Virus record (IMG/VR): IMGVR_UViG_3300035212_003113
Location: 124,001 to 188,000 of that record
Length of the DNA: 64,000 nucleotides
Reading direction: 5' to 3' (one strand)
The notes under the pieces were generated by a model. That model saw only the letters and a program-made list of their open reading frames with translations. It made no database searches and had not been told where the DNA came from. How positions within the stretch are numbered: position 1 is the stretch's first letter; every line of letters begins with the position of its first letter. The translations under genes and the position numbers were made by a program. Positions 1 through 64,000 of the stretch are shown here, piece after piece.

Positions 1-2
1 TG

Positions 3-164
3 GAGCACGAGATTGACCCGCTTGTCAATCGAACCTATGAAAAGATTGGTACGGAGCTGGTAAATGGTGATGTGCAGACTCTACAGAATCTGGTCGGCGA
101 CCAGAAGATGAAGGACACCTTTTACGAGGACGACACTTGGGTCGACCCGCTGGACATGCCCTGA
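3..164 (+). CDS. 3' end of a hypothetical protein (partial, enters from left edge)
   Basis: Open frame EHEIDPLVNRTYEKIG...WVDPLDMP ending TGA at 162-164, 1 nt before next ATG. Confidence 0.6.
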   Translation, partial: EHEIDPLVNRTYEKIGTELVNGDVQTLQNLVGDQKMKDTFYEDDTWVDPLDMP

Positions 165-165
165 T

Positions 166-609
166 ATGATAGATGCTAAGAGATTGCACAAGTATCTTTA
201 TCTTGCGGACGTGGCAGTCTGCTGTGATATATGCGGAAAAGATACTTGGACTTGCACCCTACCAGAGAATGAAATCTTCGTAGAGCATCGCTGGCACCAT
301 GCCACCTGTCCGCTTCAAGGAAGAGCAGATGTCTATAGCGACTGGGGAGGTCATCTTGATCCGGAAGTTGCCCCATGGAGCGGCAAGGTTGTGCTGAGTG
401 CTAGGTTTGACCAAGGCAAACGCATTCATACACTGTGGCTAGAGACACATGATTCAAAGCGCTATCGTATAGTTCCTATTTCAGAGTTCGGATTGTATGA
501 CGCAGACCCTTGCTTGCTTGACGGCAAAGATGTGCATATAGTCGGCAGCCTTGTTAACAACGAAACAATTTACTACTCAATGATGATGCAGAGGTTTGAA
601 CATGAGTGA
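166..609 (+). CDS. hypothetical protein, Cys/His-containing
   Basis: 147-aa ORF tightly packed between neighbours; CCDIC and HATCP could bind metal. Confidence 0.6.
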   Translation: MIDAKRLHKYLYLADVAVCCDICGKDTWTCTLPENEIFVEHRWHHATCPLQGRADVYSDWGGHLDPEVAPWSGKVVLSARFDQGKRIHTLWLETHDSKRYRIVPISEFGLYDADPCLLDGKDVHIVGSLVNNETIYYSMMMQRFEHE

Positions 610-1114
610 TCAGGAAACACCGGTTTTTCATTTTTGTCGATCAACGCTTAGCCCACACATCGATGCTTCTTTTCTACCCAAGAAGCAGAATAATGGCGAC
701 GCCGGATTTGATGTACGCGCAGTAATCCTGGATGATAATGGCGAGCCGGGATCAATTGCTCTTCAGCCAGATCAGGCTGTCAAAATTGATCTCGGTATTC
801 GAGTGATTGCTCCTCCTGGCTGGTGGCTTCAGCTAAATCCGCGTAGCAGTACATTTGCCAAACTGCATCTTGCCTGCCTTGTTGGCGTTGTCGACAACGG
901 CTATGAAGGACCTATGATGTTGGCTGGCAAGTATCTGCCGCCGTCAAATGAAACGATTACGATTAAACACGGTGATCGAATTGGTCAGCTCATTCCGATG
1001 CGACTCGAGCAGATGGATGCTCGCTGGGTATCGGAAGAAGAGTTTGACCTACTAAGCCGCTCGCGTAACAATACTCGCGGCACAGGCGGATTCGGCAGCA
1101 GCGGAACGAACTGA
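602..1114 (+). CDS. dut: trimeric dUTPase
   Basis: All five motifs: AGFDV, PRSS, GVVDNGYEG, GDRIGQL, RGTGGFGSSG. Confidence 0.95.
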   Translation: MSDQETPVFHFCRSTLSPHIDASFLPKKQNNGDAGFDVRAVILDDNGEPGSIALQPDQAVKIDLGIRVIAPPGWWLQLNPRSSTFAKLHLACLVGVVDNGYEGPMMLAGKYLPPSNETITIKHGDRIGQLIPMRLEQMDARWVSEEEFDLLSRSRNNTRGTGGFGSSGTN

Positions 1115-1131
1115 AGGGACAAGGCAGGAAG

Positions 1132-2703
1132 TTGAAACCACTCAAAGAGCATTATCCATTTCCTGCCTTTCGCCCTGGCGTAGAGGAGCTGCTTGACGCG
1201 CTAGACAGCAGCGAGCAAAAGAAATACTTTATTATACGCGGCAGAACAGGGTCAGGCAAAAGCGCAATTTCAGTTGCACTTTCGCGAAAGTACGAAGCAC
1301 ACATCCTAACTGCCACTAAGCTCCTACAGGACCAGTATTCAGGCACTCCTGTATTCAATGCGGAGTTCGTGCTCAAAGGCAAGAGCAATTATTCTTGTAC
1401 TATTTCTGGCGGCAGCATGTCTGATGCGCCATGTGGTAGCAGGAAGCTGCTTCAGCTAGGTAAGGCAAAATACAGCTTGCCGGAGAATACGCAGGCCGAG
1501 TTGCGACAGGCATGTGCCAAAAATAACAGGTGCGAGTATTACCAGAAAAAGTATGCACTGCCGCATACAGCTGGCGGGATCCTGAACTATGACCTGGCAT
1601 TTTCTAGCGCCTTTACCGGAAAAGCTATTATCCTTGACGAAGCACATAACTTCATCGACAAGGTGCTGGACTTCTATTCTCTAGAGATTCCTGTAAAACG
1701 CATCGTCTCGCTGCTTAAAATAAAAGACCTGCCAAATCAAACCAATTACGCTGACTGGCTAAAGCGTGTTCGCGGTGCTGCGGCTATCCGTGCCGAAGTA
1801 TCATCTGATGCAAAAACAATCGAGCAGTGTAAGCAGATCGCAGACCGAGTATCTGCCATTCTACAGGAGGCGCGCCTGCCAGGCGACTTCTATGTAGACT
1901 CAGAAAACGAAAAGGTGCAGATTAAACCAATCTATCCGCATAGCATTGCGCATAAATTTTTGTCGCGCTTTGAAAAGATCTTTTTTCTTTCAGCCACAAT
2001 AGACGCAAAGTTTGCAGAAGTACTTGGCCTTGAGCCCGAGCGCACAGCAGAATTTAATCTAGAGTCCAGCTTTCCACTTGAAAATCGGCCTATTTACTTT
2101 CCGAAAGACATACCTACGATCAACTACTCTACCAAGTTTGATCGCAGCCTGCCTTGTATCCAGTTGCTTGATTCAATTCTAGAGCGGCATCAGGGCCAAC
2201 GCGGAATTATACACACCTCGAATTATCGAGTATTTAATGCGCTACAGCTAATGTACGGCACAAATAAGCGCTTTACTTGGGTCGAACAGGGTGCCAATAA
2301 AAGCCTGGCGCTATCGGCGCATCGGGCACAACCAGACTCTGTATTAGTAAGTCCTTCCATGATGGAAGGCGTAGACCTTGCAGGCGATCTAGGCAGGTTT
2401 CAGGTTATTCTAAAACTGCCGTTTCCAGCCCGTTCGGACTACATGGAAGCGCTAAATAACGCCATGCCAGGTATCTATGAAATGGCAACCCGTAATGCTC
2501 TAGTGCAGGCATATGGTCGCGCGGTAAGATCAGATGATGACTGGGCTCATACTTATGTGCTGGACGGTAGCTTGCGATTTATGCTTGAAAGTATCGATTC
2601 ATATTTTGCTAAAGCAGTACGCATGGGTTCATGGGAAAAGCTCAAGGGAGCTTTGCAGTCTGGTGCTATTGGCCAAGATATAAAAGCAAAGCAGGAGAAG
2701 TGA
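1132..2703 (+). CDS. DinG/XPD-family SF2 helicase with putative Fe-S cluster
   Basis: GRTGSGKS Walker A, LKGKSNYSC plus three more Cys, DEAH, LSAT, EGVDL, QAYGRAVRSDDD. Confidence 0.9.
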   Translation: MKPLKEHYPFPAFRPGVEELLDALDSSEQKKYFIIRGRTGSGKSAISVALSRKYEAHILTATKLLQDQYSGTPVFNAEFVLKGKSNYSCTISGGSMSDAPCGSRKLLQLGKAKYSLPENTQAELRQACAKNNRCEYYQKKYALPHTAGGILNYDLAFSSAFTGKAIILDEAHNFIDKVLDFYSLEIPVKRIVSLLKIKDLPNQTNYADWLKRVRGAAAIRAEVSSDAKTIEQCKQIADRVSAILQEARLPGDFYVDSENEKVQIKPIYPHSIAHKFLSRFEKIFFLSATIDAKFAEVLGLEPERTAEFNLESSFPLENRPIYFPKDIPTINYSTKFDRSLPCIQLLDSILERHQGQRGIIHTSNYRVFNALQLMYGTNKRFTWVEQGANKSLALSAHRAQPDSVLVSPSMMEGVDLAGDLGRFQVILKLPFPARSDYMEALNNAMPGIYEMATRNALVQAYGRAVRSDDDWAHTYVLDGSLRFMLESIDSYFAKAVRMGSWEKLKGALQSGAIGQDIKAKQEK

Positions 2704-4007
2704 TGGCAGAGAAAAATTTCTTGGACAAGCTAAAGCAGAAGGCCGGCGAAGTATTAGGTCACCCGTATTTGCAGCAGGCTTCGTCGCTGGGAAATAATCT
2801 GCTTGAAATTACTGCTAATCTCACGCACAATAAAAATCCGCTCAGCATTGGATCTGCTGTGCTTGCTGGAGCAAATGTAATTGCGGATGCCCTGAACGTC
2901 GAATTCACCAATCCTATAAACTTCTACGCATCAAAGCACGACCTGCGCGTACATGACGGACACCTTCACAAGCTCCTGTTGCGCTCCGGAGTTACCAGCC
3001 AATTCCCGCTCGCAACTGTTCTTAAGTATGATACAATGAGTTTTGTAAAGCTGGCTTTTAGCGAAGAGTCGGCCATGTACTGGATTAAGCAAGTGCCACA
3101 GGTAAAGTCGTATGACGTCTATGCTGCGACAGACGAATCTGCAAATCAATACTGGGTTAGTCCTAATTTCGACAGCTCATTGGTACACAATTTTCTGTGG
3201 AGTAAGTTTAAAAACGGCATAAATCTATCCTATGGCAGCTCTGCTGATGATCATTCAGGACTAGACGTAGAAATCTCAGAGCTTCCAGACCTAGGGACAT
3301 ATACCGAGCTAACCGAGCGGTCTGCTGCGGAAATGGTCGACTACATCAAGCTTTCAAAGAGCATTGGAATAAGCCGCAGCTTCCTGCTGTACGGCAAGCC
3401 TGGAACTGGCAAGACAAGCTGGACCGAGCAGATCGCGAAGTCATTCGGTAGCCGGCTTGTCAAGGTAGACTCCTCATTCTTAGAGCAAGTAGATAATAAA
3501 GAGATTGAGCAGATCCTGTCGCTGCTTAAGCCAGAGCTGGTACTGTTTGACGATTTTGATCGGGTTGATTTCGAAGAATTCGAAGGCAAGTTCCTCTATA
3601 TAACCGAGAACTTAAAGCGCAAATATCCTAATATTGCGTTCTTTGCTACCGCCAACAACACCGAGGTCATTGGCGAAGCTCTTATGCGACCAGGCCGTTT
3701 TGATGAGAAGTACGAGTTCTCTTGCCCAACATCAAAAGCTTGCCTAGAGATAATGGACGTTTACGCTAAGAATCTTGGCGTGCAAATTGATGCTGCGGAT
3801 GCCATGCTAGCGATATCAAAATACAGCCTTACTCCGGCAGAGTGCAAGGAGATAGTTCTGCGGTTGCGCCTACGCCCCGGCCTCAAGATAAAGGCGATAG
3901 TTGCAGATCTTAAGAAGTTTGAGATCACTGACGACAATGACGGTGAGCCCTTGCCAGAGCAAGGCGCAAAAAAGCGCGGTCGCCCGCGAAAGAACCCAGA
4001 AGAATGA
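2703..4007 (+). CDS. classical AAA+ ATPase with unique N-terminal domain
   Basis: GKPGTGKT Walker A, LFDDFD Walker B, ATAN sensor 1, RPGRFD; ATG 2703 overlaps upstream stop. Confidence 0.88.
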   Translation: MAEKNFLDKLKQKAGEVLGHPYLQQASSLGNNLLEITANLTHNKNPLSIGSAVLAGANVIADALNVEFTNPINFYASKHDLRVHDGHLHKLLLRSGVTSQFPLATVLKYDTMSFVKLAFSEESAMYWIKQVPQVKSYDVYAATDESANQYWVSPNFDSSLVHNFLWSKFKNGINLSYGSSADDHSGLDVEISELPDLGTYTELTERSAAEMVDYIKLSKSIGISRSFLLYGKPGTGKTSWTEQIAKSFGSRLVKVDSSFLEQVDNKEIEQILSLLKPELVLFDDFDRVDFEEFEGKFLYITENLKRKYPNIAFFATANNTEVIGEALMRPGRFDEKYEFSCPTSKACLEIMDVYAKNLGVQIDAADAMLAISKYSLTPAECKEIVLRLRLRPGLKIKAIVADLKKFEITDDNDGEPLPEQGAKKRGRPRKNPEE

Positions 4008-5077
4008 AAAAGATTAATTTTGTATCTCCTATAAAGACCCAGATGGGATATGCCCAGATGGCTCGTCTTATCTGGCCTGCACTAAAGCAGGCGGGTCAGG
4101 TCGGATGCCATGACATAGATATGCAAACCACGGGCGCCGAATTAGGGCCTGTTAATCGCGAAATGCTTGCCGCCAAATTTAACAGCAGCCCTGATGTTAC
4201 CATAGTTAACATGGTACCAGTATTGTGGCGGCGACTGGCTGGACAGAGCAGGAATATAGGCTATACCACATTTGAAGCCGACAGCATTCCGCGCGACTGG
4301 ACACAGACTATAAACTCTTTTGACTGCTGCTGGACAACATCTGAGTGGAACAAGTCAGTCATGGAGAACTCTGGAGTACTTAAGCCAATCCGCGTTGTCA
4401 CTCCTATCGCTGAGGCACCGGCTGTAACTGCGCCAGAGGAAGAAAAATTTACCTTCTTAGCTTCATTCCAGTGGAGTGAGCGCAAGAATCCCGGCGCGCT
4501 TATAAAGGCATTCTGCGCTGCATTTAATGGCAGCCCGGATGTGCGACTAGTAATTAAGACGCACGTAAGCTCTAATGCAGCTGCATCGAGTACTGCCGTG
4601 CAAAAAGATATTGCATCTTTGCTGTCTGGCATACAGACTCGCAAACCTCCAGATATAAAAGTAAACTGCAATATCGAGTCGGCCGCCAGCATCCAAAAGC
4701 TTAATGCTTCGTCGCATGCTCATTTTAGCATGTCTCATGGAGAAGGCTGGGGGCTTCCTGCATGGGAAGCGGCTCTAGCTGGCAAGCCGGTAATAGCTCC
4801 AGGTTGGTCGGCAACATCTGAGTGGCTTGGTAGCAACTATCCGTACAAGGTGCGATATAATATGACTCCGGTATCTGGAGTTAGCCGAGAGATCTCTCCA
4901 TTCTTTGATATCTCAATGAGCTGGGCAGAGCCACACATTGATGATGCTGTAGACAAGCTGCGATATGTGGTAAAGAACTATTCGACAGCAGCCGAAGTTG
5001 CACGGCAGCGTGCGGCAGAGCTGCTGCAAGAATACAGTGAAGAACGTACGCTGTCCGCTATAATCAATAGCATCTGA
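4004..5077 (+). CDS. GT-B fold glycosyltransferase (GT4-like)
   Basis: GYAQMAR, TTFEAD, RKN, SHGEGWGLPAWEA (EX7E motif). Confidence 0.88.
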   Translation: MKKINFVSPIKTQMGYAQMARLIWPALKQAGQVGCHDIDMQTTGAELGPVNREMLAAKFNSSPDVTIVNMVPVLWRRLAGQSRNIGYTTFEADSIPRDWTQTINSFDCCWTTSEWNKSVMENSGVLKPIRVVTPIAEAPAVTAPEEEKFTFLASFQWSERKNPGALIKAFCAAFNGSPDVRLVIKTHVSSNAAASSTAVQKDIASLLSGIQTRKPPDIKVNCNIESAASIQKLNASSHAHFSMSHGEGWGLPAWEAALAGKPVIAPGWSATSEWLGSNYPYKVRYNMTPVSGVSREISPFFDISMSWAEPHIDDAVDKLRYVVKNYSTAAEVARQRAAELLQEYSEERTLSAIINSI

Positions 5078-5087
5078 CTGGAGATAT

Positions 5088-5771
5088 ATGAACCTGGCCA
5101 TGACAATGACGGCATTTCGCCGAGCAGATTACCTAAAGACTGTTCTTAAAAGCCTAGAGGGCAATTCTGGCACAGAAGACTATGTCCTGCATTTTGGCGT
5201 AGAACCGGTTGACCAGAACGTCATCAATGTATGTAGAGGCGTAAGCTTTATGCGTACGGTTACAACCGTAAATCCCGAGCGTCTAGGAGTACTCAAGAAT
5301 CCATTCGAGCTGCTGCGCCGCACATTTGACACTGGCGCTGACGGAGTGTTATATCTAGAGGATGACGTCGTACTTAGTCCAGATGCAGTTGCAATGGCTT
5401 CTTGGTATTTCAATCATCCTGCTGCAAACAACTATATCTGTCTAAATCTATATAACCACGACAGTGTACCAGGAGCTGATCCAGCCGCTCTATTTGGCGG
5501 AGATAAATTCTCTGCCCTTGGTATCGGCATTACGCGCCATCAGTGGAAGACGCATTTCGAGCCAAACTGGGAAAAGGATAAGCGCGGCTGGGACTTCAGC
5601 ATTACCGGCTTGCTTTCAAGCGGCATGAAGGTATTGCAGCCCCGCTACTCCCGATCACACCATATCGGTCGCGAAGGCGGAATCCATTACCGAGCAGTGC
5701 TTCATGACAAGATGTATGTGAACAATGCTCTGTGGACTGGAAACGTCAGCGACTTTAAGATCGAGGAGTGA
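5088..5771 (+). CDS. GT-A fold glycosyltransferase
   Basis: AFRRADYL N-terminus, YLEDDVVLSPD DxD-type motif, GWD, RSHHIG. Confidence 0.8.
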   Translation: MNLAMTMTAFRRADYLKTVLKSLEGNSGTEDYVLHFGVEPVDQNVINVCRGVSFMRTVTTVNPERLGVLKNPFELLRRTFDTGADGVLYLEDDVVLSPDAVAMASWYFNHPAANNYICLNLYNHDSVPGADPAALFGGDKFSALGIGITRHQWKTHFEPNWEKDKRGWDFSITGLLSSGMKVLQPRYSRSHHIGREGGIHYRAVLHDKMYVNNALWTGNVSDFKIEE

Positions 5772-5774
5772 GGA

Positions 5775-6338
5775 ATGAAAGGCGAAGTAATTCCATTTGG
5801 GCAGATCGCTCCTGACAAGCTAGTGGAAAAAACCCTTGTAGGTCTTGAGGCCGAGAAAGGTCGCTTCGAACTACACGAGGTGGTGACAAAGGTTGCTACA
5901 GGTCAAGATCACGCCGACATGCTAATCTGCCGCTCCTTTATAGAGCCAGACAAGATAAAGACGATTAGCTTCTGGACTGACCTTGAAAAGCAGATTTTTC
6001 TACCAGAAAAGGCCGCCAGCATCTCCGACTTTGTTTTCGTTGCGCCGCTGAATACATCTGCTTTAGCTAGCGATGCAGCACAAGCTGATCTGTCTAATGT
6101 AATCCTACGCGGAGAAAAAGCGCTTGTGTATTATGCTGAAAAGACCATGTCTAGTGGACGCATTAAGTTTGCCCTCATTCAGCAGACTGGCAAAAACTTC
6201 GAGCTATATGAGCTGATGTCTGGTGCAGTACCTCGTCGCAGCAATCCTATTAAGTTGTACACCAAGTATGATGTTGAGTGCAACACAAAGCGCCTCTCCA
6301 AGCTTGGCTACAAAGAAAAGCAACTGCACGCCAAATGA
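5775..6338 (+). CDS. hypothetical protein, possible degenerate WGR-like C-terminal domain
   Basis: RBS GAGG; C-terminus KFALIQ...KRLSKLGYKE resembles a WGR domain end. Confidence 0.55.
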   Translation: MKGEVIPFGQIAPDKLVEKTLVGLEAEKGRFELHEVVTKVATGQDHADMLICRSFIEPDKIKTISFWTDLEKQIFLPEKAASISDFVFVAPLNTSALASDAAQADLSNVILRGEKALVYYAEKTMSSGRIKFALIQQTGKNFELYELMSGAVPRRSNPIKLYTKYDVECNTKRLSKLGYKEKQLHAK

Positions 6339-6946
6339 AGCTCGAGTTATACATAATCAGATATGGCAGCCGAGAAGAGTTGCTAGATTCAGAGCATTCT
6401 GATGTATGTGTAACAATCGTCATGGCCCTACCACCAGAAATACGCGCTAGGATTAGCGGAGTAGGACCAAGCTGGACGAGTAGTAGTGGAGATGGCAACG
6501 TTGAATTGCGTTTTTCTCCTGGCACATTTATAGTCAGCCGCGTAGACAGGAATATATTTGTACCGTTTTTTCTAGAGGATGCAGGTAGTTTTGGTTTGCT
6601 CCGCTGGCAAATGGCAAGATATGCTCGCACCGGATTATGGATTGAGCCACGAGAAGGCATCAATTCTAGCACACTAGGATTTAGGACTCCGCATTCAAAA
6701 TGGGAACGAGTGGAGATGTTTGCCCTGGTAGGTGCTGCTCCACTTATTTTTCCACTGTTAGTACTAGCTGACAATGTTTTAAAAACAGTCAGAAGGATAA
6801 CTGGCTATTTTAAAAACGCGTTGCGCCGGGCGCTACCAACGCGCGCGCCCGCGCGGGCGCGCGGCGGGGCGGCGGCGGCGGCGGGGCCGCGCGCGGGGCG
6901 CGGGGGCGGGGGCGCCCGGCGCCGAACTTGGCAAGATATAAAATGA
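6335..6946 (+). CDS. hypothetical protein, possible membrane helix; 3' end runs through a GC-only tract
   Basis: ATGA overlap with upstream gene; hydrophobic FALVGAAPLIFPLLVLA; true end uncertain. Confidence 0.4.
   Translation: MKLELYIIRYGSREELLDSEHSDVCVTIVMALPPEIRARISGVGPSWTSSSGDGNVELRFSPGTFIVSRVDRNIFVPFFLEDAGSFGLLRWQMARYARTGLWIEPREGINSSTLGFRTPHSKWERVEMFALVGAAPLIFPLLVLADNVLKTVRRITGYFKNALRRALPTRAPARARGGAAAAAGPRAGRGGGGARRRTWQDIK
6840..6924. repeat. G/C-only low-complexity tract with 22-bp perfect palindrome and G-runs
   Basis: cgcgcgcccgcgcgggcgcgcg followed by (ggc)n and five runs of at least 4 G. Confidence 0.8.
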
Positions 6947-6954
6947 GGTTTAAT

Positions 6955-8058
6955 GTGAGTGAAGCTTTTTCAATGCCATCTCTTTATTCTAGGACTGAGA
7001 CCGGTGCCGTCCAGGTTTGGATTGTAGAGGTCGAAGACAATCGCTTTAGAACAATCAGTGGCCAACTAGAGGGCAAGAAGATCACTTCAGAATGGACTGT
7101 CTGCCACGGCAAGAACACTGGTCGCAAGAATGCTACAACAGATGATCAGCAGGCACAGGCAGAAGCGGCTGCAAAGTGGAAAAAGAAGCTAGAGTCGGGC
7201 TACCGCGAATCGGTAGACCAGATTGACCAGCGAGCCTTTATCGAACCGATGCTTGCCAAAAACTACCCGGACTACGCCGACGAGATCCGGTTCCCGGTGT
7301 TCTCCCAGCCAAAGTATGACGGCATCCGCTGTGTGGTAGATGCCTCTTCTATGCGCACCAGGAACGGTAAGGCTATCCTTAGTGCACCCCATATTCAGGC
7401 AGCCCTTGCCCCGATTTTTGAAAAATTTCCAAATTTGGTGCTTGATGGCGAGCTGTACTGCGACAAGCTTGCAAACGACTTTAACAAGATTTGTTCGCTA
7501 GTTAAGAAAACAAAACCAGCGGAAGCTGACCTTGTTGAGAGCGCTGTCAGCATTCAATACTGGATTTATGATATCGCAGACTCCTCTCTAGCATTTTCGC
7601 AGCGAACTGCCTGGATAAAAGACAATATCCCCGCCAGCGATTGCATAAAGATCGTTCCTACTGAGCAAGTAGACGACGCTAGCCGGCTAGATGCACTGTA
7701 CACCAAGTACATGGACGAGGGTTACGAAGGACAGATGGTGCGCCTCGACAGCAAGTACGAGTTCAAGCGCAGTCGCTCGCTCCTAAAGCGCAAGGAATTC
7801 GTTGACGAGGAGTTCAAGATCCTAGGAATTATCGAGGGCGAAGGCAACAAGACCGGCATGGCCGGGTCAATGATCTTTAAAAATGCCGCCGGATCGCAAT
7901 TTAATTCAAACATAAAGGGTGACCGGGAATACCTGCGCAGTCTGCTGCTAAACTCAGGGACAATCGTAGGCAAGCTTGCAACAGTAAAATACTTCAATCT
8001 AACGCCTGATGGCGTGCCGCGTTTTCCTTATGTCGTGGCAATCAGAGATTACGAGTGA
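6955..8058 (+). CDS. ATP-dependent DNA ligase with N-terminal WGR-like domain
   Basis: PMLA, KYDGIR (motif I), LDGELY, IYDI, EGQMVR, LLKRK, RFP. Confidence 0.95.
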   Translation: MSEAFSMPSLYSRTETGAVQVWIVEVEDNRFRTISGQLEGKKITSEWTVCHGKNTGRKNATTDDQQAQAEAAAKWKKKLESGYRESVDQIDQRAFIEPMLAKNYPDYADEIRFPVFSQPKYDGIRCVVDASSMRTRNGKAILSAPHIQAALAPIFEKFPNLVLDGELYCDKLANDFNKICSLVKKTKPAEADLVESAVSIQYWIYDIADSSLAFSQRTAWIKDNIPASDCIKIVPTEQVDDASRLDALYTKYMDEGYEGQMVRLDSKYEFKRSRSLLKRKEFVDEEFKILGIIEGEGNKTGMAGSMIFKNAAGSQFNSNIKGDREYLRSLLLNSGTIVGKLATVKYFNLTPDGVPRFPYVVAIRDYE

Positions 8059-8061
8059 AAC

Positions 8062-8520
8062 ATGAAAATAACTAAAGCATCAACCGCTGGAATTGAATTA
8101 ATCAAGAAATTCGAGTCATTCGTCGCCAAGCCTTATAAGTGCAGCGCCGGAGTGCCAACAATTGGCTACGGTGCAACGTACTATCCGGATGGTCGCAAGG
8201 TGACTCTGAATGATCCGCCCATTAGCGAAGCGTACGCAGTCTCGCTGTTAGAAGAGATGCTGGTTTCATTTGAGAAGTCAGTAGATTCTTTTTGCCGTGA
8301 TGACGTTAATCAGAATCAGTTCGACGCTCTTGTTTGCTTTGCCTATAACATAGGGACGAGCGCTCTAAAAAAGAGCACGCTGTTAAAGAAAGTAAACGAA
8401 AACCCGGCGGATCCTACGATCCGAGCGGAGTTCTTGAAGTGGAACAAGGCTGCTGGGCGAGTGCTAAAGGGCCTAACTCGTCGTCGCGAAGAAGAGGCGG
8501 CGCTCTATTTCAAAGCCTGA
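8062..8520 (+). CDS. GH24 phage lysozyme (endolysin)
   Basis: LIKKFE, GVPTIGYG, NQFDALVCFAYNIG, GLTRRREEE. Confidence 0.93.
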   Translation: MKITKASTAGIELIKKFESFVAKPYKCSAGVPTIGYGATYYPDGRKVTLNDPPISEAYAVSLLEEMLVSFEKSVDSFCRDDVNQNQFDALVCFAYNIGTSALKKSTLLKKVNENPADPTIRAEFLKWNKAAGRVLKGLTRRREEEAALYFKA

Positions 8521-8521
8521 A

Positions 8522-8872
8522 ATGCAAGAAACTGCAGAAATACCGGAGCTGCTAGTACAGGTTGATTGCCCCGTTATTGTCCGGTTTATATCGGACTCTT
8601 TGCATGGCGAAAGTCCTGAGGGAATAGCTCTTGTTGAGCTCCGAGAAATTCCCTGGGAAAACTACTATGCACTTAGGTGTAGCAGCGATGTGCTAGAGGA
8701 AATCCGGCGTCTATCTTCTAAATACGACTTTTGTAAATGGGAATTTGAAGTAAAGAATATAGGCGAGGGCAAGCTTGTTGTCCTCCCAGAACAAGAAATA
8801 GTATGCAAGCAAGAGGATCCAGATGAAAAAAATAACACACAGCTGGCTACAGAAGAACCGAGACTTTCATGA
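8522..8872 (+). CDS. hypothetical protein
   Basis: 116-aa ORF starting 1 nt after the lysozyme stop. Confidence 0.55.
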   Translation: MQETAEIPELLVQVDCPVIVRFISDSLHGESPEGIALVELREIPWENYYALRCSSDVLEEIRRLSSKYDFCKWEFEVKNIGEGKLVVLPEQEIVCKQEDPDEKNNTQLATEEPRLS

Positions 8873-8981
8873 CCGATATGGAATGAAGCCGGTCATTAGC
8901 CGAGCGCCGTGGTACTGGCGTCTATGGTTCGCCGTAACCAATCCAATTACATATGTTTTGTTTGGATTCAAGCGCCTATGA
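8823..8981 (+). CDS. small basic, Trp-rich protein (52 aa; not in ORF track)
   Basis: MKKITHSWLQKNRDFHDRYGMKPVISRAPWYWRLWFAVTNPITYVLFGFKRL; GAGGA upstream; ATGA coupling to next gene. Confidence 0.5.
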   Translation: MKKITHSWLQKNRDFHDRYGMKPVISRAPWYWRLWFAVTNPITYVLFGFKRL

Positions 8982-9409
8982 TGCCCCGTCTTGCACTGCG
9001 CGCAATAGCAGTATCTGCCTGGAAATGGATGCCAGGTATGATGGCTAATGGCCGCATACTTGACTTTAGTCCTGCCGGCAGCACAGTAATAAGAGGCACT
9101 TTTCTAGTTACCGAAGTAGATGGCAATATACCGCGAACCGCTTGGGGATCTCAGGCAATACTAGATGCCTCACCGGTACTGGAAGATCCTGCTACAAAAG
9201 GCTGCTTGCTGCAGCTTGTCCGCAACGCATTCCCAGAGGCGCCTGCTACAACGGATAGCATCCTTGCCTGGTGCAAGGCCGAGCGGCGAGACAGGCACAA
9301 GTGGGTTTGCAATTACAAGAACAATGATGGATTTTGCCAGGCAATTGGCGACACCGAAGAAGAGGCTCTAGTGCTCGCACTAGAGGCTTCTGATGGAGAT
9401 GCAAAATGA
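8978..9409 (+). CDS. phage hypothetical protein
   Basis: WKWMPGM, DPATKGCLLQLVR and TEEEALVLALE pattern recalled from small phage proteins; ATGA coupling at both ends. Confidence 0.65.
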   Translation: MMPRLALRAIAVSAWKWMPGMMANGRILDFSPAGSTVIRGTFLVTEVDGNIPRTAWGSQAILDASPVLEDPATKGCLLQLVRNAFPEAPATTDSILAWCKAERRDRHKWVCNYKNNDGFCQAIGDTEEEALVLALEASDGDAK

Positions 9410-9615
9410 ATAAAGCACCAAACATGTCAGATGATATTGAGCGCATTGCAAAAGAATATTTTCGTGTAGAAACCTTAGATACGCGCCGCAGTGATCGCCT
9501 GGACTTCTATGATGTCGCCGTCTGGAGCATTAAGTCGGCACTGACTGCGGCATATATGGCTGGCGCATCTGCTCGCAAAGACGTTAAAGTTCAGACCGTA
9601 AGCGGTGATGCGTGA
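9406..9615 (+). CDS. DUF6900-like small protein
   Basis: IAKEYFRVETLDTRRSDRLDFYDVAVWSIKSALTAAYMAG matches the family pattern as recalled. Confidence 0.75.
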   Translation: MNKAPNMSDDIERIAKEYFRVETLDTRRSDRLDFYDVAVWSIKSALTAAYMAGASARKDVKVQTVSGDA

Positions 9616-9986
9616 AGCTCGTTTATGTTGCCGGTCCGTATCGTGGCCCATCTACATGGCAGATCGACCGCAACATAAGTGCTGCACGCGAATGGGGTAT
9701 GCTGGTCGCAATGTGCGGAGCATATCCGGTAATTCCTCATTCAAATACTGCTCATTTTGATGGTACACTAGATGACCGATTCTGGCTTGAAGGCACTCTC
9801 GAGTTGCTATCAAGATGCGACGGCAGCATATTCATCCCTGGATGGATCCGGTCTACCGGATCTCGTGGTGAATGGACCTTAGCAGAGCGCATGGGAATTC
9901 CTGCTTTGGATCTAGAAGAAGTAGATCTTGGGTCGTCAATCAAGATACTAACTGGCTGGATTTCTGGCCTAGGTGCTCGCAAATGA
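9612..9986 (+). CDS. DUF4406/DUF1937-like protein (nucleoside deoxyribosyltransferase-like fold)
   Basis: VYVAGPY, PVIPH, LLSRCD, GWIRSTGSRGE. Confidence 0.75.
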   Translation: MKLVYVAGPYRGPSTWQIDRNISAAREWGMLVAMCGAYPVIPHSNTAHFDGTLDDRFWLEGTLELLSRCDGSIFIPGWIRSTGSRGEWTLAERMGIPALDLEEVDLGSSIKILTGWISGLGARK

Positions 9987-10426
9987 ATGCAACAATGGCA
10001 GCTAAGTTCAAGGCACTTGTAGACAAGCTCGAGGGCACGTCCCTACCGCATGGCGCGCTCGCCTGCAGCGATAGCCGGCGCTGGCGAGATCCTGCCGTTG
10101 ATACAGAGCTACTGCTATCAAAAGCAGAGGCCGCCGGTTCCGCTGATTTCGAGGAAGTGCTGATGCTATGTGATCGCATTCACGAACTAGAGGCCGAGCT
10201 AGACTTTTTAAACTCTTCGTATGCGCCTGATGATGATTCAAATCTAACTGCAGGCGGCATCAAGATTGCGCGAAATGCACGAGCACTGATTGCCTTGAAG
10301 ACAAAAAATGAACGGCTGGCTGGCGCGTGCAAAACTGCTATTTCAGAGATACTGCTTGCGTCGGAATTGTCTACTGAAGCAAGAAATCGAATGCTTCTCG
10401 TTATCTCTGCCGCACTATCTGACTGA
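9983..10426 (+). CDS. hypothetical protein
   Basis: ATGA-coupled ORF with coiled-coil character. Confidence 0.6.
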   Translation: MNATMAAKFKALVDKLEGTSLPHGALACSDSRRWRDPAVDTELLLSKAEAAGSADFEEVLMLCDRIHELEAELDFLNSSYAPDDDSNLTAGGIKIARNARALIALKTKNERLAGACKTAISEILLASELSTEARNRMLLVISAALSD

Positions 10427-10450
10427 ACCCGCCGTCTGCCACTTTATCCC

Positions 10451-10490
10451 GAGCCGATCCAGTATTACGATTGGATCGGCTCAGATTTTT
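10451..10490 (+). terminator. hairpin, putative intrinsic terminator upstream of lon
   Basis: gagccgatcca-N10-tggatcggctc followed by agattttt. Confidence 0.6.
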
Positions 10491-10539
10491 AATCTGTAAG
10501 ATTCTAAGACAAATGCTGCATTCCGCAGCCGGAGTATAA

Positions 10540-12960
10540 ATGACATCAAGTAGTCGTCCAGAATTCAATATGAGCGAAGTGCCCGAGCAGCTACCTCTCC
10601 TGCCACTTCGCAACAGCGTATTTTTTCCAGGGGCGGTTATGCCGCTCACAATCGGCCGCCAGAAGACCATCCGTCTTATCGAAGAGACTATGCGCGAGAA
10701 TGCGCTTATTGGCGTCGTGGCTCAGCGTTCGCCCGAGATCGACGACCCAGCCGCTACCGATATGTATCAGATCGGCACGATTGCGCGAGTGATCAAGCTT
10801 ACTCGCACGGGCAAGGAAGGTTTTTCCATCGTAGTGGAGGGCCTTGCCCGATTTAAGACTGATGAGATTACCCAGACCGATCCGTACTTCTTTGCTCGTG
10901 TAACGCCACTGCTTGACGTTGGCGCGGGCGACGCCGAGACGGCTGCGCTCGCAGCAACAGTAAAGGCGACTGCTCGTGAAATCGTCGATATGCTTCCCGA
11001 GATGCCAGTCATGGCCAAGCAGCTACTCGAGAGCATCTCTGACCCAGGCCACCTGGCAGATCTCATCACGGCGAACATGGATGCCATGATCGAGGAAAAG
11101 CAGGAAGTTCTTGAGTCACTAAACGTCAAGAACCGACTGAAAGCCGTTCTCAATCTGCTGACTCAGCAGGCTGAGGTCACTAAGCTGAGCAACAAGATCA
11201 ACTCGCAGGTAAAAGGCGAGATGAGCAAGTCGCAGCGCGATTACTACCTCCGTCAGCAGATGAAGGCAATTAAGGACGAGCTAGGTGAGCGCGAGGATGA
11301 CGAGAGCGGGCTTGACGAGCTAGAGCGTCGACTGCGTAACGCCGGTCTCTCTGAAGAGGCGGAGAAGGCCGCTAATCGTGAGCTGCGACGCCTCCGCAAC
11401 ATGCAGCCAACCCAGGCTGAGTACACTGTAGCGCGTACCTATCTCGAGTGGCTTGCCGAAATGCCATGGGTCACTGCTTCTGTAGATAATCTTGATATCA
11501 GCAATGCCCAGCGCCAACTTGACGAGGACCACTACGGCCTCGACAAGATTAAGAAGCGTATCGTCGAGTACCTCGCCGTCCGCAAGCTGAAGGCCGACAT
11601 GAAAGGCCCAATCCTTTGCTTTGTAGGCCCACCCGGTGTAGGCAAGACATCACTCGGTCGTTCAATCGCTGATAGCCTTGGCCGCAAATTTGGGCGTATT
11701 GCGCTGGGCGGTGTTCGTGATGAGGCCGAGATCCGCGGTCATCGTCGCACATACATTGGCGCTCTCCCAGGTCGCCTTATTCAGGCTATGAAGAAGGCTG
11801 GCACAACGAACCCGGTAGTTCTTCTTGACGAGATCGACAAGCTCGGTCATGACGTACGAGGAGATCCCGCTGCTGCGCTGCTTGAGGTACTTGATCCAGA
11901 GCAGAATAACAGCTTCAATGACCACTACCTTGATTTGCCATATGACCTTTCCAAGGTCCTGTTTATCGCGACGGCTAACCAGCTCGACACAATTCCTGCG
12001 CCGCTCCGTGATCGCATGGAAATCATCGAAGTCCCTGGCTATACTTTCGAGGAAAAACTAAACATTGCTAAGCAGCACCTGGTGCCAAAGCAGATGCGCG
12101 AACACGGTATCACTGATGCACACATCGAGATCCCTGATGCGACCCTGTTGAAGCTTGCTATGAGCTATACCCGCGAAGCCGGTGTACGTAATCTGGAGCG
12201 TGAGGTTGCTAGCGTTTGTCGCGGAGTTGCCGTAGATGTTGCTCGTCACGATGCCACTGCTGGTGAGTTTAACCGTGTTGTCGTAGATGTTTCCAAGCTA
12301 GATGACATCCTCGGCGCCGAGCGCTACTTCAATGAAACTGCCGAGCGCACGTCGGTCCCTGGCGTTGCGACCGGTCTTGCCTGGACGGCCGCAGGCGGCG
12401 ACCTGCTCTTCATCGAAGCAACCAAGATGGGCGGCAAGGGCTCACTGATCCTTACGGGCCAACTTGGCGATGTCATGAAGGAATCGGCTCAGGCAGCCAT
12501 GTCATGGATCCGCAGCCGTGCTGTAGACCTCGGCATTGCGACTGACCTTGAGCACCACTTCCTTGACAAGAGCGACCTGCACCTCCATTTCCCGGCTGGC
12601 GCAATTCCAAAGGATGGTCCTTCTGCCGGCGTAACGATTACTACTGCAATTGTTTCGCTGCTAACTGGCAAGAACGTACGCTCTGATACTGCGATGAGCG
12701 GCGAGATCACTCTGCGCGGCCACGTTCTACCAGTAGGCGGAATCAAGGAAAAGGTACTTGCTGCGCATCGCGGTGGTGCTCGTCGCGTAATCCTGCCCGC
12801 TCGCAACGAAAAAGATCTACGTGATATTCCAAAGAATGTACGCGAAGAGATGGAGTTCATCTTTGCGAAGACAATCGATACCGTGCTGGAGAATGCTATC
12901 GAGGGCGGCTTTCACTTTAGAATGGGTGACGGCACTACAGTGCCTCAGGCCGATGCCTGA
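10540..12960 (+). CDS. lon: Lon protease (LonA), LonD/BsgA-like
   Basis: [12 protein letters not shown]-domain, [23 protein letters not shown] catalytic Ser, GGIKEK catalytic Lys. Confidence 0.97.
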
Positions 12961-12964
12961 ATCT

Positions 12965-12992
12965 AAAAAGGGCCCGCAAGGGCCCTTTTTTT
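12965..12992 (+). terminator. intrinsic terminator
   Basis: aaaaagggccc-gcaa-gggccc plus T7. Confidence 0.9.
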
Positions 12993-13006
12993 ATTGTAAC
13001 GAGGAC

Positions 13007-13618
13007 ATGATGAAGAACGGAAGATTTATAGTTATAGAGGGGGCAGACGGCGTTGGCTCGACTACCCAGGCGAAGCTACTGGTCGAGCACCTTAATAGGG
13101 CCGGCGTACAAACCGTCTTCACAGCAGAGCCATCCGGTGGAGAGATCGGCACACTAGCTCGAAGAATGCTGCGGGGGGACTCTAAGCAAAAGCCCGAAAC
13201 GCTGGCACTGCTATTCGCTGCAGACAGGCTTCAGCACTACCACTCTGAAATTGCACCGGCACTAGAACACGGAATTACGGTAGTTTCGGACAGGTATGTG
13301 TTATCTAGCCTTGTTTACCAGTCACTAGATATTGCAACAGACTGGGTAAGGCAAATAAACAGCTTTGCACCGGCCCCCGATGCTACTGCACTAATAACAG
13401 TGCCTTTCGAGACTGCTTGGAGCAGGATCCGCAGCCGAATTGCTGCTGGCAACACCGAAGAGATTTTTGACAAGAGGGACCTGCAACAAAGGATCCATGC
13501 CCTATACGAACAACTATTATTGGACGTAAATGGTTATATGGTAGACGGCAGTGGCACACCAGAGGAAGTATTAAACCTGCTTATTAAAGCAGTTGCGCCA
13601 CATATTGCCGCTATCTGA
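13007..13618 (+). CDS. tmk: thymidylate kinase
   Basis: FIVIEGADGVGSTTQ P-loop, TAEPS, LLFAADR, SDRY, SSLVYQ. Confidence 0.93.
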   Translation: MMKNGRFIVIEGADGVGSTTQAKLLVEHLNRAGVQTVFTAEPSGGEIGTLARRMLRGDSKQKPETLALLFAADRLQHYHSEIAPALEHGITVVSDRYVLSSLVYQSLDIATDWVRQINSFAPAPDATALITVPFETAWSRIRSRIAAGNTEEIFDKRDLQQRIHALYEQLLLDVNGYMVDGSGTPEEVLNLLIKAVAPHIAAI

Positions 13619-13624
13619 GGCCAT

Positions 13625-13957
13625 ATGAGCGAGGCAGACAGGCTGTATTTCGAGGCTCTGAACGCAATAAAAGAGGCAGCTGATCAGCAGGTCGGCCCCC
13701 TGAGCAGCAATACCCGGCGCGTAGCTGCTGCCAAGGCAGACATAAGTGACGCCCTTATGGCCCACGGAGTAGACCTTATTATTCAGGCTCTGATGCTGGA
13801 CCTTCAAGAAGATATAGAGCTGCGCAAGAAGGTCGGAGTCGAGTGCCGAGTAGCAGAAAAAAAGCTAGAGATGCTATCCAAGGCGCTTTATTGTTCTATT
13901 CGAAATGCAGATAAGCCTGTGATTGAGATAGAAGAGTTTGAGGAACTTGATGAGTAA
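13625..13957 (+). CDS. hypothetical protein
   Basis: GAGG RBS; in-operon ORF. Confidence 0.6.
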   Translation: MSEADRLYFEALNAIKEAADQQVGPLSSNTRRVAAAKADISDALMAHGVDLIIQALMLDLQEDIELRKKVGVECRVAEKKLEMLSKALYCSIRNADKPVIEIEEFEELDE

Positions 13958-14375
13958 ATTTGAATTGCTGTCCAGCGATCATCCTGCCCTGCGGCAGGTG
14001 TGCAGGCCGGTGAGTTTTGATGATGATATCCTTGAGCTGCGCGAAGCGCTCTTTCGCATATGCAAAGAAAATGCCGGCATGGGTCTGGCAGCAAATCAAA
14101 TAGGCAGCAATCTACGGGCTTTCGTAATAGACAATGGCGGATTAAAACTTTATGCAAATCCTGAAATAGTAGAGGCATCAGAGCCTTTCGTTTTTGATGG
14201 AGAGGGCTGTTTGTCCTTTCCGGGCGAGGTATTATGCACCCGCCGCTACAAAAAAATTCTGCTGCGCAGCGATAGCGGTCCGGATGAAATTCTGACCGGT
14301 ATCGTTGCAGTTGCAGCCCAGCATGAGCTGGATCATTTAAATGGCATAACAATGCACGATAGGAGTAAGATATGA
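13950..14375 (+). CDS. def: peptide deformylase
   Basis: GMGLAANQIG, EGCLS, QHELDHLNG motifs. Confidence 0.95.
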   Translation: MSKFELLSSDHPALRQVCRPVSFDDDILELREALFRICKENAGMGLAANQIGSNLRAFVIDNGGLKLYANPEIVEASEPFVFDGEGCLSFPGEVLCTRRYKKILLRSDSGPDEILTGIVAVAAQHELDHLNGITMHDRSKI

Positions 14376-14638
14376 CTGCTAGAAAAATCTCACGAGACCG
14401 GGCAAAAACTGCACTTAAGAAGCTGAAGAAAGAGGGTCGACTGCCGCGCAATTATCCTCTGGCCGCCTACTACAAGCTTCATCTTCTGCAGGAGAAGGGC
14501 GAGCGCCTACTTGCCCAGACGCAGTTCGCCATGAGCCAGCGTGAAGTTGCCGGCGATTTTAGCGCTGATTCCTCGATGGAAGTTGATCTTATTGAGGCAA
14601 CAGATGACACGGTGGCTGCTGAAAGCGTCAGCGAATGA
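14372..14638 (+). CDS. hypothetical protein (basic N-terminus, acidic C-terminus)
   Basis: AGGAG RBS; ATGA overlaps at both ends. Confidence 0.6.
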   Translation: MTARKISRDRAKTALKKLKKEGRLPRNYPLAAYYKLHLLQEKGERLLAQTQFAMSQREVAGDFSADSSMEVDLIEATDDTVAAESVSE

Positions 14639-15051
14639 TGATCCGCAGGATCAATGAGGAACTAGCAGCGGGCAAACTTCTGCCCGTTGTTTTTCCATTT
14701 CCACCATCAAAAATACCAGTTGATGACGCACTAAACGTACGAGCAGATGCAGAGCATGTTCTATACAGCTCCTTAGTCTGGCTAGTAGACGAATCCGCTT
14801 GGGGCATTTTTGAGTTCGATCAAACGATACATGATGCGCTAACTGGCTACGCTTTCCGTAACGGTGGCATGCAGAAGCTAGAATGTCTTCTTAGTAGATA
14901 CCCAGATGGAAGTCTGCGTATAAATGCTGGAAGAATCTTATCTCCTGCTATTGACATTATCGGACCTGATGTTTATAATGAAATGCGTGGGCGCGCAGGA
15001 CGCCTCAAAGATCGCTACCTGAAGTTTGAAAAGTATACCTTCATGGTATAA
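14635..15051 (+). CDS. hypothetical protein
   Basis: ATGA-coupled 138-aa ORF. Confidence 0.6.
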   Translation: MMIRRINEELAAGKLLPVVFPFPPSKIPVDDALNVRADAEHVLYSSLVWLVDESAWGIFEFDQTIHDALTGYAFRNGGMQKLECLLSRYPDGSLRINAGRILSPAIDIIGPDVYNEMRGRAGRLKDRYLKFEKYTFMV

Positions 15052-15061
15052 TGGAGAAAAA

Positions 15062-16774
15062 ATGAAAGCACGTGATATTGTATTCGGCAAAGAGGCGCAG
15101 GACAAGATTACTCGCGGCCTCGAAAAGACTGCGAAAGCCGTACAGAGCACCCTCGGGCCACGCGGCCGCAACGTACTGATTCAGACGCCCTCTGGTTACC
15201 AGTTCACGAAGGATGGGATTACAGTCGCCAAGAACGTAGAGTTTAAGGATGCGTTTGAAAACATGGGCGCCCAGCTTGCTCGTGAAGCCGGCAATCGCTC
15301 GGTTCGTGCTGCAGGTGACGGTACCTCTTCTACGATCACCCTTCTCAATGCTATTGTGCAGGAAGGCAAACGTCAGATCAGCCTCGGTACCGATCCCATG
15401 AGCCTTCGCCGTGGCATTGACGCTGCGTGTACGCGTATTGTTAAGTGGGTCGAGGATCAAGCGGTACCAGTAAAGGGCATGGAAGATCTACTTCGCGTTG
15501 CCACTATCTCTGCAAACGGAGATGGCGAAATCGGCCGAATTATCGCAGATACGCTTGACAAGGTTGGTACTGATGCCACCGTCACCCTGGAAGAGGGCAA
15601 GGGAAATGTCACGAAAGTTACTCTGACAAAGGGCTTTGAGTTTGACCGTGGCATGGTCACCGAGCATTTCATGCGCGATTTTGAAAAGCAGCGCACGGTT
15701 TACGGTGACTCGGTTGACGACAGCATTCTCGCTCAGACGGACGCGCGTTTTTCAAACGCAGAAGACCCGCGCAGTGCGTATGTATGGCTCATCAACGGTC
15801 GCCTGGGCAGCCTTGCACAGGCCGAGGTCCGGGAGTCTTTCACCGCAATCCTGAATATGATTCACCAGACAAACGTTCCATTGCTTATTGTTGCTGAGGC
15901 TGTCGAGGGTGATGCCCTTAAGCTGCTTGCGCAGAATGCCATGCGCGGTATTCTTAATGTCGTAGCCGTACGAGCGCCTGGATTTGGCCAGGATCGCCGC
16001 GATCTAATGGAAGATCTTGCTACGGCCACTGGCGCAAAGGTTCGTCGTACCGATGCTGGTGACTCGCTCTTTGAGGATTTTTCTCTGGCAGAGCTCGGGA
16101 CTGCGCGCTTTGTGCAGGTTGGTCTGGACAAGACGATCATCATTCCACCTGATGAGCAGGCCGAGTCAATCGAGCGCCGTGTCTCAGAAATTGATGCAAA
16201 GATTGCCGTAACCACCGAAGATGATTTCCGCCACACTCTCACCCGCCGGCGCTCAATGCTTACGGGCGGCGTAGCGAATATCATTGTAGGCGGTCGCAGC
16301 GACGCCGAGGTGCGCGAGAAGCGCGATCTGTATGAGGATGCGCTGCTGGCTGCTCGTGCTGCTGCTCAGTCTGGCATCGTTCCTGGCGCGGGCACAATGC
16401 TCACTCGCGCCTCGGACATGCTAGCTGATTTCAGCACTGGCAACGAAGAGCAGAACGTAGGCGTTCATATTCTAAAGAAGGCCCTGCTTGTTCCATTCCA
16501 GGAGATCATCAAGAATGGCGGTGGCAGTGCAGAGGTAGTGCTTCATAATGTTCGCACGTCAACGGATCGTCATGCGGGCTATGATAGTAATCGTAACGAG
16601 TATTGCAATCTTCTAGAGCGCGGCATTATCGACCCCGCCCGTGTGATTGTAAGCGAAGTAGAGCATGCATGTAGCATGGCCGGCCTACTGCTGAGCACTG
16701 ATGTTGTCATTGGATTTGCGGATGAGCCTGATCTGATCAGAGCGCTGTCCGCAGCAAAACAGCAAAACGCTTGA
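15062..16774 (+). CDS. groEL: group I chaperonin (GroEL-like)
   Basis: TLGPRGRNV, TKDGITVAK, AGDGTSS, FDRG, APGFG, GIVPGAG, GIIDP. Confidence 0.95.
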   Translation: MKARDIVFGKEAQDKITRGLEKTAKAVQSTLGPRGRNVLIQTPSGYQFTKDGITVAKNVEFKDAFENMGAQLAREAGNRSVRAAGDGTSSTITLLNAIVQEGKRQISLGTDPMSLRRGIDAACTRIVKWVEDQAVPVKGMEDLLRVATISANGDGEIGRIIADTLDKVGTDATVTLEEGKGNVTKVTLTKGFEFDRGMVTEHFMRDFEKQRTVYGDSVDDSILAQTDARFSNAEDPRSAYVWLINGRLGSLAQAEVRESFTAILNMIHQTNVPLLIVAEAVEGDALKLLAQNAMRGILNVVAVRAPGFGQDRRDLMEDLATATGAKVRRTDAGDSLFEDFSLAELGTARFVQVGLDKTIIIPPDEQAESIERRVSEIDAKIAVTTEDDFRHTLTRRRSMLTGGVANIIVGGRSDAEVREKRDLYEDALLAARAAAQSGIVPGAGTMLTRASDMLADFSTGNEEQNVGVHILKKALLVPFQEIIKNGGGSAEVVLHNVRTSTDRHAGYDSNRNEYCNLLERGIIDPARVIVSEVEHACSMAGLLLSTDVVIGFADEPDLIRALSAAKQQNA

Positions 16775-16808
16775 AATAGGGGCCGGCAAACGGCCCTTAT
16801 TTTTTTTG
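16774..16808 (+). terminator. intrinsic terminator
   Basis: aaataggggccg-gcaaa-cggcccttatt plus T-run. Confidence 0.88.
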
Positions 16809-16815
16809 GAGAAAC

Positions 16816-17874
16816 ATGATAAACCTGGATCGTGCCGCACTTAATTCGCCATTTCCACGAGCAGAGGGCACAATATCACGTGCCATGCGACTGCATCGTC
16901 CGGCATCAAATGTACCTGGACAGGAAGCTCGATCTGCCGTAATAGAATGGCGCTCTGCTATTGCTGATCATCTGCAGCGAGATCATACCGATCTCAGTTT
17001 TTTCGGTTCTGCTACCGCTGCAGTTCGCTTTCTAGCTGACAAGTTAAAGGGCAAAGGCTTGGTCATCTATTGCTCAGAAGTGGAGCATTCGTGCTCCAGG
17101 AGCGTCGCAGATACGCTGCTGCCAGTAGACAGCGAAGGGCAGATATTCGGCAAGCTGGGCGGCGAAGACAATGTTCTGATCATCAGTGCAAAGAATAATG
17201 AGACCGGTATTCAGCCCACTGGCGAGACACGCAGGATTGTATCAGAGTTCCGGGACCGTGGAGGCATATGCGTGGTTGACGCTACAGGAGCAGACTGGCG
17301 CGATCCACTTGTGCTTGAGGCCGATTATATTTTTGCATCGGCTGGAAAGTGGAACGGACTGCCTGGAATGGGCCTGCTTGCAGGAACAAAAGGGATATGG
17401 GATAACCAGAACACAGAAGGCATGGGCGGGCTGATAGCTGGAAGCCCTAATACGATTGGTATTGCATGCCTTGCAGACGCAATGAGCTGGATTTCAAGTT
17501 CCCATGGGGACGGCCTGAAAGAAAAAGCGCGCAACTATAACGCAGCTTTTGATGAGCTGGCCGCAGAACTAGGCTGGATTAAAAATGGCTCAGGAGATTT
17601 TATAGCTAATTACTGCACAGGTATTCCGTCTGACCTATTCGTCGCTGCTGCAGGCGAACACGAGTTGGCGATAAGCGCAGGGTCTGCATGTAATTCTGGT
17701 TTTGCTACAGGCTCTCATGTCATTGCAGCTATGCACGGCGATGACCGGGCGCGATGCAGTGTACGCTTTAGCTGGGACAGGCTAACAAAAGAAACAGAGA
17801 TATCACAGGCTATCGCGATTGTAAGAAAGATCGACAATGAACTAAAGGCACTTCTGCCTAAAGGAGATAGATAA
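16816..17874 (+). CDS. divergent IscS/NifS-like PLP-dependent cysteine desulfurase
   Basis: EHS, NNETG, VDA, SAGK (PLP Lys), SAGSACNSG (catalytic Cys), SHVIAAM, SVRFS. Confidence 0.82.
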   Translation: MINLDRAALNSPFPRAEGTISRAMRLHRPASNVPGQEARSAVIEWRSAIADHLQRDHTDLSFFGSATAAVRFLADKLKGKGLVIYCSEVEHSCSRSVADTLLPVDSEGQIFGKLGGEDNVLIISAKNNETGIQPTGETRRIVSEFRDRGGICVVDATGADWRDPLVLEADYIFASAGKWNGLPGMGLLAGTKGIWDNQNTEGMGGLIAGSPNTIGIACLADAMSWISSSHGDGLKEKARNYNAAFDELAAELGWIKNGSGDFIANYCTGIPSDLFVAAAGEHELAISAGSACNSGFATGSHVIAAMHGDDRARCSVRFSWDRLTKETEISQAIAIVRKIDNELKALLPKGDR

Positions 17875-18464
17875 TGTCAAAGTCAAAGAAGAATGAAGCC
17901 GCTACAGAAGTCAGTGCTGCGCCAGTTGCTGCCGTAGAGGATACCCGTTTTGCCGATCTTGCTGCGCTGCTCGAGGCGCTAGATACGCGAGTCTCTGCCC
18001 TGGAGACTGGCCTTGCTAAGTTTGGCTCGGCTGCAGCGGCGCCTACGGATGCTGACCGCACCGAACCAAAGCGCAAGTCTGCTAAGATTGCTGCAGAGGC
18101 CCGAGGCGGTGCTACGACTGATGGCAGCTTTAATCCGGCCGTTGGCGGCGCCGCTCTTGCCCCAGATGTACTTGCCAAGTACGCCGAGCTGCAGGAGAAG
18201 CGTCAGCGTGATGCCGCTGCTCGTGCCGACTCACGCGTTCGCAAGGTAGTCGAGCCAGGTCGTCTGGAGCAGCTTGCTCGTGAGTTCGAAGGAGCCAACG
18301 TCACCTCGGCTCGCATGCGCCTGCAGGATCTGCAGACCAAAGGCACGATCTCTGACTTCCGAGTACTGCCACCAGGCTCAGCCATGCCGGCCGATACCAA
18401 TCCTGCTCGCATCCTGTTGACGACCGATGCACATGGTTTTATCATCAGTGCCGACGTAGGTTGA
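17874..18464 (+). CDS. protein with C-terminal I78/potato-inhibitor-like domain
   Basis: FRVLPPGSAMPADTNPARILLTTDAHGFIISADVG resembles the I78 consensus; Ala-rich N-terminus. Confidence 0.6.
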   Translation: MSKSKKNEAATEVSAAPVAAVEDTRFADLAALLEALDTRVSALETGLAKFGSAAAAPTDADRTEPKRKSAKIAAEARGGATTDGSFNPAVGGAALAPDVLAKYAELQEKRQRDAAARADSRVRKVVEPGRLEQLAREFEGANVTSARMRLQDLQTKGTISDFRVLPPGSAMPADTNPARILLTTDAHGFIISADVG

Positions 18465-18478
18465 TAAAAAAGAAGTAG

Positions 18479-18516
18479 AATGAGAAAGGCGGGCGTTTTG
18501 CCCGCCTTTCTCATTT
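18479..18516. terminator. long-stem terminator between convergent transcription units
   Basis: aatgagaaaggcgggc-gtttt-gcccgcctttctcatt (16-bp stem). Confidence 0.88.
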
Positions 18517-18558
18517 CCTGAAACCCGGCCTAGGACTGGTAACAAGAAGCGCTAGCCC

Positions 18559-21500
18559 TTACACGTTACTGATGCAGTACCAGGCAGTGCTTATCCAGAC
18601 CCAAGTCTGCCCGCCACCAGCGGTCATCGTGCGCGCTACGCCGGTCGAAGGGGTTACCGTAGACCCGGCGCCCGAGATATTGACGAGCGAGATGGTGAGG
18701 CCGTCGTCGCTCACGGTCATCGCAGGGAGTGCCACTGCAGCTACGTTCACTGTGTAGGCGACGTTCGTGCGGAGGTTTGCTGCTGTTGGTGTTGCCGGAC
18801 AACTGCCCAGCGCCTTCACGCTGCTGGCCAGTTTGTCGAGAGCCGACCAGACCGTGGTGGGGTCAGGGTCGAGCCATTGGGTAGGCACCGTCGGCGTGTA
18901 CGCGAGCGAGCGCGAGTCGTCGAGGAAGTCGTAGGCGACGAGCGCGGAGACGGTGTACGTCGTCCCGGCAGCGGGGATCGGACTCCACGCAGGCGACACC
19001 GTGATGACCGTCCCGGTGTTGGACGAGACGGTGCGCGTCTGCCCCGATCCGGTTCCGCCCGTCAACGTGATCGTGCCGCCCACCCACTGATTTGTCGTGA
19101 ACGCCTTACTGGTGTCCGTGATCGTCGCAGATGCGCCCGCTGTTGCCGTTCCAGAACTCGTCGGGATGTTCAGCGGGCGCGCAGTGAGCACGCCGGTTGT
19201 CGTGCTGCGGCTGAACGCGAGCGTCGTGTACGACGTCGAGTCCATCTTGTAGCGAGCGCCGCCTCCAGAAGAACCGATCTGGTACCGCGAAGCCGGGATT
19301 CCCGTACCCGAATACACGCGGAACTGGTCGACGACCATTCCGAGGTAGGACGTCGAGGTCGATCCGGTGACACCGCCATTGTCGACGGTGCCGAGCATCG
19401 TGCGGTCGATGTCATAGATGCGGCAGCCGTCGATCTCACCGATGACCAGAGTCGGGCCGAGGGCTGCGCCAAGTGTTGAGTTATGGCACTTGAGCGTGAC
19501 GACACCTGACGGTGCTTTGTTCGCCGTGCCGATCAGCGAGTAGCCGGTGCTATTGGCAAGTGGCAGCAGCGGCGACCACGCGGGCGTGACCGTCAGCGTG
19601 TTCGCCGTGTTGGAAACGACCGTAGCCGTCTGGCCCGAACCTTGTCCTCCCGTCAGCGTGACCGTAGCACCAGCATACTGGTTGACCGTCCATGCCTTCG
19701 TCGTGTCTTGCAGGGTCGTGCTGCTCTGGGTGCCCGTGGCTTGGCCCGTGCCGAGGTTCCACGTCGACGGGCTGGAAGCGTAGGCGTAAGGCACCGCGCC
19801 GAGATAGGTGCGAACGAAGCCTGCCTCGCCGACGGTGCAGCCGTCGATCTCGATGACGCACGTCGGAAGACCGTTTGTCGTCGGGATCGTGTACGCGGTC
19901 GCGATAACCTGACCACCAATCAGGTTGGCCCGGTTCGCGTAGAAATTGAACTGCCCGTAGTTGGCATCCCAGTTTTGGCCGAGGTTCGATCCGGGGAAAG
20001 TCGGCTCGTTGAACAAGAGAGTGCTCAAGCCCGTGACCAACAGCGGATCAGAAGTCGCGTCGGCCTCGACACCGCCACCGACAGCACCCGTGATCTCGAA
20101 CGTCGTCAGCGCACCCGCACCAGTCCACGGCGCAGGGAAGCTCGCCCTGATAGACTGCATGTTCGATGCTGGGAAGTCGGCACGCACAGCAGCGAGCGTG
20201 ACGTTTCCGACGATCTGCACGCCGTTGCCGATCAACTGCACTCGCGCCCGCTTGAAGCCGAGTGTCACGTCACCGACGTAGCGCCCCGGCGCAAGCTGGA
20301 AGATCAGCTTCTCAGTGACGAACTGGCCGACGCTTGCGTTGTAGGTGGTGTTGCTGGGATCGCCAAGCGAAGGAACCTGCGAGTAGGCGTAGTTGATGCT
20401 CGCGTAGGGTTGGCCGAGCGTTCCGCCACCGGGGGCATCGGTGCCGTTGACCGGGTCGACGTAGACGGTGAGCGCCCCAGCGAAAACTGCGCCCGTTGCT
20501 GGCGCGCTCCACGCCACGCCAGTCGCTTGCGTGCTGTCGGCGGTGAGTACTTGACCGTTGGTGCCAACTGGGACACGAGTATTCGCGGTGCTGAAACCGA
20601 GAACGTCGCCCTTTGTCGTCAGCGGCGAAAGCGCGCCGAACGCTGCAGAGACAGTCGTCTGTCCTGTACCACCATTTAATACAGGAAGTATTCCTATTAT
20701 TTCACTAGGGCCGTCACCTAGATCAATAGGGGATGCAGGTGACTGCACTACGCCATCAATCACATGTATGACGCCTGTCCCGGATATTCCAAGGATAGTT
20801 GTCAACACATGGCTTGGATGACCATCTCCAAAATGGAAGGACACAGTGTGGCCAGCATCTGTGCATGTAGCTTCAAGCTCTACATAAACTCTGTCAGTTG
20901 ACAGCACAGTTGTTGATGAAAGCACAACAGAGCAAGTGTACTGTGTAATTGACCCAGGATTATATATAGGCGTTGGCTCTGAAGTAGTAAGAAGATTGGC
21001 GGTATATCCGTCATACTTATATACTTTTGCACGCATGTATGCTGCGCCGGGAAGGTCAACATCTGATGACGCCCATACGTTGAAGTCCCAGATTCCAGCT
21101 GGAATCACAGTTATCCCCGGAACATCAACTGCAGTCAAGAAGCCACCTACATAATCGTATACTCCTCCAGTTGACAGTACATTTGAAGTAAAGACCGTGT
21201 CTGCTGGATTTGATAAAAGAGTAAGTGCCTTAGTTGAATAAGGCGTAGACGGGAGTCCACCTAGTGGAGATTCTGCATCAGAACCGGCCTCCAGGAAGTA
21301 GGTCACTCCTCCACCGCCTCCAGAACCGCCGGATGCATTTGCTCCAGGAACCCAGGCGCTGCCGCTCCACGTAAGAACTTGCCCCGCTACTGGAGAAAGG
21401 CTGGACACCGCATTGCCGCGCAGTGCAATCACATCTGGAGAGAAAAGACTGCCCGACAGATCGCCGTCTACAGTAGATGATTTAATTGCGTCAATTGCAT

Positions 21501-22092
21501 CTTGAACATTCGTAACACCAAACGCAGGAGCAGCCAGCGAATCATCGTAGCTTATTCCATCTGCACTGTTAATGATTGCGGGCGGCACTACCCACGACAG
21601 GGCTCCATAACCATCATTGGCAAGCATCCCCTCCTCATCAATCGGCCAACCAGGAAAAGAGATATCAGGCGCAAGTCCTCCTGATGAAGCGAGTGGTGAT
21701 GTCGCTGTAACGCTCGACACTCCGCCACTGCCACCTCCCCCGCCGGACAACCACTTCAGCTCTCCGCTCTCGAATCCAAGGACCGCTCCCTCGAAATAAG
21801 CATTAGATGTCGAGAAGGAATCGGCAGATACGCCTGCGCCAGCATGGGTTGGGTTTACAAACTCGATGACTCGGATTACATTTAGTACTTTCCAGAGCCT
21901 GTATATCTCGCCACTTGGAGACTCCAGTTCTTTTAGAACGGTGGCTGTTAGTGAGCCAAAATCATTATACTCTAGCTCCGCGTACAAGTCTCTCTCTTCA
22001 CCAGGACGCAGCTTGACCCTGCCAAGAATATTAACATCTGACCTTGATATATTCCTTATTAAAAGTACTGGTTTTATCGGCGTAAAAGACAT
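18559..22092 (-). CDS. tail fibre / virion surface protein D (1177 aa, mosaic)
   Basis: Gly/Thr/Ser-rich; N-terminal ~120 aa paralogous to 22399..25647; fibre motifs GQVLTWSGSAW, LTTKGD, GTNGQVLTADST; YVDPVNGTD. Confidence 0.8.
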   Translation of the reverse strand: MSFTPIKPVLLIRNISRSDVNILGRVKLRPGEERDLYAELEYNDFGSLTATVLKELESPSGEIYRLWKVLNVIRVIEFVNPTHAGAGVSADSFSTSNAYFEGAVLGFESGELKWLSGGGGGSGGVSSVTATSPLASSGGLAPDISFPGWPIDEEGMLANDGYGALSWVVPPAIINSADGISYDDSLAAPAFGVTNVQDAIDAIKSSTVDGDLSGSLFSPDVIALRGNAVSSLSPVAGQVLTWSGSAWVPGANASGGSGGGGGVTYFLEAGSDAESPLGGLPSTPYSTKALTLLSNPADTVFTSNVLSTGGVYDYVGGFLTAVDVPGITVIPAGIWDFNVWASSDVDLPGAAYMRAKVYKYDGYTANLLTTSEPTPIYNPGSITQYTCSVVLSSTTVLSTDRVYVELEATCTDAGHTVSFHFGDGHPSHVLTTILGISGTGVIHVIDGVVQSPASPIDLGDGPSEIIGILPVLNGGTGQTTVSAAFGALSPLTTKGDVLGFSTANTRVPVGTNGQVLTADSTQATGVAWSAPATGAVFAGALTVYVDPVNGTDAPGGGTLGQPYASINYAYSQVPSLGDPSNTTYNASVGQFVTEKLIFQLAPGRYVGDVTLGFKRARVQLIGNGVQIVGNVTLAAVRADFPASNMQSIRASFPAPWTGAGALTTFEITGAVGGGVEADATSDPLLVTGLSTLLFNEPTFPGSNLGQNWDANYGQFNFYANRANLIGGQVIATAYTIPTTNGLPTCVIEIDGCTVGEAGFVRTYLGAVPYAYASSPSTWNLGTGQATGTQSSTTLQDTTKAWTVNQYAGATVTLTGGQGSGQTATVVSNTANTLTVTPAWSPLLPLANSTGYSLIGTANKAPSGVVTLKCHNSTLGAALGPTLVIGEIDGCRIYDIDRTMLGTVDNGGVTGSTSTSYLGMVVDQFRVYSGTGIPASRYQIGSSGGGARYKMDSTSYTTLAFSRSTTTGVLTARPLNIPTSSGTATAGASATITDTSKAFTTNQWVGGTITLTGGTGSGQTRTVSSNTGTVITVSPAWSPIPAAGTTYTVSALVAYDFLDDSRSLAYTPTVPTQWLDPDPTTVWSALDKLASSVKALGSCPATPTAANLRTNVAYTVNVAAVALPAMTVSDDGLTISLVNISGAGSTVTPSTGVARTMTAGGGQTWVWISTAWYCISNV

Positions 22093-22131
22093 GGTTCGCT
22101 CCCTCTAATTATTCTTTTCTGCAAAAAGCCC

Positions 22132-22374
22132 TCAAAATAAACCTAACTCAATGATAAGGTCCGCATCAGCAGAGCCATCCACTTGAAACAAAAAAAGCAA
22201 TATATGAGCAAGATTAACTCTGCGCAAATAGCTAGCGGCATCGGTCTCTGTGCCGATGGAAGTTAATTTCATTAATATCGCAGTATCACAAGCACTCACT
22301 GCATTAACTTCTAGCGGCGACATGGATAAAATGCCCTTTACCGCGACTACAGATACCCGGATGATTTTATTAAA
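22132..22374 (-). pseudogene. decayed duplicate of the C-terminal ~80 codons of the adjacent fibre gene
   Basis: AILMKLTSIGTETDAASYLRRVNLA...QVDGSADADLIIELGLF* aligns with [25 protein letters not shown]...[20 protein letters not shown]. Confidence 0.75.
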
Positions 22375-22398
22375 TCACTGCGGCATGCATCTGCCTTG

Positions 22399-25300
22399 CT
22401 AGTAGAGATCTATCTCTACAACGAGGTCCGCAGCCAACGACCCGTTGGAGCAATCGACCTGCACCGAGAGATAGTCGAATTGCGCGAAATCCACGCTGCG
22501 AAGGTAGCTGGTGGCGCTCGTTGAGGTACCACTTATCGTAGCCTTCATCAGTGTCGCGACGCCCGTATTACCCATGCCCGTTGTCGACTTGTTGATCGTG
22601 ACCGTGAGGTCTTCGCCGACGCCGCCTGCGGTGCGGATATTAATGAACATGCCTTGCAAAATCGTCTTCTGCTGAAAGCGATAAAATACTTCATCCGGGT
22701 CCATGCTGTTGACAAGTGTTCCAGGCCACAGGTAATGCTTACCGGAGTCGATATTACCCCGTACACAAAACTGAATCGTTGTCGGAGTGACGTAAGTGGT
22801 AAACGGGTGCGTGCAGGCAGTCTTTGTAACAAGATCGGTTCCCGGCCCTAGCTGTATGCCGTTTGTTCCGTTGCCTGCCTGTGGTGCGGACTGCAGAATG
22901 TCGCCGCCCGCGTACCGCTGCACCCACGTCAACGCTGCTGTTCCGACGAGGCCCGTGGTTGTACACTCCCAGCCTGTATACGCAAAGGTGCCGTCGTTGC
23001 AGAAGGTATATGCACCGAGCGCCTGGGAGCCCGATGCCATGTCGCCTGCACGCGTCCATGCACCTGCGGCAACGACGTAGATGCCGTTATCCACAGGGTT
23101 AGTTTGGCCAGTGGCAAGCACACGGTCACCGGCAACAAGGGCTACGCCTTGCAGCGTGTAGAGGCCAGTCAGCGCAGTGCTTGACGTTGTCACGACAACT
23201 GGCAGCTTTAGCTGTATTGCAGGATAAGGCGAACCTGCAATGCTTGTTGAGCGCGTCTGAATTTGCGAACCGCTATTCTCGACATAGACTCCGACATAGA
23301 GGCCCGTCGAGGTCGCGGTCGTCGGTGCCGCGACGTATATGTTGAGGTCGCGCGTCGAGAGCTGATTTCCTGCGCCCGTCGACGGCTGGTAGACGCCGAA
23401 CTTGTTGCCCGCGCCGTTGCTACGGACGTTGAGCGTGCTGCCCTTCAAGCAGTTGAACGAGAACGTCGCGACGTTGAGAGCACCCGTGCCGTTAGAGAGC
23501 ACCCCGTAGACGTTCGTCGTCGTGCCAACAGCGAGGCCGCTGTTGTCAACGGTGAGGACCGACGTGCGAAGTTTGCTCGTCACGCTCGTCGTGCCGGGGA
23601 GCGCGATGCCGACGAGATTCGTCGTCGCGTTCGCTGAGTTGAGCGTGAGGCTCAAGTCCTCGACACGCGTGTTCTCGCCCATCGTCAGCAACGTGACCGT
23701 GCCGCCGGGGTTGCTCGCGCTCATCACGATCCGCGTCGTCTGCAACGACATGCCGCGCAGTGAACAGTTGGCTGGGATCGTGAGGCCCGTCGTCGCCGAC
23801 GCGAGCGTATACGTCCCCGGCATGATCCACACGCTTACGCCTGTGAGGGAGTTCGTGTTAATATGCGAGATTGCGGCTTCGACGGTGAGGAACGGCGGAC
23901 CGTTCACGGTGCCCGTCGCGTCGTTGCCGTTCACGCCGTCCACGATCAGTACGTTGCCGAGCTTCGGAGTCAGCGCGCCGCTCGGAAGAGCGATTGCGAC
24001 ATTCGACGCGCTCGTGATGCGGCCCTTAGCGTCAACAGCTATCTGAGCAACGCTGGTGCTGCTACCATAAGTATTAGCTGCAACACCCGTCGTTGTCAGC
24101 GTTGGGTTCGGATACGTATCGGTGAGGTCACCACCAGCAGGACCGCTTGGCGGGAGACTTGTTGGAGGCGCAGGGAACGCGATTGGGGTCGTCGTCGCGG
24201 TGGTGACGTGGCCCTTCGCGTCCACGGTGACCTGCGCGACGTTGGTGCCGTCGCCGTAGGTACCTGCGACGACGCCGCTGGCGTTGTGGGAGACGACCGG
24301 GTTCGCTCCTGTCGTCACGTTGATCGGGGCGGTGCCGGTGACTGACTGGATCGGAGCCGCCGGGAACGCGATGGCGACTTCCGTCGCCGACGTGACGCGA
24401 CCCTTCGTATCGACGGCGACCTGTGCGACGTGCGTACCGTCGCCGTAGGTGGTCGCGACGACTCCCGTCGTCGTGAGCGTTGGGTTCGGATAGCTGCCAG
24501 TCAGATCGCCACCCGCTGGGCCGTTCGGCGGAAGGCTCGTCGGAGGTGCGGGGAACGCAATAGGGGTAGTCGTTGCCGAGGTGACATGCCCCTTGGCATC
24601 GACCGTGAGCCTCGCGCTATTCGTACCGTCACCGTAGGTGGCAGCCACGACACCGCTCGCATCATGACTGACGGTCGGGTTCACACCCGCAGTGACGCTG
24701 ATAGGAGCAGTACCAGTGACCGATTGAATCGGTGAGGAGGGGAACGCAATCGCAACGCTACTCGCGCTCGTGACACGACCCTTGGCGTCGACCGTGACCT
24801 GAGCAACGCTGGTGCCGCTGCCATAGGTATTAGCGGCAACCCCTGTTGTCGTCAGCGTTGGGTTCGGGTAGGTGCCCGTGAGATCGCCGCCGGCGCTTCC
24901 GTTCGGAGGGATGCTTGCTGGAAATGATATCGGAGTTGTCGTCGCCGAGGTGATGCGACCTTTTGCGTCGACCGTCAAACTAGCACTATTTGTGCCGTCG
25001 CCATAGGTATTTGCGACCACACCTGTTGCCGTAAGTGTCGGATTTGGATAAGTCCCAGAGAGATCCCCTCCAGCAGAACCCAATGGAGGCAGTGCAGCTG
25101 GAAATGATATCGGCTCATTGCTTGCACTTGTAATTATGCCTTTTTCACTTACGGTCAGTATGGGCACAGTTGCGCCGTTGCCATAGGTACCTGCAACTAC
25201 TCCGCTATCCTGAATACTTATATTTGGCGTTACTCCGCCTGTAGATGATAGCGGGTTCGATGCACTCACGCCTGATACGCCTACTGTCGCGCCGCCGGCA

Positions 25301-25647
25301 AGCCACTTTAATCCGCCGCTTTCAAAACCTAGTACAGCTCCTTCGAAATAGCTATTTGTTGTTTGAATAGCGCTTGCAACTAATCCATCGCCTTGGTAAG
25401 ATGGATTTATAAAGTTAATTACTTCAATCTTTCTATATATCTTCCACAGAAGATAGATCTCTCCTGCCGGAGCCTCGAGCTCTCTTAGTATTGTGCTGGT
25501 AAGAGGAGATCCATACTCTTTATATTCTAGCCGACTATAAAGATCAACAATTTCCCCTGGTCTTATCTTTACTTTTCCAAGTAGATTGACATCAGATTTA
25601 GTTATATTCTTTACAGTAAATATCGGAAATACCGGATCAGTCCTCAT
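22399..25647 (-). CDS. tail fibre / virion surface protein C (1082 aa) with repetitive shaft
   Basis: Seven TYG-x8-VDAKGRxTSA-type repeats, GDRVL...NGIY fibre module, globular C-terminus. Confidence 0.85.
23985..25285 (-). repeat. intragenic tandem repeat, seven ~60-codon units with two linker types
   Basis: GGDLxxxYPNPTL linker x4 and VTGTAPI/VSASNPL linker x3, each followed by GVxAxTYG...VDxKG. Confidence 0.85.
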
Positions 25648-25666
25648 GAGTCGCCCCCTCTTCTAC

Positions 25667-28600
25667 TCACTTCAGCGGCTCTAGTAATAGCTCTAATGCT
25701 GCCAGTCTGGCTTCTAGATCCTGATTCTTCTGATGCAGCTCCTGGCATGCCTTTACGACGACGGGAAATAGTCGCAGTGGGGTTGCCTCTAATCTATCTG
25801 GATTATCTTTTAGGGCCAGGCCCATCCACTCCGCATTAGCAGCAGTCTGCGCGGCGTCGAGTTCCTGCGCAATGAATCCGCCCTCAAACTTTTCCTGCTT
25901 CTTGCTGCCGTCAGACACCCCCGGTGTCTGGCCGATAACATTGCCTTCGTCGTCGAGGACTGGAGAGGAGTACCACTCACGGCGGTCCCATTTGAACTGC
26001 ACAGGGCGCACGGTCGAGAGAAAATCTATGCCGAGCGAAATGTCTTGGATGTCAGCCTTGTCGCGCGCGTCGGAGATCAGCGTGATCGTGTTAACTGCGC
26101 AACGCAGCGTCGTCACCGACGAGTTGCCAAGCGTGATCTGATTTGTCGCACTAACGGCAGTCGGAGTCGCGCCATTTCCGATACAAGTCAGGTTCGTTCC
26201 TGATAGAAAAGCGACGCCGCCTGCCGTCTGCCCGAGCACGGTGTTCGTGATCTGCGAGCCCAGCCCTCTTCCGACGTTCAAGCCGTTGATCAGCGCATCA
26301 CCGCCTTGAACATCAAGCGTGGCCGCAGGGTTGACGTTCCCGCCAGTCGCATTTACCAGTACCCTGTTGTTTGACGTATCTACTGCAAATATGCGTACTG
26401 AACCGGCTGCATTTTGTACCTGAAATGCAGTGGTATTGCCCGTATTCGCTCTGGCTATAACAGAGCCAGCGATTCCAGCGTTCGCTCTTGCTCCTGCGAC
26501 AATCACTACGTCGCCGCCGTTTGTGTTTCCTACTGCTGCACCGGCTTGAGCAGTCAGAGTGATACTTGTTCCGTTGCCAGACCCGGCCGTGCCACCTGCC
26601 ACTTGCAGCGGCCCTGTAGGCGTCGACGTACCGACTCCGAGCCGTGAGTTCGTGTTATCCCAGAACAGCCTAGCATTATTCTGCGAATAGATGCCTGATG
26701 CGCCAGCGAAAACAACGCTGCCTAGGGTGAACGCGGTTGCCGTTCCCGTGCCGCCGTTCGCTGCACTGACCGTGCTCCATGAAAACGTGCCCGACCCGTT
26801 GTTCGTCAATACGCCCGAAGCGTTCGCTGCCGGGAACGTCGTCGTCTGACCCCGGATGGCGACGATGTCGCCATCCGCGCTGACTTGAAACTGACCCGTC
26901 GTGCCGACGTTGAGCGTCGATGACAACGTGCGCGAACTGGAGGCCACCGTCGTCGTCGTGTAATAGCCAGACGGGAGTGTCAGCCCGCCGTTCACTATCG
27001 TTGGCGTCGCCAAGATGGCAAAATTTGTGGGAGCTAGCAGAGCCGACGCCAGTGTGTTTCCGGTGACGCCCGTTCCGTACCGAACCATGACCGAGCTAGC
27101 AGTGTTCACGTCTCTGACGACGGTTCCAGCCGGGACAAACAGGTCAAACGACGCCTCAACGGTACACACTGCTGTCGTGGTCAGGGAAATAGTCGTACTG
27201 CCGAGCGTGAGAACGCCGCTGAACGTGACCGCAGGGACAAAGCCAATGCCCAACCGGTTGTTCGTGTCGTCCCAGAATAGGTTGTTGTTGTCCTGCGTAT
27301 AGACACCCGACGCGCCAGCGAAGACAACGCTGCCGAGGGTCAACGCAGGGCCGCTCGGTGCAGTTGCCCATGACAGATTGCCTGCACCATCATTAACAAG
27401 AGCTCCTACTGCATCTGGAGTAGGGAACCCGCGATCCAATACGCCGCCGCCTAGTAACTCGTAAGAAGATGCAGTTATCCTGCCGCCATTTGAAATAGTT
27501 ACTTGAGGAATTCCCGTCTCAGAAATATTGAGATAGCCGTCATCAATATTTACTCCTATGGACCAGTCTGCTGGAAATGCAGACTCGCTAAGTTTAGAGA
27601 CCAGGTGCAGGGACGTTGGGCCGAAATACCCATCTGCCCAGCGGTTTGCGTATGACCCTATTTCATATGCAAGATCGGTATCAGGAATGAGCGAGGCATT
27701 TATAGACGTAGTTGTGAGATTACTAAGTGCTCTGTTGGCTATGCTGGCATCGTCTATAGTATCAAGCGCACTCTGAACAGTGGTGTCCGCTGGAGACAAT
27801 ATGCCATTAAAGCTAGCTGTGTCAGTGTATATCGCACTCGCCGGATGATCTGGATCAAGTAGCCCAGAAAGATTACCGTGATCGCTTATCTGATTTATTG
27901 GCAACGAAGAGACTTTGCGCAAGTCTACGTAATTTGCGCCTGTATCGGTGGACACAATTCTACCTTTTATGGCATTTGTATAGGCATTTGCTGTTTGATA
28001 TATAACTGTGCCAATTATCACTATCTCTGCGAATGGCAGACCCGACAGCGTAGCAAGCTCGGTTGTAGCTCCGGAGCGGGCCGCACTTATGTTGTTGTAT
28101 TCGTTTATGCCCTGTATTGCTATAATTGGATGATTTATGTCATTTGTTGCAAAGACATGCACTAGCACGAAATTGCCGCTTGTCAGCTCTGTTAGCTGCC
28201 ACGTAGAGCCGGTCCACTGATTATAAGGAAGCCTCCCGCCAGCACCTGTATAGCCCGCAGTTCCAGAATAGATTATAGGAAATGTGTCGGCCGTCTTACT
28301 TCTCCAATTACCGGAGACTCCCTCTCTAAAGAAAACCGGTATGCTGGCAATTGGAGCAAGCTCCTGGGGGGCACCATCTGTTATTATATGCTTTATGTCT
28401 TCGTCATAAAACATGCCATTTCCGGCAGAAAACTGGCCATGAATTGCGCTGTCTCCGGCGCCGTCAACATTGAAATCGCTTAGTGCGAATCCATTTATAA
28501 AAGCAGCGCCCATGCTATTATGTAGCCACAGGTGCGTTCCGCCGTCCATGACAAGACCATGACGCTCATCTGCAACGTATATCGCCTTGTTGTTTCCGGC

Positions 28601-28912
28601 GTCCCAGTATACGATTGATACGATTGCATAGGATAAAATCAAGTCATCTGAAAATGTTTGTGTGGTCTCTAGCGTGTAGCCATCAAAATAAAAAAACCAC
28701 AGCCCCTCTGTGTCTGTTATAGAAGCAGATGCAGCGGACAGATGAGTATATTTCACTCCTTGTGCATAGTACTCGAAACGAGATGATGTCGGGGTAATCG
28801 TAAGAGTGCGACTTGTGTCATCAAACGACAGCGTCGTGTCGGCTCTGTTGGGAAAACCGGTTGGCTCCTTGGACATCTCATATATTGTCTTTACGTTTGG
28901 ATTGTGCGACAT
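25667..28912 (-). CDS. tail fibre protein B with C-terminal S74 intramolecular chaperone
   Basis: ISDARDKADI...GIDFLSTVRPVQFKW...GFIAQE...VVKACQEL coiled coil; LFWDxTNxRLGxG repeats. Confidence 0.9.
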   Translation of the reverse strand: MSHNPNVKTIYEMSKEPTGFPNRADTTLSFDDTSRTLTITPTSSRFEYYAQGVKYTHLSAASASITDTEGLWFFYFDGYTLETTQTFSDDLILSYAIVSIVYWDAGNNKAIYVADERHGLVMDGGTHLWLHNSMGAAFINGFALSDFNVDGAGDSAIHGQFSAGNGMFYDEDIKHIITDGAPQELAPIASIPVFFREGVSGNWRSKTADTFPIIYSGTAGYTGAGGRLPYNQWTGSTWQLTELTSGNFVLVHVFATNDINHPIIAIQGINEYNNISAARSGATTELATLSGLPFAEIVIIGTVIYQTANAYTNAIKGRIVSTDTGANYVDLRKVSSLPINQISDHGNLSGLLDPDHPASAIYTDTASFNGILSPADTTVQSALDTIDDASIANRALSNLTTTSINASLIPDTDLAYEIGSYANRWADGYFGPTSLHLVSKLSESAFPADWSIGVNIDDGYLNISETGIPQVTISNGGRITASSYELLGGGVLDRGFPTPDAVGALVNDGAGNLSWATAPSGPALTLGSVVFAGASGVYTQDNNNLFWDDTNNRLGIGFVPAVTFSGVLTLGSTTISLTTTAVCTVEASFDLFVPAGTVVRDVNTASSVMVRYGTGVTGNTLASALLAPTNFAILATPTIVNGGLTLPSGYYTTTTVASSSRTLSSTLNVGTTGQFQVSADGDIVAIRGQTTTFPAANASGVLTNNGSGTFSWSTVSAANGGTGTATAFTLGSVVFAGASGIYSQNNARLFWDNTNSRLGVGTSTPTGPLQVAGGTAGSGNGTSITLTAQAGAAVGNTNGGDVVIVAGARANAGIAGSVIARANTGNTTAFQVQNAAGSVRIFAVDTSNNRVLVNATGGNVNPAATLDVQGGDALINGLNVGRGLGSQITNTVLGQTAGGVAFLSGTNLTCIGNGATPTAVSATNQITLGNSSVTTLRCAVNTITLISDARDKADIQDISLGIDFLSTVRPVQFKWDRREWYSSPVLDDEGNVIGQTPGVSDGSKKQEKFEGGFIAQELDAAQTAANAEWMGLALKDNPDRLEATPLRLFPVVVKACQELHQKNQDLEARLAALELLLEPLK

Positions 28913-28928
28913 ATTTACTCCACCCTGA

Positions 28929-31900
28929 TCAGATTATCCACCAAGCGCTGCCATCCGATTGAATCTTTATTGCTTCATACTGTGTGCTGAGCGTGTATGT
29001 TGTCGCGCCGTCTATTAGTTCGGACGCATCAGCATCTACGGTGACAATATTCGCCGTGATGTCTTTTTTCTTTATAGTAAATATGCGTTCGACTGCTGAT
29101 GCAGCGGATGGCAGCGTCATCGTTATTGCGCCGGAAGAAGCATCGGCCAAAATTGTGCCATCGGAAGAGGCCAGAGTATAATTGGCAGTTTTGGTTGAAA
29201 TCGGCGCAGTGCTGTTCTGTGCGGCGCCCGAGGTCCATGACAGAGTTCCGCTTCCATTGTTTGTTAGAATAGAATTTGCAGAGCCCTGAGATGATGGGAA
29301 GCTATATGGGATATCGTTTATTCTAGTTAGATCCCCGCTAGAGCTTACCTGGAACTGCGAGCTGGCGCCGACGGATAGCGCCGAAGCTGGCGCGTTCGTA
29401 CCGACACCGACACGCGCATTCGTCGTGTCGACGTCGAAGATGGTCGAGCCCGCTGCGTTCTGCACCGAGAATGCGGTCGTGCCGTCCGACGTGTTCCTCG
29501 AGAGCACGACGCCGTCGTTGCCGACGCTGAAAGTGGTCGTGCCGTTATCACGGGCAAGGAAGATTGGATCGCCCTTGTCCATGTTGTCTGCTATCAGCGC
29601 CGCTGAGGCGTTGACCGTAGGCTGCGACGCGCCTGTGGTCTGCAAAGCGAACAGGCCGCCGATGCGGATACCGCTGTTGTTCTTCGCCATGCCCGTGACG
29701 GCTATGTTGGCACCAGTGCCGTCGCCTGTTGTGTTGCCGAAGACGGCGTAGTTGCGGGCGCCGTTCGACGCGAGGCCCATCATACCGATGTTGTGGCCAG
29801 ATGCCGTCGTGCCCGCAGCCGAGCCTTGCAGCGCGAAGTTGGCTTGTAGCGCCGAGACGGGGTCTTGTCCGCTGCCTGCGATCACGGTGCCGAAGCTGCC
29901 CGCGTAAGAAGTTGACGGCGTACCTGCGCCGCTCAAATAACCGATAACGCCGTAGACCGGGGCGACGACGCTCGCAGATACGCTTCCTTCAATGTACGAA
30001 ACGATGGTTCCGCCGCCAGGGGTCAGGGTTGCGTCGACGTTCAGCGCGTACACGCCACTGGCCGTCGAGCCTGCCTGCACGTCGACGACGTGCGCCGGAG
30101 TTGCTATGCCTACGCCTAGGCGATTATTTGAATCGTCCCAGTACAGGTTGGAATCCGATGATAGCGATGAAGTGCCGCTCCAAAATGCCACGCGCGTAGC
30201 TACGCCACTGCCTGTAACAGTACCTGCTGGTGACCATGACAGGTTGCCCGAGCCATCATTTGTCAGCGCGCCCGACGCATTCGCCGCCGGGAACGTCGTC
30301 GTCTGGCCCCGGATAGCGACAATGTCGCCCGAGGAATTAACTTGGAACTGAGAGGATGAGCCAACAGATAATAGCGATATAGGACTTGTAGTCCCTATGC
30401 CAACGCTCCCGGCATTTGTGATACGCACACGCTCAGTCGTTGAGCTGCCTAACGTAGTAAATCCATCAGTGCCGCTAGCAGTCGTGTGAAATTCAATTCG
30501 ACCGCCGCTCGCCGTCGACGTAAAAGCCTGCTCGGCCTTCATAGTCATCATCGCGCCGTAGTTAATGCCGCCCGTGGCAGTCCAACCTGCACCGAGCACA
30601 TTGATCATGCCGTCGCCAGCGCCGATCTGCGTCGGCGCGGCCTTCGTTCCTCTCGAACGCACACCGGCAAACTGACCACCGCGATATGACTCTTGAAGCA
30701 CGGTTCCAGCGGCGCCGTGCCCAAGCATCACCGCGCCTGCTGTCACGTCAGAACTGTCAAACGTAAACTGCCCGTATACAGTCGACGTTCCAACCAGAAA
30801 CACGGGCGATCCGCCCGACTGCTGGAAGCGCGCGATCTCCGTGCCGTTGACGCCGACACCGATAATATCGTTCGACGGCGAGAAGAAGCCGCTGTTCAGG
30901 TTGTCGCGGAAGGCGACGGCGGGAGCGGCGGCGCTACCATCGGGGATGGCGAGTTGGCCGCTGGCGATGTCAAGGGCGGCAACGGGGGCGTTGGTGCCGA
31001 TACCCAGTTTACCGCTGCCCGTGTTGTCCCAATAGAGGTTCGCATTCGACGACAGCGACGAAGCGCCATCCCAGAATGCCACACGCGTTGCAGTACCGCT
31101 GCCGGTGACCGTGCCACTTCCGCCCGCCGCAGCCCACGACACGTTGCCGGCGCCGTCTGTCGTGAGTACTTCACCGCTCGCGCCGTCTATCATTGGAAGG
31201 GTAAATGCATCGCTTATATTTACCGGAGTGGTGACGGAACCGATGGTTACCCCAGTTGTTAAATAATAGGCCGAATTATTTCCTATTTTAATTGGTCCGC
31301 CATCATTATCAATCCACAGCGGCTTCTCAATCGGATACTCGTTATTGGTATAGCGAAGCGAAAGACCAGGCGAGAATCCAAGTGACCCCTGAAGCTGTAG
31401 GAGTGCAGTGTCGTCGGTAGCGCCGAGCTTAAGATAAAGCGCAGGGTCGCCCAGATCTAGACCGAGTGCAGCCTCGTTGCCCCCTATAGAAGGGACCAAC
31501 GGCCCCGCCACAAATCGGGCATACTGACTGGATAAAATTCCTTCTACTCCAAGATTCTCGACTACCACTGCTCCAGTAGTCAGCCACTTCAAGGCAGAGC
31601 TGCCGTCAAAAACTCCTGCATTGCTAAATTGAATCGCCCGATCTGGACCGCCTGGTGCGCCACTTGCAGGCGAATCCCACGATAGATTTCCGGCTCCATC
31701 GTTCGTTAATACAGTTCCGGCAGAGCCCACGGCCGCAGGCCAGGCCGCATCAACGCCTCCAGACCCCAGAAACAAGGTTCCTATTGCAGAAATCTGAATG
31801 TCAGCAAAGCTTGACAGCGATATATTTTCTGTGCCAGAGACAGAAAACTCGCCATTCCCGGAATCCGTTGTAATCGTGTTGCCCGACTCATAAGCAGCCT

Positions 31901-32216
31901 GTAAGCTAGAGCTAGCAGAGGAAAGAAGGGCAAGTAGGCTGTCAACACTTATTTTATTTAACTCTGTAGAGGCATAATCTATGTACGCAATGTAGCCGTC
32001 TAGCAGCGGTGGTACTATTGGAGCCACCAGGAATTCGCCATAAAAGTAGCCATCTGCCGAGCCGGACAACCCCTGATATGACCCACCATCCAGTGAAAGC
32101 TCTATTCGGCCAAGGTCGTAGTTATACCTAATTATGGCCATACCGGCTTCTGGAACGCCTAGACCCTCGCCCGCCCTAAAGGTCAGAAAAGGAATTGTTT
32201 GTTTTTTCTGCGTCAT
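28929..32216 (-). CDS. tail fibre / virion surface protein A
   Basis: GAGGAG RBS before ATG 32216; repeated LTxDGxGNxSW, ERVRITNAGSVGIGT; C-terminal TKTANYTL...SDGSAWWII domain. Confidence 0.85.
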   Translation of the reverse strand: MTQKKQTIPFLTFRAGEGLGVPEAGMAIIRYNYDLGRIELSLDGGSYQGLSGSADGYFYGEFLVAPIVPPLLDGYIAYIDYASTELNKISVDSLLALLSSASSSLQAAYESGNTITTDSGNGEFSVSGTENISLSSFADIQISAIGTLFLGSGGVDAAWPAAVGSAGTVLTNDGAGNLSWDSPASGAPGGPDRAIQFSNAGVFDGSSALKWLTTGAVVVENLGVEGILSSQYARFVAGPLVPSIGGNEAALGLDLGDPALYLKLGATDDTALLQLQGSLGFSPGLSLRYTNNEYPIEKPLWIDNDGGPIKIGNNSAYYLTTGVTIGSVTTPVNISDAFTLPMIDGASGEVLTTDGAGNVSWAAAGGSGTVTGSGTATRVAFWDGASSLSSNANLYWDNTGSGKLGIGTNAPVAALDIASGQLAIPDGSAAAPAVAFRDNLNSGFFSPSNDIIGVGVNGTEIARFQQSGGSPVFLVGTSTVYGQFTFDSSDVTAGAVMLGHGAAGTVLQESYRGGQFAGVRSRGTKAAPTQIGAGDGMINVLGAGWTATGGINYGAMMTMKAEQAFTSTASGGRIEFHTTASGTDGFTTLGSSTTERVRITNAGSVGIGTTSPISLLSVGSSSQFQVNSSGDIVAIRGQTTTFPAANASGALTNDGSGNLSWSPAGTVTGSGVATRVAFWSGTSSLSSDSNLYWDDSNNRLGVGIATPAHVVDVQAGSTASGVYALNVDATLTPGGGTIVSYIEGSVSASVVAPVYGVIGYLSGAGTPSTSYAGSFGTVIAGSGQDPVSALQANFALQGSAAGTTASGHNIGMMGLASNGARNYAVFGNTTGDGTGANIAVTGMAKNNSGIRIGGLFALQTTGASQPTVNASAALIADNMDKGDPIFLARDNGTTTFSVGNDGVVLSRNTSDGTTAFSVQNAAGSTIFDVDTTNARVGVGTNAPASALSVGASSQFQVSSSGDLTRINDIPYSFPSSQGSANSILTNNGSGTLSWTSGAAQNSTAPISTKTANYTLASSDGTILADASSGAITMTLPSAASAVERIFTIKKKDITANIVTVDADASELIDGATTYTLSTQYEAIKIQSDGSAWWII

Positions 32217-32401
32217 ATGCTCCTCAGCGCCAGGGGATCCAGCCCAATACAATGCACGGAGAACCATAGTTATTAAATGCGGGTGGTCCGCGAGCATTAA
32301 TTATATTTGCGTCAGATCGCAAACAAGCCGCGACCGCCGGCTGCAACTGAAGGCAACTAATTGAATAACAGTCTTTCTGATCTTTTCACATGGAGCAAAT
32401 A

Positions 32402-33301
32402 ATGAAATTTCCGCTTATAAAGATGGCAGCTGACCCCAGCCTAGGCAAAACCTGGCACGATATCTTTAAAAAAACTCCTGTCGCCCAGTTTGTTTCTTCC
32501 TTCAGCGGAAGCGACGATGCTTCGCGTAAAAAGGCACTTCAGCCGATATACGACAGCTACGTGGTATATATGACCACGCTGTCTGATGCAGCGGAAAAAG
32601 AACTGGCAATGAAAAATATTCAAGAGTTGGTGACGGCTCTAACTGCCAGCCCCAAGGCTCCGCAGGCAACGCCCGCGACGGGCAATGCCTCCCCTGCTGC
32701 GCAACCAAAAAAGACCGATACCAATAAATCTGGCCCGCACCCTGGTATGACCGCTCTACAGCAAAAGCTAAATGAATATCTCGCTGCAAATCCAAAAGAA
32801 GGCGTTTCGCCAGTAAAAGTGACCGGCTACCAGGGTGACCAGGGCACATGGGGAGTGATAAAGAAAGTATGGCCGCAATGGTTCGATGGCAACAAGACGA
32901 AGTTCAAAAGCTATTCACAGGTGACTGGCTGGATTGAGAAAGAGATGAGCGCGAAGCCGGCCGGCGCGCCAGATGCTCAAAAAGCTGCACTAAACAACAA
33001 AATTGTCTCAGAAGAAGATCGGCAATTGGTGGCTGCATGGAGAGCATTCTTGCAGGCAGACTCGCTAAATGTAGGCGCTGATGTCGTCAGCACATATGCG
33101 GCCGGCAGCCCTAAGACGGTCGGATCCAATATTGCAAAATACATTGCAGATGGAAAGATGAAAACACCGGTAAAAGCGCCGCTTGAAGCTGCGCAGGCCC
33201 ATCTTGCAATTGGTTTCCCAGCAGAAGCGACAAAGGCCCTTGCCCAAGGCGCTGCAGCTGCAAAAAAATACAAGGGCATGCGAAAGCTGGATAATAAATG
33301 A
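32402..33301 (+). CDS. hypothetical protein with possible peptidoglycan-binding-like segment
   Basis: GGAG RBS; LQQKLN...VTGYQGDQGTWGVIKK resembles PG_binding_1; N-terminal MKFPLIKMA. Confidence 0.6.
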   Translation: MKFPLIKMAADPSLGKTWHDIFKKTPVAQFVSSFSGSDDASRKKALQPIYDSYVVYMTTLSDAAEKELAMKNIQELVTALTASPKAPQATPATGNASPAAQPKKTDTNKSGPHPGMTALQQKLNEYLAANPKEGVSPVKVTGYQGDQGTWGVIKKVWPQWFDGNKTKFKSYSQVTGWIEKEMSAKPAGAPDAQKAALNNKIVSEEDRQLVAAWRAFLQADSLNVGADVVSTYAAGSPKTVGSNIAKYIADGKMKTPVKAPLEAAQAHLAIGFPAEATKALAQGAAAAKKYKGMRKLDNK

Positions 33302-33319
33302 GCGTCTGCTGCACACAGC

Positions 33320-33388
33320 ATGAGAAATAAACCAACTTTTGACCTCGAGTCCTCGGCATAGTCCGAGGACTTCTTTTTTGCCGCTTGA
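33320..33388 (+). pseudogene. relic duplicate of RNase HII 5' end containing a terminator hairpin
   Basis: MRNKPTFDLESSA*SEDFFFAA* vs MIKNSPTFALESSAWSEDLFFAAC; stem agtcctcgg/ccgaggact plus T-run. Confidence 0.85.
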
Positions 33389-33487
33389 TAAAGAGAGGTG
33401 CGCGAGGCCATCAGTAACAAGCCGAATATCAATATATTAGCAAAACGACAGAGGCGGGCAAGATAAATGATACTTAAATATTAAAAT

Positions 33488-35389
33488 ATGAAGTATTTTG
33501 TATACAAAGTAGATCACGACTTTAAGCGGCCAGGTGGCTTTCAAGAGGCCACGGATGCAGAGGACAAGATATGGTCGTGTCTAAAGATGTTTCACCAAGA
33601 AGTCGACAGCATCGACAATGCTGACATAGCCTTTATAGGATTGAATAATGCTTCATTTTACTTCAATAAGGGTGACCTTAAGAAAGTGTGGCAAGAGTCT
33701 GTTTGCCCAAGACTCGTCAATAAAGATATCCCACATGTGGCAATATTCACTTACGTTATAAATGAAGATGACCTGAGCTTTATCCCGCCATGGATAACAA
33801 TATGGGCATACGAAACAGAATGCTCGCATCACGACTCCCCGTCTCTGCAGACCACGGACAGCGGATGCGGAGACCGGATGTGCATGATACCATATGTACT
33901 CACTCCTCAGACACATCCTGCGGCAGGAGTTATTGAGACCACAAATATAAATCCTGAAAACTTCAATACCGAGCTGTGGACCAGGAGATCTAACACGGCA
34001 TTTATAGGCTCTTTACAGGCAGGCGGGCGACCGCGCATAAATACTCGCGCTAGCCAAGTTATTGGCTGGCAGTCGCAAATTGGGTGCGACATATATGGAG
34101 ATCGACAAGCTACCGAGCCAAATGACACGTACTCTAGATACAAATTCGCTCTAATTCTGCGAGGGGATACTCCGACTCGTAAAGCGTTCTATCAAGCCAT
34201 TGCAGCCGGGGCAATTCCAGTAATTACTGAAAGCGCATGGCAACAGTACAGCGAGCTGTACAGAGGTCATTGCGAAAGCCTGGCCGACATAGTCGTAGTT
34301 GTGCCAGATAATGCCGAGCTATGGGACTGCGCCGAAATACAAAAGATCCTAAATAAAAGAGCAATGGAGTGCGCTACGTTGCTTCCACGGCTGCACAGCT
34401 GGTCGAGCAAATATCTTGATTATGACAGCGGCGGGGTCGTAGATGCGGCAATGCGCGCAACTCTGGCCAAAGTGAGGAAGCCAGCCATGCCCTTGGCATA
34501 CATCCACTCACTGGAGCCAGCAAGCGTATATCGACCGACAAGCGTAAAGATTAGTGAACAAGAGGTGATAACTGAAGAAAACATACTAGAAAGCCAGTAT
34601 GCCCTGGAGCAAATAATTCTCAAAACCGTCTACAACTATCCTTATAAAACTGGTTGCCTAGACAAGGCAACGGCTGCAATAGTACCAGTTCATACCTTTT
34701 TAACATGCTGGAATCGGCCGAATCACTATTCCGTGATCGACTCTGTAAACGTAATAAAAAAAGCTTTAAATGCGCTCCCTGCATGGAAAAACAGCAGCGT
34801 GCCCCATTACCTTGGATATGCCGATGTTCTTTGGAATGACGAGCGCGTCTTTCTCCGACACGTAGATATTCCTGATAATACAACAGTTATTGCCCTGGAG
34901 GCTTGCGACCTTCCGGTGCAACAAGAGGCAGTCCCATTTCCATGCGGAAGCATGCCTGGTGTTCTTTCATCAGCGGATCGGCAATTAGCTGTGTACATAG
35001 GAAGGGAGAGAGAAGAGGTCAGCGGGTACGATATCGATTACGAGATGATAAACACACCTGGCTGGCACTCTACAAATACCCAAAACACCAGGATTGTGCA
35101 GGCCTACTCCCAGCATAAATTTTCTTTGCAACCTCACGGAGACCGAGTGACAAGGCGAGGCTTCTATCAGTCCGTGGCATGCGGGTGCATACCCGTGATT
35201 ACTGCTGACTGCGTCAAGGCGTATAGCGATGCTACCGGGCTGGATGTATCAGAGTTTTGCATAATTATCCCGGAGTGGCACGAAAACGTTGTAGAACTAT
35301 TGCGACAATCAGACTTCGAGTCCATGCAAAAGAAATTGCCCCAGTTATCATTATCAGGCAGGATCTTGAAAATCACGGGGTTGTACTGA
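33488..35389 (+). CDS. exostosin-family (GT47-like) protein with two tandem domains
   Basis: FALILRGDTPTRKAFYQAIAAGAIPVI and FSLQPHGDRVTRRGFYQSVACGCIPVI. Confidence 0.85.
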   Translation: MKYFVYKVDHDFKRPGGFQEATDAEDKIWSCLKMFHQEVDSIDNADIAFIGLNNASFYFNKGDLKKVWQESVCPRLVNKDIPHVAIFTYVINEDDLSFIPPWITIWAYETECSHHDSPSLQTTDSGCGDRMCMIPYVLTPQTHPAAGVIETTNINPENFNTELWTRRSNTAFIGSLQAGGRPRINTRASQVIGWQSQIGCDIYGDRQATEPNDTYSRYKFALILRGDTPTRKAFYQAIAAGAIPVITESAWQQYSELYRGHCESLADIVVVVPDNAELWDCAEIQKILNKRAMECATLLPRLHSWSSKYLDYDSGGVVDAAMRATLAKVRKPAMPLAYIHSLEPASVYRPTSVKISEQEVITEENILESQYALEQIILKTVYNYPYKTGCLDKATAAIVPVHTFLTCWNRPNHYSVIDSVNVIKKALNALPAWKNSSVPHYLGYADVLWNDERVFLRHVDIPDNTTVIALEACDLPVQQEAVPFPCGSMPGVLSSADRQLAVYIGREREEVSGYDIDYEMINTPGWHSTNTQNTRIVQAYSQHKFSLQPHGDRVTRRGFYQSVACGCIPVITADCVKAYSDATGLDVSEFCIIIPEWHENVVELLRQSDFESMQKKLPQLSLSGRILKITGLY

Positions 35390-35443
35390 GGCAATGCTCT
35401 CGGCTCTGCGTCTGGGCTTTTTTTCTAAGCGTCTCGCGTTAGC

Positions 35444-36055
35444 ATGATCAAAAATTCGCCAACATTCGCTCTTGAGTCCTCGGCGTGGTCCGAGGATCTC
35501 TTTTTTGCTGCTTGCGATGAGGCAGGCTATGGCTGTGCTGCAGGCAGCATGTGGGTGGCCGCAACAATCTGGCCCAAGAATAGTCCCATTCTGCCGTCGA
35601 TGTCGGGCATAAAAGACAGCAAAAAGACTACAGCGGCACAGCGAGAAGAGCTGGTCAAGCTGATTAAAGACAGCTGTCAGTGGTTCTTATGGGAGATAAC
35701 AGTCGACCAGATCAACTCAGGCAATCCATATTGGCTTCGCTTCGAAGCCGCTGACACAGGCCTGGCATCTCTGCCCCCGCTAGTCACATGCTTTGATGGG
35801 AATGTCTGCTTGAAGAATAACAAGCACCACAACACTTGCCAAGTAAAAGGTGACGCGATAAGTATCAGCATAGCTGCGGCGTCTATTCTTGCGAAACATG
35901 CTAAAGATTTAGAATGTAAGGACCTACACGAAAAACATCCAGCATATGGATTCATTAATCACAGCGGATACTTAACAGAAGAGCACACAAAAGCACTAAA
36001 GACGTTCGGCCCAGCGCCCTGTCATCGCAGCAAATACATATCAGCTCACATATAA
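35444..36055 (+). CDS. rnhB: ribonuclease HII
   Basis: DEAGYG, DSKK, FDG, KGD, IAAASILAK, YGFxxHxGY, HR. Confidence 0.93.
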   Translation: MIKNSPTFALESSAWSEDLFFAACDEAGYGCAAGSMWVAATIWPKNSPILPSMSGIKDSKKTTAAQREELVKLIKDSCQWFLWEITVDQINSGNPYWLRFEAADTGLASLPPLVTCFDGNVCLKNNKHHNTCQVKGDAISISIAAASILAKHAKDLECKDLHEKHPAYGFINHSGYLTEEHTKALKTFGPAPCHRSKYISAHI

Positions 36056-36100
36056 ACCGCGCAAAACTTCGACAAAGTAAGAAAAAATGATAGGATAGAT

Positions 36101-37795
36101 ATGAGCGCGCAATGGCTGCCGGTACTGGCAAGCCCTAAGACAAGTAACAAGCATCTCGGGAGAAAAGGTCAAGTGACTTTTTCCGGCGATGCCTTTGATA
36201 AACTTGTTGCAAGCGCAAATATCTCGCTGCAGAACTGGCCGCGCATGGTGCCGCACCGTGCCGAATTTCGCGTTCTAGTCGAGGCGACATTTCCTGGGTT
36301 CTGGGCGCGAGCAGAGGGCGTTGGCGTAGAGCTGGCTACGCGTCTTGTCATGGCCGCCGGACGTGCCGCCGAGACTGGTGCAGCAGTCAAGATCCCAGCT
36401 GGCGATGTTTTTCTATATAAAGCGAAGCAGCTAGGTTTTGCTCAGAAAAAGAACCACTCTTACTTTGCAGAGCGCGAGCGCGCTCGTCAGTTTGTTGCGC
36501 GACGTGGCGGTGGCAGCAGCGCATCACGTATCCTAAAAGATGCCGTAAATAAACTAGGCATGCAGAATCACTGCAGCATTGCCGTCTATGCTGCGCCAAG
36601 CGCCACTCACGTAGTGTTGATACCACATTCTGCCGACGCAGATGTCGGCAGAGTTTATACTGCCGGCCGCGGCGACCAATTCTATCTGGCTGCCGAAGAA
36701 GCAGGAAACAACAACAATCATGTGTCGCGCTACATGACCAGCGTACCAGTAGGCCGCTGGCAGTCTACCGCCTCTAGGCAGCAAATACTGCAGCTTATTG
36801 ATGAGCGCTGCTCACATGCTGGTTATCGCGAAATTCTAAAAGAGACCGTGATCGTCGGCATGGCGAGCGACTTTCGCTCAAACTATATTCAAGAGCACGA
36901 CTCGCAGCGAGTATTTGCGACTGGCGCCAGCATGCAGTTTATGCCATCCTGGTTGCGCAGTGCGTTGTTTCCAGAATGGTTTGAGATGGACTTCTCAAAC
37001 ATGCATCTTGCAATCCTCAATAGCCAAGCCGATCTCGGCATCAACCTGGATACTTCTATTTGGACCCAGATCATGGATACCTGGGAGACTGCGATCAATG
37101 CCGCAGGAGAAGCCCTGGGTCGCGAGGCGATGCTAGATGAGGCCGGAATAAAAGACCTGTTCGACGGCAGCATGAACAGCGGAAATAGCAAAACACTGTT
37201 TTTCGATACCTCCAAGGTTGATCGGACTGCCCTAAAGAAGGCGCTAAAGGTGAGCCTATATAGCCTGCAATTCGGGATGACAGCGCCAGCAGCGCGGCGC
37301 GGCTTTACTGGCGACTTGCTTAAAATGGGCTTCTCGCGCGGAGAGGCTACATTCCTGGGGAACCTTTGGTCACGCGATCCGATCCTGCAAAAGATTGCCA
37401 GTGGTATAAAGGCATACTGCGAAACACATGCCATTAGCCCCAGCGAATTGGCGCTCCGCTGCCAGGCAATCGAAACCACCCTGGTAAAAGAAATCTATAC
37501 AGTTGCACGCAGATTTAAGCGCTCAGACGTCTGCATCACCCTGCACAGCCATGACGGTGTATCAGTGTGGTCGCGTAGCGCGAGCGTAGGGCGAAAGTTT
37601 CATGCGCGCTGTGCGGCACGATGTGCGCGCCTTCTGGAGAAGCTAGGAATCCAGTCACGACTGGAGAGCAAAGGCTTGCCAAAAGAGGTCCGGACAGAAA
37701 AGGCACCCGCGCCCAAGTCAGAAGTGACGTCTTGTGTAGAACTGGCCCTGGTCACTGAGCGCGATTCACGTCCCGTGGCAACCGGCCCTCCTTAG
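36101..37795 (+). CDS. divergent family-A-like polymerase (TV-Pol-like), no exonuclease motifs seen
   Basis: RVF...MQFMPSWLR, EMDFSNMHLAIL (motif A), RxxLKxxLKxxLYxxxFG (motif B), LHSHDGV (motif C). Confidence 0.7.
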   Translation: MSAQWLPVLASPKTSNKHLGRKGQVTFSGDAFDKLVASANISLQNWPRMVPHRAEFRVLVEATFPGFWARAEGVGVELATRLVMAAGRAAETGAAVKIPAGDVFLYKAKQLGFAQKKNHSYFAERERARQFVARRGGGSSASRILKDAVNKLGMQNHCSIAVYAAPSATHVVLIPHSADADVGRVYTAGRGDQFYLAAEEAGNNNNHVSRYMTSVPVGRWQSTASRQQILQLIDERCSHAGYREILKETVIVGMASDFRSNYIQEHDSQRVFATGASMQFMPSWLRSALFPEWFEMDFSNMHLAILNSQADLGINLDTSIWTQIMDTWETAINAAGEALGREAMLDEAGIKDLFDGSMNSGNSKTLFFDTSKVDRTALKKALKVSLYSLQFGMTAPAARRGFTGDLLKMGFSRGEATFLGNLWSRDPILQKIASGIKAYCETHAISPSELALRCQAIETTLVKEIYTVARRFKRSDVCITLHSHDGVSVWSRSASVGRKFHARCAARCARLLEKLGIQSRLESKGLPKEVRTEKAPAPKSEVTSCVELALVTERDSRPVATGPP

Positions 37796-37992
37796 AACTG
37801 CTACAGCTTAAATCCGCAGCTGCCTGAGAGACCGGCGGCTTTTTGTGTTTCTCTTTCATATAAAATCAGCAAAAGCAGCGCCGCCCAGGGCGCCAGAGAA
37901 GTAAGAGCAGATAATCAACGGCAGTCAGCTAGGTGCGGATACTGCCAAATAGCCACTGAGCGTACAGCTTAGGTAAAGAGATTGGTACCTGT

Positions 37993-38379
37993 ATGAAATT
38001 AGAACAAAGTCTTCATATCATGAATGAGTTAGAATTATCACGCTACTTGCTCGCCCGCGGGTTTCCCGAGGAGCTACCGTGTTTCTCTGTCTACGACCTC
38101 TCAATGTTCATGATGGGTCGCCAGGTCACGGAGGCTGAGATTATTACTGGTGGCAAGTCCGTATGCTTGTTTTGGTCATCTAAGAATCTAATTGCTACTA
38201 CAAATATTCTAGAGGAGCCGTGTGCAAGCACCGTTATTCTATCTTCTTTGCGTGGCAGCAATTTCTCTATCTCACTGAGGAGAGCCGGGTTCCACAGTTC
38301 TATTCATCCAATTCAATATACTCCAGAGTGGGTGGACTGTTTTGTGTTTTCGTTGGGCGCGGGGGTGAAGTATGAGTAA
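37993..38379 (+). CDS. hypothetical protein, module gene X1 (paralog of 39173..39559)
   Basis: Shared MKLExxLH, GFP, CxFWSS, LRGSxFS, SIHPxxYTPEWVxCFVF. Confidence 0.75.
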   Translation: MKLEQSLHIMNELELSRYLLARGFPEELPCFSVYDLSMFMMGRQVTEAEIITGGKSVCLFWSSKNLIATTNILEEPCASTVILSSLRGSNFSISLRRAGFHSSIHPIQYTPEWVDCFVFSLGAGVKYE

Positions 38380-39157
38380 GACGGCAGCGCAACAGTATGC
38401 CGAGCTTAAACGAAATAAGCTAAACGCCGCGCGTCAAGCAAAGCTAGAATTAGCTGCATCTAGAGCCAGAAGAGCATCTGTTGCCAAAGATGACAGCATT
38501 GTGCCTTCTGCATCTGCCAATACTATCGGGAAAAGGAATATGAAAAAGGTACCGCTTTACTTCAATTTTGTTGGATCCAGACGCGACATGCTTGACACAG
38601 CGATGGAGTCATATGATCGAGTCGCTGGCGATCTGATAGACGTCAGAGTGCACTATTCATACAGACCGCGCAGATTCACAGAATGCTTAAATGAAATCCT
38701 GAAGATAAATGATGAGCCATACTTCTTCGCTCACTTTGATTCTGTTCTGACAGATCGTAGCGCTATAGAGAATATCCTTGCACATGAGCCAGGTCCCGCT
38801 GGACTAGTAGCGCACTGCTTGATTGTGGACCTTCTCATGTTGGTCGTGCCGAAGGCCGTAAGAAGCATAGGCGGGTGGGACGAAGCATACAGCAATTCCT
38901 GCATGGATCTCGACCTGCAACAGCGGCTGCATAGGAGTGGCCAGACGATGCACATAATTCATTCTGATATAGAGCAGGGCCGCGGAGTTGATCATTTTAA
39001 TGCCAGTGCCGCTAGAAAAGATCCTGCTATGAGAAAAGTGTATGGCGTAACAATGCAGCAGGATTACGACCGATACTATGACAAGTATCACAATCGGTCG
39101 GACCCAGGCTATTTGCATGTGTGTGAGTACATTAAAAAAGAATTTGGCGACGGCTGA
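38372..39157 (+). CDS. GT2-like glycosyltransferase with shared N-terminal tag
   Basis: FAHFDS, IGGWDE, MDLDLQQRL; N-terminus paralogous to 39556..40896. Confidence 0.75.
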   Translation: MSKTAAQQYAELKRNKLNAARQAKLELAASRARRASVAKDDSIVPSASANTIGKRNMKKVPLYFNFVGSRRDMLDTAMESYDRVAGDLIDVRVHYSYRPRRFTECLNEILKINDEPYFFAHFDSVLTDRSAIENILAHEPGPAGLVAHCLIVDLLMLVVPKAVRSIGGWDEAYSNSCMDLDLQQRLHRSGQTMHIIHSDIEQGRGVDHFNASAARKDPAMRKVYGVTMQQDYDRYYDKYHNRSDPGYLHVCEYIKKEFGDG

Positions 39158-39172
39158 TCTGGACTAGTCGGC

Positions 39173-39559
39173 ATGAAGCTTGAAGATCAACTGCATTTGC
39201 TAGAGCCTGTCAGCCTTGCAAGATTTTTTTCTTCCTGCGGTGGGTTTCCATCAGATTGCCAGAGTATGTCCGCGCACGAGGTCGCAGTGAGCTTGCTCAA
39301 CAGAGAGCTGTACGAAGCAGAATGGTCCACTGGAAACATGGAAACTGCTTGTGTATTCTGGTCATCAGGAAAGCTACGCTTAATAAGGCGTCAAACTTTT
39401 GACACTTTTGTGCCGCATGTGGTGGTGGTATCTGCACTTAGGGGTAGTTCGTTCTCGGCAAATGCTGTGCGCCTTGGTCTTTTGCGCTCTATTCATCCTT
39501 TTGCATACACTCCTGAATGGGTCGAATGTTTTGTGTTTGGCGCTAGGGGGGAGGTATGA
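39173..39559 (+). CDS. hypothetical protein, module gene X2 (paralog of 37993..38379)
   Basis: Same conserved blocks as X1; ATGA-coupled to next gene. Confidence 0.75.
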   Translation: MKLEDQLHLLEPVSLARFFSSCGGFPSDCQSMSAHEVAVSLLNRELYEAEWSTGNMETACVFWSSGKLRLIRRQTFDTFVPHVVVVSALRGSSFSANAVRLGLLRSIHPFAYTPEWVECFVFGARGEV

Positions 39560-40896
39560 GCAAGACAGCAGAGCAACGTTATGCCGAGTTCAAGAGGAAT
39601 AGGCTAAATGCCGCGCGACAGGCCAGGATAGAAATGGCCAAGGAAAGGATGCGCAAAGCCTCCGCCATTAAAAATAGCGCCATTTCTTCTAGTCAGACAA
39701 CTGTATTAGATAGCCCGCCCCAAGAGTCACCGATAGCAGTCAGCCATGTAGATAGTTCTTCTGCCGAGCAAGCAAGCACCATTAGTGATGGCTTGTATCA
39801 AGGCCTAGGTGATGAAGAATTTATAATACGACAATTCAAGGATTTCTGTGGTCGCAGTCCCAGTGCAGGCGAACTCAATGCCCATGTCGGTTCGCTTGCA
39901 TCCATGTCGCGATCCGCCGTCAATGACAGATTTGCTTACTGTGACGAGGTCGTGCGCCGTACATGGGCACACAAGAGTGCGCCATTTGATTCTCGATCTA
40001 CATTTAGCGGCTTCCATGGATTGCGAATTGCTGTTCTTCTTACTGGTCACCTAAGAACATTTAAGCAAACCTATCCTGTTTTGCGTTCGCAATTAATTAC
40101 CCCGGCATCCGCAGACGTTTTTGTTCATACGTGGGATACGCTAGGCATCCAGAGGCATGATCCTATATATGGTCCTATTCCTGATGACACTCTAAAAGTC
40201 GATATCTCTGAGATATATAGACTGCTTCCGGAGACGGTTGACGTTAGAGTAGAGGGCAATGCTGCATTTATCGCATGTGCGAAAACGCGCAACAGTCGTC
40301 CATATGTATTTGGATCAGGCAGTGGTCCTAATTCGAAAATGCTTAGCGCTAAGCCGGTTCTTATCGAGAGTCAGTTGTACGGCATATCTTCTGCTTTTAA
40401 GCTAATGGAGCAGCACGAAATAAAAAACGGCTTCAGATATGATCTTGTTATAAAGCTACGCTCGGACATGGAGGTTTTAGATTTTTTTCCTGATCTGGCA
40501 AATTTGAGCACAAAGGATCTTTGGGTTTCAAGCCCACCAGAGAATAATCACAACCACCCTGTATGCTTTGCATGCGAGAGAGGGCCGCACGAAGGGTGTC
40601 ATGCGACAGATGTGTGCGATACATATGCATATGGTGGCCGCGAAGCGATGGCACATTACTGCAGTCTGTGGGATAATCTCGAGACAGTATATGCCCGCAT
40701 GTGCGCAGAAAATAATGTTAATATTATGGATCCAACCGCATCTCACGGTCTTAGGGATGGGCACGTAGTTGTTCCAATTTGGAAAAATGGCGCTAGCCAT
40801 CGTCTGCATTGCTTTTATCCAGAAAGAATACTAAGACTGTATCTAGAGGGCTGGCATCTGAAAAAAGGACGCGTTTCGTGCAAGGTGAAGCGATGA
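39556..40896 (+). CDS. shared tag + DUF4214-like domain + putative glycosyltransferase domain
   Basis: LGDEEFI...GRSP...SR...F..E segment; IAVLLTGHLRTF, DVFVHTW, YDLVIKLRSD, PE. Confidence 0.7.
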   Translation: MSKTAEQRYAEFKRNRLNAARQARIEMAKERMRKASAIKNSAISSSQTTVLDSPPQESPIAVSHVDSSSAEQASTISDGLYQGLGDEEFIIRQFKDFCGRSPSAGELNAHVGSLASMSRSAVNDRFAYCDEVVRRTWAHKSAPFDSRSTFSGFHGLRIAVLLTGHLRTFKQTYPVLRSQLITPASADVFVHTWDTLGIQRHDPIYGPIPDDTLKVDISEIYRLLPETVDVRVEGNAAFIACAKTRNSRPYVFGSGSGPNSKMLSAKPVLIESQLYGISSAFKLMEQHEIKNGFRYDLVIKLRSDMEVLDFFPDLANLSTKDLWVSSPPENNHNHPVCFACERGPHEGCHATDVCDTYAYGGREAMAHYCSLWDNLETVYARMCAENNVNIMDPTASHGLRDGHVVVPIWKNGASHRLHCFYPERILRLYLEGWHLKKGRVSCKVKR

Positions 40897-41095
40897 ATAA
40901 GACGCACCTGCACTTCAACCATGCCGGTGCTCAGTCGTACGGCTGCATCATCCAGTATGTATGCTGCATTAATGAAGGCTGACCTGGAGACATGTTGTAG
41001 TCAAAAAGCGATCCAGATCTCCTCAGACTTGAGGCGCATATTCTAGAGGTATTTGGATAAACACACGATCTGCATTATAATTTTAAAACAAACAG

Positions 41096-41782
41096 ATGAT
41101 GAAAAAAATCGCAATCATAATGCCAACTCGTTCCGCTGGCGGCATCCGTAATACGGCTGCCCAACTAGCTTTTGCCAGCTGGCAGGCAACAACCTCTGGT
41201 CACTCCGACTTCTATTATGGCATGGACACAGATGATCATCATCTTTATGTAGTGCCTGCTGGTGCGAAAACTCTTATAAATGAGAGGTTGCGCCTTGTGC
41301 CAAAGCTAAATAGGATGGCGCAGCAGCTTCAAGAAGAGTACAAGTATTTGTATTTCATAGGCGATGATCATAGATTTGTGACAGCTGCATGGGAAGAGCG
41401 CTTTCTAGAGGATGCCGAAAAGACAGCTGGTTTAACCATAATGTACGGTAATGATCTACTGCAGGGTGCGGCTCTACCGACTGCGGTCTTCATAAGTACT
41501 GCTATCACCTCTGCGCTTGGCTTTATGGCACCTCCATGCATTCAGCATATGTATGCTGATAATTTTTGGAAGGACCTGGGCAGCTCTCTCGGTGTACTAA
41601 AATACTATCCCGATATCATAGTAGAACACATGCATTTCTCAGTTAAGAAATCTAAGTCTGATGCACAATATCGTGAGGTTGCTGCCCTACATAGATCTGA
41701 TGAAGTTGCTTATAAAGAATATCTAAAAAATACTTTTTCTGCTGATATTGAGCGCGTGAGGAAGGCGTGCGGATTGCTGTAG
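41096..41782 (+). CDS. GT2-family glycosyltransferase
   Basis: IIMPTR, DTDD, FIGDDH, HMYADN, VEHMH. Confidence 0.85.
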   Translation: MMKKIAIIMPTRSAGGIRNTAAQLAFASWQATTSGHSDFYYGMDTDDHHLYVVPAGAKTLINERLRLVPKLNRMAQQLQEEYKYLYFIGDDHRFVTAAWEERFLEDAEKTAGLTIMYGNDLLQGAALPTAVFISTAITSALGFMAPPCIQHMYADNFWKDLGSSLGVLKYYPDIIVEHMHFSVKKSKSDAQYREVAALHRSDEVAYKEYLKNTFSADIERVRKACGLL

Positions 41783-42777
41783 TAGGTGGTGGCTTTTACG
41801 GCTGCCTGATTGCGCTACGCTTGTCCGATATTAGCGTAGCGCAAATTGATTTATTTGAGAAAAAGGACAGGCTGCTATCGGGGGCAATCTCCGCAAATCA
41901 GCATCGACTGCACCTGGGGTTTCACTACCCGAGATGCGATCTCACGATATCTCAGGCGATAGAATCTTTTGAACTGTTTGGCTCGCATTATGGCTCTGCA
42001 GTAGAGAATATTGCAGATAACATATACTGTGTTCACGAGAGCAGTGGCGTATCTGCAGAAAATTATGCGGCAAAGATGCTGCAGCACGGGCTTGAGTTCA
42101 AAGAGGTCTCTACCCCGGATGCCATACTAGACAAGGGCTCGATGCCTCTCTCAATACGCGTCAACGAGAAAATGATAAATCTTTCTACTCTGACAAGTAT
42201 CGTGCGCGAGCAAGTATCTCAGTCAAAGGTAAATATTCTCCTTGGGACTGAGGCAGATCCCCGTGAATTATCATCTAGTTATGACTATGTGATAAACTGC
42301 ACATACACGGAGCCTGGTCTAGGCGTAGGTATTAAAACAAAATCAGAGCTGGCGGTCATGCTTCTTGCGCAAGCCCCCGCCCAGTGGGCAGGAAAGGCGA
42401 TAACAATAATGGACGGCCCATTCTGTAGCATATATCCTGCTGACAACGGGATGCATACAATAAGCTCCGTAGTTCATACGCCTGCTATCCGAGCTGCATC
42501 AAGCAGGATGCTAGAAAGAATAGCCGGATCACTCGGCCCAGCGGACTGGGCTGAGATAGATCAGAATATACTTTATCATGCTGGTTCTCTTGTTAATCTA
42601 GACGGCTTTAACATAGTTGGTCGCTATGTCACGATAAAGACAAAGCTCGAACAAGATCGGAATGATTTCCGAGGCACATTTGTTGTTCAAAAAGATAATG
42701 TAATTTCTGTTATGGCAGGAAAGATATCCTGCGCATTTCTTGTCATAGATGAAATTCTAAAAAAGATTGGTGCATGA
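41767..42777 (+). CDS. FAD-dependent oxidoreductase
   Basis: IAVVGGGFYG Rossmann motif, NQHRLHLGFHYPR, INCTY, TIMDGPF, GKI. Confidence 0.88.
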   Translation: MRIAVVGGGFYGCLIALRLSDISVAQIDLFEKKDRLLSGAISANQHRLHLGFHYPRCDLTISQAIESFELFGSHYGSAVENIADNIYCVHESSGVSAENYAAKMLQHGLEFKEVSTPDAILDKGSMPLSIRVNEKMINLSTLTSIVREQVSQSKVNILLGTEADPRELSSSYDYVINCTYTEPGLGVGIKTKSELAVMLLAQAPAQWAGKAITIMDGPFCSIYPADNGMHTISSVVHTPAIRAASSRMLERIAGSLGPADWAEIDQNILYHAGSLVNLDGFNIVGRYVTIKTKLEQDRNDFRGTFVVQKDNVISVMAGKISCAFLVIDEILKKIGA

Positions 42778-43511
42778 TGGATGCTATAGTCGGAGCGTCG
42801 GGCTTTGTAGGCGCAAGTCTCGCTAAGATAATAAATGCAAAGCATTTTACCTCTGCGAATATCTCAGAGCTAGCGGATCACCGGCCCGATACGGTATGGG
42901 TAGCTGCGCCATCTGCGGTCAAGTGGAAGGCCAATGCCGAGCCAGACGTAGACGCGGCCAGTGTGCGTGCCTTGTGCGCAAGCGTAAACTCTGCTGCTCC
43001 CACTAGAATAGTGCATTTCAGCACCGTCGATGTTTACGGCTCGGCCCAATTTGTTCATGCTCCAGATGAGAATGTGCTGCCACTGCCAGACTGTCCATAT
43101 GGAGCCAATCGCCTGTGGCTGGAAAACAACTGGAGTGCAGACTCCGTACAAGTAGTAAGATTGCCAGGTCTATTTGGCAGCGGACTGAAAAAGAACATTA
43201 TATTCGACCTAATAAACTCTCGGAATCACGGAGCTGTATCATTAGACAGCCATTTCCAGTGGTATGATATGTCGGACTTTGAAAGTCTAGTATCTGAAAT
43301 CAATTCAGCTGGACCCGGTGTATTGAATATAGCGGTCGAGCCACTGCACACAGAACTACTGGTTCAGAGTGCGTTTCCTGAGGTGCAAGATCTATGCACA
43401 GGAACCGGTCGTGCAAAATATGACATGCGGAGCAAGAATGGATACCGATTTTCAAAAGATATCGTCATTGAACAGATCCAGAGATACGTTGCAGCATGTC
43501 GCAATATGTAG
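42774..43511 (+). CDS. NAD-dependent epimerase/dehydratase-like SDR
   Basis: VGASGFVG, SAVKWKAN, STVDVY, YGANR, RLPGLFG, FQWYD. Confidence 0.88.
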   Translation: MMDAIVGASGFVGASLAKIINAKHFTSANISELADHRPDTVWVAAPSAVKWKANAEPDVDAASVRALCASVNSAAPTRIVHFSTVDVYGSAQFVHAPDENVLPLPDCPYGANRLWLENNWSADSVQVVRLPGLFGSGLKKNIIFDLINSRNHGAVSLDSHFQWYDMSDFESLVSEINSAGPGVLNIAVEPLHTELLVQSAFPEVQDLCTGTGRAKYDMRSKNGYRFSKDIVIEQIQRYVAACRNM

Positions 43512-44211
43512 CATATCAGGAGTAGCATTTCCAAAGATGGAGATTGCTCCAACCATGTACGGCGACTGGGAATCCCTGTTTTCTGGTGCTGCGAAAATAG
43601 ACATCGTACCCGCTGCAATTCAGAGTTGCTTTTTTAACACCAAGCATAATCTGTACTCTGGTCCAGATGAATGGGTCCAGCACTTGAATATGGTTGCGGA
43701 CCTCTCCCGTAGTCTGGGGTGCTTTTACTTGGTCGTAGGTAGCCCAGGTGCTCGTTTCGCGCCGGCCCACATGCTAGGCGTCCCCGGCGAGTTATCCGCA
43801 GCAGACCGTGTATTGGCAAATGTGCTTGCAAAAGCTGCCGACTCAAACAAAGACATCTTTTTTGGGCTAGAGGCAAATCCGGTCAAGTATGGAGCGAATA
43901 CGGCTACAGATGCTGCCTCAGCAATAAGAATAGCAGAGTTTGCAGATCGCAGCAATATATGCTTTCATATTGACACGGGTTGCCTAAGGGTTGCGGGCGA
44001 TGATCCGGTTCAAGTATTATCAGATGGCGCTGCAATAATTAAACGTGGCCACGTCTCTATGCCCGACTTGCTGCCATACGACGGGTCGGAGCGCGAGTTC
44101 ATACGCAAGGCGCTGCAGCTTGGCATAGGACTGAGTTATGAGGCTCGACCCAGTGCAACTGGAGAGGATGGTGCTGCACGTTTTTTGCAGGATGTTGAAG
44201 CAGCTTTATAG
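43489..44211 (+). CDS. sugar phosphate isomerase/epimerase (xylose-isomerase-like TIM barrel)
   Basis: EIAPT, VVGSPGAR, LEANPVKYG, HIDTG, HVSMP, SYE; start inferred at TTG 43489. Confidence 0.8.
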   Translation: MQHVAICSISGVAFPKMEIAPTMYGDWESLFSGAAKIDIVPAAIQSCFFNTKHNLYSGPDEWVQHLNMVADLSRSLGCFYLVVGSPGARFAPAHMLGVPGELSAADRVLANVLAKAADSNKDIFFGLEANPVKYGANTATDAASAIRIAEFADRSNICFHIDTGCLRVAGDDPVQVLSDGAAIIKRGHVSMPDLLPYDGSEREFIRKALQLGIGLSYEARPSATGEDGAARFLQDVEAAL

Positions 44212-44239
44212 GAATAGTTTAGAATGTTAACGGTGAAAT

Positions 44240-44560
44240 ATGAAGTCAAAGTGCAATGAATGCTGGGATCTGGCGCGGCAGTTTGCCGCTGCGGGCGACT
44301 CGGATCATGCTGCAGAGGCGGCGGAGCTGGGTCATAAATTTGCGGTCGCCGAGCGCCGGCCCCGTAAAGCTGAGCACGATCACGAGGGCCGCATGGCCGT
44401 TGGAGAGCTGAGCTCGCTTGCGAAAAACGTAGACGAGCTACGCTCTCTCGTAGGTAAAGACGACGAGCTTCCGGGCTGGGTCTCGGCCTATATTACGCTC
44501 GCTTCGGATTACATGAACAGCGTCGCGCAATACATGCGCCATCCTGACGACGAAGAGTAG
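44240..44560 (+). CDS. phage hypothetical protein
   Basis: DHEGRMA...DELPGWVSAYITLASDYM pattern recalled from large-phage proteins. Confidence 0.65.
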   Translation: MKSKCNECWDLARQFAAAGDSDHAAEAAELGHKFAVAERRPRKAEHDHEGRMAVGELSSLAKNVDELRSLVGKDDELPGWVSAYITLASDYMNSVAQYMRHPDDEE

Positions 44561-44616
44561 TCACTCGTCTGGCGATATATCTCCTGCCCCTCTATACAGA
44601 GCCACAGGAGATTGTC

Positions 44617-45678
44617 ATGAGTGACATAGGAATTACGTTTGATGATATTACGCTGGTACCGCAGCTAAATGAAGTGCGGAGCCGCAGCGAAGTTGTACTG
44701 GAAACAGTGTTAGGAGAAGTCCGACCACTGATGCTAAAAATTCCTCTTATTAGCGCTCCGATGGACACAGTGTCAAGTCCTGCGCTTGCAGCGTTGCTCT
44801 CTGACCGCGGCGGAATCTGTATCCTTCATCGCTATTTATCTATTGCTGACCAGGTAGCTCAGGTGCATGCTGCACGTGATTTCGCCCAGAACAAGGACGA
44901 GTTTCAAGTAGGCGCAGCGGTCGGCTCTACTGGCGACTACGAAGAACGGGCGGCGGCGCTTGTTGAGGCCGGAGTTGTGACAATCTGTGTCGACGTCGCC
45001 CACGGGCATTCGCGCGTGGTCGCAGATGCAATAAGGTCTTTGCGAAAGACGCACCCATCGCTCCACATAATGGCCGGAAATATTGCAACGGCAGAGGCTT
45101 ATGATTATCTTGTCGATGCCGGCGCAGATTCACTGCGGGTTTCGATTGGCAGTGGCTCGTGCTGCGAGACACGAGTAAACACTGGCCATGGACTTCCTGC
45201 GCTATACAGCGTAATAGATGTTGTGGCCAATGCTGGAACAGGACAACCGAATACAGCAGGACGCCGTCGTCCCGCTGGCGTCATTCTGGACGGAGGGATT
45301 CGTAACCCTGGCGACATTGTCAAATCACTTGCAGTAGGCGCCCATGCAGTTATGATGGGCAGCATGTTTGCTGGTACAGATGAGTCGCCAGGCAAGAGGA
45401 TTACGGTTAATGGCAAAGATAAAATCCTCTTCCGTGGAATGGCGTCGGCAGACTCTCAGCTAGAGTGGCGTGGCTTCGTTGGCAGCGAAGAGGGCACTTC
45501 TCATTACGTAGACCCAAAGGGCTCTGCCTCTGTAGTAGTAGATAAGATTCTGAACGGGGTGCGATCTGGCTTTACTTATACAGGAGCAAGAAACTTAGCA
45601 GAGTTTCATGCAAAGGCCCGATTTGTGAAACAGACCCTGTCCGGCCTAGTAGAGGGTCGCCCGCACATCAAACTTTGA
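44617..45678 (+). CDS. guaB: IMP dehydrogenase / GMP reductase family, no CBS domains
   Basis: TFDDITLVP, SAPMDTV, DVAHGH, AGNIAT, IGSGSCCETR, DGGIR, FRGMAS. Confidence 0.88.
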   Translation: MSDIGITFDDITLVPQLNEVRSRSEVVLETVLGEVRPLMLKIPLISAPMDTVSSPALAALLSDRGGICILHRYLSIADQVAQVHAARDFAQNKDEFQVGAAVGSTGDYEERAAALVEAGVVTICVDVAHGHSRVVADAIRSLRKTHPSLHIMAGNIATAEAYDYLVDAGADSLRVSIGSGSCCETRVNTGHGLPALYSVIDVVANAGTGQPNTAGRRRPAGVILDGGIRNPGDIVKSLAVGAHAVMMGSMFAGTDESPGKRITVNGKDKILFRGMASADSQLEWRGFVGSEEGTSHYVDPKGSASVVVDKILNGVRSGFTYTGARNLAEFHAKARFVKQTLSGLVEGRPHIKL

Positions 45679-45687
45679 GAGTCTAAT

Positions 45688-46449
45688 ATGAGCTATGCAG
45701 ATGGATATTGTTACTGGCCAGTTGATTATTCTATTATTCCGTCTGCGGCAGATGGCGTACTCTTGACAAAGTCTTCAAAGACCGAGGGCGCGCGAGCAGT
45801 TGTCGACGCAAGCTGGCAGGTGCCGGCTACAGCAACGCAGCTTCACAAGGTTAATCAAGGGGCGCATGCTTCTGCCGCAGATCTTGTAGAGCAGCAGATA
45901 GTTGGCATACGCAACGGCGCCAGTATTGATCTATATAAGATAGATTTTGTCAGTAAGCATAGGCCAGATCATGATCTGCATGATCGCGTAGATATGCTTG
46001 TGCTATCCGGTCTAATTAGCAAAGAGGTTCGCACGCTGACGTACTGGACTGACTTTGACGCAGAACTGATTCTACCTAAAACAGCTGCATCCAGCAGACT
46101 TTTTGTAGAAGATCTGCTTAAGCCGAAGGTAGTGGTAGTGGGAGGAGATGCCGTCGCCCAGCAGAACTCGACTGTTATTGTAGCGAGTACTGCAAAGCAT
46201 TCTTGGCCAGCCGTCAAAAAAGATCAGGATGATCTTGTAAGAATGGAGGCGACGGAGGATGGTGAGTGGAAATTTTGGTCGATTTGGAAAAATGGACCAC
46301 GGGTTTACTATCACCATGGACGTATCGGAGAGCCCTCTGGAAATGAGGGCGTCTACGTGGGCAGCTCAGTCCGAGCAGGCGGAGGAGCTGACACCTTTAT
46401 GCAACGCAAAATTGCAGAAAAGGTACGCAAAGGGTATGTAAAAGTGTGA
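45688..46449 (+). CDS. hypothetical protein with C-terminal WGR domain
   Basis: KFWSIW...YHHGRIG...KIAEKVRKGY. Confidence 0.75.
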   Translation: MSYADGYCYWPVDYSIIPSAADGVLLTKSSKTEGARAVVDASWQVPATATQLHKVNQGAHASAADLVEQQIVGIRNGASIDLYKIDFVSKHRPDHDLHDRVDMLVLSGLISKEVRTLTYWTDFDAELILPKTAASSRLFVEDLLKPKVVVVGGDAVAQQNSTVIVASTAKHSWPAVKKDQDDLVRMEATEDGEWKFWSIWKNGPRVYYHHGRIGEPSGNEGVYVGSSVRAGGGADTFMQRKIAEKVRKGYVKV

Positions 46450-46481
46450 TATTGCCGTACAGGCAGAAACGAGAATAATAA

Positions 46482-46745
46482 GTGGAAGATAATAAGGGGC
46501 GGCGTTTCTTTCGCCGTCGAGACCGCAACGAGGATGACTCGTTTGAGGTCAAAGTAGTACTCCGTGATGGAGAGACTGCTGAGTCGTTAGTTAGACGTTT
46601 CAAATGGGCCGTTGAGGCCAGTGGCGTACTGAAGGAGGTGAAAGATCGTGAATACGCCATGACGCCGTCTGAAAAAGCAAAATTCAAACAGCGCCGCGCT
46701 GCAAAGCGCCGAAACAAGTCTAGGCAAGATCGAGACGAGGGATGA
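46482..46745 (+). CDS. rpsU: ribosomal protein bS21
   Basis: VVLRDGETAESLVRRFK...GVLKEVKDREYAMTPSEK...AAKRR. Confidence 0.88.
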   Translation: MEDNKGRRFFRRRDRNEDDSFEVKVVLRDGETAESLVRRFKWAVEASGVLKEVKDREYAMTPSEKAKFKQRRAAKRRNKSRQDRDEG

Positions 46746-46750
46746 TTCCC

Positions 46751-46778
46751 AAACGGCCGGAGTAAAATCCGGCCGTTT
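46751..46778 (+). terminator. hairpin terminator after rpsU
   Basis: aaacggccgga-gtaaaa-tccggccgttt. Confidence 0.75.
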
Positions 46779-46856
46779 CTGCTATTAAATGGACAGCTGT
46801 ATTTTGTCTGCAGTTTAAGGCCACTGGATCTAGCTTGCAGAGTAGGAGTATAATTC

Positions 46857-47444
46857 GTGGCTAGACCTAAGAAACCAATTACGCCAATCGCGCCGCCACC
46901 GATCCAGCAGGGCCGGGATCGCATACTGCCGCACAATCCAAAGCGCAGCATATTGCTATTTGGAGAAGTGAATACAGATATGACAAAGCAACTGGCGGAG
47001 CAGATAGCGGTTCTCCTAAAAGAGGACGATAAGAGTCCTATTTGCGTAGTGGTCAATACTGAAGGAGGCGGTGTTTATGAATCATTTGCAATGCATGATC
47101 TCATTCGCGCCTGTTCCGTGCCGATCTACACGTACGGTCTTGGTACGGTAATGAGCGCCGGCACGATTATGCTTGCAGCAGGCAAAAAGCGGTATGCTTA
47201 TCCTAACTGCTGGATCATGGCTCATGAGCCGTGGTTTGTTGGCTCAGAGCTACGAGCAGGCGAGCTGAAAGCAGACCTGATGCACAATGAAAAACTGAGC
47301 ATGGTTTTCTACGGGCTTTATAGCCGTTACTGTCAGAAGCCAGCAGACATTATTGAAAACGATCTAAATGGCAGGACGATATACTTCAATGCAATCGAGG
47401 CGAAGAAGTATGGATTTGTGGACGACATCGTAGATATCGACTAG
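46857..47444 (+). CDS. clpP: ClpP-family protease
   Basis: LFGEV, NTEGGGV, VMSAG (Ser), MAHEP (His), YFNAIEAKKYGFVD. Confidence 0.9.
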   Translation: MARPKKPITPIAPPPIQQGRDRILPHNPKRSILLFGEVNTDMTKQLAEQIAVLLKEDDKSPICVVVNTEGGGVYESFAMHDLIRACSVPIYTYGLGTVMSAGTIMLAAGKKRYAYPNCWIMAHEPWFVGSELRAGELKADLMHNEKLSMVFYGLYSRYCQKPADIIENDLNGRTIYFNAIEAKKYGFVDDIVDID

Positions 47445-47494
47445 CTGGTCTGCTCGGAATATGACCCAGCTTCTAATGAGAAGGGCTAGGCGCA

Positions 47495-47803
47495 GTGAAC
47501 AGAGCAGATCTTGTATTAGGATGCAACGGTCGGGAGGAGCACGGCATATGCTTGTGCGGTGGTACCTCATCTGTCTTGCTAGATATGGCCAGTATATCCG
47601 TTACAGATCGCAGATTCTACGATTACATGTTCAAGCTAATGCGGCTCGAGACCCGGCCAATTACAGACTACAATGCTGTCATTAGCGCCCTCCAGTTCTT
47701 GAAAGATTCGTATCTAACCGAGCAGCAATATAATTCTATCGGCGAGTGGTTGCGCTTTCATAAGCGCTGCGGTATATATATGTACAGGAGTTCCTATGAG
47801 TAA
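47495..47803 (+). CDS. hypothetical protein
   Basis: 102-aa ORF overlapping the next start. Confidence 0.5.
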   Translation: MNRADLVLGCNGREEHGICLCGGTSSVLLDMASISVTDRRFYDYMFKLMRLETRPITDYNAVISALQFLKDSYLTEQQYNSIGEWLRFHKRCGIYMYRSSYE

Positions 47804-48158
47804 GCAGATGAGTCCAACAAAGCTTTCTGCGGCATATCGCAAGCTGCAGGATGCTCAGGATTCAATGACTGCCGCAGGGAAAAGCTTCTGGGCATATTTT
47901 AAATCTCGTCCACTTGATGCAGACATGGAGCAGCTAAATACCGCGGCGAAAAATCTAAATGCGGTCACTACTGCCGAAGGAGCACAGACCAGCGCCACGC
48001 TGGCACTAAACGGTCTGTTGCATTTGGCTTCGCGGATTCGAGATCTAGAGGAAGAGAATCGCAGTTTGCGCAGACGTCTAGAAAGGTTGGAAGCAAATGC
48101 AGAACGGCCGAGTGAAGTTCCAGCAGAGCAACCACCAGCTGAAATCACTCCTGAGTGA
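47796..48158 (+). CDS. hypothetical coiled-coil protein
   Basis: AGGAG RBS; RIRDLEEENRSLRRRLERLE. Confidence 0.65.
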   Translation: MSKQMSPTKLSAAYRKLQDAQDSMTAAGKSFWAYFKSRPLDADMEQLNTAAKNLNAVTTAEGAQTSATLALNGLLHLASRIRDLEEENRSLRRRLERLEANAERPSEVPAEQPPAEITPE

Positions 48159-48669
48159 GCGAGCAGCGGAATCAGCATTCGCTCTACTCTCCGCAAGGCG
48201 TCAGCTACAGGCAGGCAGTGGAAAGTTTACGCACAAATGCAGCTGTCCTCATCCTGCCCATAAAGGTGGCAGCGAGAAGACGGCTAGTTTTTACTTTAGC
48301 CGTGACACAGGGCAATTCTTCTGCTTTGGCTGCAACATATATGGCAACGCTTTTGATCTAATCTCTTTGCTGGGAGGCAGCAGCGACAATGCTCTTGATG
48401 CCGCAATGCAACAGGGACCTATTGCGATACCAGAGACGCCAAACATTCAAAAGCTAATTGGCGATCACAGCAGAAAACTAGTCAAGAAGTGTAGAAGTAA
48501 GCTGGCGGCCGCGGTGGGCGGATCAACCTGGGAAGCAGACTTTAAGTGGATGCAGGACTTCTATTGTAAGCTCGACAAGATACTTCCAGAGCTAGAGGAC
48601 GAATCGGCAGAGCAGATTCATGGACGGTTTCTCCAGTTCAACATGGAGCTAAACAGGAGATTTAAGTGA
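48097..48669 (+). CDS. stand-alone primase-type CHC2 zinc-binding domain protein
   Basis: CPHPAH...EKTASF...FFCFGC...GNAFDL; no TOPRIM domain; start uncertain. Confidence 0.8.
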   Translation: MQNGRVKFQQSNHQLKSLLSERAAESAFALLSARRQLQAGSGKFTHKCSCPHPAHKGGSEKTASFYFSRDTGQFFCFGCNIYGNAFDLISLLGGSSDNALDAAMQQGPIAIPETPNIQKLIGDHSRKLVKKCRSKLAAAVGGSTWEADFKWMQDFYCKLDKILPELEDESAEQIHGRFLQFNMELNRRFK

Positions 48670-49832
48670 TTGGAATTATTGGCGACTGCCATCTTGGGGC
48701 AAGTCTAAAAGCAGGAACAAAAGATCCGGTAACAGGAATACCGAGCCGTCTGATAGATTATCACAACACTCTGCTATTTTGTATCGAGGATATTGCGAAG
48801 ACGTGCGATACAATCGTATTCACTGGCGATATCTTCGAGCACAGATATCCTCACATGATTCAGCAGCAGATGTTCAGCAATGCATTGCGCCGAGCACTGG
48901 AGCTTGGCATCAAGCAGATACATATCCTTATTGGGAATCATGATCAGCAGCGGACCGCTAGTACGACTACGCTGGCGTATCTCTCAGAGCTAAAGCTGCC
49001 CAATATCGTCATCCATGATGATCCGAGCACTGTCCGATTGGGAGATCATGCCCTGCATTTCTTCCCGTATCGCGACAGGAAATATCTCGCTGCTGCCTCA
49101 TATATCGAGGGCATCGCCGCTGCAGATGCAATTATTGCCGAGCTAGCCTCACATAGGGCGCCAGGCTCTAATGTTCTGATTGGTCACATGGCAATCGAAG
49201 GTACCTTCTTTGCTGAAGAAGAGGCAGAGCTTTATACGGATAACGAGCTGATGTTGCCGAAAGCCAGCTTTGCGCCGTTTGATCTAACAATCATGGGCCA
49301 TGTGCATACGCCCGGTCTGGTTTGCGAATCTCCGCCAATTTATTATGTTGGCTCACTCGAGAAGCGCGGCGCGTTTGAAAGCCACAAGAAGCAGTATTGT
49401 TTGCTTGATCTTGAAAACCGCTGTGCAGAATGGAAGACACTGCCGTGCCGAGATTTTTTCGAGTACGAAGTCGTAATGCAGAAAACAGGCACCGACTTGA
49501 TGGCAGTCATGCTACAGGAGATCGACAAGCAGATAGGTGACACCGCTCTGCGAGGCTGCATAGCAAAAGCGGCCGTCACGATTTCGTCTGATGATATCGG
49601 TCACCTGAATACAGAGCAACTGGTGATGCATCTCGGCACAAAAGGCTGCGCGTTCGTTTATCCGCCCACCGTCTCTGTAAAGACCGAGCGAGCTGCCCGC
49701 AGCGACATCAAAGAGCTTGGCTCAGACACCGAGACGTGGGCGCAATATGTCCAGGGAATTATCCCTGATAAAGATTTTGCCGCACAGTTAATTGCTACCG
49801 GTAACAGCATAATTGCAGAGGAAGAAGCATGA
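48666..49832 (+). CDS. sbcD: Mre11/SbcD nuclease
   Basis: DCHLG, TGDIFE, GNHD, GH, MGHVH, YVGS. Confidence 0.92.
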   Translation: MIGIIGDCHLGASLKAGTKDPVTGIPSRLIDYHNTLLFCIEDIAKTCDTIVFTGDIFEHRYPHMIQQQMFSNALRRALELGIKQIHILIGNHDQQRTASTTTLAYLSELKLPNIVIHDDPSTVRLGDHALHFFPYRDRKYLAAASYIEGIAAADAIIAELASHRAPGSNVLIGHMAIEGTFFAEEEAELYTDNELMLPKASFAPFDLTIMGHVHTPGLVCESPPIYYVGSLEKRGAFESHKKQYCLLDLENRCAEWKTLPCRDFFEYEVVMQKTGTDLMAVMLQEIDKQIGDTALRGCIAKAAVTISSDDIGHLNTEQLVMHLGTKGCAFVYPPTVSVKTERAARSDIKELGSDTETWAQYVQGIIPDKDFAAQLIATGNSIIAEEEA

Positions 49833-51844
49833 TTCCATTAAAGATGCACATGGTGAATTTCGGTCCCTATGCGGATTCCGCAGTAGACTTTAACTTTAAG
49901 TCTGCTCTCGTTGTTGGCGAGAACTCTTCTGTTTCGGGTGCCAGCAATGGCACTGGCAAGAGTACTATATTTCAGGCACTGACATGGGTCCTCACTGGCA
50001 GCTCTCGTTACAAGAATTCAAACTCAATTATCCGAGACGGCACCGATGCTGCAAAGGTAACACTTCTTTTTAAAGTTGGCGAGGAGCATTATCAGATTAT
50101 TCGTGGTCGAAACAGAACGAACAAGCAGACGCTTGATTTTAATAAGGTTCTGCCGGATGGCAAACTTGAGCCGGTAAAGGCAGATACGAACTCAAAGTTA
50201 GACGAAAAGATCGCAGAGGTCACCCGTGTTCGTTACGACTCGTTTGTTAATACCGCGTACTTTGCGCAGAATACGATATCCGAGTTTATGTATGGCACCA
50301 GCTCTGTTCGGCAGAAGTTGATTGCAGAGATCCTGTCAATGGACAGGTGGAATAGCTACGCGAAGAATGCCGCCACGCATCTAGCCGACACAGAGCGCGA
50401 GCTAGAGATGGCGCGTTACAAGGCAAGCGTATTTGGCAACCTTGCAGAGCAAAAGAAAAAGGCAGCAGCTGACCGCGAGACGGCCGAGGTCACTGCTGCT
50501 TCGCTCCTCCAGAAGATTGCAGAACTGGAGTCCGCGGAAGAAGCAGTCAGGACAGCGGCGGCCAGTGAGGCCGGACGGGTGCAGGCTGCAGCAACTAGGT
50601 CCGCACTACAGCAGCTGTTGGCATCTGCCCAGCGTGGCGCGGCAGACGCGCGAAAAGCATCTACAGATGCGGATGCACATGTACAGCGTATCGATGCAGA
50701 CATCTTGTCACTTGCGTCTGCTGTAGTCGAGCCGGGTGCGAGGCCAGATGTATCGGCAGCAATTGCACAGCGCTTGGCGGAGCGTCGCGGCGATCTTGCG
50801 GTAATTCAGCGCCGTGTCGCTGCGATGGAGGCCGGCAAGTGCGACACCTGCGGTTCATCCTGGGGTCATGATCATAGCTCGGAAATCGAATCCCTGCGAG
50901 CGCAGGCCAACGACTTACGTAATCGTATTTCGGTTGGCGAAGGTAAACTAGCAGAGGCGAGGGCCGCAGAGCTTGCCTGGGACCAAGCCAACTCTAAGTA
51001 CATGACAGCTATCAACAGGCGCGACAGCTTGGTGCGAGAGCTCGAGTCCGCTAGCGCTGCAGCTCGATCCGCTGCAAATCGTATAGCCGCAGCAGAAGCA
51101 GAATTACGCAGTGCAGAGGGCAAGCTGGCATCTGCGCCTGAGCCGCCTGTCGGCGCTTCTGATGCTATCGATAAACTAAAGAAGATACAGGCCGATCTTA
51201 GTGCATCTCGACAGAAGCACTCAACCTGCATGGCGAGCCTTGGTCAGCTGTCCGCTAAAGCTGATTTACTACAGCAGCAGGAGACCGAGTTCTCTGTCTT
51301 AGCCGTCAGAACGGTAGAGCTAGAAAAAGAAGTAAATCTGTACACTGCTCTTTCTAAGCATTTTTCAAAAACCGGCATCCAGGCATCAATTCTGGATACG
51401 GTTGTCTCCGAGATTGAGACGCTCAGCAATACATTCTTGAGGCGCCTAAGCCACAAGCCATTCAGCATTCGTTTCATCACTCAGAAGCAGGACACGAAAG
51501 GCCAGATGAAGGAGACCCTGGATGTAGAGGTAATGAGCCCCGGGTCGATTAAGTACATCGAGGATTTGAGCGGTGGAGAGCAGTTCAGGGTCGCATTCAG
51601 TGTTCGCCTTGCCCTTGCTGCAGTACAGGCCCGGCGTCAGGGCGGCGAGCTAACACTGCTGTTGCTCGACGAGGTGTCGAGCAGCCTTGATAAGGTTGGA
51701 ATCGAGACGTTTGTCAGCATAGTAAAAGAGTTGCAGAAAACCATGATCGTCATGCTAATTACTCATGATGATTCTCTCAAAGAGCACTTCGACAATGTTA
51801 TTAAGGTTAGCAGCGACGGACAAGTAGCAAAGATCATTCAATAG
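49829..51844 (+). CDS. sbcC: Rad50/SbcC ABC ATPase
   Basis: NGTGKS, coiled coil with CDTC zinc hook, LSGGE, LLLDE, ITH. Confidence 0.93.
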   Translation: MIPLKMHMVNFGPYADSAVDFNFKSALVVGENSSVSGASNGTGKSTIFQALTWVLTGSSRYKNSNSIIRDGTDAAKVTLLFKVGEEHYQIIRGRNRTNKQTLDFNKVLPDGKLEPVKADTNSKLDEKIAEVTRVRYDSFVNTAYFAQNTISEFMYGTSSVRQKLIAEILSMDRWNSYAKNAATHLADTERELEMARYKASVFGNLAEQKKKAAADRETAEVTAASLLQKIAELESAEEAVRTAAASEAGRVQAAATRSALQQLLASAQRGAADARKASTDADAHVQRIDADILSLASAVVEPGARPDVSAAIAQRLAERRGDLAVIQRRVAAMEAGKCDTCGSSWGHDHSSEIESLRAQANDLRNRISVGEGKLAEARAAELAWDQANSKYMTAINRRDSLVRELESASAAARSAANRIAAAEAELRSAEGKLASAPEPPVGASDAIDKLKKIQADLSASRQKHSTCMASLGQLSAKADLLQQQETEFSVLAVRTVELEKEVNLYTALSKHFSKTGIQASILDTVVSEIETLSNTFLRRLSHKPFSIRFITQKQDTKGQMKETLDVEVMSPGSIKYIEDLSGGEQFRVAFSVRLALAAVQARRQGGELTLLLLDEVSSSLDKVGIETFVSIVKELQKTMIVMLITHDDSLKEHFDNVIKVSSDGQVAKIIQ

Positions 51845-51849
51845 GTTAT

Positions 51850-51876
51850 AAGGCCGGCTATTAATGCCGGCCTTTT
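51850..51876 (+). terminator. intrinsic terminator
   Basis: aaggccggc-tattaat-gccggcctttt. Confidence 0.8.
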
Positions 51877-51909
51877 ACTATGTAATGAGTATTTGCGAAG
51901 AGGAACGAC

Positions 51910-52227
51910 GTGGATGTGCTAGCCTTTATGCAGCCAGAGACTACCAATAGCCTTGCAGCTATAAAGATGCTGGGATTCGAAGGAGCCCAGCGCGCAGCAT
52001 TTGTTAGAGCTATGGCGTGTGTCAGTCCGCGAGAAGAGGCATTGCGATGCCTTAAACTCTCAAGATCGTACTTAAAGGATGCTCGTCTTTTTGAGTTCTC
52101 TAGCGGTCTTAATTCCAGATACCTGCTGCTTGCCAGTTTCTACAGAGTACTGGCTCACCGGGTTTATAGGGCAGCGGGCGCAGGCGAGGAAGGCATTCGG
52201 CAGGGATTCTTGAGAGTGGTGAAATGA
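51910..52227 (+). CDS. hypothetical protein
   Basis: GAGGA RBS, GTG start, ATGA coupling. Confidence 0.6.
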   Translation: MDVLAFMQPETTNSLAAIKMLGFEGAQRAAFVRAMACVSPREEALRCLKLSRSYLKDARLFEFSSGLNSRYLLLASFYRVLAHRVYRAAGAGEEGIRQGFLRVVK

Positions 52228-53108
52228 CTATTTCTAGCCTTATATTCGAAGAATCCGAGGACCAGATAATATCTGGCTTCCCTGTGCGCGTATCGATTCT
52301 AGCATCTGAAGCTTCTGCGATTATATATTTTACGACCGATGGTTCGTCTCCCGACCCACTGTCAAATGTGTATATTGAGCCGGTACTGCTGCCTACTGAT
52401 GGCTCCCCGTTTACCCTAAGCGCTATTGCCTATTCAGATGTCGATGGGTATTATGTCCCGAGTAGCATAATTACCTATACATGGACGCTTGACAATACGG
52501 CTTACTTTGAGCAGCGCAAGTCGCATAAAGCAGGAATAGCATATATATATCCAGGTGGCCAGGACATACCGTTTTGGTATGACTTCGAGGGAAATCCGGC
52601 CACATATATTGATGAAGATCCTTACTATATTCCTTTTCTAATTTCCGACCGAGACGCGCAAGGTCGCCCGCAGTCTAGCGCGTACAATAACGAGATCGCG
52701 GGTCCATCTAATACGGACATGTCATACCTGAGTACTCTTGGGTCTGACAACTTCAATCCTGATGCACACATAATAGTGATCGATACCCGCCCTGGATCCG
52801 AAAGGGCCCCATCGGTAACCGTTATAAACGGTCCGTACATGACGTTGCGCAATCCGGACCGGTACTACCGCGGTATAGATTACAGGGCTGTAGACGTATC
52901 GAATCACACGTCCGGTCAGCATATTCAGAGCTTTTATAACCGGAAGACCGGAACTCACGTAGCTTATTATTTTGATACCGTTGACGCCCGCTGGATAAAG
53001 TCTATAAGCTATGTTCCGGTTGTAGAAAACAAAGAGAGGCCGTTGCCAGTTTACCAGCGGCCGCTGGTTTTCCAGTGGAACCTTTTCGGCAGGTTCAATA
53101 CGTTCTAG
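52224..53108 (+). CDS. putative structural protein with CHB_HEX_C/Fn3-associated Ig-like N-terminal domain
   Basis: IYFTTDGSSP...YIEPV...TLSAIAY. Confidence 0.7.
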   Translation: MTISSLIFEESEDQIISGFPVRVSILASEASAIIYFTTDGSSPDPLSNVYIEPVLLPTDGSPFTLSAIAYSDVDGYYVPSSIITYTWTLDNTAYFEQRKSHKAGIAYIYPGGQDIPFWYDFEGNPATYIDEDPYYIPFLISDRDAQGRPQSSAYNNEIAGPSNTDMSYLSTLGSDNFNPDAHIIVIDTRPGSERAPSVTVINGPYMTLRNPDRYYRGIDYRAVDVSNHTSGQHIQSFYNRKTGTHVAYYFDTVDARWIKSISYVPVVENKERPLPVYQRPLVFQWNLFGRFNTF

Positions 53109-53176
53109 GCCGTCTGCGCAAAATCTGCAAACCACTAATATAGGTAGGACCCGAAACCTATGATTGGTGGTATAAA

Positions 53177-53947
53177 TTGACTCTAAAAGTTTCAGTAAGC
53201 AGCTTAGATACGTACGAGAGCTGCCCTCGTAAATACAAATTTCAGCAAATCGACAGGCTTCCGAGGAAAAGCTGGGAGCATCTGGACGTCGGCAACTACG
53301 TCCACGAGGTGCTAGAGCATTTTCACAAAGAGCTGAATGCGGATGCCAGTCAGCAGCCAGAGGCACTACTGAAGCGCCTTGCGAAGTCCACTTGGGAGAA
53401 GTTTGAGAAAAAGATCTCCGTAGAGGGCCAGGAGAAGAGCAAGGGACTGCTGAAGTCTTATTTGGCGCATATAAATAGCACAGGCTGGCCCACGGTCCTC
53501 GCCACAGAGGATCGATTTAGTATACAGATTAACGAGAATCTGCTGATTCGTGGTGTAGTTGATCGCATCGATAGGGACGGGGATAATTATATAATCTTAG
53601 ATTACAAAACGGGCCAGTCGAAGTACCTCGACAAATTCCAGCTCCAGGTCTACGGCATGCACCTCAAGAACATGGTTCCTGACCTCAAAGAATACGAAGG
53701 CGTATACCTAGTCTTGCCGGAAGGTCCTAAAAAACTTAGTTATAAGATTACTCTAGATGATGTCGAGGAGGCCAAGGCGGACATTATTAAGACCGCAGAG
53801 CAGATCGCAAGCGACCGTACCTGGGCACCAAAGCCAACGTTTCTCTGCAAATACTGTGACTATATTGATGCTTGCCCAGACGCTTGGGGCAAGTCTAAGT
53901 CGAGTGAGGCAGATCTAGTTAAGATTTCAGGCAGAAAGAAGTTTTGA
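53177..53947 (+). CDS. PD-(D/E)XK nuclease (RecB/AddB/Cas4-like)
   Basis: SVSSLDTYESCPRKY, GNYVHEVLE, RGVVDRID, LDYKTG, QLQVY, CKYCDYIDAC. Confidence 0.92.
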   Translation: MTLKVSVSSLDTYESCPRKYKFQQIDRLPRKSWEHLDVGNYVHEVLEHFHKELNADASQQPEALLKRLAKSTWEKFEKKISVEGQEKSKGLLKSYLAHINSTGWPTVLATEDRFSIQINENLLIRGVVDRIDRDGDNYIILDYKTGQSKYLDKFQLQVYGMHLKNMVPDLKEYEGVYLVLPEGPKKLSYKITLDDVEEAKADIIKTAEQIASDRTWAPKPTFLCKYCDYIDACPDAWGKSKSSEADLVKISGRKKF

Positions 53948-53956
53948 GGAAAGCAT

Positions 53957-54745
53957 ATGAACATTGACGGCACATACAAAGTAGGCAATAACAAGTATAT
54001 CTACCTAAACAGCCGAACAGGCGAGGGCTTTAGCAAGCTGATCGGCCTAATGCGAGGCTTCCTTAATTACCAGCTATCTATAATGGAGTTTCCGAGCTTT
54101 GGGCGGGACGATCTTGAGCAGGAGATGCTGGCACTGGCCATGGAGGCCCTGCCGCGGTACGACGAGAGTAAGCCTGCGAATTTGCTCACCTTTCTACAGA
54201 ACCACGTGAAAAATCGTCTGATCAATATGTGTAAGTTCTACAGTGAGAAGCGGCGCTGTGCTACCCACGTGGACAGCGGCATGCAGAAGGTTCGTTGTAA
54301 TTCGTGCCGCACGTTCTTCAGGGCTCGGAACGAAGTAGAGACCCTGTCCTGTGCAAAGTGCGGCGAGTCAGCTGCTCGAAATAGTGGGATGTGGAAGTTT
54401 TATAATCTGATTGCCATTCCTGGCCAGATTCCGGTTAATGACAGTGACGTACCAATTGAGCAGGAAATCGACCCAGACCTGTCGCAATTTACCGCAATAG
54501 GATGCGCTGGCGGCCCGATTACAGTGGATCATAACATTGATATTTCACGGCTTTTGGACAAGGAAGACGAAGTAAATAAATCAATAATCAATCTAGTTTG
54601 TCAGGGATACAGCCGGGCAGAGATCGCGATTAGACTTAATTTGAGTTCTTCAATTGTAAGTAAAAATCTGACGGATGTCTGCAACAGGCTAAGAAATAGG
54701 ATAACAGAGGATGGTAATGAATTTTCAGCTCTTCAAGACGGCTAA
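53957..54745 (+). CDS. sigma-70-family-like factor with internal zinc ribbon
   Basis: RDDLEQE...ALPRYD...TFL...VKNRL (region 2); CNSC...CAKC; GYSRAEIAIRLNLS (region 4 HTH). Confidence 0.8.
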   Translation: MNIDGTYKVGNNKYIYLNSRTGEGFSKLIGLMRGFLNYQLSIMEFPSFGRDDLEQEMLALAMEALPRYDESKPANLLTFLQNHVKNRLINMCKFYSEKRRCATHVDSGMQKVRCNSCRTFFRARNEVETLSCAKCGESAARNSGMWKFYNLIAIPGQIPVNDSDVPIEQEIDPDLSQFTAIGCAGGPITVDHNIDISRLLDKEDEVNKSIINLVCQGYSRAEIAIRLNLSSSIVSKNLTDVCNRLRNRITEDGNEFSALQDG

Positions 54746-57700
54746 GCTACAGAACGAGATCACCCTTCCCCGGACCGACTTCCTTGTAGAGGTATTGCGG
54801 AGCATCATTGCTCCGCTTTACCTTATGAATGACAAGGCTCATCCGGAGCTTAATGGCATTGCCGAAGCACTGGCCTCTTATTACGAAGAGAGTCAGCCAG
54901 GAGAACTGGTGTTCAGGAGCACGCGTTCGCGTGATCCATATGAGCTGTTCAATCCCAAACTATTGAATCTAAAGCTATCGGATGTCCGCGGCATTGCCTC
55001 CAAGGTCTCTAATAGCTCTATTGAGTTGACAGACAAAAGCATTATCAGTCTGATAGATCTCGTAATGCACGAGACGATCTACATTTGCTGGCTAGAGTTT
55101 TGTGCAATGCATCCCGGTCTTAGCTTTTTCGCTGGAGCCGAGGGCCTTTCTCCGGCAGAGCTGATTAAGACAGCCGTTGAGCAGGTAGAGGCGGGAGAAG
55201 AGGATGGAGAAAGCGAACAGCCAGCAGGCAAGGACAGGAATACGGGCAGGCGTATAAAAAGGAACAATGAAGTTCTAAAGACTAACCTTGGTCCTTCTTA
55301 TGATCAAGTTCGTAGAGCCAAGGCGGCATTGGCGTATCGCGCTGCATTCAATGGCTATACCCATAAAGGCTGGATGGACCTTATGCCATCGCACCAAGTG
55401 CAGACCCCCAAAGGCCTAAAGACCAAGGTGATAAGCACTGCTACCAGAGATGCGTTAAAAAATAAAAGCTTTAACATGATGGTGTTTTGGGCAGATAGCT
55501 CGGACCACGTCTCAAACGTAATGGCCAATATAGCCGAAAGGCTTGATCGCGGCGAGCGTCCGAACGTAGATGGCATGCCGCTGACTCGCAATCCTGTTGC
55601 ATCAAACGCAATTTACACAAATCCTGATTACTACTATACTGCTGGACAGAGCAAGGTCAGCCCCGCTGCCATCTATTCTGCATTCAACCTCGGGCACTCG
55701 GAGACAGTTGCCACACAGGCCGCAAACATGGGCCTGCTTAAGCACAAGCTTCTCTTTGGAGAAGAGGGTGACAGAGAGACGTTAATCTCTGGTTATGCAC
55801 AGTCTGCAATCGGCGCTCACAAGCGCATCCGCTCGGCATTCGGCAAGAATCCGGAACTCCTAAAGGATAAGCTGTCCTCTGTTCTAGTTGACGGCTTTAA
55901 TTTTCATGTCGAGCTGATGAAGAGCAATGGCGTGAATTCTCTTGAGTACCTGAATATCTTCAAGGCTCTGTCCAATAGTTCGTTTAAATCTTTTGCGGAT
56001 AGATTTCTCGCTCGCATAGTGGCGTCTTTGCGCACAGACTATGCATCGCTCCAACAGGCAAGCCAAGACTCATTCAACATTGTAGAAAAGCATATCTTAG
56101 AGTCCAAGACAGAGTTTGAGGGGCTTGCATCAGAGCTCCGGCACATGATGATTAGCGACGAAGACATGGCCAAGATCAATTCCGGCATGGGGTACTCTGA
56201 CTTCTTGCACTTCTTTGCGGAGATTGAGCTGAATCTGCCGAGCTATCTCCACTCCAAGTTTTCACAAGAAAACGTAAATAGCTTTTTTGCACCAGTTCCT
56301 GTTCTCAATACAGAGGCCTCTATAAAGCTCGGAGATAAAGAAATTAGGGCTAGCAACATGGTAGAGTCCTTCTTGGGCACCGCCAAAGAGAAGCAGAATC
56401 CCGATGAGCTAAAGTTTGAAAGTGCGGTCGCGCAGGCACTGAAAACACTTTCTTCGAAAAAAGTTAAGATGTCGCAAGATTCCATCAGTCTAATCCGCTC
56501 TGCATTAGAGTCGGTTTCTAAGCCGAACAGGCTCATGATGCCAGATGTTGATTTCGAAAGCGCCATCAAAGATCTTCAGACGCTGCAGAATGCGATCAAG
56601 CAGGGCGTAGAATTGGCTCCAGAGCAGGTAGACGCGATGCTAAAGGGCTTGCAGGTCCGCAATATCTATAGCAAAGAGTCGGCCCCAGAAGATATTCGCG
56701 AGGTATCTGCCAAGGCCGCAGCTGCCGTTGCAGATCACGGGTACAAGGATACGCTGTTCAATGTGTTTTCTCACTCTACGGTCGCATTGAGAAATCTATA
56801 CGTACAGACAAAGCAGCTCTCGATACTGCTCGCCAGCAAAAGAAAAAACAAAGAGCAGACGAGTGCTGCTCAAAAGCAGTGGAGAGAGGCTCCTAGTGGA
56901 AGCAGGGACCAGGGCATTGCATTCAAGATGCGAAATCTCTTAGAGACAGAAGGAAAAGACATAGATGCGCAGATCTCTGCTGCGCGTAAGTCGGTTTCAG
57001 TAAGACTGGAGCAGCTACTGCGAGGCGCCAAGGAAGACGAAAAGTCTTCTGCTTTGGCCGGAACAGGCCTGAAAAAAACTTCTGAGAAGGTCGTGGGAGA
57101 AATAAGGCTTGCTCTTGCCGAGGGCAAAACTTACAAAAAGCTTGATCGTGATGCAATGCTCAGTATTGTCAACGCTTATGACATGTCTGAGTCAGGTAGA
57201 CTTAATATTGAGGCGAGCCTGTTAGAGGGGATGCTCACCGCGCACGCTACCGCTGGGACACCGCTGTCTGCAGATGGCAAAATTCTAACTACTGCAGATC
57301 TAAGCAATGCTTGCCGCGCATTGGTGCAAAACAAGCAGACTGAGGCCGACTATGACACAATATCTGCATTTCTAGCGTCGTCATTCAGTGACGACTTTAA
57401 CCCAGATTTGCCTACGCAAACGTACTCGGACTTCTTTGGAGCTCAAAAGGAGTACCGAGGAACTCTTTCTGTTCTAAAGCCTGACTCAAATGAGCCAGAT
57501 GAAGAGGCAGATCCTATCTTGCACCTAGGCGTAGGTAGCGTGCCGTTTACTGTCGATACGGTACTTGAGAAGTTTATCGGAGATGTCTCTGGCCATGCCC
57601 TAAACAACCAACTTTTAACAAATGCCGTCTCTAGCCAGTTTTCTGCAAACAAGGAGAGGATTGAAAAAGAGATCGAAGAGAACTTTGAAGTAGATAGTGA

Positions 57701-60700
57701 CTCGGGCCTTACCAAGGGCACAAGAGACGACTTAAATGAAAAAATAAGACAGCTTGATTCGTCGTCAATATTGGGGCAGCACGGCCTCGATCTTGAGCCA
57801 CAAGCCGATGAAATTGCGAAATGGGGAACTGGGCCAGATGCTCGAGCCTCAGAGATAAAGTTCCGTATTGCGGCACTGGGCAGATTTCTTGGCAAGCGAA
57901 CGCGCTCCTCTGTAATAGCTGTCCTTGAAAAGACAATCAATCCTGGTATTAAGACAAAGAAGAAAGATGGCTCAGAGGAGGATTCGTATTTTGATGAGTC
58001 TTATTACGACCCCCTCTTGACTCTAGTCTCCAGAGAGATGAGACTTGCTCTTGAGACAGAGATCCAGGACGCAGTAGTTGCGCGCTATAAGCGTGGCAAA
58101 TTTAGAGAAACCACTAGCCTCGAACAGGCAGAGGGCGGAGCTGCCCGGGTCGATGAGTCCGAGGGGGACATCTCGGAGAAGAAAAAGAAGACCGTGAAAG
58201 AGGATGCTGGAGAATCTGTTGTCAGAGGAGAGGATATAAAGCAGTACGTATCTCGTTGGATTCAGTACCCTAATTACGGTGTCCGCGGAGGTCTGACTTC
58301 CTACTCAATGGCAGGAGTGATTGCTGATGCGCTCGAGAAGCGTGACTCTGGAGATGCCGGCCCTTTTTCCAATGCCATATCTTCTGGTTCTAAGCTTTCC
58401 TCTGATACGGTCAAGCTAAACAGCCTTCCGCAATTCGTAAGAGTTCTAAAGAATATGGCCAAGCTCGCCACTGGTTATCAGCTGTTCTATGTTCCAGCTG
58501 CCAAGAATCTTTCCCAGATTCTTGCGATCAGCAAGAAGAGTGGAGGTCTTTCTAGCCATCGCGAGATTGCTATTGACATAGGCGTTTATTGCGATCCGCT
58601 GACTGCAGCCAAGAACCTTGCCCGTGGAGCTAAGATCGGTGACACATTCAAGGAGGCCTTTGATCGCTTACTTATCAAGGTCGGAGACGAAAAGACAGAT
58701 AGCTATGAAGAGTGGCGAAATGCCGTCATAGAAGTGTCAAATTACTCTGTTGGCTCAAGGAGAAAGGCGGTATCAGGCTTGCACCAGCTTTCTACCGAGG
58801 ACAAGGATTTTCTAGATTCTCTTTTGGACAGAAAGTACGAACCAAGCCTATCATGGGGAGGAGACATGTACTCTGACTCAGAGAGGACGAGGTTGCGTGT
58901 GATCGGAAAAATTCTCCTGGAGCCTCGCCAGATTCCATGGTTAAAAGAATTCGTACAAGTTACCAAGGATCCGCAGCTGCTAGATGCCATGAAAAAGCGC
59001 TTTCCCAAAAAAGCAGAGGTCCTTGGAAAAGAGTTGGAAGACCTAGAGAAAAGCGTCGAGATGCGCAAAGCGTTCGCGTACGAGGCAAATGCCGCCCGCG
59101 ACCAGGAACCCGCATCTACCGGCACAGATCTTGTGAAGATTTTTCTTTCTGCCTATGCAAAACTAAATCATATTGATGCAGAAAAGAAGAAAACCTATAG
59201 AGCAGCTGTGTCCAAGGTGTCATCCGAAGTAAGGCCGAATGATCTAGTGCTGGCAATTTCTCGAGACACGAAATGCCAGGCGGCGACGGACTCTATGCTA
59301 GATAATTTACTCGAAAGCGGCGGAAAGCTAATCAACTCTGCTCTTGCGGGCGTTGCCGGCTACAAAGATATGGAGAGCGCAAAGGCAGACCCGTCTTTCA
59401 AGATAAAACTGCGCGAAGGCTTTTTGCAAAAACTATCTAAAGACCCATACTTTATCATTTCCTTTAAGGCTGGGCTAGAAGATCTATTTGGAGATGATTT
59501 CGATGACGCTGGCGAAGCCAAAGCGATATCCGCTGCGCTCAGCACGACAGGAGAGGTAGTACAGGATAACCGCGAAGTGGTAACGGGCGCACTTCTTGCC
59601 GCAGTGGGCGAGACGTGGAGGATTGTTCTCGGGGTTGCCTCCAAGGATGACGCATCGCGCGCAGCTGTCGACTCGCACGAATCGACCGCGCTTGCCGCCG
59701 TCGAGGGCTTTGCCAGAGTGCAGGGCGATCACCTGTCCAAGTATTCTGACGGGGTTTCGGTAAGAGATGCGATCCGCAGTGCCTGCGGAGCTAATGCAAA
59801 CCTAAATAAATTCATTGGCATGGTTGCCATGAAATACACAGGCGAAACGTTGCTCGGTGGGGAGAAGATTGAAGCGACGCGAACAATGATGAGTGATATG
59901 GCTTCTCTGTTCACTCCGAACTCAGAGCAGGTAAAGAAGTTTATAGAGACTGGCGACACCGCGCCAACTGCTTCTAAGACAATAAGAAGAAATGCGCCTG
60001 CTGCTCCGCCACAGCCAGTTGTTCGTCCGCCAGGTTTTTATGAAAATCTTTGCGAGGATGCTCAGTCTGTAGTTACGCAAGTCCTCGATTACTTTAATGC
60101 ATCTGAGGCTGTCCGTGACCGCGTTTTTGAGGCCAAGCAAGCAGCATCACGCGCCACTGCAAACTCGCAGGATAATCAGATCCGCCAGTTGTTTGAAGAG
60201 ATTAGCGTGGCAACAATGCCTGTGGCTGGTGCCCTGTCTCAGTATAAAACCGCATATCAGCTACATGCTAAGCATATACTTGAAAGGGCGAATGAGCTTA
60301 CTGGCATAATGAAGCAGGCATATCCCGATATTCACAATGTCCTTGACGAGATCTCTGCCAAAGGTATGGATCTTGCTCGAATCACTGACGAAGATCTTAA
60401 GAACTTGATTGCTGGAGATATGGCAAAAAATGCTCCAGAGGTCAAAGCATTTGTCTCTGCAGTGTCGACCGAGGGGGTTGACGCAGTCGTAGCGGCTACG
60501 CGTCGACAGGTCTACAGTGGAGTTGTGCCAAAAGGCAAGAAGATCGTAAGCCCTGCAGAAAGGGACAGGGCAAATATCACTCTGGACAAAATCTCTGCAG
60601 AGATAAAAAAATATCTTGATGTCAACGGACTAAACCTACTTGGCGACGAGGTGCTTAACAGCAGGATCTTGAGAGCTATCGGAATGGACGTTCTTAATGT

Positions 60701-62807
60701 ATTTAGAAACGGCAAGGTTGTCTTTGCCGAAGCAAGCAAAATCCTTGTCTCGCTTGGCGACTCCGCACCGATTACCCAAGAGGAGCTGGACCAGCGCCTG
60801 CGCTCCATGGTGCAAGACGCCATGGCGGACAAGGCGGCCGTCATAACCCGTTATATTTCCGGTAGCACCCAAAGCTTTGAAGACGTAGAAGAAGCAATGG
60901 AGTACGAGAGGACCGGGGCGACCGATCAGGATGAGCTGGAGGCAAGATTTAAGCTTGTTCGCCGCCATGGCCCAGGTATTCTTGAAAAGAAAAAGATCAT
61001 AACTGAGCGCGTGGTTTTCGCTTCCGATCTTTCAAAGAAAGCAGAGACGCAGTCGAGCCGCATTTCTCCCGAATTCCAATCAGAATTCCAAAAGGCTCAG
61101 GAGAAGATTAATGCGGGACGAAATATTGCTCAAGAGATAATTGAAAGTGCTCAGGGGGCAACAGACAGTGTTGACGAAGAGGTCACCATCTCCGAAGCCG
61201 AAGAGGCGCAAAAAGAAGACGTCCGCCGAAAGATCTCGGCTTATCTTGCCGCTCGCGCCGCTTCTGCACAAGGTGTTGCCAAGAAGATGATCGAGCTACT
61301 CCAGACAGAGGTAGACTCGGCACTTGGTGACGAAGAGGTCTTTGCATTCGTCTCTTTGCCAGGACTCAATACCATGTTGCGTTCACTACAGGGAGTAGAG
61401 AGCATCAGGCCGAATGAACTAGAGAGATCCGCTCGCTCACGCATAGAGCTCGTACTATCGAAAGTGAACGAGGCTTTTGAGGGAAGATTCCGCATTGTCT
61501 TGGACTACGGCAAAAAGGCTTCAGACTTTGATCTAAAGTTAGATGAAAAGCTTTTGGCAATAGTTCGTAAAGTAGATGCTCTAGCGAAGAATGTCGACCC
61601 AGACTCGGCCTCAGGGATCGGTCTATATAATATTCGACTTGCAGCGAGCAGCATACTCGCAGAAAAGAGAACCGTTCGCGATGACGCCAATATCTCCAGT
61701 GTCATCTCCTCTTTAAATGATCTTGATAGTCTGATTGCCATTGATCGCGCTGATCGCGCAAATCCGCGCACTGTCTCAAGTATAATGAGCAGAGTGTCTA
61801 ACCTTGGCGTATCAAGTGCAGATCGCACTGTGATATACAAAGAAGTTCCAGATGGCGCAGGAAGTCAGCAGGCAGTCGCAGACTTTGACAAGGAACTGGC
61901 CAAGATTGATGATTTTGTAAAAGCCAGCGAGGGATTCGGCCTAGAGCCAGAGCTAAAGGCAGTCGTCACACGACTAGGCGAAATGGCAAGTCTCTTGTCT
62001 CCTGGTCGCAGAAAGATAGATACCGGCGCCAACATGGACGGAGCCCTTTCTGCAATAAGAGAGCTTAATAGAGCACTGATCAGAGGCACTAAGCTAGAGA
62101 GAGCACAGCTGGATATGTTCCTTGATAGCATGCATCGCTTTGGCATAAAGACGGACGAGTTTGGCGCCGAGGTTATCGAGGTCACAGAGGATGTCGAGAC
62201 CGCGCCGCTAGAGGCCACAGGTCCTACTGCAGAGGTCCAGGTCGAAGCACCGACAGAAGAGGACGTTTTGGAAATTAGTGAGGATGACGTAACTTCCCTA
62301 GAGCCCCCCGCCGCAGAGTCAGGAAAAATGGCGCCTGATGAGGAGGAGCCGGTTGAAATCTCACAAGAGGATATTCAGCCGATTGAAGAGCCAGCCGCAG
62401 AAGCCCCTCCGGCCCCTGTTGCCCCGGCCTATGACCTGACCGAGGCACATGATGCCTTGCACCAGGTCGCAGAAGGTACTTCGTCTGCTGCCAAGGCCGC
62501 CGGCGCAGTTGGCGATACCGCCAACAAGCTCTCGACCCTGGTCAGCCGGCTCAGTGCAATGCTGCCCCCAACTGTGGACGTAGCTGCACTGCCCGCCAAG
62601 TTGCATGCTGCAACTGAAACGGCCAAGGCGGTGCAGGCCCTGGTGTCCTCGTCTGTCCGCTCGCCCACATGGACGGCAGGTTCTGAGTTGCCGCACATGC
62701 CCGAGTTGGACAAACTGATCTCCGAAGTAGATCAGATTATGTCGCCAACACGGCGGGCATCTAGGTCTCTCCGCTTCGTAAGAACAGGAGACTCCTGGTT
62801 GATCTGA
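54717..62807 (+). CDS. giant hypothetical protein (~2,700 aa), possibly virion-internal
   Basis: Uninterrupted ORF, charged and helical, acidic Pro-rich region near C-terminus; no catalytic motif recognised. Confidence 0.8.
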   Translation: MNFQLFKTAKLQNEITLPRTDFLVEVLRSIIAPLYLMNDKAHPELNGIAEALASYYEESQPGELVFRSTRSRDPYELFNPKLLNLKLSDVRGIASKVSNSSIELTDKSIISLIDLVMHETIYICWLEFCAMHPGLSFFAGAEGLSPAELIKTAVEQVEAGEEDGESEQPAGKDRNTGRRIKRNNEVLKTNLGPSYDQVRRAKAALAYRAAFNGYTHKGWMDLMPSHQVQTPKGLKTKVISTATRDALKNKSFNMMVFWADSSDHVSNVMANIAERLDRGERPNVDGMPLTRNPVASNAIYTNPDYYYTAGQSKVSPAAIYSAFNLGHSETVATQAANMGLLKHKLLFGEEGDRETLISGYAQSAIGAHKRIRSAFGKNPELLKDKLSSVLVDGFNFHVELMKSNGVNSLEYLNIFKALSNSSFKSFADRFLARIVASLRTDYASLQQASQDSFNIVEKHILESKTEFEGLASELRHMMISDEDMAKINSGMGYSDFLHFFAEIELNLPSYLHSKFSQENVNSFFAPVPVLNTEASIKLGDKEIRASNMVESFLGTAKEKQNPDELKFESAVAQALKTLSSKKVKMSQDSISLIRSALESVSKPNRLMMPDVDFESAIKDLQTLQNAIKQGVELAPEQVDAMLKGLQVRNIYSKESAPEDIREVSAKAAAAVADHGYKDTLFNVFSHSTVALRNLYVQTKQLSILLASKRKNKEQTSAAQKQWREAPSGSRDQGIAFKMRNLLETEGKDIDAQISAARKSVSVRLEQLLRGAKEDEKSSALAGTGLKKTSEKVVGEIRLALAEGKTYKKLDRDAMLSIVNAYDMSESGRLNIEASLLEGMLTAHATAGTPLSADGKILTTADLSNACRALVQNKQTEADYDTISAFLASSFSDDFNPDLPTQTYSDFFGAQKEYRGTLSVLKPDSNEPDEEADPILHLGVGSVPFTVDTVLEKFIGDVSGHALNNQLLTNAVSSQFSANKERIEKEIEENFEVDSDSGLTKGTRDDLNEKIRQLDSSSILGQHGLDLEPQADEIAKWGTGPDARASEIKFRIAALGRFLGKRTRSSVIAVLEKTINPGIKTKKKDGSEEDSYFDESYYDPLLTLVSREMRLALETEIQDAVVARYKRGKFRETTSLEQAEGGAARVDESEGDISEKKKKTVKEDAGESVVRGEDIKQYVSRWIQYPNYGVRGGLTSYSMAGVIADALEKRDSGDAGPFSNAISSGSKLSSDTVKLNSLPQFVRVLKNMAKLATGYQLFYVPAAKNLSQILAISKKSGGLSSHREIAIDIGVYCDPLTAAKNLARGAKIGDTFKEAFDRLLIKVGDEKTDSYEEWRNAVIEVSNYSVGSRRKAVSGLHQLSTEDKDFLDSLLDRKYEPSLSWGGDMYSDSERTRLRVIGKILLEPRQIPWLKEFVQVTKDPQLLDAMKKRFPKKAEVLGKELEDLEKSVEMRKAFAYEANAARDQEPASTGTDLVKIFLSAYAKLNHIDAEKKKTYRAAVSKVSSEVRPNDLVLAISRDTKCQAATDSMLDNLLESGGKLINSALAGVAGYKDMESAKADPSFKIKLREGFLQKLSKDPYFIISFKAGLEDLFGDDFDDAGEAKAISAALSTTGEVVQDNREVVTGALLAAVGETWRIVLGVASKDDASRAAVDSHESTALAAVEGFARVQGDHLSKYSDGVSVRDAIRSACGANANLNKFIGMVAMKYTGETLLGGEKIEATRTMMSDMASLFTPNSEQVKKFIETGDTAPTASKTIRRNAPAAPPQPVVRPPGFYENLCEDAQSVVTQVLDYFNASEAVRDRVFEAKQAASRATANSQDNQIRQLFEEISVATMPVAGALSQYKTAYQLHAKHILERANELTGIMKQAYPDIHNVLDEISAKGMDLARITDEDLKNLIAGDMAKNAPEVKAFVSAVSTEGVDAVVAATRRQVYSGVVPKGKKIVSPAERDRANITLDKISAEIKKYLDVNGLNLLGDEVLNSRILRAIGMDVLNVFRNGKVVFAEASKILVSLGDSAPITQEELDQRLRSMVQDAMADKAAVITRYISGSTQSFEDVEEAMEYERTGATDQDELEARFKLVRRHGPGILEKKKIITERVVFASDLSKKAETQSSRISPEFQSEFQKAQEKINAGRNIAQEIIESAQGATDSVDEEVTISEAEEAQKEDVRRKISAYLAARAASAQGVAKKMIELLQTEVDSALGDEEVFAFVSLPGLNTMLRSLQGVESIRPNELERSARSRIELVLSKVNEAFEGRFRIVLDYGKKASDFDLKLDEKLLAIVRKVDALAKNVDPDSASGIGLYNIRLAASSILAEKRTVRDDANISSVISSLNDLDSLIAIDRADRANPRTVSSIMSRVSNLGVSSADRTVIYKEVPDGAGSQQAVADFDKELAKIDDFVKASEGFGLEPELKAVVTRLGEMASLLSPGRRKIDTGANMDGALSAIRELNRALIRGTKLERAQLDMFLDSMHRFGIKTDEFGAEVIEVTEDVETAPLEATGPTAEVQVEAPTEEDVLEISEDDVTSLEPPAAESGKMAPDEEEPVEISQEDIQPIEEPAAEAPPAPVAPAYDLTEAHDALHQVAEGTSSAAKAAGAVGDTANKLSTLVSRLSAMLPPTVDVAALPAKLHAATETAKAVQALVSSSVRSPTWTAGSELPHMPELDKLISEVDQIMSPTRRASRSLRFVRTGDSWLI

Positions 62808-62809
62808 AG

Positions 62810-62838
62810 AAAAGCCCGGCCCCAAGCCGGGCTTTTTT
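62810..62838 (+). terminator. intrinsic terminator
   Basis: aaaagcccggc-cccaa-gccgggc plus T6. Confidence 0.88.
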
Positions 62839-62873
62839 GTCTGCTGCTTTTTGTGACAAGTGTAAGTCTTGGC

Positions 62874-64000
62874 ATGAACACACCAACCACAAAGCTAGTC
62901 GAAAAAGACGGCAACTTTATAGTGTCAATTACTGTTCCAACCCGTGATGTCGAGGACGCACTAAATTCTGCCGCCTCGGCAATCATGCCTTCGGCCGAAG
63001 TGCCCGGGTTCCGCCCAGGGCACACGCCACTGCCAGTAATTCGTCAGCATTACTCTACGCAGCTAAAGACGCAGGTGTCGGCCAAGCTAGTGCAGGAGGC
63101 AACTCGCACTGCTCTAAAGCAGCTAAGCATCTCGGCCGGCGCCCGTCCTACGTTAGATGGCGACTGTCGTCCGCGCGGCATTCGCAAGTGGCTCGGCAAG
63201 TTCGATATCAATGGTTCATTTTCTTTTTCGGTTGTGACTCCGGTCCCACCAAGAGTAGAGGCGGTCTGTGTCGACGGACTCAACATCGACACTAATGCGG
63301 ACGACTCCTCTCGTGCCGTAGACGAGCAGCTGCACCACCTGCGTCATGACTTTGTCATCAAGACAGTTTCAGAACTGCCATCCGCCGACGGTGACGAGGT
63401 CGTTTGCTCGATTACCGCTACAGATAGCAACGGACAGGAGATCCCAGACTTACGCCTGACAAGCTTTCCACTTTCCATGGATTTGCAAGCCAGCAACATG
63501 CTTAGCAAGACAATGGCACAGCACCTTCTTGGCAAGCGCCCCGGAGATATCGCAGAATTCTCCGAAGACGGCACCACGTACCGCATGGCTGTGGAAAGCG
63601 TCAGCAACCAGCAGCTGCCCCCCCTTGATGACGAATTTGCGGTCAAGTGTGGTTTCACGTCGCTTGCAGATCTGCGCCAACAGGTACTTAATGAGTGGTT
63701 TCTGAAAAATGCCGGCAGGGTTCGACGAGCGCTACATCTGCAGGTTCGCGAGCAGCTTGTAAAGAACAATCCTTTTGAAGTTCCCTCGGAGTGGCTCGCA
63801 GATTACGACAACAAAGTCCGCGGTCTTGCTCAAAATGACGAAACACTCCAGGGAGCAGATGCAGCGGAGTTCGCAAGGGTTTACGCAGCATCAGACTACC
63901 TACTAGAGCTTCTAGAGGATCAGTTCCCGGCAGAGACTACAATTTCAGATGTAGATTTGATTCAGTACGCAAAAGAAGAGCTGGCAACTGCTGCCGTCAA
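62874..64000 (+). CDS. tig: trigger factor (partial, runs off right edge; absent from ORF track)
   Basis: Manual translation: MNTPTTK...EVPGFRPGHTPLPVIRQHY (GFRxGxxP), VDEQLHHLR, DGDEV, LPPLDDEFAVKCGFTSLADLRQ. Confidence 0.88.
   Translation, partial: MNTPTTKLVEKDGNFIVSITVPTRDVEDALNSAASAIMPSAEVPGFRPGHTPLPVIRQHYSTQLKTQVSAKLVQEATRTALKQLSISAGARPTLDGDCRPRGIRKWLGKFDINGSFSFSVVTPVPPRVEAVCVDGLNIDTNADDSSRAVDEQLHHLRHDFVIKTVSELPSADGDEVVCSITATDSNGQEIPDLRLTSFPLSMDLQASNMLSKTMAQHLLGKRPGDIAEFSEDGTTYRMAVESVSNQQLPPLDDEFAVKCGFTSLADLRQQVLNEWFLKNAGRVRRALHLQVREQLVKNNPFEVPSEWLADYDNKVRGLAQNDETLQGADAAEFARVYAASDYLLELLEDQFPAETTISDVDLIQYAKEELATAAV

What the first reader, a model, noticed from the sequence alone, without database searches (positions are those of the whole stretch)
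2703..64000. Phage-encoded nascent-chain and proteostasis pipeline: bS21, deformylase, trigger factor, GroEL, Lon, ClpP, AAA ATPase
Seen: rpsU (46482), def (13950), tig (62874), groEL (15062), lon (10540), clpP (46857), a classical AAA ATPase (2703) and an I78-like inhibitor (17874), all scattered among phage genes. None is in its bacterial operon (no fmt, groES, clpX or full dnaG in the window). Established: PDF and trigger factor act at the ribosomal exit tunnel, GroEL folds downstream, and Lon/ClpP degrade. bS21, PDF and chaperonins are each known singly in phages. Inference: together they may substitute for each step from initiation to degradation, forming a parallel protein-biogenesis pathway for very large virion proteins.
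Basis: partly seen in the sequence, partly recalled or inferred. Interest (0 to 1): 0.8.

Follow-up and report, generated by a model that had tools for sequence, protein, structure and literature searches.

The report
Huge phage carrying a chaperone-protease toolkit
A complete 372-kb lake-water phage genome really does encode ribosomal protein S21, deformylase, two trigger factors, GroEL/GroES, DnaJ, ClpS, a ClpP-like protease and Lon. Most of this set is inherited across a whole lineage of huge phages, but it looks like a kit that plugs into the host's machinery, not a self-sufficient pathway.

Summary
The window lies in a complete 371,675-bp phage genome with end repeats, a large terminase and a portal. 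It recurs almost unchanged in five lake-water metagenomes.

- **Gene calls:** Seven of the eight pass Pfam cut-offs with catalytic or signature motifs intact. The I78 call does not.
- **Outside the window:** The genome adds GroES, a type-I DnaJ, ClpS and a second trigger-factor paralog. It has no DnaK, ClpX/ClpA, Fmt or methionine aminopeptidase.
- **Close relatives:** The AAA ATPase, PDF, GroEL, S21, the ClpP-like gene, trigger factor and DnaJ keep their places in relatives down to 38% trigger-factor identity.
- **Wider lineage:** 13 other trigger-factor-bearing viral contigs were tested. Ten share this phage's terminase lineage; 8-10 also carry DnaJ, ClpP, PDF or S21.
- **Lon:** It is a recent single capture from Myxococcota-like bacteria (77% identity) and is absent elsewhere in the lineage.
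- **Trigger factor:** The phage copies fall apart from the bacterial ones in the tree and keep the ribosome-docking GFRxGxxP motif. I found no paper describing a phage trigger factor.

Best reading: an accreted, vertically kept kit that supplements and redirects host protein biogenesis. The evidence does not support a parallel pipeline for giant virion proteins.

The parts
2703..4007 (+). Orphan classical-clade AAA ATPase. It has one AAA module and an N-terminal region of about 215 aa of unknown function. No link to proteostasis is shown.
   Evidence: Pfam AAA 2.4e-15. The nearest solved structures are VAT/Cdc48 modules, 2e-17. Walker A is GKPGTGKT, the Arg-finger region is RPGRFD, and Walker B reads DD instead of DE. 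It is conserved next to the helicase in relatives at 64% and 52% identity. No NCBIfam model comes near its cut-off.
10451..10482 (+). Terminator-like hairpin just upstream of lon.
   Evidence: 13-pair stem followed by a T-run.
10540..12960 (+). Full-length LonA protease: N domain, AAA+ module, lid and S16 peptidase. It is a recent capture from bacteria.
   Evidence: NCBIfam equivalog TIGR00763, 1009 bits against a cut-off of 608. PDB LonA 2.7e-225, with [13 protein letters not shown], the Ser in PKDGPSAG and the Lys in GGIKEK all present. 77% identical to bacterial Lons. The phage copies form one clade with 100% support inside Myxococcota-like sequences. Absent from the diverged relative and from 13 of 13 wider-lineage contigs.
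12965..12990 (+). Terminator-like hairpin 5 nt after the lon stop codon. With the upstream hairpin it frames lon as a single-gene cassette.
   Evidence: 11-pair GC-rich stem followed by a T-run.
13950..14375 (+). Short peptide deformylase of 141 aa. It lacks the C-terminal helix of bacterial PDFs.
   Evidence: Pfam 4e-30. The motifs GMGLAANQ, EGCLS and QHELDH are intact. The PDB alignments end at residue 142 of 145. The hits include the short phage PDFs 5mtc and 3uwa. NCBIfam equivalog 78 bits, below the cut-off of 104. Present in L042 (65%) and L048 (54%), absent in L043.
14635..15051 (+). Conserved 138-aa ORF ending 10 nt before groEL, in the position groES holds in bacteria. Its function is unknown and it is not GroES-like.
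   Evidence: Present directly upstream of groEL in all three relatives at 48-86% identity. 48 representative homologs. AF2 pLDDT 97. No significant PDB fold match; the best hits are OB-like with E of 0.06 or worse.
14951..14979 (+). Perfect sigma-70 consensus promoter (TTGACA, 17 nt, TATAAT) 83 nt before the groEL ATG.
   Evidence: It is the only 12/12 site in the whole 371-kb genome. It is 12/12 in L042, 10/12 in L043 and absent in L048. It lies inside the orf138 coding sequence, so part of this conservation may reflect the coding constraint.
15062..16774 (+). Group I chaperonin GroEL with an extra stretch of about 27-45 aa at the start of the apical domain.
   Evidence: Pfam Cpn60 2.6e-64. 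PDB GroELs 7e-113, against 4.5e-26 for the phage EL chaperonin 6tmt. GDGT is kept. The alignment breaks between aa 226 and 272. NCBIfam subfamily NF009487 486 bits, above its cut-off of 352; equivalog 477 bits, below 582. Orthologs in relatives are 68-96% identical and are interrupted at aa 99/100.
17874..18464 (+). That assignment is not supported.
   Evidence: Pfam Inhibitor_I78 18.5 bits, below the cut-off of 23.6, over 33 of 65 positions. The Atlas search was uninformative. Conserved in relatives at 41-87% identity.
46482..46745 (+). Ribosomal protein bS21 with an N-terminal extension of about 22-24 aa rich in Arg and Asp.
   Evidence: Pfam 5e-11. NCBIfam equivalog TIGR00030 42.7 bits, above the cut-off of 28.95, with the match starting at residue 23. 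PDB bS21 7e-7. Orthologs directly upstream of the ClpP-like gene in L045 (87-88%) and L044 (52-57%).
46857..47444 (+). Divergent ClpP-family serine peptidase. It sits in the replication/recombination block, not the head module.
   Evidence: Pfam CLP_protease 1e-31. PDB ClpP1 1.5e-19. Ser100 and His123 are invariant. The canonical Asp is replaced by an invariant Thr174, and D169 is invariant. It falls below every NCBIfam ClpP cut-off and also below the ClpP-related head-protease cut-off. The top PHROG hit is labelled head maturation protease, 1e-23. A separate head-protease candidate lies 4 kb from the portal. It is the only CLP_protease gene in the genome.
54711..62807 (+). 2698-aa ORF of unknown function immediately upstream of trigger factor.
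   Evidence: No Pfam, PHROG, PDB or Atlas match. Fast-evolving orthologs of 2094-2608 aa in close relatives. Absent or much shorter at this position in the wider lineage.
62874..64000 (+). Trigger factor TF1. The gene continues 112 nt beyond the window and encodes 412 aa in full.
   Evidence: Pfam Trigger_N 2.5e-19. NCBIfam tig aligns over the full length at 138 bits, below the cut-off of 180. GFRPGHTP matches the GFRxGxxP signature, and PGFR.G is invariant in the clade. The AF2 model (pLDDT 87) matches full-length TFs 3gty at 1e-18 and 2vrh/1w26; the N domain has TM 0.77 and the middle domain is FKBP-like.

Best explanation
The window is part of a complete 372-kb freshwater huge phage. Its lineage has accumulated, and vertically kept, a set of host-like protein-biogenesis and quality-control genes. 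They work as a take-over and supplement kit for the host's proteostasis network. They are not an autonomous pathway.

Three kinds of parts are combined.
1. Ribosome-proximal factors that need no partner:
- bS21 with an N-terminal extension, which would bias initiation on host 30S subunits.
- A short PDF.
- Trigger factor TF1, which keeps the GFRxGxxP docking motif and would sit at the exit tunnel of host ribosomes. A second paralog, TF2, has lost that motif.
2. Complete machines: GroEL plus a GroES encoded 190 kb away and, in this sublineage only, a newly captured LonA.
3. Adaptor or passive parts that must use host ATPases: a type-I DnaJ without DnaK, ClpS without ClpA, and a ClpP-like peptidase without ClpX/ClpA.

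Shown here: gene identities, motifs, fold, phage context, conservation and the different ages of the genes.

Inferred: that the proteins act on host ribosomes and host ATPases during infection, and that the benefit is higher folding and turnover capacity, and control over it, while a 500-gene phage with 16 proteins of 1000 aa or more is being expressed.
For: Identity and intactness.

Phage status and assembly.

Extra members elsewhere in the genome:
- GroES.
- DnaJ with an HPD motif, zinc finger and C-terminal domain.
- ClpS at 91 bits.
- TF2, Trigger_N 2e-14, 26% identical to TF1 over the full length.

Missing partners: Fmt, ClpX/ClpA-type AAA_2, HSP70, MAP. AAA_2 is also over its cut-off in 0 of 13 lineage contigs.

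Vertical inheritance:
- The same gene order holds in L042, L043, L045/L036 and in the 155.7-kb contig covered by L037, L044 and L046-L048.
- Identities there are AAA 52-64%, PDF 54-65%, GroEL 68-96%, S21 52-88%, ClpP 48-77%, TF 38-56% and DnaJ 41%.

Wider lineage, 13 TF-bearing IMG/VR contigs of 60 kb or more:
- A homolog of this phage's terminase at 34-54% identity in 10.
- DnaJ in 10, ClpP in 9, PDF in 9, S21 in 8, Cpn60 in 2, Cpn10 in 2, Lon in 0.

TF tree: all lineage TFs fall outside the 65 bacterial rows. TF1 and TF2 are sisters with 98% support.

Lon tree: one phage clade with 100% support, nested in Myxococcota-like Lons.

Independent regulation: a unique perfect sigma-70 promoter before groEL and hairpins framing lon.
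Against: - No expression or biochemical data exist. No RNA run could be listed.
- Several members fall below curated NCBIfam cut-offs: PDF, TF1, TF2, DnaJ, GroES and ClpP. Altered or lost activities are therefore possible.
- The ClpP-like protein has Thr at the canonical Asp position.
- The AAA ATPase has a DD Walker B motif and nothing ties it to proteostasis.
- All wider-lineage contigs are fragments (CheckV 14-66%) and were picked because they carry TF. The co-occurrence counts are therefore descriptive, not a statistical test.
- The branch separating phage TFs from bacterial TFs has only 82-88% SH-aLRT support, and several rows sit on long branches.
- The host is unknown. The Myxococcota hint rests on Lon alone.
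Confidence: 0.6

Rival explanations
1. One reading: a self-sufficient parallel pathway from initiation to degradation, dedicated to folding very large virion proteins.
For: Every stage has at least one phage gene. The genome has 16 ORFs of 1000 aa or more. In the close clade TF lies immediately downstream of a 2100-2700-aa ORF and overlaps it by 19 nt in L045.
Against: No DnaK, ClpX/ClpA, Fmt or MAP. The GroEL cage is known to be limited to clients of roughly 60 kDa (established knowledge). In most of the wider lineage TF follows a roughly 280-aa ORF, with no giant gene, so TF predates the giant ORF. Lon is private and recent. PDF is dispensable in L043. The genes are dispersed in the replication/recombination block, not the virion module.
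Confidence: 0.1
2. A conflict toolkit. The proteolytic parts (Lon, ClpP-like, ClpS) and perhaps DnaJ mainly degrade or disarm host proteins, such as defence factors and regulators. Helping phage proteins to fold would be secondary.
For: The 224-genome jumbo-phage survey reads patchy ClpP and ClpS genes as deployed against the host (PMC7824862). ClpS is an adaptor that delivers substrates to host ClpAP (same paper). Lon is a fresh, insulated single-gene cassette, as expected for an arms-race acquisition.
Against: This does not explain the conserved S21, PDF, two TFs and GroEL/GroES, which act on nascent or unfolded chains. ClpP, DnaJ and TF are stable across the lineage, not patchy. The two readings do not exclude each other.
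Confidence: 0.2
3. The ClpP-like gene is the prohead (head maturation) protease and does not belong to the set.
For: The best PHROG hits are head maturation proteases (phrog_94, 1e-23). NCBIfam also gives sub-threshold hits to ClpP-like prohead protease models.
Against: It is a stand-alone 195-aa protein and scores best against cellular ClpP (Pfam 110.7 bits; PDB ClpP1). It lies 45 kb from TerL and the portal, next to S21, Mre11 and Rad50, and keeps that position in relatives. Another protein 4 kb after the portal carries a head-protease-like segment (phrog_18299, 6.9e-14). The NF045542 score of 58 bits is below the cut-off of 120.
Confidence: 0.08
4. The genes are neutral or decaying passengers picked up from hosts, with no coordinated function. 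Alternatively, the contig is cellular or chimeric.
For: The genes are host-like, scattered and of different ages.
Against: Motifs are intact. Conservation holds over TerL divergence down to 34% identity. DTR, CheckV 100% and the phage hallmark genes speak for a complete phage. The same sequence is present in five independent runs, and contigs bridge the junctions.
Confidence: 0.02

Closest known systems
Translation-related genes of metagenomic huge phages (Al-Shayeb et al. 2020, PMC7162821)
   Same: A huge phage encoding bS21 with an N-terminal extension and a PDF, read as redirection of host translation.
   Different: A term search of that paper's main text found no mention of chaperones, proteases or GroEL, and its 'Lon' matches were other words. 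A separate library search recorded no 'trigger factor' occurrence in it. Here S21 and PDF are joined by two TFs, GroEL/GroES, DnaJ, ClpS, a ClpP-like gene and Lon.
Chaperone and peptidase genes of cultured jumbo phages (Iyer et al. 2021, PMC7824862)
   Same: HSP60, HSP10, DnaJ, ClpP, ClpS and Hsp20 are each recorded in some jumbo phages. DnaJ and ClpS are read there as recruiters of host HSP70 and ClpAP.
   Different: [quoted passage not shown] A term search of it found neither a trigger factor nor a Lon. This phage's TerL is at most 26% identical to any GenBank phage.
Phage chaperonins (Pseudomonas phage EL gp146, PDB 6tmt) and phage co-chaperonins (T4 gp31; own knowledge)
   Same: A phage-encoded part of the chaperonin system, presumed to fold phage proteins.
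   Different: The window's GroEL is far closer to bacterial GroEL (7e-113) than to EL gp146 (4.5e-26). It comes with a GroES homolog, whereas EL gp146 is reported to work alone and T4 supplies only the co-chaperonin (own knowledge).
Short phage peptide deformylases (Vibrio phage Vp16 PDF, PDB 5mtc; cyanophage S-SSM7, PDB 3uwa)
   Same: Same three catalytic motifs and the same truncation after motif 3.
   Different: It belongs to an unrelated phage lineage. PDF is not universally kept here and is absent in L043.
Bacterial tig-clpP-clpX-lon gene cluster
   Same: The same four kinds of protein, apart from ClpX, are present. A true bacterial example, tig-clpP-clpX, was seen in a record mislabelled as a phage.
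   Different: In the phage the genes are 16-50 kb apart, clpX is missing, TF and the ClpP-like gene are highly diverged, and only Lon is close to bacterial sequences.

Membership tests
Tailed huge phage (virus, not a cell) | Large terminase, portal and complete ends | tested here: met
   TerL phrog_675 2.7e-60 and portal phrog_16240 1.9e-49. DTR and CheckV 100%. 127-bp end overlap.
Trigger factor (tig) | N-terminal ribosome-binding domain with the GFRxGxxP signature | tested here: met
   Trigger_N at 70.5 bits, above the cut-off of 22.2. TF1 has GFRPGHTP, and the motif is invariant in 10 clade members and present in 9 lineage TFs. TF2 has PHPKGSVP instead.
Trigger factor (tig) | Three-domain fold: N domain, FKBP-like head and C-terminal arms | tested here: met
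   AF2 pLDDT 87 and pTM 0.71. Foldseek matches full-length TFs 3gty at 1e-18, 2vrh and 1w26; the middle domain matches the TF PPIase and FKBPs only weakly.
Trigger factor (tig) | Curated equivalog score (TIGR00115, 180.2 bits) | tested here: not met
   TF1 scores 138.3 bits and TF2 166.1 bits. Both align over the whole model.
Trigger factor (tig) | Binding to the ribosome at uL23, and chaperone or PPIase activity | not testable with these tools
   Needs ribosome co-sedimentation and refolding or PPIase assays.
LonA protease | N domain + AAA+ + S16 domain, the equivalog score, Walker A/B and the Ser-Lys dyad | tested here: met
   TIGR00763 at 1009 bits, above the cut-off of 608. The four Pfam domains are present. 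The motifs were seen in the alignment to 7p6u.
Group I chaperonin GroEL | Cpn60 family score and the GDGT nucleotide site | tested here: met
   Pfam 218 bits. NCBIfam subfamily NF009487 at 486 bits, above the cut-off of 352. AGDGT is aligned.
Group I chaperonin GroEL | Equivalog score (TIGR02348, 582.1 bits) | tested here: not met
   476.8 bits. The alignment splits around an extra apical segment at aa 227-271.
Group I chaperonin GroEL | A co-chaperonin (Cpn10) is available | tested here: met
   Cpn10 at 34.9 bits, above the Pfam cut-off of 21.1, at genome 330508-330897. It is below the NCBIfam GroES cut-offs, 36 bits against 99.
Peptide deformylase | Three catalytic motifs: GxGxAAxQ, EGCLS and HExxH | tested here: met
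   GMGLAANQ, EGCLS and QHELDH. Pfam 104.9 bits.
Peptide deformylase | Equivalog score (TIGR00079, 103.95 bits) and the C-terminal helix of bacterial type 1B PDFs | tested here: not met
   78.3 bits. The protein ends 3 residues after the aligned core, like the 137-aa phage PDF 5mtc.
Ribosomal protein bS21 | Family and equivalog scores | tested here: met
   Pfam 42.6 bits, above the cut-off of 27. TIGR00030 42.7 bits, above 28.95.
ClpP (ATP-dependent Clp protease proteolytic subunit) | Ser-His-Asp catalytic triad | tested here: inconclusive
   Ser100 and His123 are kept and invariant. The canonical Asp aligns with an invariant Thr174. D169 nearby is invariant.
ClpP (ATP-dependent Clp protease proteolytic subunit) | Curated NCBIfam ClpP scores | tested here: not met
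   The best score is 95.2 bits against a cut-off of 228. TIGR00493 gives 66.4 against 308.6. The Pfam family cut-off is met.
ClpP (ATP-dependent Clp protease proteolytic subunit) | A cognate unfoldase (ClpX or ClpA) encoded alongside | tested here: not met
   The only AAA_2 match in the genome is Lon. None is over the cut-off in 13 lineage contigs.
ClpP-related head maturation protease | Model score and a position in the head module | tested here: not met
   NF045542 scores 57.9 bits against a cut-off of 120. The gene lies between S21 and the DnaG/Mre11/Rad50 genes, 45 kb from the portal.
Type I DnaJ (Hsp40) | J domain with HPD, CxxCxGxG zinc finger and C-terminal domain | tested here: met
   All three Pfam domains are over their cut-offs. 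HPD is seen in the sequence. The NCBIfam equivalog scores 175 bits, below 377.
Classical AAA ATPase acting in proteostasis | AAA module plus a feature linking it to a protease (fused peptidase, IGF-type loop or C-terminal HbYX) | tested here: not met
   The AAA module is present. By reading the sequence I saw no peptidase domain, no IGF/LGF tripeptide and no C-terminal HbYX motif. Walker B is DD.
Peptidase inhibitor I78 | Pfam gathering score | tested here: not met
   18.5 bits, below the cut-off of 23.6, over 33 of 65 profile positions.

The most novel reading that the evidence does not exclude
A whole lineage of freshwater huge phages has carried its own trigger factor since its origin. It would be the first ribosome-associated chaperone of viral descent. 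In this clade the gene is duplicated into a ribosome-docking form (TF1) and a non-docking form (TF2). Together with phage bS21 at the 30S platform and a phage PDF, TF1 would remodel both ends of the host ribosome into a phage-specialised translation and folding station, with DnaJ, ClpS and the ClpP-like protein steering host ATPases downstream.
Probability: 0.3. Interest if true: 0.8.

Novelty: new variant of a known kind. Interest (0 to 1): 0.62.

Why it matters
Host-like translation genes in huge phages are known. The folding and degradation side has been described only gene by gene.

This work adds three things.
- **Breadth:** One complete genome holds at least eleven such genes.
- **Inheritance:** Most of them are inherited across a deep phage lineage. 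They are not sporadic pick-ups.
- **New members:** The set includes trigger factor and LonA. The paper library and the two large jumbo-phage surveys I searched describe neither in a phage.

The pattern of what is present and what is missing is informative. Co-chaperones, adaptors and passive proteases are there, while their ATPases are not. That makes a testable prediction about how a virus takes control of a cell's proteostasis network.

If TF1 docks on host ribosomes, it would be a tractable case of a virus altering the ribosome exit site.

Tried and rejected
1. **orf138 as a GroES or gp31-like co-chaperonin.** It occupies the groES position. Its model is very confident (pLDDT 97), but no fold match reached significance; the best hits were OB-like at E 0.06. 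Rejected.
2. **Giant 2698-aa ORF.** No hit in Pfam, PHROGs, PDB sequences or the Atlas. The idea that TF is its dedicated chaperone is weakened, because the giant ORF is missing at that site in most of the lineage.
3. **I78 inhibitor.** Sub-threshold, and the Atlas search was uninformative.
4. **Close relatives in public collections.**
   - No megablast hit among GenBank phages.
   - IMG/VR relatives found with single proteins were only fragments, with no Lon.
5. **'Phage' trigger-factor hits in GenBank.** The one annotated hit, inspected in detail, is bacterial chromosome (tig-clpP-clpX beside leuA and metX). The other hits are short unannotated records at about 22% identity.
6. **Host from Lon in reference genomes.** The pattern scan gave a 73% hit in a contig binned as an archaeon, with no phage genes beside it, and then a 62% hit in Myxococcales. 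This is only a weak host hint.
7. **Expression.** No RNA run could be listed.
8. **AAA ATPase as the ClpP partner.** No docking motif was seen.
9. **General use of sigma-70 promoters.** Sites matching 11 of 12 or better are not enriched in the genome, 5 against 3-8 in shuffles.

Full report
**What the window is**

The 64-kb window is bases 124001-188000 of a single 371,675-bp contig.
- GC content is 0.51 and there are no Ns. The two ends share an identical 127-bp overlap. Five tRNA genes are present.
- The tools identify the contig as an IMG/VR virus record with direct terminal repeats and CheckV completeness 100%.
- My ORF set has 513 ORFs and 94% coding density; 418 ORFs lie on one strand and 16 are 1000 aa or longer.
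- Phage hallmark genes are clear: large terminase (TerL; phrog_675, 2.7e-60) directly followed by the portal (phrog_16240, 1.9e-49), plus RIIA, topoisomerase II, DnaB and ribonucleotide reductase. One of four large minus-strand ORFs in the window carries a Peptidase_S74 tail-fibre chaperone domain.
- Five lake-water metagenome runs from five studies hold at least 91% of the sampled words of bases 10500-17000. Contigs from four of them bridge both junctions of the lon gene with 0-1 differences.
- The contig is therefore a complete phage genome, neither cellular nor chimeric. Its TerL is at most 26% identical to any phage in the GenBank collection.

Seven pass Pfam gathering scores.
- **Lon** is a full LonA. 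It passes the NCBIfam equivalog model (1009 bits against 608). Walker A and B, the catalytic Ser and the Lys are all in place.
- **PDF** is 141 aa from the ATG at 13950. It has all three catalytic motifs and stops right after the third, as the short phage PDFs 5mtc and 3uwa do.
- **GroEL** starts at the ATG at 15062, behind a GGAG. It is a group I chaperonin (7e-113 to bacterial GroELs) and far less similar to the phage EL chaperonin. It has an extra apical segment.
- **S21** passes its equivalog model and has an N-terminal extension of about 23 residues. This is the feature Al-Shayeb et al. describe for huge-phage S21 (PMC7162821).
- **The ClpP-like protein** keeps Ser and His, but an invariant Thr replaces the canonical Asp. 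It falls below every curated ClpP cut-off and below the cut-off for ClpP-related head proteases. It is a divergent member of the superfamily.
- **Trigger factor** (412 aa, running 112 nt past the window) is very diverged; the best PDB hit is 7e-9. It still aligns end to end with the tig model, keeps GFRPGHTP, and its AF2 model (pLDDT 87) matches full-length trigger factors at 1e-18.
- **The AAA protein** is a single classical AAA module behind an unknown N-terminal region. Nothing ties it to proteostasis.
- **The I78 call** is sub-threshold.

**What the rest of the genome adds**

| Searched for | Result |
|---|---|
| GroES (Cpn10) | Present at genome 330.5 kb |
| Type-I DnaJ with HPD, zinc finger and C-terminal domain | Present at 196.2 kb |
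| ClpS | Present at 75.2 kb, 91 bits |
| HSP20 | Borderline match |
| Second trigger-factor paralog, TF2 | Present at 93.3 kb; 26% identical to TF1 over the full length; docking motif degenerate |
| Formyltransferase | Absent |
| ClpX/ClpA/ClpB-type ATPase | Absent |
| HSP70 | Absent |
| M24 methionine aminopeptidase | Absent |

Where a machine has several parts, the phage tends to encode the co-chaperone, the adaptor or the passive protease, and not the ATPase. The exceptions are the self-contained machines, GroEL/GroES and Lon.

**Close relatives**

The homolog search for TF found a tight group of 11 clusters at 37-100% identity on contigs of up to 173 kb. After a gap come the bacterial TFs, at 28% identity or less.

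Reading the neighbourhoods of these contigs and walking along one of them gave the same gene order in all of them:
- helicase, AAA, ..., PDF, a small ORF, orf138, GroEL;
- then ..., S21, ClpP-like, ..., DnaG zinc ribbon, Mre11, Rad50, ..., a Cas4-like gene, a sigma-like ORF, the giant ORF, TF;
- then ..., Pol III alpha, ..., RuvC, DnaJ, RecA.

In the most diverged contig the identities are AAA 52%, PDF 54%, GroEL 68-78%, S21 52%, ClpP 48%, TF 38% and DnaJ 41%. That contig has no Lon, Tmk or ligase at the syntenic place. One close relative (Lon 93% identical) lacks PDF.

**Wider lineage**

A pattern scan of IMG/VR with a TF alignment returned 33 further TF-bearing viral contigs. I tested the 13 that are 60 kb or longer.

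| Gene | Contigs with it (of 13) |
|---|---|
| Homolog of this phage's TerL (34-54% identity, E 1e-17 to 1e-150) | 10 |
| DnaJ | 10 |
| ClpP (sometimes as tandem pairs) | 9 |
| PDF | 9 |
| S21 | 8 |
| Cpn60 | 2 |
| Cpn10 | 2 |
| Lon | 0 |
| ClpX-type ATPase over its cut-off | 0 |

All 13 contigs are fragments (CheckV 14-66%, apart from one 100%-complete provirus that has none of these genes), so a missing gene says little. They were also chosen for having TF, so these are descriptive counts and not a test.

In a tree, the TFs of this lineage fall outside all 65 bacterial TFs (branch support 82-88%). TF1 and TF2 are sisters with 98% support. The remaining 'viral' TFs nest among bacterial ones and are probably host DNA next to proviruses.

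TF's stable neighbours across the lineage are Mre11, Rad50 and Pol III alpha. The giant ORF beside it exists only in the close clade, and at half that length in one other contig.

**Ages and regulation**

- Lon is 77-79% identical to cellular Lons. The 14 phage copies form one clade with 100% support, nested among Myxococcota-like sequences. That fits a single recent capture and gives a weak hint about the host.
- Lon is framed by strong terminator-like hairpins.
- The only perfect sigma-70 consensus promoter in the genome sits 83 nt before groEL. Two relatives keep it.
- The genes are thus separately controlled and were acquired at different times. They do not form an operon.

**Interpretation**

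The evidence fits a vertically kept, stepwise-assembled kit that supplements host protein biogenesis and steers it.
- At the ribosome: S21, PDF and TF1.
- In folding: GroEL/GroES, DnaJ acting through host DnaK, and TF2.
- In turnover: ClpS and the ClpP-like protein acting through host Clp ATPases, plus Lon in this sublineage.

Three things do not fit an autonomous pipeline for giant virion proteins: the ATPase partners are missing, the chaperonin cage has a size limit (established knowledge), and TF predates the giant ORF. A partly antagonistic role for the proteolytic parts remains plausible, as Iyer et al. proposed for ClpP and ClpS (PMC7824862).

**Novelty**

- S21 and PDF in huge phages are known.
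- HSP60, HSP10, DnaJ, ClpP and ClpS are each known in cultured jumbo phages. HSP10 and HSP60 were reported in different phages.
- PHROGs already holds an unannotated full-length Lon family (phrog_15585) and an unannotated TF-like family (phrog_26774). Neither gene is therefore absent from phage databases.
- I found no paper that describes a phage trigger factor or a phage LonA.
- The one annotated 'phage' tig in GenBank is bacterial DNA.
- What is new is the breadth of the set in one genome, its lineage-wide inheritance, and the viral trigger-factor clade.

**Limits**

- There are no expression data and no biochemistry.
- The host is unknown.
- All relatives are incomplete.
- Several family assignments fall below the curated equivalog cut-offs.

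Noticed in passing
Genome 93346-94743 (L006:346-1743), outside the window: A second trigger-factor paralog, TF2 (465 aa). It is 26% identical to TF1 over the full length, sister to the TF1 clade in the tree, and its ribosome-docking motif has degenerated to PHPKGSVP.
   Followed up: partly
Genome 75167-75403 (L129); 196226-197158 (L008:10226-11158); 330508-330897 (L015:14308-14697); 109126-109335 (L130): ClpS (91 bits), a type-I DnaJ, GroES/Cpn10 and a borderline HSP20 are encoded elsewhere in the same genome. No DnaK, ClpX/ClpA, Fmt or MAP was found.
   Followed up: yes
L043:7894-10569; L048:5732-8440; L042:14798-17479: In all three relatives groEL is interrupted at residue 99/100, right after the GDGT nucleotide-binding motif. 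Two carry a LAGLIDADG intein (891 and 902 aa); the third has a roughly 1-kb insert. The window's own groEL is uninterrupted.
   Followed up: partly
L024-L030, L033, L034; handles G005, G008-G011; L036, L037, L047, L048: Inteins or introns are common in this lineage. TerL is split near residue 200 in many relatives. The helicase, GMP reductase, Pol III alpha and the Cas4-like nuclease carry Hint or LAGLIDADG inserts in relatives but not in the window's genome.
   Followed up: no
window 14951-14979: The only perfect sigma-70 consensus promoter (12/12) in the 371-kb genome lies inside the 3' end of orf138, 83 nt before the groEL start. It suggests strong transcription of groEL by the host RNA polymerase.
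   Followed up: partly
window 18559-32297 (minus strand), with a hairpin at 18479-18515: Four ORFs of 1081-1177 aa lie on the opposite strand. Their GC content is higher (0.55 against about 0.50) and they share segments of 42-50% identity. One has a Peptidase_S74 tail-fibre chaperone domain. A strong hairpin that reads as a terminator on both strands closes the block. It looks like a variable tail-fibre cassette inserted in the early region.
   Followed up: partly
window 46482-54745: S21, a DnaG CHC2 zinc-ribbon ORF (48097-48669) and a weak sigma-70 region-2 ORF (53957-54745) lie within 8 kb in the same order as the bacterial rpsU-dnaG-rpoD operon, with other genes interleaved. This may be a remnant of the capture event or a coincidence.
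   Followed up: no
window 14635-15051: orf138 defines a family of about 48 representative clusters with a very confident predicted fold (pLDDT 97) that matches nothing solved. It always sits immediately upstream of groEL in this clade.
   Followed up: yes
handles G008 and G009 (IMG/VR contigs of 239 and 160 kb): In these lineage members one of the two tandem ClpP genes has an in-frame TGA. This could be stop-codon recoding, a sequencing error or a pseudogene.
   Followed up: no
Genome 25125-25212: ARAGORN calls a tRNA-Ser with the unusual anticodon ACT among the five phage tRNAs.
   Followed up: no
GenBank CAKLQH020000005.1 / CAKLQF020000005.1 (L131): Records named 'Acinetobacter phage MD-2021a' contain ordinary bacterial chromosome (metX, leuA, tig, clpP, clpX). 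The label in the phage collection looks wrong.
   Followed up: yes

What the first reader, a model, noticed from the sequence alone, without database searches (positions are those of the whole stretch)
10540..12960. Lon resembles the myxobacterial developmental protease LonD/BsgA
The N-terminus [27 protein letters not shown]...GVVAQR...DP...GTIARVIKL...VEGLARF closely matches my recollection of M. xanthus LonD/BsgA, which is needed for fruiting-body development, rather than the vegetative Lon. It has its own flanking hairpins. Inference: the host is in Myxococcota, and the phage might influence developmental or stress proteolysis. Few large myxophages are characterised.
Basis: partly seen in the sequence, partly recalled or inferred. 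Interest (0 to 1): 0.62.

Follow-up and report, generated by a model that had tools for sequence, protein, structure and literature searches.

The report
Huge lake phage carries myxobacterial Lon
A 372-kb lake-water phage carries an intact ATP-dependent Lon protease, taken long ago from an uncultured class of Myxococcota and kept under strong selection; it belongs to the same gene lineage as the Myxococcus developmental protease LonD, but nothing ties it to development.

Summary
The ORF is real: window 10540-12960 (+) encodes an 806-aa full-length LonA with all catalytic motifs intact. It sits between two terminator-like hairpins.

**LonD call.** The protein is 64% identical to M. xanthus Lon protease 2 (LonD/BsgA) and 48% to the other paralog (LonV). 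An ML tree puts it in the LonD-type clade (support 100/99).

**Donor.** It is not close to Myxococcaceae LonD. It nests (100/98; AU p 0.0001) among chromosomal Lon genes, 76-80% identical, of one uncultured GTDB class of Myxococcota. In some streamlined genomes of that class, LonD-type Lon is the only LonA. Orthology therefore says nothing about development.

**Phage context.**
- The window is part of a 371,675-bp IMG/VR virus record with terminal repeats, found in lake-water metagenomes.
- All five relatives whose contigs were fetched (79-94% identical) keep the gene at the same place in a similar gene order.
- dN/dS is about 0.03, and GC has drifted to 55% against 65-70% in the nearest cellular loci.
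- Phage-lineage change is concentrated in the substrate-binding N domain.
- Peptide deformylase and a GroEL-like chaperonin lie nearby.

**Verdict.** This is a long-retained, host-derived proteolysis gene, a new member of a known kind. A Myxococcota host is plausible but not shown.

The parts
10451..10482 (+). Terminator-like hairpin after the upstream ORF (9872-10426): 13-bp stem, 6-nt loop, T-rich tail. It marks the 5' edge of the lon unit.
   Evidence: Kept in L139 (94% relative) but not in L142, L136 or L138.
10515..10529 (+). Small 5-bp hairpin just before the ribosome-binding site, function unknown.
   Evidence: The stem is kept in L139 and nearly kept in L142, with different loops.
10531..10534 (+). 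Ribosome-binding site GGAG, 6-9 nt before the ATG at 10540.
   Evidence: Invariant in all six aligned phage sequences.
10540..12960 (+). lon coding sequence, 806 aa (P0001), full-length LonA of the LonD/Lon2 lineage.
10591..11166 (+). N-terminal substrate-binding domain (residues 18-209). This is the part that has changed most in the phage lineage.
   Evidence: Pfam PF02190, 168.9 bits. Domain identities, signature substitutions, statistics.
11614..12252 (+). AAA+ ATPase module and lid (residues 359-571), with Walker A K369 and Walker B D430/E431.
   Evidence: PF00004 and PF22667. Motif positions, invariant columns.
12283..12903 (+). S16 protease domain (residues 582-788) with the catalytic pair Ser695 and Lys736.
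   Evidence: PF05362, 288 bits. The phage Ser aligns with the catalytic-site position in E. coli Lon 6u5z, which reads Ala in that chain. Positions.
12965..12990 (+). Intrinsic-terminator-like hairpin 5 nt after the lon stop codon: 11-bp stem, GCAA loop, T run.
   Evidence: Kept at the same place in L139, L136, L138 and L141, with different but complementary stem sequences.
13007..13618 (+). Thymidylate kinase, the next gene downstream. The start is probably the ATG at 13007 or 13010, not the overlapping GTG at 12821.
   Evidence: PF02223, 142 bits; phrog_761. Relatives have a 197-201-aa gene after the terminator. Sequence.
13938..14375 (+). Peptide deformylase, in the conserved neighbourhood.
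   Evidence: PF01327, 104.9 bits; phrog_2890. Present in L136, L138 and L141.
15026..16774 (+). GroEL/Cpn60-like chaperonin, in the conserved neighbourhood.
   Evidence: PF00118, 218 bits. Present in L138, L139, L140 and L141.
6928..8520 (+). ATP-dependent DNA ligase (6928-8058) and T4-type endolysin (8062-8520), the conserved upstream phage neighbours.
   Evidence: The same pair lies upstream of lon in L136, L137, L138 and L141; the endolysin is also seen in L139 and L142.

Best explanation
Window 10540-12960 encodes a working LonA-type protease: N-terminal substrate-binding domain, AAA+ unfoldase and a Ser-Lys peptidase. An ancestor of a clade of freshwater huge phages took the gene from a bacterium of one uncultured class of Myxococcota. 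It belongs to the paralog lineage that M. xanthus calls LonD/BsgA (Lon protease 2). The phage clade has kept it at a fixed place, apparently as its own transcription unit with a conserved ribosome-binding site and terminator. Peptide deformylase and a GroEL-like chaperonin lie close by.

Shown here: family and lineage membership, intact catalytic motifs, cell-to-phage direction of transfer, retention, strong purifying selection, and a shift of sequence change into the N domain.

Inferred: during infection the phage makes its own Lon hexamer. This keeps ATP-dependent protein turnover under phage control, both removing misfolded or unassembled proteins and degrading a changed set of host or phage substrates chosen by the altered N domain. 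It would act alongside phage-made deformylase and chaperonin. A role in host development is not indicated.
For: - Family: TIGR00763 1009 bits (cut-off 608); four Lon Pfam domains; solved Lon structures at E 1e-225. Walker A, Walker B, Ser695 and Lys736 are present and aligned.
- Lineage: 64% identity and 1012 bits to M. xanthus DK1622 Lon protease 2 (LON2_MYXXA), against 48% and 731 bits to the other M. xanthus Lon. IQ-TREE LG+G4 on 88 rows puts the phage in a clade with LonD at 100/99, with LonV outside among other phyla.
- Transfer direction: the phage clade (8 rows, 100/100) is sister to a 68.6%-GC bacterial contig of G077 (100/98) and nested among chromosomal genes. One of these is G127, 77% identical, on a 1.33-Mb contig. 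Holding the 39 cellular rows together is rejected (delta lnL 86, AU p 0.0001).
- Phage setting: a 371,675-bp IMG/VR record with direct terminal repeats, CheckV 100%. Phage-type neighbours and PHROG hits.
- Retention: all five fetched relatives, 79-94% identical, keep lon at the same place in a similar gene order, on independent contigs up to 152 kb. Seven IMG/VR contigs carry it. Five lake-water runs from different studies hold 94% or more of the sampled words of the stretch, three of them flagged as possible sources of this DNA.
- Selection and age: dN/dS 0.026 for the one pair with unsaturated dS (0.40); other pairs have saturated dS. Gene GC is 55% against 65-70% in the nearest bacterial loci and 51% for the phage.
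- N-domain shift: phage against G077 is 72% identical in the N domain and 86-87% in the ATPase and protease. Among the bacteria the N domain is the most conserved part (89-93%). Variable columns are 37% (N domain) against 20% (rest) in phages, and 25% against 36% in bacteria. Ten of 14 phage-fixed substitutions lie in the N domain.
- Own unit: conserved RBS and downstream terminator.
- Neighbourhood: deformylase and Cpn60.
Against: - No expression or activity data. No RNA run held the stretch.
- The role (general quality control, or chosen substrates) is inferred only from family knowledge, neighbourhood and the pattern of change.
- The faster N domain could simply reflect loss of host adaptor contacts rather than new targets. 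It is still strongly constrained (dN/dS 0.043).
- The three 'proteostasis' genes are separated by other genes and a terminator, so they are not one operon.
- No promoter was identified upstream.
- Four Pfam models for terminase, T4 capsid and T4 portal found nothing in the genome. One of them (Gp23) rang in no control genome, so it says nothing. No capsid, portal or terminase gene was identified, so the viral nature rests on IMG/VR, the terminal repeats, gene content and PHROG hits.
- The tree used LG+G4; the mixture-model runs did not finish.
Confidence: 0.6

Rival explanations
1. One reading: the phage Lon stands in for, or overrides, host LonD/BsgA to steer a developmental or starvation programme of a myxobacterial host (fruiting, sporulation, MrpC processing).
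For: It is in the same orthologous lineage as LonD. In M. xanthus, bsgA (also called lonD, MXAN_3993) is needed for development and for MrpC2 production (PMC4320627).
Against: The donor is a different, uncultured class that holds neither Corallococcus nor Labilithrix. Three streamlined 1.8-2.5-Mb members that were checked have LonD-type Lon as their only LonA, so there it should be the housekeeping Lon. Identity to M. xanthus LonD is only 64%, with 54% in the N domain. The phage is found in lake water. No developmental gene was linked to it.
Confidence: 0.08
2. Take-over or counter-defence protease: the changed N domain directs the phage Lon at particular host proteins, such as defence effectors or regulators, rather than at misfolded proteins in general.
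For: Phage-lineage change is concentrated in the substrate-binding N domain, while the ATPase and protease stay as conserved as between bacteria. Published comparative work reads patchily distributed jumbo-phage peptidases, such as ClpP and the ClpS adaptor, as possibly aimed at the host (PMC7824862).
Against: No substrate is known and no defence or anti-defence gene was found next to it. The N domain is still under strong purifying selection with no sign of diversifying selection. This overlaps with the best explanation rather than excluding it.
Confidence: 0.22
3. Not a phage gene: host DNA at a prophage edge, a binning or assembly chimera, or the record is a plasmid or other large element rather than a virus.
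For: Most of the other LonA hits in IMG/VR lie at the very ends of 15-60-kb contigs, as expected for host flanks of prophages. Lon hits in deposited phage records are unannotated faecal contigs or look like host flanks. Pfam terminase, T4 capsid and T4 portal models found nothing in the genome.
Against: The gene lies about 135 kb into a 372-kb record with terminal repeats. Ligase, endolysin, thymidylate kinase and deformylase flank it on both sides. It has the same place and neighbours in independent assemblies. Its GC has moved to the phage's level. PHROG tail-fibre and virion-protein hits, SbcCD-like nuclease and a tail-fibre chaperone domain are present.
Confidence: 0.05
4. A decaying passenger gene with no function for the phage.
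For: None beyond its cellular origin.
Against: The frame is full-length and open in all six phage sequences compared. dN/dS is about 0.03 with saturated synonymous change between most pairs. All catalytic motifs are intact. The RBS and terminator are conserved.
Confidence: 0.02

Closest known systems
Myxococcus xanthus LonD / BsgA (Lon protease 2, LON2_MYXXA, MXAN_3993)
   Same: Same LonA architecture and same paralog lineage: 64% identity over 781 residues and one clade at 100/99 support.
   Different: The phage protein sits in a sister subclade that matches another, uncultured class of Myxococcota. Its N domain is only 54% identical. It is carried by a virus. The developmental role of LonD (PMC4320627) is a property of Myxococcus and was not tested here.
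Chromosomal LonD-type Lon of the uncultured Myxococcota class (genomes G077, G122, G127, G087, G031, G072, G039)
   Same: The nearest relatives: 76-80% identity, the same length, and the immediate sister group in the tree.
   Different: These genes have 65-70% GC against 55%. Among themselves their N domain is the most conserved part, whereas the phage copies have changed mostly there. G077, G122, G127 and G039 also carry one or two further LonA paralogs.
M. xanthus LonV and E. coli-type Lon (NF008053 / PRK10787)
   Same: Same family, domains and catalytic residues.
   Different: Only 48% identical. They fall in a separate clade with Lon of other phyla. The E. coli-type model scores 821.7, below its 891 cut-off.
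Protease genes already noted in jumbo phages: ClpP and the ClpS adaptor (Iyer et al. 2021, PMC7824862)
   Same: Phage-borne parts of ATP-dependent proteolysis with a patchy distribution, proposed there to act on the host.
   Different: Those are a bare peptidase or an adaptor that need host partners. This is a complete, self-sufficient unfoldase-protease. That paper does not mention Lon.
LonA genes on other huge IMG/VR contigs (L233 on a 356-kb contig, L235 on a 437-kb contig)
   Same: Full-length LonA lying inside very large viral contigs among replication genes and unknown ORFs.
   Different: Only 43-46% identical to this one and equally distant from LonD and LonV, so they are separate acquisitions. 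Their viral status was not checked beyond their neighbours.

Membership tests
LonA (endopeptidase La, MEROPS S16, TIGR00763) | Whole-protein match above the curated cut-off | tested here: met
   1009.4 bits against a cut-off of 608, covering model positions 1-794 of 795.
LonA (endopeptidase La, MEROPS S16, TIGR00763) | Three-part architecture: N-terminal LON domain, AAA+ module with lid, C-terminal S16 protease | tested here: met
   PF02190 (residues 18-209), PF00004 (359-496), PF22667 (521-571), PF05362 (582-788).
LonA (endopeptidase La, MEROPS S16, TIGR00763) | Walker A and B motifs and the Ser-Lys catalytic pair | tested here: met
   K369, D430/E431, S695 and K736 are present and invariant in the alignment. 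The Ser aligns to the active-site position of E. coli Lon.
LonA (endopeptidase La, MEROPS S16, TIGR00763) | ATP-dependent proteolysis by a hexamer | not testable with these tools
   Needs purified protein. No fold or complex prediction was run, because sequence matches to solved hexamers are at E 1e-225.
LonD / BsgA lineage (orthologs of LON2_MYXXA) | Groups with LON2_MYXXA and not with the second Myxococcus Lon in a tree | tested here: met
   A 55-row clade with LonD at 100/99; LonV lies elsewhere with Lon of other phyla.
LonD / BsgA lineage (orthologs of LON2_MYXXA) | Clearly more similar to LonD than to LonV | tested here: met
   64% and 1012 bits against 48% and 731 bits.
LonD / BsgA as a developmental protease | Needed for fruiting-body development, B-signalling or MrpC2 production | not testable with these tools
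   Known for M. xanthus only (PMC4320627). Needs complementation of a lonD mutant.
LonD / BsgA as a developmental protease | Comes from a lineage with a dedicated vegetative Lon beside it, so that LonD is the specialised copy | tested here: inconclusive
   The nearest large genomes (G077, G122, G127, G039) have two or three LonA copies. Small genomes of the same class (G046, G131, G057) have only the LonD-type. The phage itself has one Lon.
E. coli-type Lon (NF008053) | Score above the curated cut-off | tested here: not met
   821.7 bits against a cut-off of 891.
LonB, LonC and BrxL (Lon-related) | Score above the curated cut-off | tested here: not met
   45-92 bits against cut-offs of 517-723.
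Host-derived auxiliary gene of a phage | Viral genes on both sides, kept in related phages, cellular origin shown by a tree | tested here: met
   Neighbours; same place and similar gene order; nesting within cellular genes.

The most novel reading that the evidence does not exclude
A whole clade of freshwater huge phages has turned a captured LonD-type protease into a take-over tool. The re-shaped N domain would pick out particular host proteins (regulators, stress or dormancy factors, or defence proteins) of an uncultured, possibly planktonic Myxococcota host. The phage, not the cell, would then decide what is degraded during infection, working with its own deformylase and chaperonin as a virus-run proteostasis system.
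Probability: 0.2. Interest if true: 0.7.

Novelty: new member of a known kind. Interest (0 to 1): 0.45.

Why it matters
Complete ATP-dependent proteases are cell-type machinery. In the deposited phage records searched, Lon appeared only in unannotated faecal contigs, in records annotated as cellular lon, or in a prophage-derived record. The papers searched and read do not describe a phage LonA.

Here a full LonA has been kept for a long time, under strong selection, by a clade of huge lake phages. Its donor can be narrowed to one uncultured class of Myxococcota. That gives three things:
- a concrete lead to the hosts of these phages;
- a natural experiment on how a Lon N domain changes once it leaves its cellular setting;
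- a testable case for phage-run proteostasis (Lon, deformylase and chaperonin together).

It also warns against carrying the word 'developmental' from M. xanthus LonD to its orthologs. In the streamlined genomes of this class that were checked, this is the only LonA found.

Tried and rejected
- **Mixture-model trees.** The LG+C20 runs did not finish in two 300-s calls. I used LG+G4 with ultrafast bootstrap and SH-aLRT instead. The long-branch warnings concern other paralogs, not the phage clade.
- **Genome contigs pattern scan**. It depends on exact peptide words and returned mostly hits near 50% from other phyla, so it is not a ranking. The search over 301 Myxococcota genomes and the word search were used instead.
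- **Viral hallmark genes.** Pfam Terminase_6C, Terminase_6N, T4 Gp23 and T4 portal found nothing in the genome. Gp23 rang in no control genome, so that blank carries no weight. A PHROG scan of ten large ORFs gave tail-fibre, virion-structural, weak tape-measure and ribonucleotide reductase hits, but no capsid, portal or terminase.
- **Naming the donor class.** I can say only that the class has 38 species genomes and holds neither Corallococcus nor Labilithrix.
- **Literature on phage-encoded Lon.** Phrase searches found nothing relevant. The jumbo-phage review, the huge-phage paper and a 2026 myxophage preprint do not mention Lon.
- **Direct host evidence.** CRISPR spacer matching was not attempted.
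- **Unpublished genome.** G197 appeared.
Full report
**1.
A single ORF runs from 10540 to 12960 on the + strand and encodes 806 residues.
- It is a full-length LonA. The NCBIfam equivalog TIGR00763 scores 1009 bits against a cut-off of 608 over the whole model. Pfam finds the N-terminal LON substrate-binding domain, the AAA module, the Lon lid and the S16 protease domain. Solved bacterial Lon hexamers match at E about 1e-225.
- Walker A (K369), Walker B (D430/E431), the catalytic Ser695 and Lys736 are all present and aligned.
- The two hairpins are real: 10451-10482 after the upstream ORF, and 12965-12990 five bases after the lon stop. Each is followed by T-rich sequence. The scan did not find more such sites than its shuffles, so the support comes from conservation. 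The downstream hairpin is at the same place in all four phage relatives aligned there, with different but still complementary stems. The upstream hairpin is shared only with the closest relative aligned.
- A GGAG 6-9 nt before the ATG is invariant in all six sequences, which fixes the start.

**2. What carries it.**
- The window is bases 124,001-188,000 of a 371,675-bp IMG/VR virus record with direct terminal repeats, rated 100% complete by CheckV. It has 51% GC and five tRNA genes elsewhere in the genome.
- Around lon lie an ATP-dependent DNA ligase, a T4-type endolysin, a nucleoside deoxyribosyltransferase-like protein, thymidylate kinase, peptide deformylase and a GroEL/Cpn60-like chaperonin.
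- Further along are tail-fibre-like giants (one with the endosialidase chaperone domain), an SbcCD-like nuclease pair and an exonuclease. PHROG tail-fibre, virion-protein and ribonucleotide reductase hits lie elsewhere in the genome.
- Four Pfam models for terminase, T4 capsid and T4 portal found nothing, and no capsid, portal or terminase gene was identified. The viral nature therefore rests on the record's class, its repeats and this gene content.
- The lon stretch with its flanks is held almost whole (94% or more of sampled words) by five lake-water runs from different studies. Three of these are flagged as possible sources of this DNA. No RNA run held it.

**3. LonD or LonV?**
- One Myxococcaceae genome in the sample (G120) proved to be Corallococcus macrosporus. 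Its two Lon genes fall in 90%-identity clusters with the two M. xanthus proteins. One cluster holds the DK1622 protein that UniRef names Lon protease 2, LON2_MYXXA (P0123, 827 aa). The other holds the second M. xanthus Lon (P0143, 818 aa).
- That Lon protease 2 is LonD/BsgA rests on my knowledge of the Swiss-Prot entry. It agrees with PMC4320627, which equates bsgA, lonD and MXAN_3993.
- The phage protein is 64% identical (1012 bits) to LonD and 48% (731 bits) to the other paralog.
- I built an IQ-TREE LG+G4 tree of 88 Lon proteins: phage relatives, all Lon copies of several Myxococcota, and 17 from other phyla. The phage protein lies in a 55-row clade with M. xanthus and Corallococcus LonD at 100/99 support. 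LonV lies in another clade with Lon of Thermodesulfobacteriota, Binatia and Pseudomonadota.

**4. It is not close to Myxococcus LonD.**
- Inside that clade the phage group (8 rows, 100/100) is sister to the Lon of genome G077 (100/98), which lies on a 68.6%-GC contig. The pair is nested among chromosomal Lon genes 76-80% identical to the phage's. One of them sits on a 1.33-Mb contig.
- Forcing the 39 cellular rows of this subclade into one clade, with the phage outside, costs 86 log-likelihood units (AU p 0.0001). The group was chosen after seeing the tree. The transfer therefore went from cell to phage.
- Every genome-derived member of this 47-row subclade belongs to one GTDB class of Myxococcota with 38 species genomes. 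That class holds neither Corallococcus (Myxococcia) nor Labilithrix (Polyangiales, by NCBI taxonomy). I could not name it.
- The class mixes large high-GC genomes (5.6-8.3 Mb) with streamlined low-GC ones. Many of the latter, 1.3-2.5 Mb, gave a single Lon match, and in the three checked with the family model (1.8-2.5 Mb) the LonD-type gene is the only LonA.
- So 'LonD-type' is a lineage label, not a functional one. In those streamlined genomes it must do the ordinary work of Lon.
- The word search of 5.8 billion proteins agrees. All named hits at 70-77% identity are Myxococcota or 'Deltaproteobacteria' MAGs. Deposited phage records reach only 44%.

**5. The gene is an old, maintained resident of a phage clade.**
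- All five relatives whose contigs were fetched, 79-94% identical, lie on contigs from other samples, up to 152 kb long. The gene order is similar: ligase, endolysin, small ORFs, lon, usually thymidylate kinase, then (where present) deformylase and Cpn60. Seven IMG/VR contigs carry close relatives.
- Synonymous sites are saturated even between copies 94% identical in protein. The one unsaturated pair gives dN/dS 0.026 (N domain 0.043, ATPase 0.010, protease 0.021).
- The gene's GC (55%; third positions 58%) has moved most of the way from the 65-70% of the nearest cellular loci to the phage's 51%.

**6. A shift in where the protein changes.**
- Between the nearest bacteria the N domain is the most conserved part (89-93% identity, against 76-90% for ATPase and protease). 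Between phage and G077 it is the least conserved (72% against 86-87%).
- Variable columns make up 37% of the N domain and 20% of the rest within the phage clade (Fisher p 2e-7). In the bacterial set the figures are 25% and 36% (p 0.001).
- Ten of 14 substitutions fixed in all phage copies lie in the N domain, seven of them in the first 125 residues.
- The N domain of LonA selects substrates (family knowledge). The pattern therefore fits either a changed substrate set or released contacts with host partners. It does not tell which.

**7. Most likely working.** This section is inference.
- The gene appears to be its own transcription unit, and its product is a complete unfoldase-protease that needs no host partner.
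- Together with a phage deformylase and chaperonin nearby, the simplest reading is that these huge phages bring protein maturation, folding and turnover under their own control during a long, protein-heavy infection. The altered N domain may add chosen host or phage targets.
- The developmental reading has only orthology behind it, and section 4 weakens that.
- A host in Myxococcota, most likely in the donor class, is a reasonable inference from a cell-to-phage transfer. No direct host evidence was obtained. The 51% GC of the phage is far below that of the nearest donors.

**8. Novelty.**
- The molecule is a standard LonA. What is unusual is a stable, selected, complete Lon in a phage clade.
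- It is not unique. Of 152 LonA-encoding stretches in IMG/VR, most sit at contig ends like prophage flanks. But contigs of 356 kb and 437 kb carry internal LonA genes only 43-46% identical to this one, among gyrase B-like, helicase and unknown genes. These are separate captures.
- I found no paper describing phage LonA.
- Hence: a new member of a known kind, of moderate interest.

**9. Housekeeping.**
- Only genetic code 11 was used.
- The large representative protein search was not needed.

Noticed in passing
window 15026-16774; L139 7933-10608; L140 4848-7523; L141 7218-9893: The phage GroEL/Cpn60-like gene is 582 aa here. In three relatives it is 891 aa, with faint LAGLIDADG or Hom_end hits in the middle, which suggests an intein or homing-endonuclease insertion that this genome lacks.
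   Followed up: no
window 54711-62807 (+): A 2698-aa ORF with no PHROG match at E 0.001. Other giant ORFs of 1444-2397 aa lie elsewhere in the genome.
   Followed up: no
window 18559-32297 (-): Four consecutive ORFs of 1081-1177 aa lie on the opposite strand. One has the endosialidase chaperone domain (Peptidase_S74), so they are probably tail fibres. Local GC rises to 62% at 18-20 kb. The equivalent gene in L138 has a weak YadA_stalk hit.
   Followed up: partly
L233 (IMGVR_UViG_3300047476_002078, 355,874 bp); L235 (IMGVR_UViG_3300021978_000001, 437,490 bp); L164 (158 kb): Other very large IMG/VR contigs carry full-length LonA inside them, 43-59% identical to this one. Their neighbours are gyrase B-like, CYTH, RecD-like helicase and unknown ORFs. 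These look like independent captures of Lon by huge phages.
   Followed up: partly
L002 / L082 / L103 (genome G002, contig JABDBI010000002.1): NCBI titles this MAG 'Methanobacteriota archaeon'. In the genome collection it sits in the same Myxococcota class as the donors, and it carries a LonD-type Lon 73% identical to the phage's on a 119-kb contig. The NCBI label looks wrong.
   Followed up: partly
genomes G046, G131, G057 (loci L145-L147): Streamlined Myxococcota genomes of 1.8-2.5 Mb, with about 41-45% GC at these loci, have a single LonA, and it is of the LonD type. This bears on how LonD and LonV arose.
   Followed up: partly
window 4004-5771 and 33488-35389: Several glycosyltransferase-like genes are present: GT4 'conflict systems' type, GT2/MGAT2-like, and an Exostosin GT47 domain protein of 633 aa. 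GT47 is an unusual family for a phage.
   Followed up: no
L139 3671-6118 compared with window 10513-10540: The 94% relatives are called as 815 aa from an upstream in-frame ATG. In the window that frame is closed by a TAA. The conserved GGAG points to the 806-aa start in all copies, so the 815-aa calls are probably nine codons too long.
   Followed up: yes
window 48666-51844 and 53177-53947: An SbcD/SbcC-like nuclease pair (as T4 gp47/gp46) and an exonuclease are present, and a weak sigma-factor-like hit lies at 53957-54745.
   Followed up: no

What the first reader, a model, noticed from the sequence alone, without database searches (positions are those of the whole stretch)
18559..53108. Recurrent DGY tripeptide in presumed outer virion proteins: candidate modification or docking motif
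By eye, DGY occurs twice in fibre D (NDGYG, YDGYT), three times in fibre B (FDGYT, ADGYF, DDGYL), twice in fibre A (ADGYF, LDGYI), and once each in 52224 (VDGYY) and 45688 (ADGYC). I did not spot it in fibre C, the enzymes or the 2,700-aa protein. All fibre copies lie in the lower-GC N-terminal halves. One converts the common NDGAGNLSW repeat into NDGYGALSW. Inference: a selected short linear motif, for example a Tyr O-glycosylation sequon for the phage GTs (Tyr-linked glycans are known in some S-layers) or an assembly signal.
Basis: partly seen in the sequence, partly recalled or inferred. Interest (0 to 1): 0.68.

Follow-up and report, generated by a model that had tools for sequence, protein, structure and literature searches.

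The report
Asp-Gly-Tyr motif enriched in phage tail
In this 372-kb freshwater jumbo phage the tripeptide Asp-Gly-Tyr occurs about eight times more often than chance in tail, fibre and baseplate proteins only, was gained repeatedly at different positions in this phage lineage and is then kept, which marks it as a selected surface motif whose function (possibly a tyrosine modification site) is still unknown.

Summary
Inside the window the excess is weak: 9 vs 2.6 expected, rank 16 of 8000 tripeptides; fibres alone 7 vs 0.81, Bonferroni P about 0.18. The whole 371,675-bp genome makes it strong. DGY occurs 56 times vs 16 expected. Of these, 46 (5.5 expected, P 7e-27, top-ranked tripeptide) lie in 55 tail/fibre/baseplate proteins. 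The other 387 ORFs are at expectation (10 vs 10.5) and the head block has none. Tail proteins outside the window replicate it (39 vs 4.6, P 5e-23). The motif is strict (NGY, EGY, DAY, DGF, DGW and the permutations are not enriched), acts at protein level, and is not explained by paralogy (56 sites collapse to 52). Diverse phage fibre loci show none (31 vs 30.9), but some relatives share it. Sites are kept among DGY-rich relatives (59% vs 25% background) and never match in DGY-poor ones (0 of 45). Orthologues carry DGY at different columns (8 in the sheath family). Tyr sits at hairpin turns. "Selected short motif" is supported; a Tyr-glycosylation sequon is untested, and GT co-occurrence does not support it. 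The sites in 45688 and 52224 look like chance.

The parts
18559..22092 (-). Fibre D (1177 aa): tail-fibre family member with 2 DGY
   Evidence: member of the 16-protein BLAST family with tail-fibre proteins. The C-terminal part is 73-76% identical to other phage contigs.
21607..21615 (-). DGY at fibre D residues 160-162 (NDGYGALSW, the Y variant of the NDGxGNLSW repeat)
   Evidence: Relative L116 has NDGYGNL and NDGYGAL at other copies of the repeat.
21004..21012 (-). DGY at fibre D residues 361-363 (YKYDGYTAN), the turn of a beta-hairpin
   Evidence: Seven homologues keep D/N-G but have V, S, T or I in place of Y. In the AF2 domain model D-G-Y-T is the turn between two strands, local pLDDT about 70.
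22399..25647 (-). Fibre C (1082 aa): same family, shares its N-terminus with fibre D, no DGY
25667..28912 (-). Fibre B (1081 aa): tailspike-like with a C-terminal S74 intramolecular chaperone domain; 3 DGY
   Evidence: Peptidase_S74; phrog_4636 tail spike.
28676..28684 (-). DGY at fibre B residues 77-79 (FYFDGYTLE)
   Evidence: Conserved as DGY in L114, L115 and L116 at 61-64% identity.
27626..27634 (-). DGY at fibre B residues 427-429 (WADGYFGP)
   Evidence: No aligned homologue found.
27533..27541 (-). DGY at fibre B residues 458-460 (IDDGYLNI)
   Evidence: No aligned homologue found.
28929..32297 (-). Fibre A (1122 aa): tail-fibre family member with 2 DGY
32046..32054 (-). DGY at fibre A residues 82-84 (SADGYFYG)
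   Evidence: Conserved in L116 (37% identity overall) and L114.
31992..32000 (-). DGY at fibre A residues 100-102 (LLDGYIAY)
   Evidence: Conserved in L116 and L114.
45700..45708 (+). DGY at residue 5 of ORF 45688-46449; probably a chance occurrence
   Evidence: The ORF has only a weak WGR hit and sits among metabolic genes. Non-tail proteins are at expectation.
52443..52451 (+). DGY at residue 74 of ORF 52224-53108 (CHB_HEX_C / Fn3-associated domain protein); probably chance, virion role unproven
33488..35389 (+). GT47 (exostosin-like) glycosyltransferase next to the fibre island: a candidate but unsupported 'writer'
   Evidence: No homologue beside the fibres in L114 or L116.
4004..5077 (+). 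Glycosyltransferase, paralogue of the GT that directly follows the tail module (genome 313990-315153)

Best explanation
Shown: DGY is a real, lineage-specific short motif that selection maintains on the tail apparatus (fibres, sheath outer region, baseplate proteins) of this freshwater jumbo phage and some relatives. It arises by point substitution of Tyr behind a pre-existing Asp-Gly (or x-Gly) turn, in many unrelated folds. It sits at hairpin turns or loop-to-strand junctions, is usually followed by a hydrophobic or beta-branched residue, and avoids the exchangeable C-terminal (distal) 30% of the proteins. Inferred mechanism, the one I commit to: DGY(V/I/L/T) is an acceptor or recognition site for a tyrosine-directed covalent modification made in the cytoplasm on tail proteins. 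Glycosylation by one of the phage's three glycosyltransferases is the leading candidate. Sites accumulate and turn over as sequons do on other viral surface proteins. I put the first layer (a selected motif) at about 0.85. The confidence given below is for the modification-site mechanism.
For: Enrichment: genome-wide 56 vs 16.0 expected, second of 8000 tripeptides. The tail set has 46 vs 5.5, P 7e-27, rank 1. The rest of the genome has 10 vs 10.5 and the head/packaging block 0 vs 0.99. Independent replication outside the window gives 39 vs 4.64, P 5e-23. Not composition: the five permutations occur 2-9 times, the local-composition expectation is 5.2, and Tyr usage is equal in tail and non-tail proteins. 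Not DNA-level: 56 copies in frame vs 10 in other sense frames and 13 antisense, with 15 different codon strings. Not paralogy: 56 sites collapse to 52. Strictness needing both the carboxylate and the phenol: NGY 1.0x, EGY 0.6x, DAY 0.2x, DSY 0, DGF 1.5x, DGW 0. Not generic to fibres: 31 vs 30.9 in 223,000 aa from 77 diverse fibre loci. Lineage trait: L031 9 vs 0.92, L116 8 vs 0.66, L032 7 vs 0.44, L114 5 vs 0.64, while L033 and L034 have 0 of 76 D-G followed by Y. Gain and maintenance: 13 of 22 conserved vs DGY-rich relatives (background 25%, P 8e-4), 0 of 45 vs DGY-poor relatives (background 15%, P 1e-3). Turnover: 8 distinct DGY columns in the sheath family vs 0-3 for permutations, all in the variable middle region. 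Exposure proxies: homologues have mostly polar or small residues at the Y column (13.2 vs 4.2 hydrophobic). The models put DGY in hairpin turns. For the modification idea: three GTs are encoded, one directly after the last tail gene. The pattern of an acidic residue upstream of the acceptor plus a hydrophobic residue after it (33 of 46, P 7e-6) resembles known bacterial sequons, D/E-X-N-X-S/T and D-(S/T)-(A/I/L/V/M/T) (my own knowledge, not tested here). Virion glycosylation by phage GTs is known in mycobacteriophages (cited in PMC12619734).
Against: There is no direct evidence of any modification. No Tyr-directed modification of a phage virion protein is known to me or turned up in the literature searches. 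The GT47 is not syntenic with the DGY-rich fibres in L114. A DGY-poor relative has six GT1 genes, and no GT was found on the (very incomplete) DGY-rich contigs. The genome has no Wzy_C oligosaccharyltransferase, sulfotransferase or Fic enzyme. The tail partition at 235-315 kb was drawn after seeing the data, although the BLAST-defined fibre family and the annotations support it independently. Both structure models are of low overall confidence and give no solvent accessibility. One tail sub-block (284-299 kb) has no DGY.
Confidence: 0.33

Rival explanations
1. An unmodified functional turn. The Asp-Gly turn presents an exposed Asp carboxylate next to a Tyr ring. This would be a minimal weak binding element for host surface polysaccharide or a metal ion, or for contacts between tail subunits. 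Many copies would give the tail multivalent, reversible adhesion.
For: The location is the same as for the best explanation: outer tail proteins and the variable middle region of the sheath, at turn positions. Homologues have polar residues there. It needs no unknown enzyme, which fits the lack of GT co-occurrence and the absence of other Tyr-directed enzymes.
Against: For sugar stacking or packing, Trp and Phe should serve as well as Tyr, and Asn-Gly as well as Asp-Gly. Yet DGW is 0 of 1.7 expected, DGF 1.5x and NGY 1.0x. DGY also avoids the distal C-terminal 30% of the fibres, where receptor binding is expected, though those parts may simply be recent imports.
Confidence: 0.27
2. An assembly or docking signal. 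DGY would be read by a tail-assembly chaperone or by the baseplate socket, marking proteins or protein ends for incorporation into the tail.
For: Eleven of 46 sites lie in the first tenth of the protein. Three paralogous fibres share ..DGYVLSR.G at residues 26-30, and protein 251815 has DGY at residues 11 and 27. The enrichment is tail-only, with none in head proteins.
Against: Most sites are internal and multiple (up to 6 per protein), they move between orthologues, and they also occur in the sheath's middle domains. A docking signal should be single and positionally fixed.
Confidence: 0.1
3. No motif-level function. The excess would be a by-product: hidden ancient repeats, a lineage-specific structural habit of beta-hairpins, or a post hoc statistical artefact.
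For: In the window alone it does not survive correction. D-G turns are generically common in fibre proteins (DGT and DGS are about 1.9x in control loci). BLAST may miss remote repeat homology.
Against: It replicates in unseen proteins at P 5e-23 and is the top-ranked tripeptide of 8000 in the tail set. Aligned orthologous columns show point substitutions (DGN, DGT, DGA to DGY), not shuffled modules. Conservation exceeds background within the lineage and falls below it outside. Control fibre loci show none.
Confidence: 0.3

Closest known systems
Virion glycosylation in mycobacteriophages (Freeman et al. 2023, as cited in PMC12619734)
   Same: Phage-encoded glycosyltransferases placed next to structural genes modify virion proteins in the cytoplasm. 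Here one GT directly follows the tail module.
   Different: As cited, glycans there sit at the C-termini of the capsid and tail tube subunits. Here the candidate acceptor would be Tyr in a strict DGY tripeptide spread over fibres, sheath and baseplate, with none in head proteins. No modification has been shown.
Bacterial general glycosylation sequons: Campylobacter D/E-X-N-X-S/T and Bacteroidota D-(S/T)-(A/I/L/V/M/T)
   Same: Short strict motifs with an acidic residue just upstream of the acceptor and, in Bacteroidota, a hydrophobic residue after it. They are found on many unrelated surface proteins. DGY followed by V/I/L/T has the same layout.
   Different: Those systems act in the periplasm with lipid-linked glycans and use Asn or Ser/Thr. 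Phage tails assemble in the cytoplasm, the acceptor would be Tyr, and the host is unknown. The comparison comes from my own knowledge and was not tested.
Tyrosine O-glycosylation of S-layer proteins (Paenibacillus alvei, Thermoanaerobacter; review PMC2943079)
   Same: Shows that Tyr can carry O-linked glycans in prokaryotic surface proteins.
   Different: Only two to four sites per S-layer protein. The glycan is thought to be transferred co-secretionally by a specific O-oligosaccharyltransferase. No Wzy_C homologue is in this genome. The review passages I read give no DGY-like consensus.
Sequon gain and loss on eukaryotic viral glycoproteins (N-X-S/T in HIV Env and influenza HA)
   Same: Motif density is under selection while individual positions turn over between lineages. 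That is the pattern seen here.
   Different: Different kingdom, chemistry and cell compartment. This is an analogy of evolutionary pattern only (my own knowledge).

Membership tests
Selected short linear motif (generic definition) | Occurs more often than composition, order-shuffled and look-elsewhere controls allow | tested here: met
   Tail set 46 vs 5.5, rank 1 of 8000, permutations 2-9. Genome-wide Bonferroni P about 5e-11. Window alone: not met.
Selected short linear motif (generic definition) | Independent origins rather than inheritance of one domain | tested here: met
   56 sites collapse to 52 after merging BLAST-aligned sites. There are 8 distinct columns in sheath orthologues. Aligned homologues read DGN, DGT, DSN, EGL or AGT.
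Selected short linear motif (generic definition) | Conserved above background where present | tested here: met
   13 of 22 (59%) vs 25% for other tripeptides in the same alignments, P 8e-4.
Selected short linear motif (generic definition) | Solvent-exposed position | tested here: inconclusive
   Two low-confidence AF2 models place DGY in hairpin turns. Homologues show polar residues at the Y column. No coordinates were available, so no accessibility could be computed.
Protein glycosylation sequon served by phage glycosyltransferases | A glycosyltransferase is encoded with, or next to, the target genes | tested here: met
   GT47 at window 33488-35389 beside fibre A. A GT1-family GT at genome 313990-315153 directly follows the last tail gene, and its paralogue is at window 4004-5077.
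Protein glycosylation sequon served by phage glycosyltransferases | The glycosyltransferase co-occurs with motif-rich relatives and is absent from motif-poor ones | tested here: not met
   No GT47 beside the fibres in L114 or L116. The DGY-poor record behind L020 has six GT1 genes, and none was found on the DGY-rich contigs, which are only 7-9% complete. A search for relatives of the tail-end GT found nothing.
Protein glycosylation sequon served by phage glycosyltransferases | Glycan demonstrated on the acceptor residue | not testable with these tools
   This needs mass spectrometry or glycan staining of virions or expressed proteins. The phage is known only from metagenomes.
S-layer-type Tyr O-glycosylation (oligosaccharyltransferase-dependent) | O-oligosaccharyltransferase with a Wzy_C domain | tested here: not met
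   No PF04932 match in the complete genome, while the control rang in 9 of 14 reference genomes. A host-encoded enzyme cannot be excluded.
S-layer-type Tyr O-glycosylation (oligosaccharyltransferase-dependent) | The target is exported before or while it is modified | not tested
   Tail proteins of tailed phages assemble in the cytoplasm (established knowledge). I did not analyse signal peptides.
Other Tyr-directed modifications (sulfation, AMPylation, oxidation to DOPA) | The matching enzyme is encoded (sulfotransferase, Fic, tyrosinase) | tested here: not met
   No Sulfotransfer_3 match and no Fic match. The tyrosinase search is uninformative because its control rang nowhere.

The most novel reading that the evidence does not exclude
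DGY followed by V/I/L/T is the sequon of a so far undescribed tyrosine-directed modification (for example O-glycosylation by a soluble phage glycosyltransferase). The modification would decorate the outer surface of the tail (fibre shafts, sheath outer domains, baseplate) in a clade of freshwater jumbo phages. Sites would be gained and lost as on eukaryotic viral glycoproteins, perhaps to shield or tune the tail surface.
Probability: 0.2. Interest if true: 0.9.

Novelty: new variant of a known kind. Interest (0 to 1): 0.62.

Why it matters
Strict three-residue motifs that pile up on one class of viral surface proteins and change position between relatives are the typical footprint of a modification sequon or a recognition element. 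No such motif has been described for phage tails, and no tyrosine-directed modification of a phage virion is known. If DGY marks a modification site, it would reveal a new layer of tail-surface chemistry in large environmental phages. It would also give a simple sequence signature for finding more such phages and for pairing them with the responsible enzyme. If the motif turns out to be an unmodified adhesive or contact turn, it would still be an unusually clear case of convergent motif evolution across unrelated folds of one molecular machine. The practical limit is that the phage is uncultured, so testing needs heterologous expression or environmental proteomics.

Tried and rejected
(1) Composition artefact: rejected. 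Per-protein and 60-residue local expectations are 5.5 and 5.2, the permutations occur 2-9 times, and Tyr usage is equal in tail and non-tail proteins.
(2) DNA-level motif (GAYGGNTAY): rejected. The signal is frame-specific and spread over 15 codon strings.
(3) Paralogy or repeat inheritance: rejected at BLAST sensitivity (56 to 52 sites) and by point substitutions in orthologous columns.
(4) Generic property of tail fibres or beta-hairpins: rejected. Control loci give 31 vs 30.9, whereas DGT and DGS are generic.
(5) Size effect: rejected. Large non-tail proteins have 4 vs 2.75.
(6) Close cultured relatives: none. The best is the Bacillus phage G sheath, 29% identity over 23% of the query.
(7) Host hint from the phage GroEL: nothing useful.
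(8) Relatives of the tail-end GT in viral contigs: none found.
(9) GT2 family in the genome: none.
(10) Wzy_C, sulfotransferase and Fic: none. The tyrosinase search was uninformative.
(11) Literature on a 'DGY motif', 'Asp-Gly-Tyr' or Tyr modification of tail fibres: nothing relevant. The primary Tyr-glycosylation paper (PMC4397588) is not held.
(12) The 'moraphage' paper (PMC12619734) may or may not cover this lineage (its genomes reach 307 kb) and says nothing about Tyr or DGY.
(13) AF2 models of the sheath and of a fibre D domain were of low overall confidence (pLDDT 53 and 46). I used only their local secondary structure.
(14) Read laying, complex prediction, the large protein searches and fold search were not used. 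They would not have answered the motif question.

Full report
**Context.** The window is bases 124001-188000 of a complete 371,675-bp virus record with direct terminal repeats. Its DNA occurs in lake and river water metagenomes from many studies. No cultured phage is close: the best is the Bacillus phage G tail sheath, at 29% identity over a quarter of the protein.

In the window, the four long minus-strand ORFs at 18559-32297 are tail-fibre or tailspike-like. Fibre B has a C-terminal S74 chaperone domain and a tailspike PHROG, and fibre C has virion-protein PHROGs. They form an island among replication and metabolism genes: helicase, ligase, thymidylate kinase, GroEL, RNase HII, GMP reductase, ClpP, SbcCD and a Cas4-like nuclease. 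Two glycosyltransferases are also there, a GT47 at 33488-35389 and another GT at 4004-5077.

**Observation.** The seven fibre copies lie in the lower-GC N-terminal halves. NDGYGALSW is the one Y variant among seven copies of the NDGxGxxSW repeat in fibres A, B and D.

Within the window the statistics are only suggestive. There are 9 observed vs 2.6 expected (P 1.5e-3, rank 16 of all tripeptides). The fibres have 7 vs 0.81 (P 2e-5, rank 4; about 0.18 after correcting for 8000 possible tripeptides). Outside the fibres the count is 2 vs 1.8. On window evidence alone the finding would be marginal.

**Whole genome.** I called 442 ORFs (112,397 aa) and found DGY 56 times against 16.0 expected. That makes it the second most enriched of 8000 tripeptides, after the N-terminal MKL. 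The excess is confined to one class of proteins:

| Protein set | ORFs | DGY observed | DGY expected |
|---|---|---|---|
| BLAST family linking the four window fibres to large proteins at 235-279 kb | 16 | 31 | 2.9 |
| Other ORFs of the 235-315 kb tail module (fibre proteins, sheath, baseplate wedge) | 39 | 15 | 2.6 |
| Remaining ORFs | 387 | 10 | 10.5 |
| Head/packaging block (terminase, portal, protease; included in the 387) | 23 | 0 | 0.99 |

In the combined tail set DGY is the top-ranked tripeptide (46 vs 5.5, P 7e-27). That is an independent replication.

**Controls.**
- The five other orderings of D, G and Y occur 2-9 times in the tail set. The local-composition expectation is 5.2, and Tyr usage is the same in tail (2.96%) and non-tail (3.06%) proteins.
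- The DNA pattern is frame-specific (56 in frame, 10 in other sense frames, 13 antisense) and uses 15 different codon strings.
- Merging sites that BLAST aligns to one another reduces 56 to 52.
- The motif is strict at every position: NGY 1.0x, EGY 0.6x, AGY 1.3x, DAY 0.2x, DSY 0, DGF 1.5x, DGW 0. DGT and DGS are raised equally in non-tail proteins, so they are generic.
- The residue after Tyr is hydrophobic or beta-branched in 33 of 46 cases (P 7e-6).
- In tail proteins 16% of all D-G dipeptides are followed by Tyr, against 2.3% elsewhere.

**Comparison with other phages.** In 77 loci around fibre homologues from diverse uncultured phages (223,000 aa), DGY is exactly at expectation (31 vs 30.9), so it is not a general property of tail fibres. 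Some relatives share the roughly tenfold excess: L031 9 vs 0.92, L116 8 vs 0.66, L032 7 vs 0.44, L114 5 vs 0.64. Others with homologous tail genes have none; in L033 and L034, 0 of 76 D-G are followed by Y.

Individual sites behave in a two-sided way. Against DGY-rich relatives, 13 of 22 aligned DGYs are conserved (59% vs 25% for other tripeptides, P 8e-4). Against DGY-poor relatives, 0 of 45 are conserved (vs 15%, P 1e-3). Where DGY is missing, the homologues mostly keep the D and the G and show T, A, S, Q, N or sometimes L or V in place of Y.

Orthologues carry DGY at different positions. The L031 sheath has four DGYs where this genome reads NGT, DTA, DGN and NSY, and this genome's two sheath DGYs fall where L031 has other residues. 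Across 13 sheath orthologues DGY occupies 8 distinct columns, against 0-3 for each permutation. All eight are in the variable middle region, none in the conserved core. L116 has independently converted two NDGxGNLSW repeats to NDGYG.

For the window's own sites: B77, A82 and A100 are conserved in relatives down to 37% identity. D361 is a conserved D-G turn with a lineage-specific Y. D160 has a parallel in L116. B427 and B458 have no aligned homologue.

**Structural context.**
- DGY avoids the C-terminal 30% of tail proteins (1 of 46; KS P 4e-4), and 11 of 46 sites lie in the first tenth. The C-terminal halves of the fibres have higher GC, and fibre D's is 73-76% identical to other phages' contigs. 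These distal parts therefore look like exchanged modules that have not accumulated the motif.
- An AF2 model of a fibre D domain (local pLDDT about 70) puts D-G-Y-T in the turn of a beta-hairpin. The turn varies in residue and length among homologues.
- A low-confidence sheath model puts D428-G429 in a hairpin turn with Y430 starting the next strand.

**Mechanism.** What is shown is a strict motif that is tail-specific and lineage-specific, that selection maintains, and that arises by point substitution behind pre-existing turns in many folds. What it does is inference.

I favour an acceptor or recognition site for a Tyr-directed modification made in the cytoplasm, with glycosylation as the leading candidate. 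The reasons are these:
- Both the Asp carboxylate and the Tyr hydroxyl seem to be required.
- The layout (acidic residue, acceptor, hydrophobic residue) resembles bacterial sequons.
- Sites turn over as sequons do.
- The genome encodes three glycosyltransferases, one directly after the last tail gene.

Against this stand several points:
- Nothing shows any modification.
- The GT47 is not next to the fibres in L114.
- A DGY-poor relative has six GT1 genes.
- No oligosaccharyltransferase, sulfotransferase or Fic enzyme is encoded.

The rivals are an unmodified binding or contact turn, an assembly or docking signal, and a functionless by-product. The last is disfavoured by the replication, the control loci and the conservation pattern.

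**Novelty and verdict.** Searches for 'DGY motif', 'Asp-Gly-Tyr' and Tyr modification of tail fibres found nothing relevant. The closest known things are mycobacteriophage virion glycosylation and bacterial or viral sequons. I rate this a new variant of a known kind: a sequon-like motif on viral surface proteins. The specific glycosylation mechanism remains open, and the two non-fibre sites (45688, 52224) are probably chance.

Noticed in passing
whole genome; for example genome 484, 959, 1572 ... and 335108-339236 (outside the window); window 37993 and 39173 (genome 161993, 163173): Fifty of 442 ORFs begin with Met-Lys-Leu, which makes MKL the most enriched tripeptide genome-wide (74 vs 10.7). 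Most are small ORFs that cluster at 0-107 kb and 335-339 kb, and several belong to paralogue families of 21 and 12 small proteins.
   Followed up: partly
genome 313990-315153 (L146:1030-2193) and window 4004-5077: A Glycos_transf_1-family glycosyltransferase lies directly after the last tail gene. It has a paralogue in the window's replication region. No relatives were found in viral contigs by the pattern scan.
   Followed up: partly
window 18559-32297 (fibres A-D): The C-terminal halves of the fibres have clearly higher GC than the N-terminal halves (fibre D 0.63 vs 0.52). Fibre D residues about 229-1093 are 73-76% identical to several other contigs. One of them is a roughly 110-kb, DGY-poor phage from the same sample as a fragment 100% identical to this phage. 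This points to exchange of distal fibre modules between co-occurring phages.
   Followed up: partly
L001:5087-5941 (genome 240087-240941) and L002:4405-5205 (genome 256215-257015): A thymidylate synthase and a patatin-like phospholipase are embedded inside the tail-fibre gene block.
   Followed up: no
genome 284000-299000 (L004): A tail-module sub-block of nine ORFs has no DGY at all (0 vs 0.65 expected). Its four largest proteins (714, 1579, 709, 708 aa) have no PHROG match. They may be internal tail parts, which would sharpen the contrast between outer and inner tail proteins.
   Followed up: no
window 54711-62807 and genome 341519-348712: Two giant ORFs (2,698 and 2,397 aa) have no DGY. The second is linked by BLAST to the fibre family yet lacks the motif.
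   Followed up: no
L007 (genome 202936-205338, minus strand): An 800-aa protein outside the tail module has cadherin-like repeats ending in VNDTP and carries two DGYs (LEDGYVAI, VNDGYVNS). It is a paralogue of the 1,096-aa ORF at genome 53010.
   Followed up: no
L055:10568-14305: An unrelated phage fibre homologue has a tandem repeat DDLDGYAQDIRSD that occurs twice, a separate small instance of DGY inside a repeat unit.
   Followed up: no
window 15026-16774: The phage encodes a GroEL-like chaperonin (PHROG E 2e-122) just upstream of the fibre island. It is too divergent to give a host hint by the pattern scan of genomes.
   Followed up: partly
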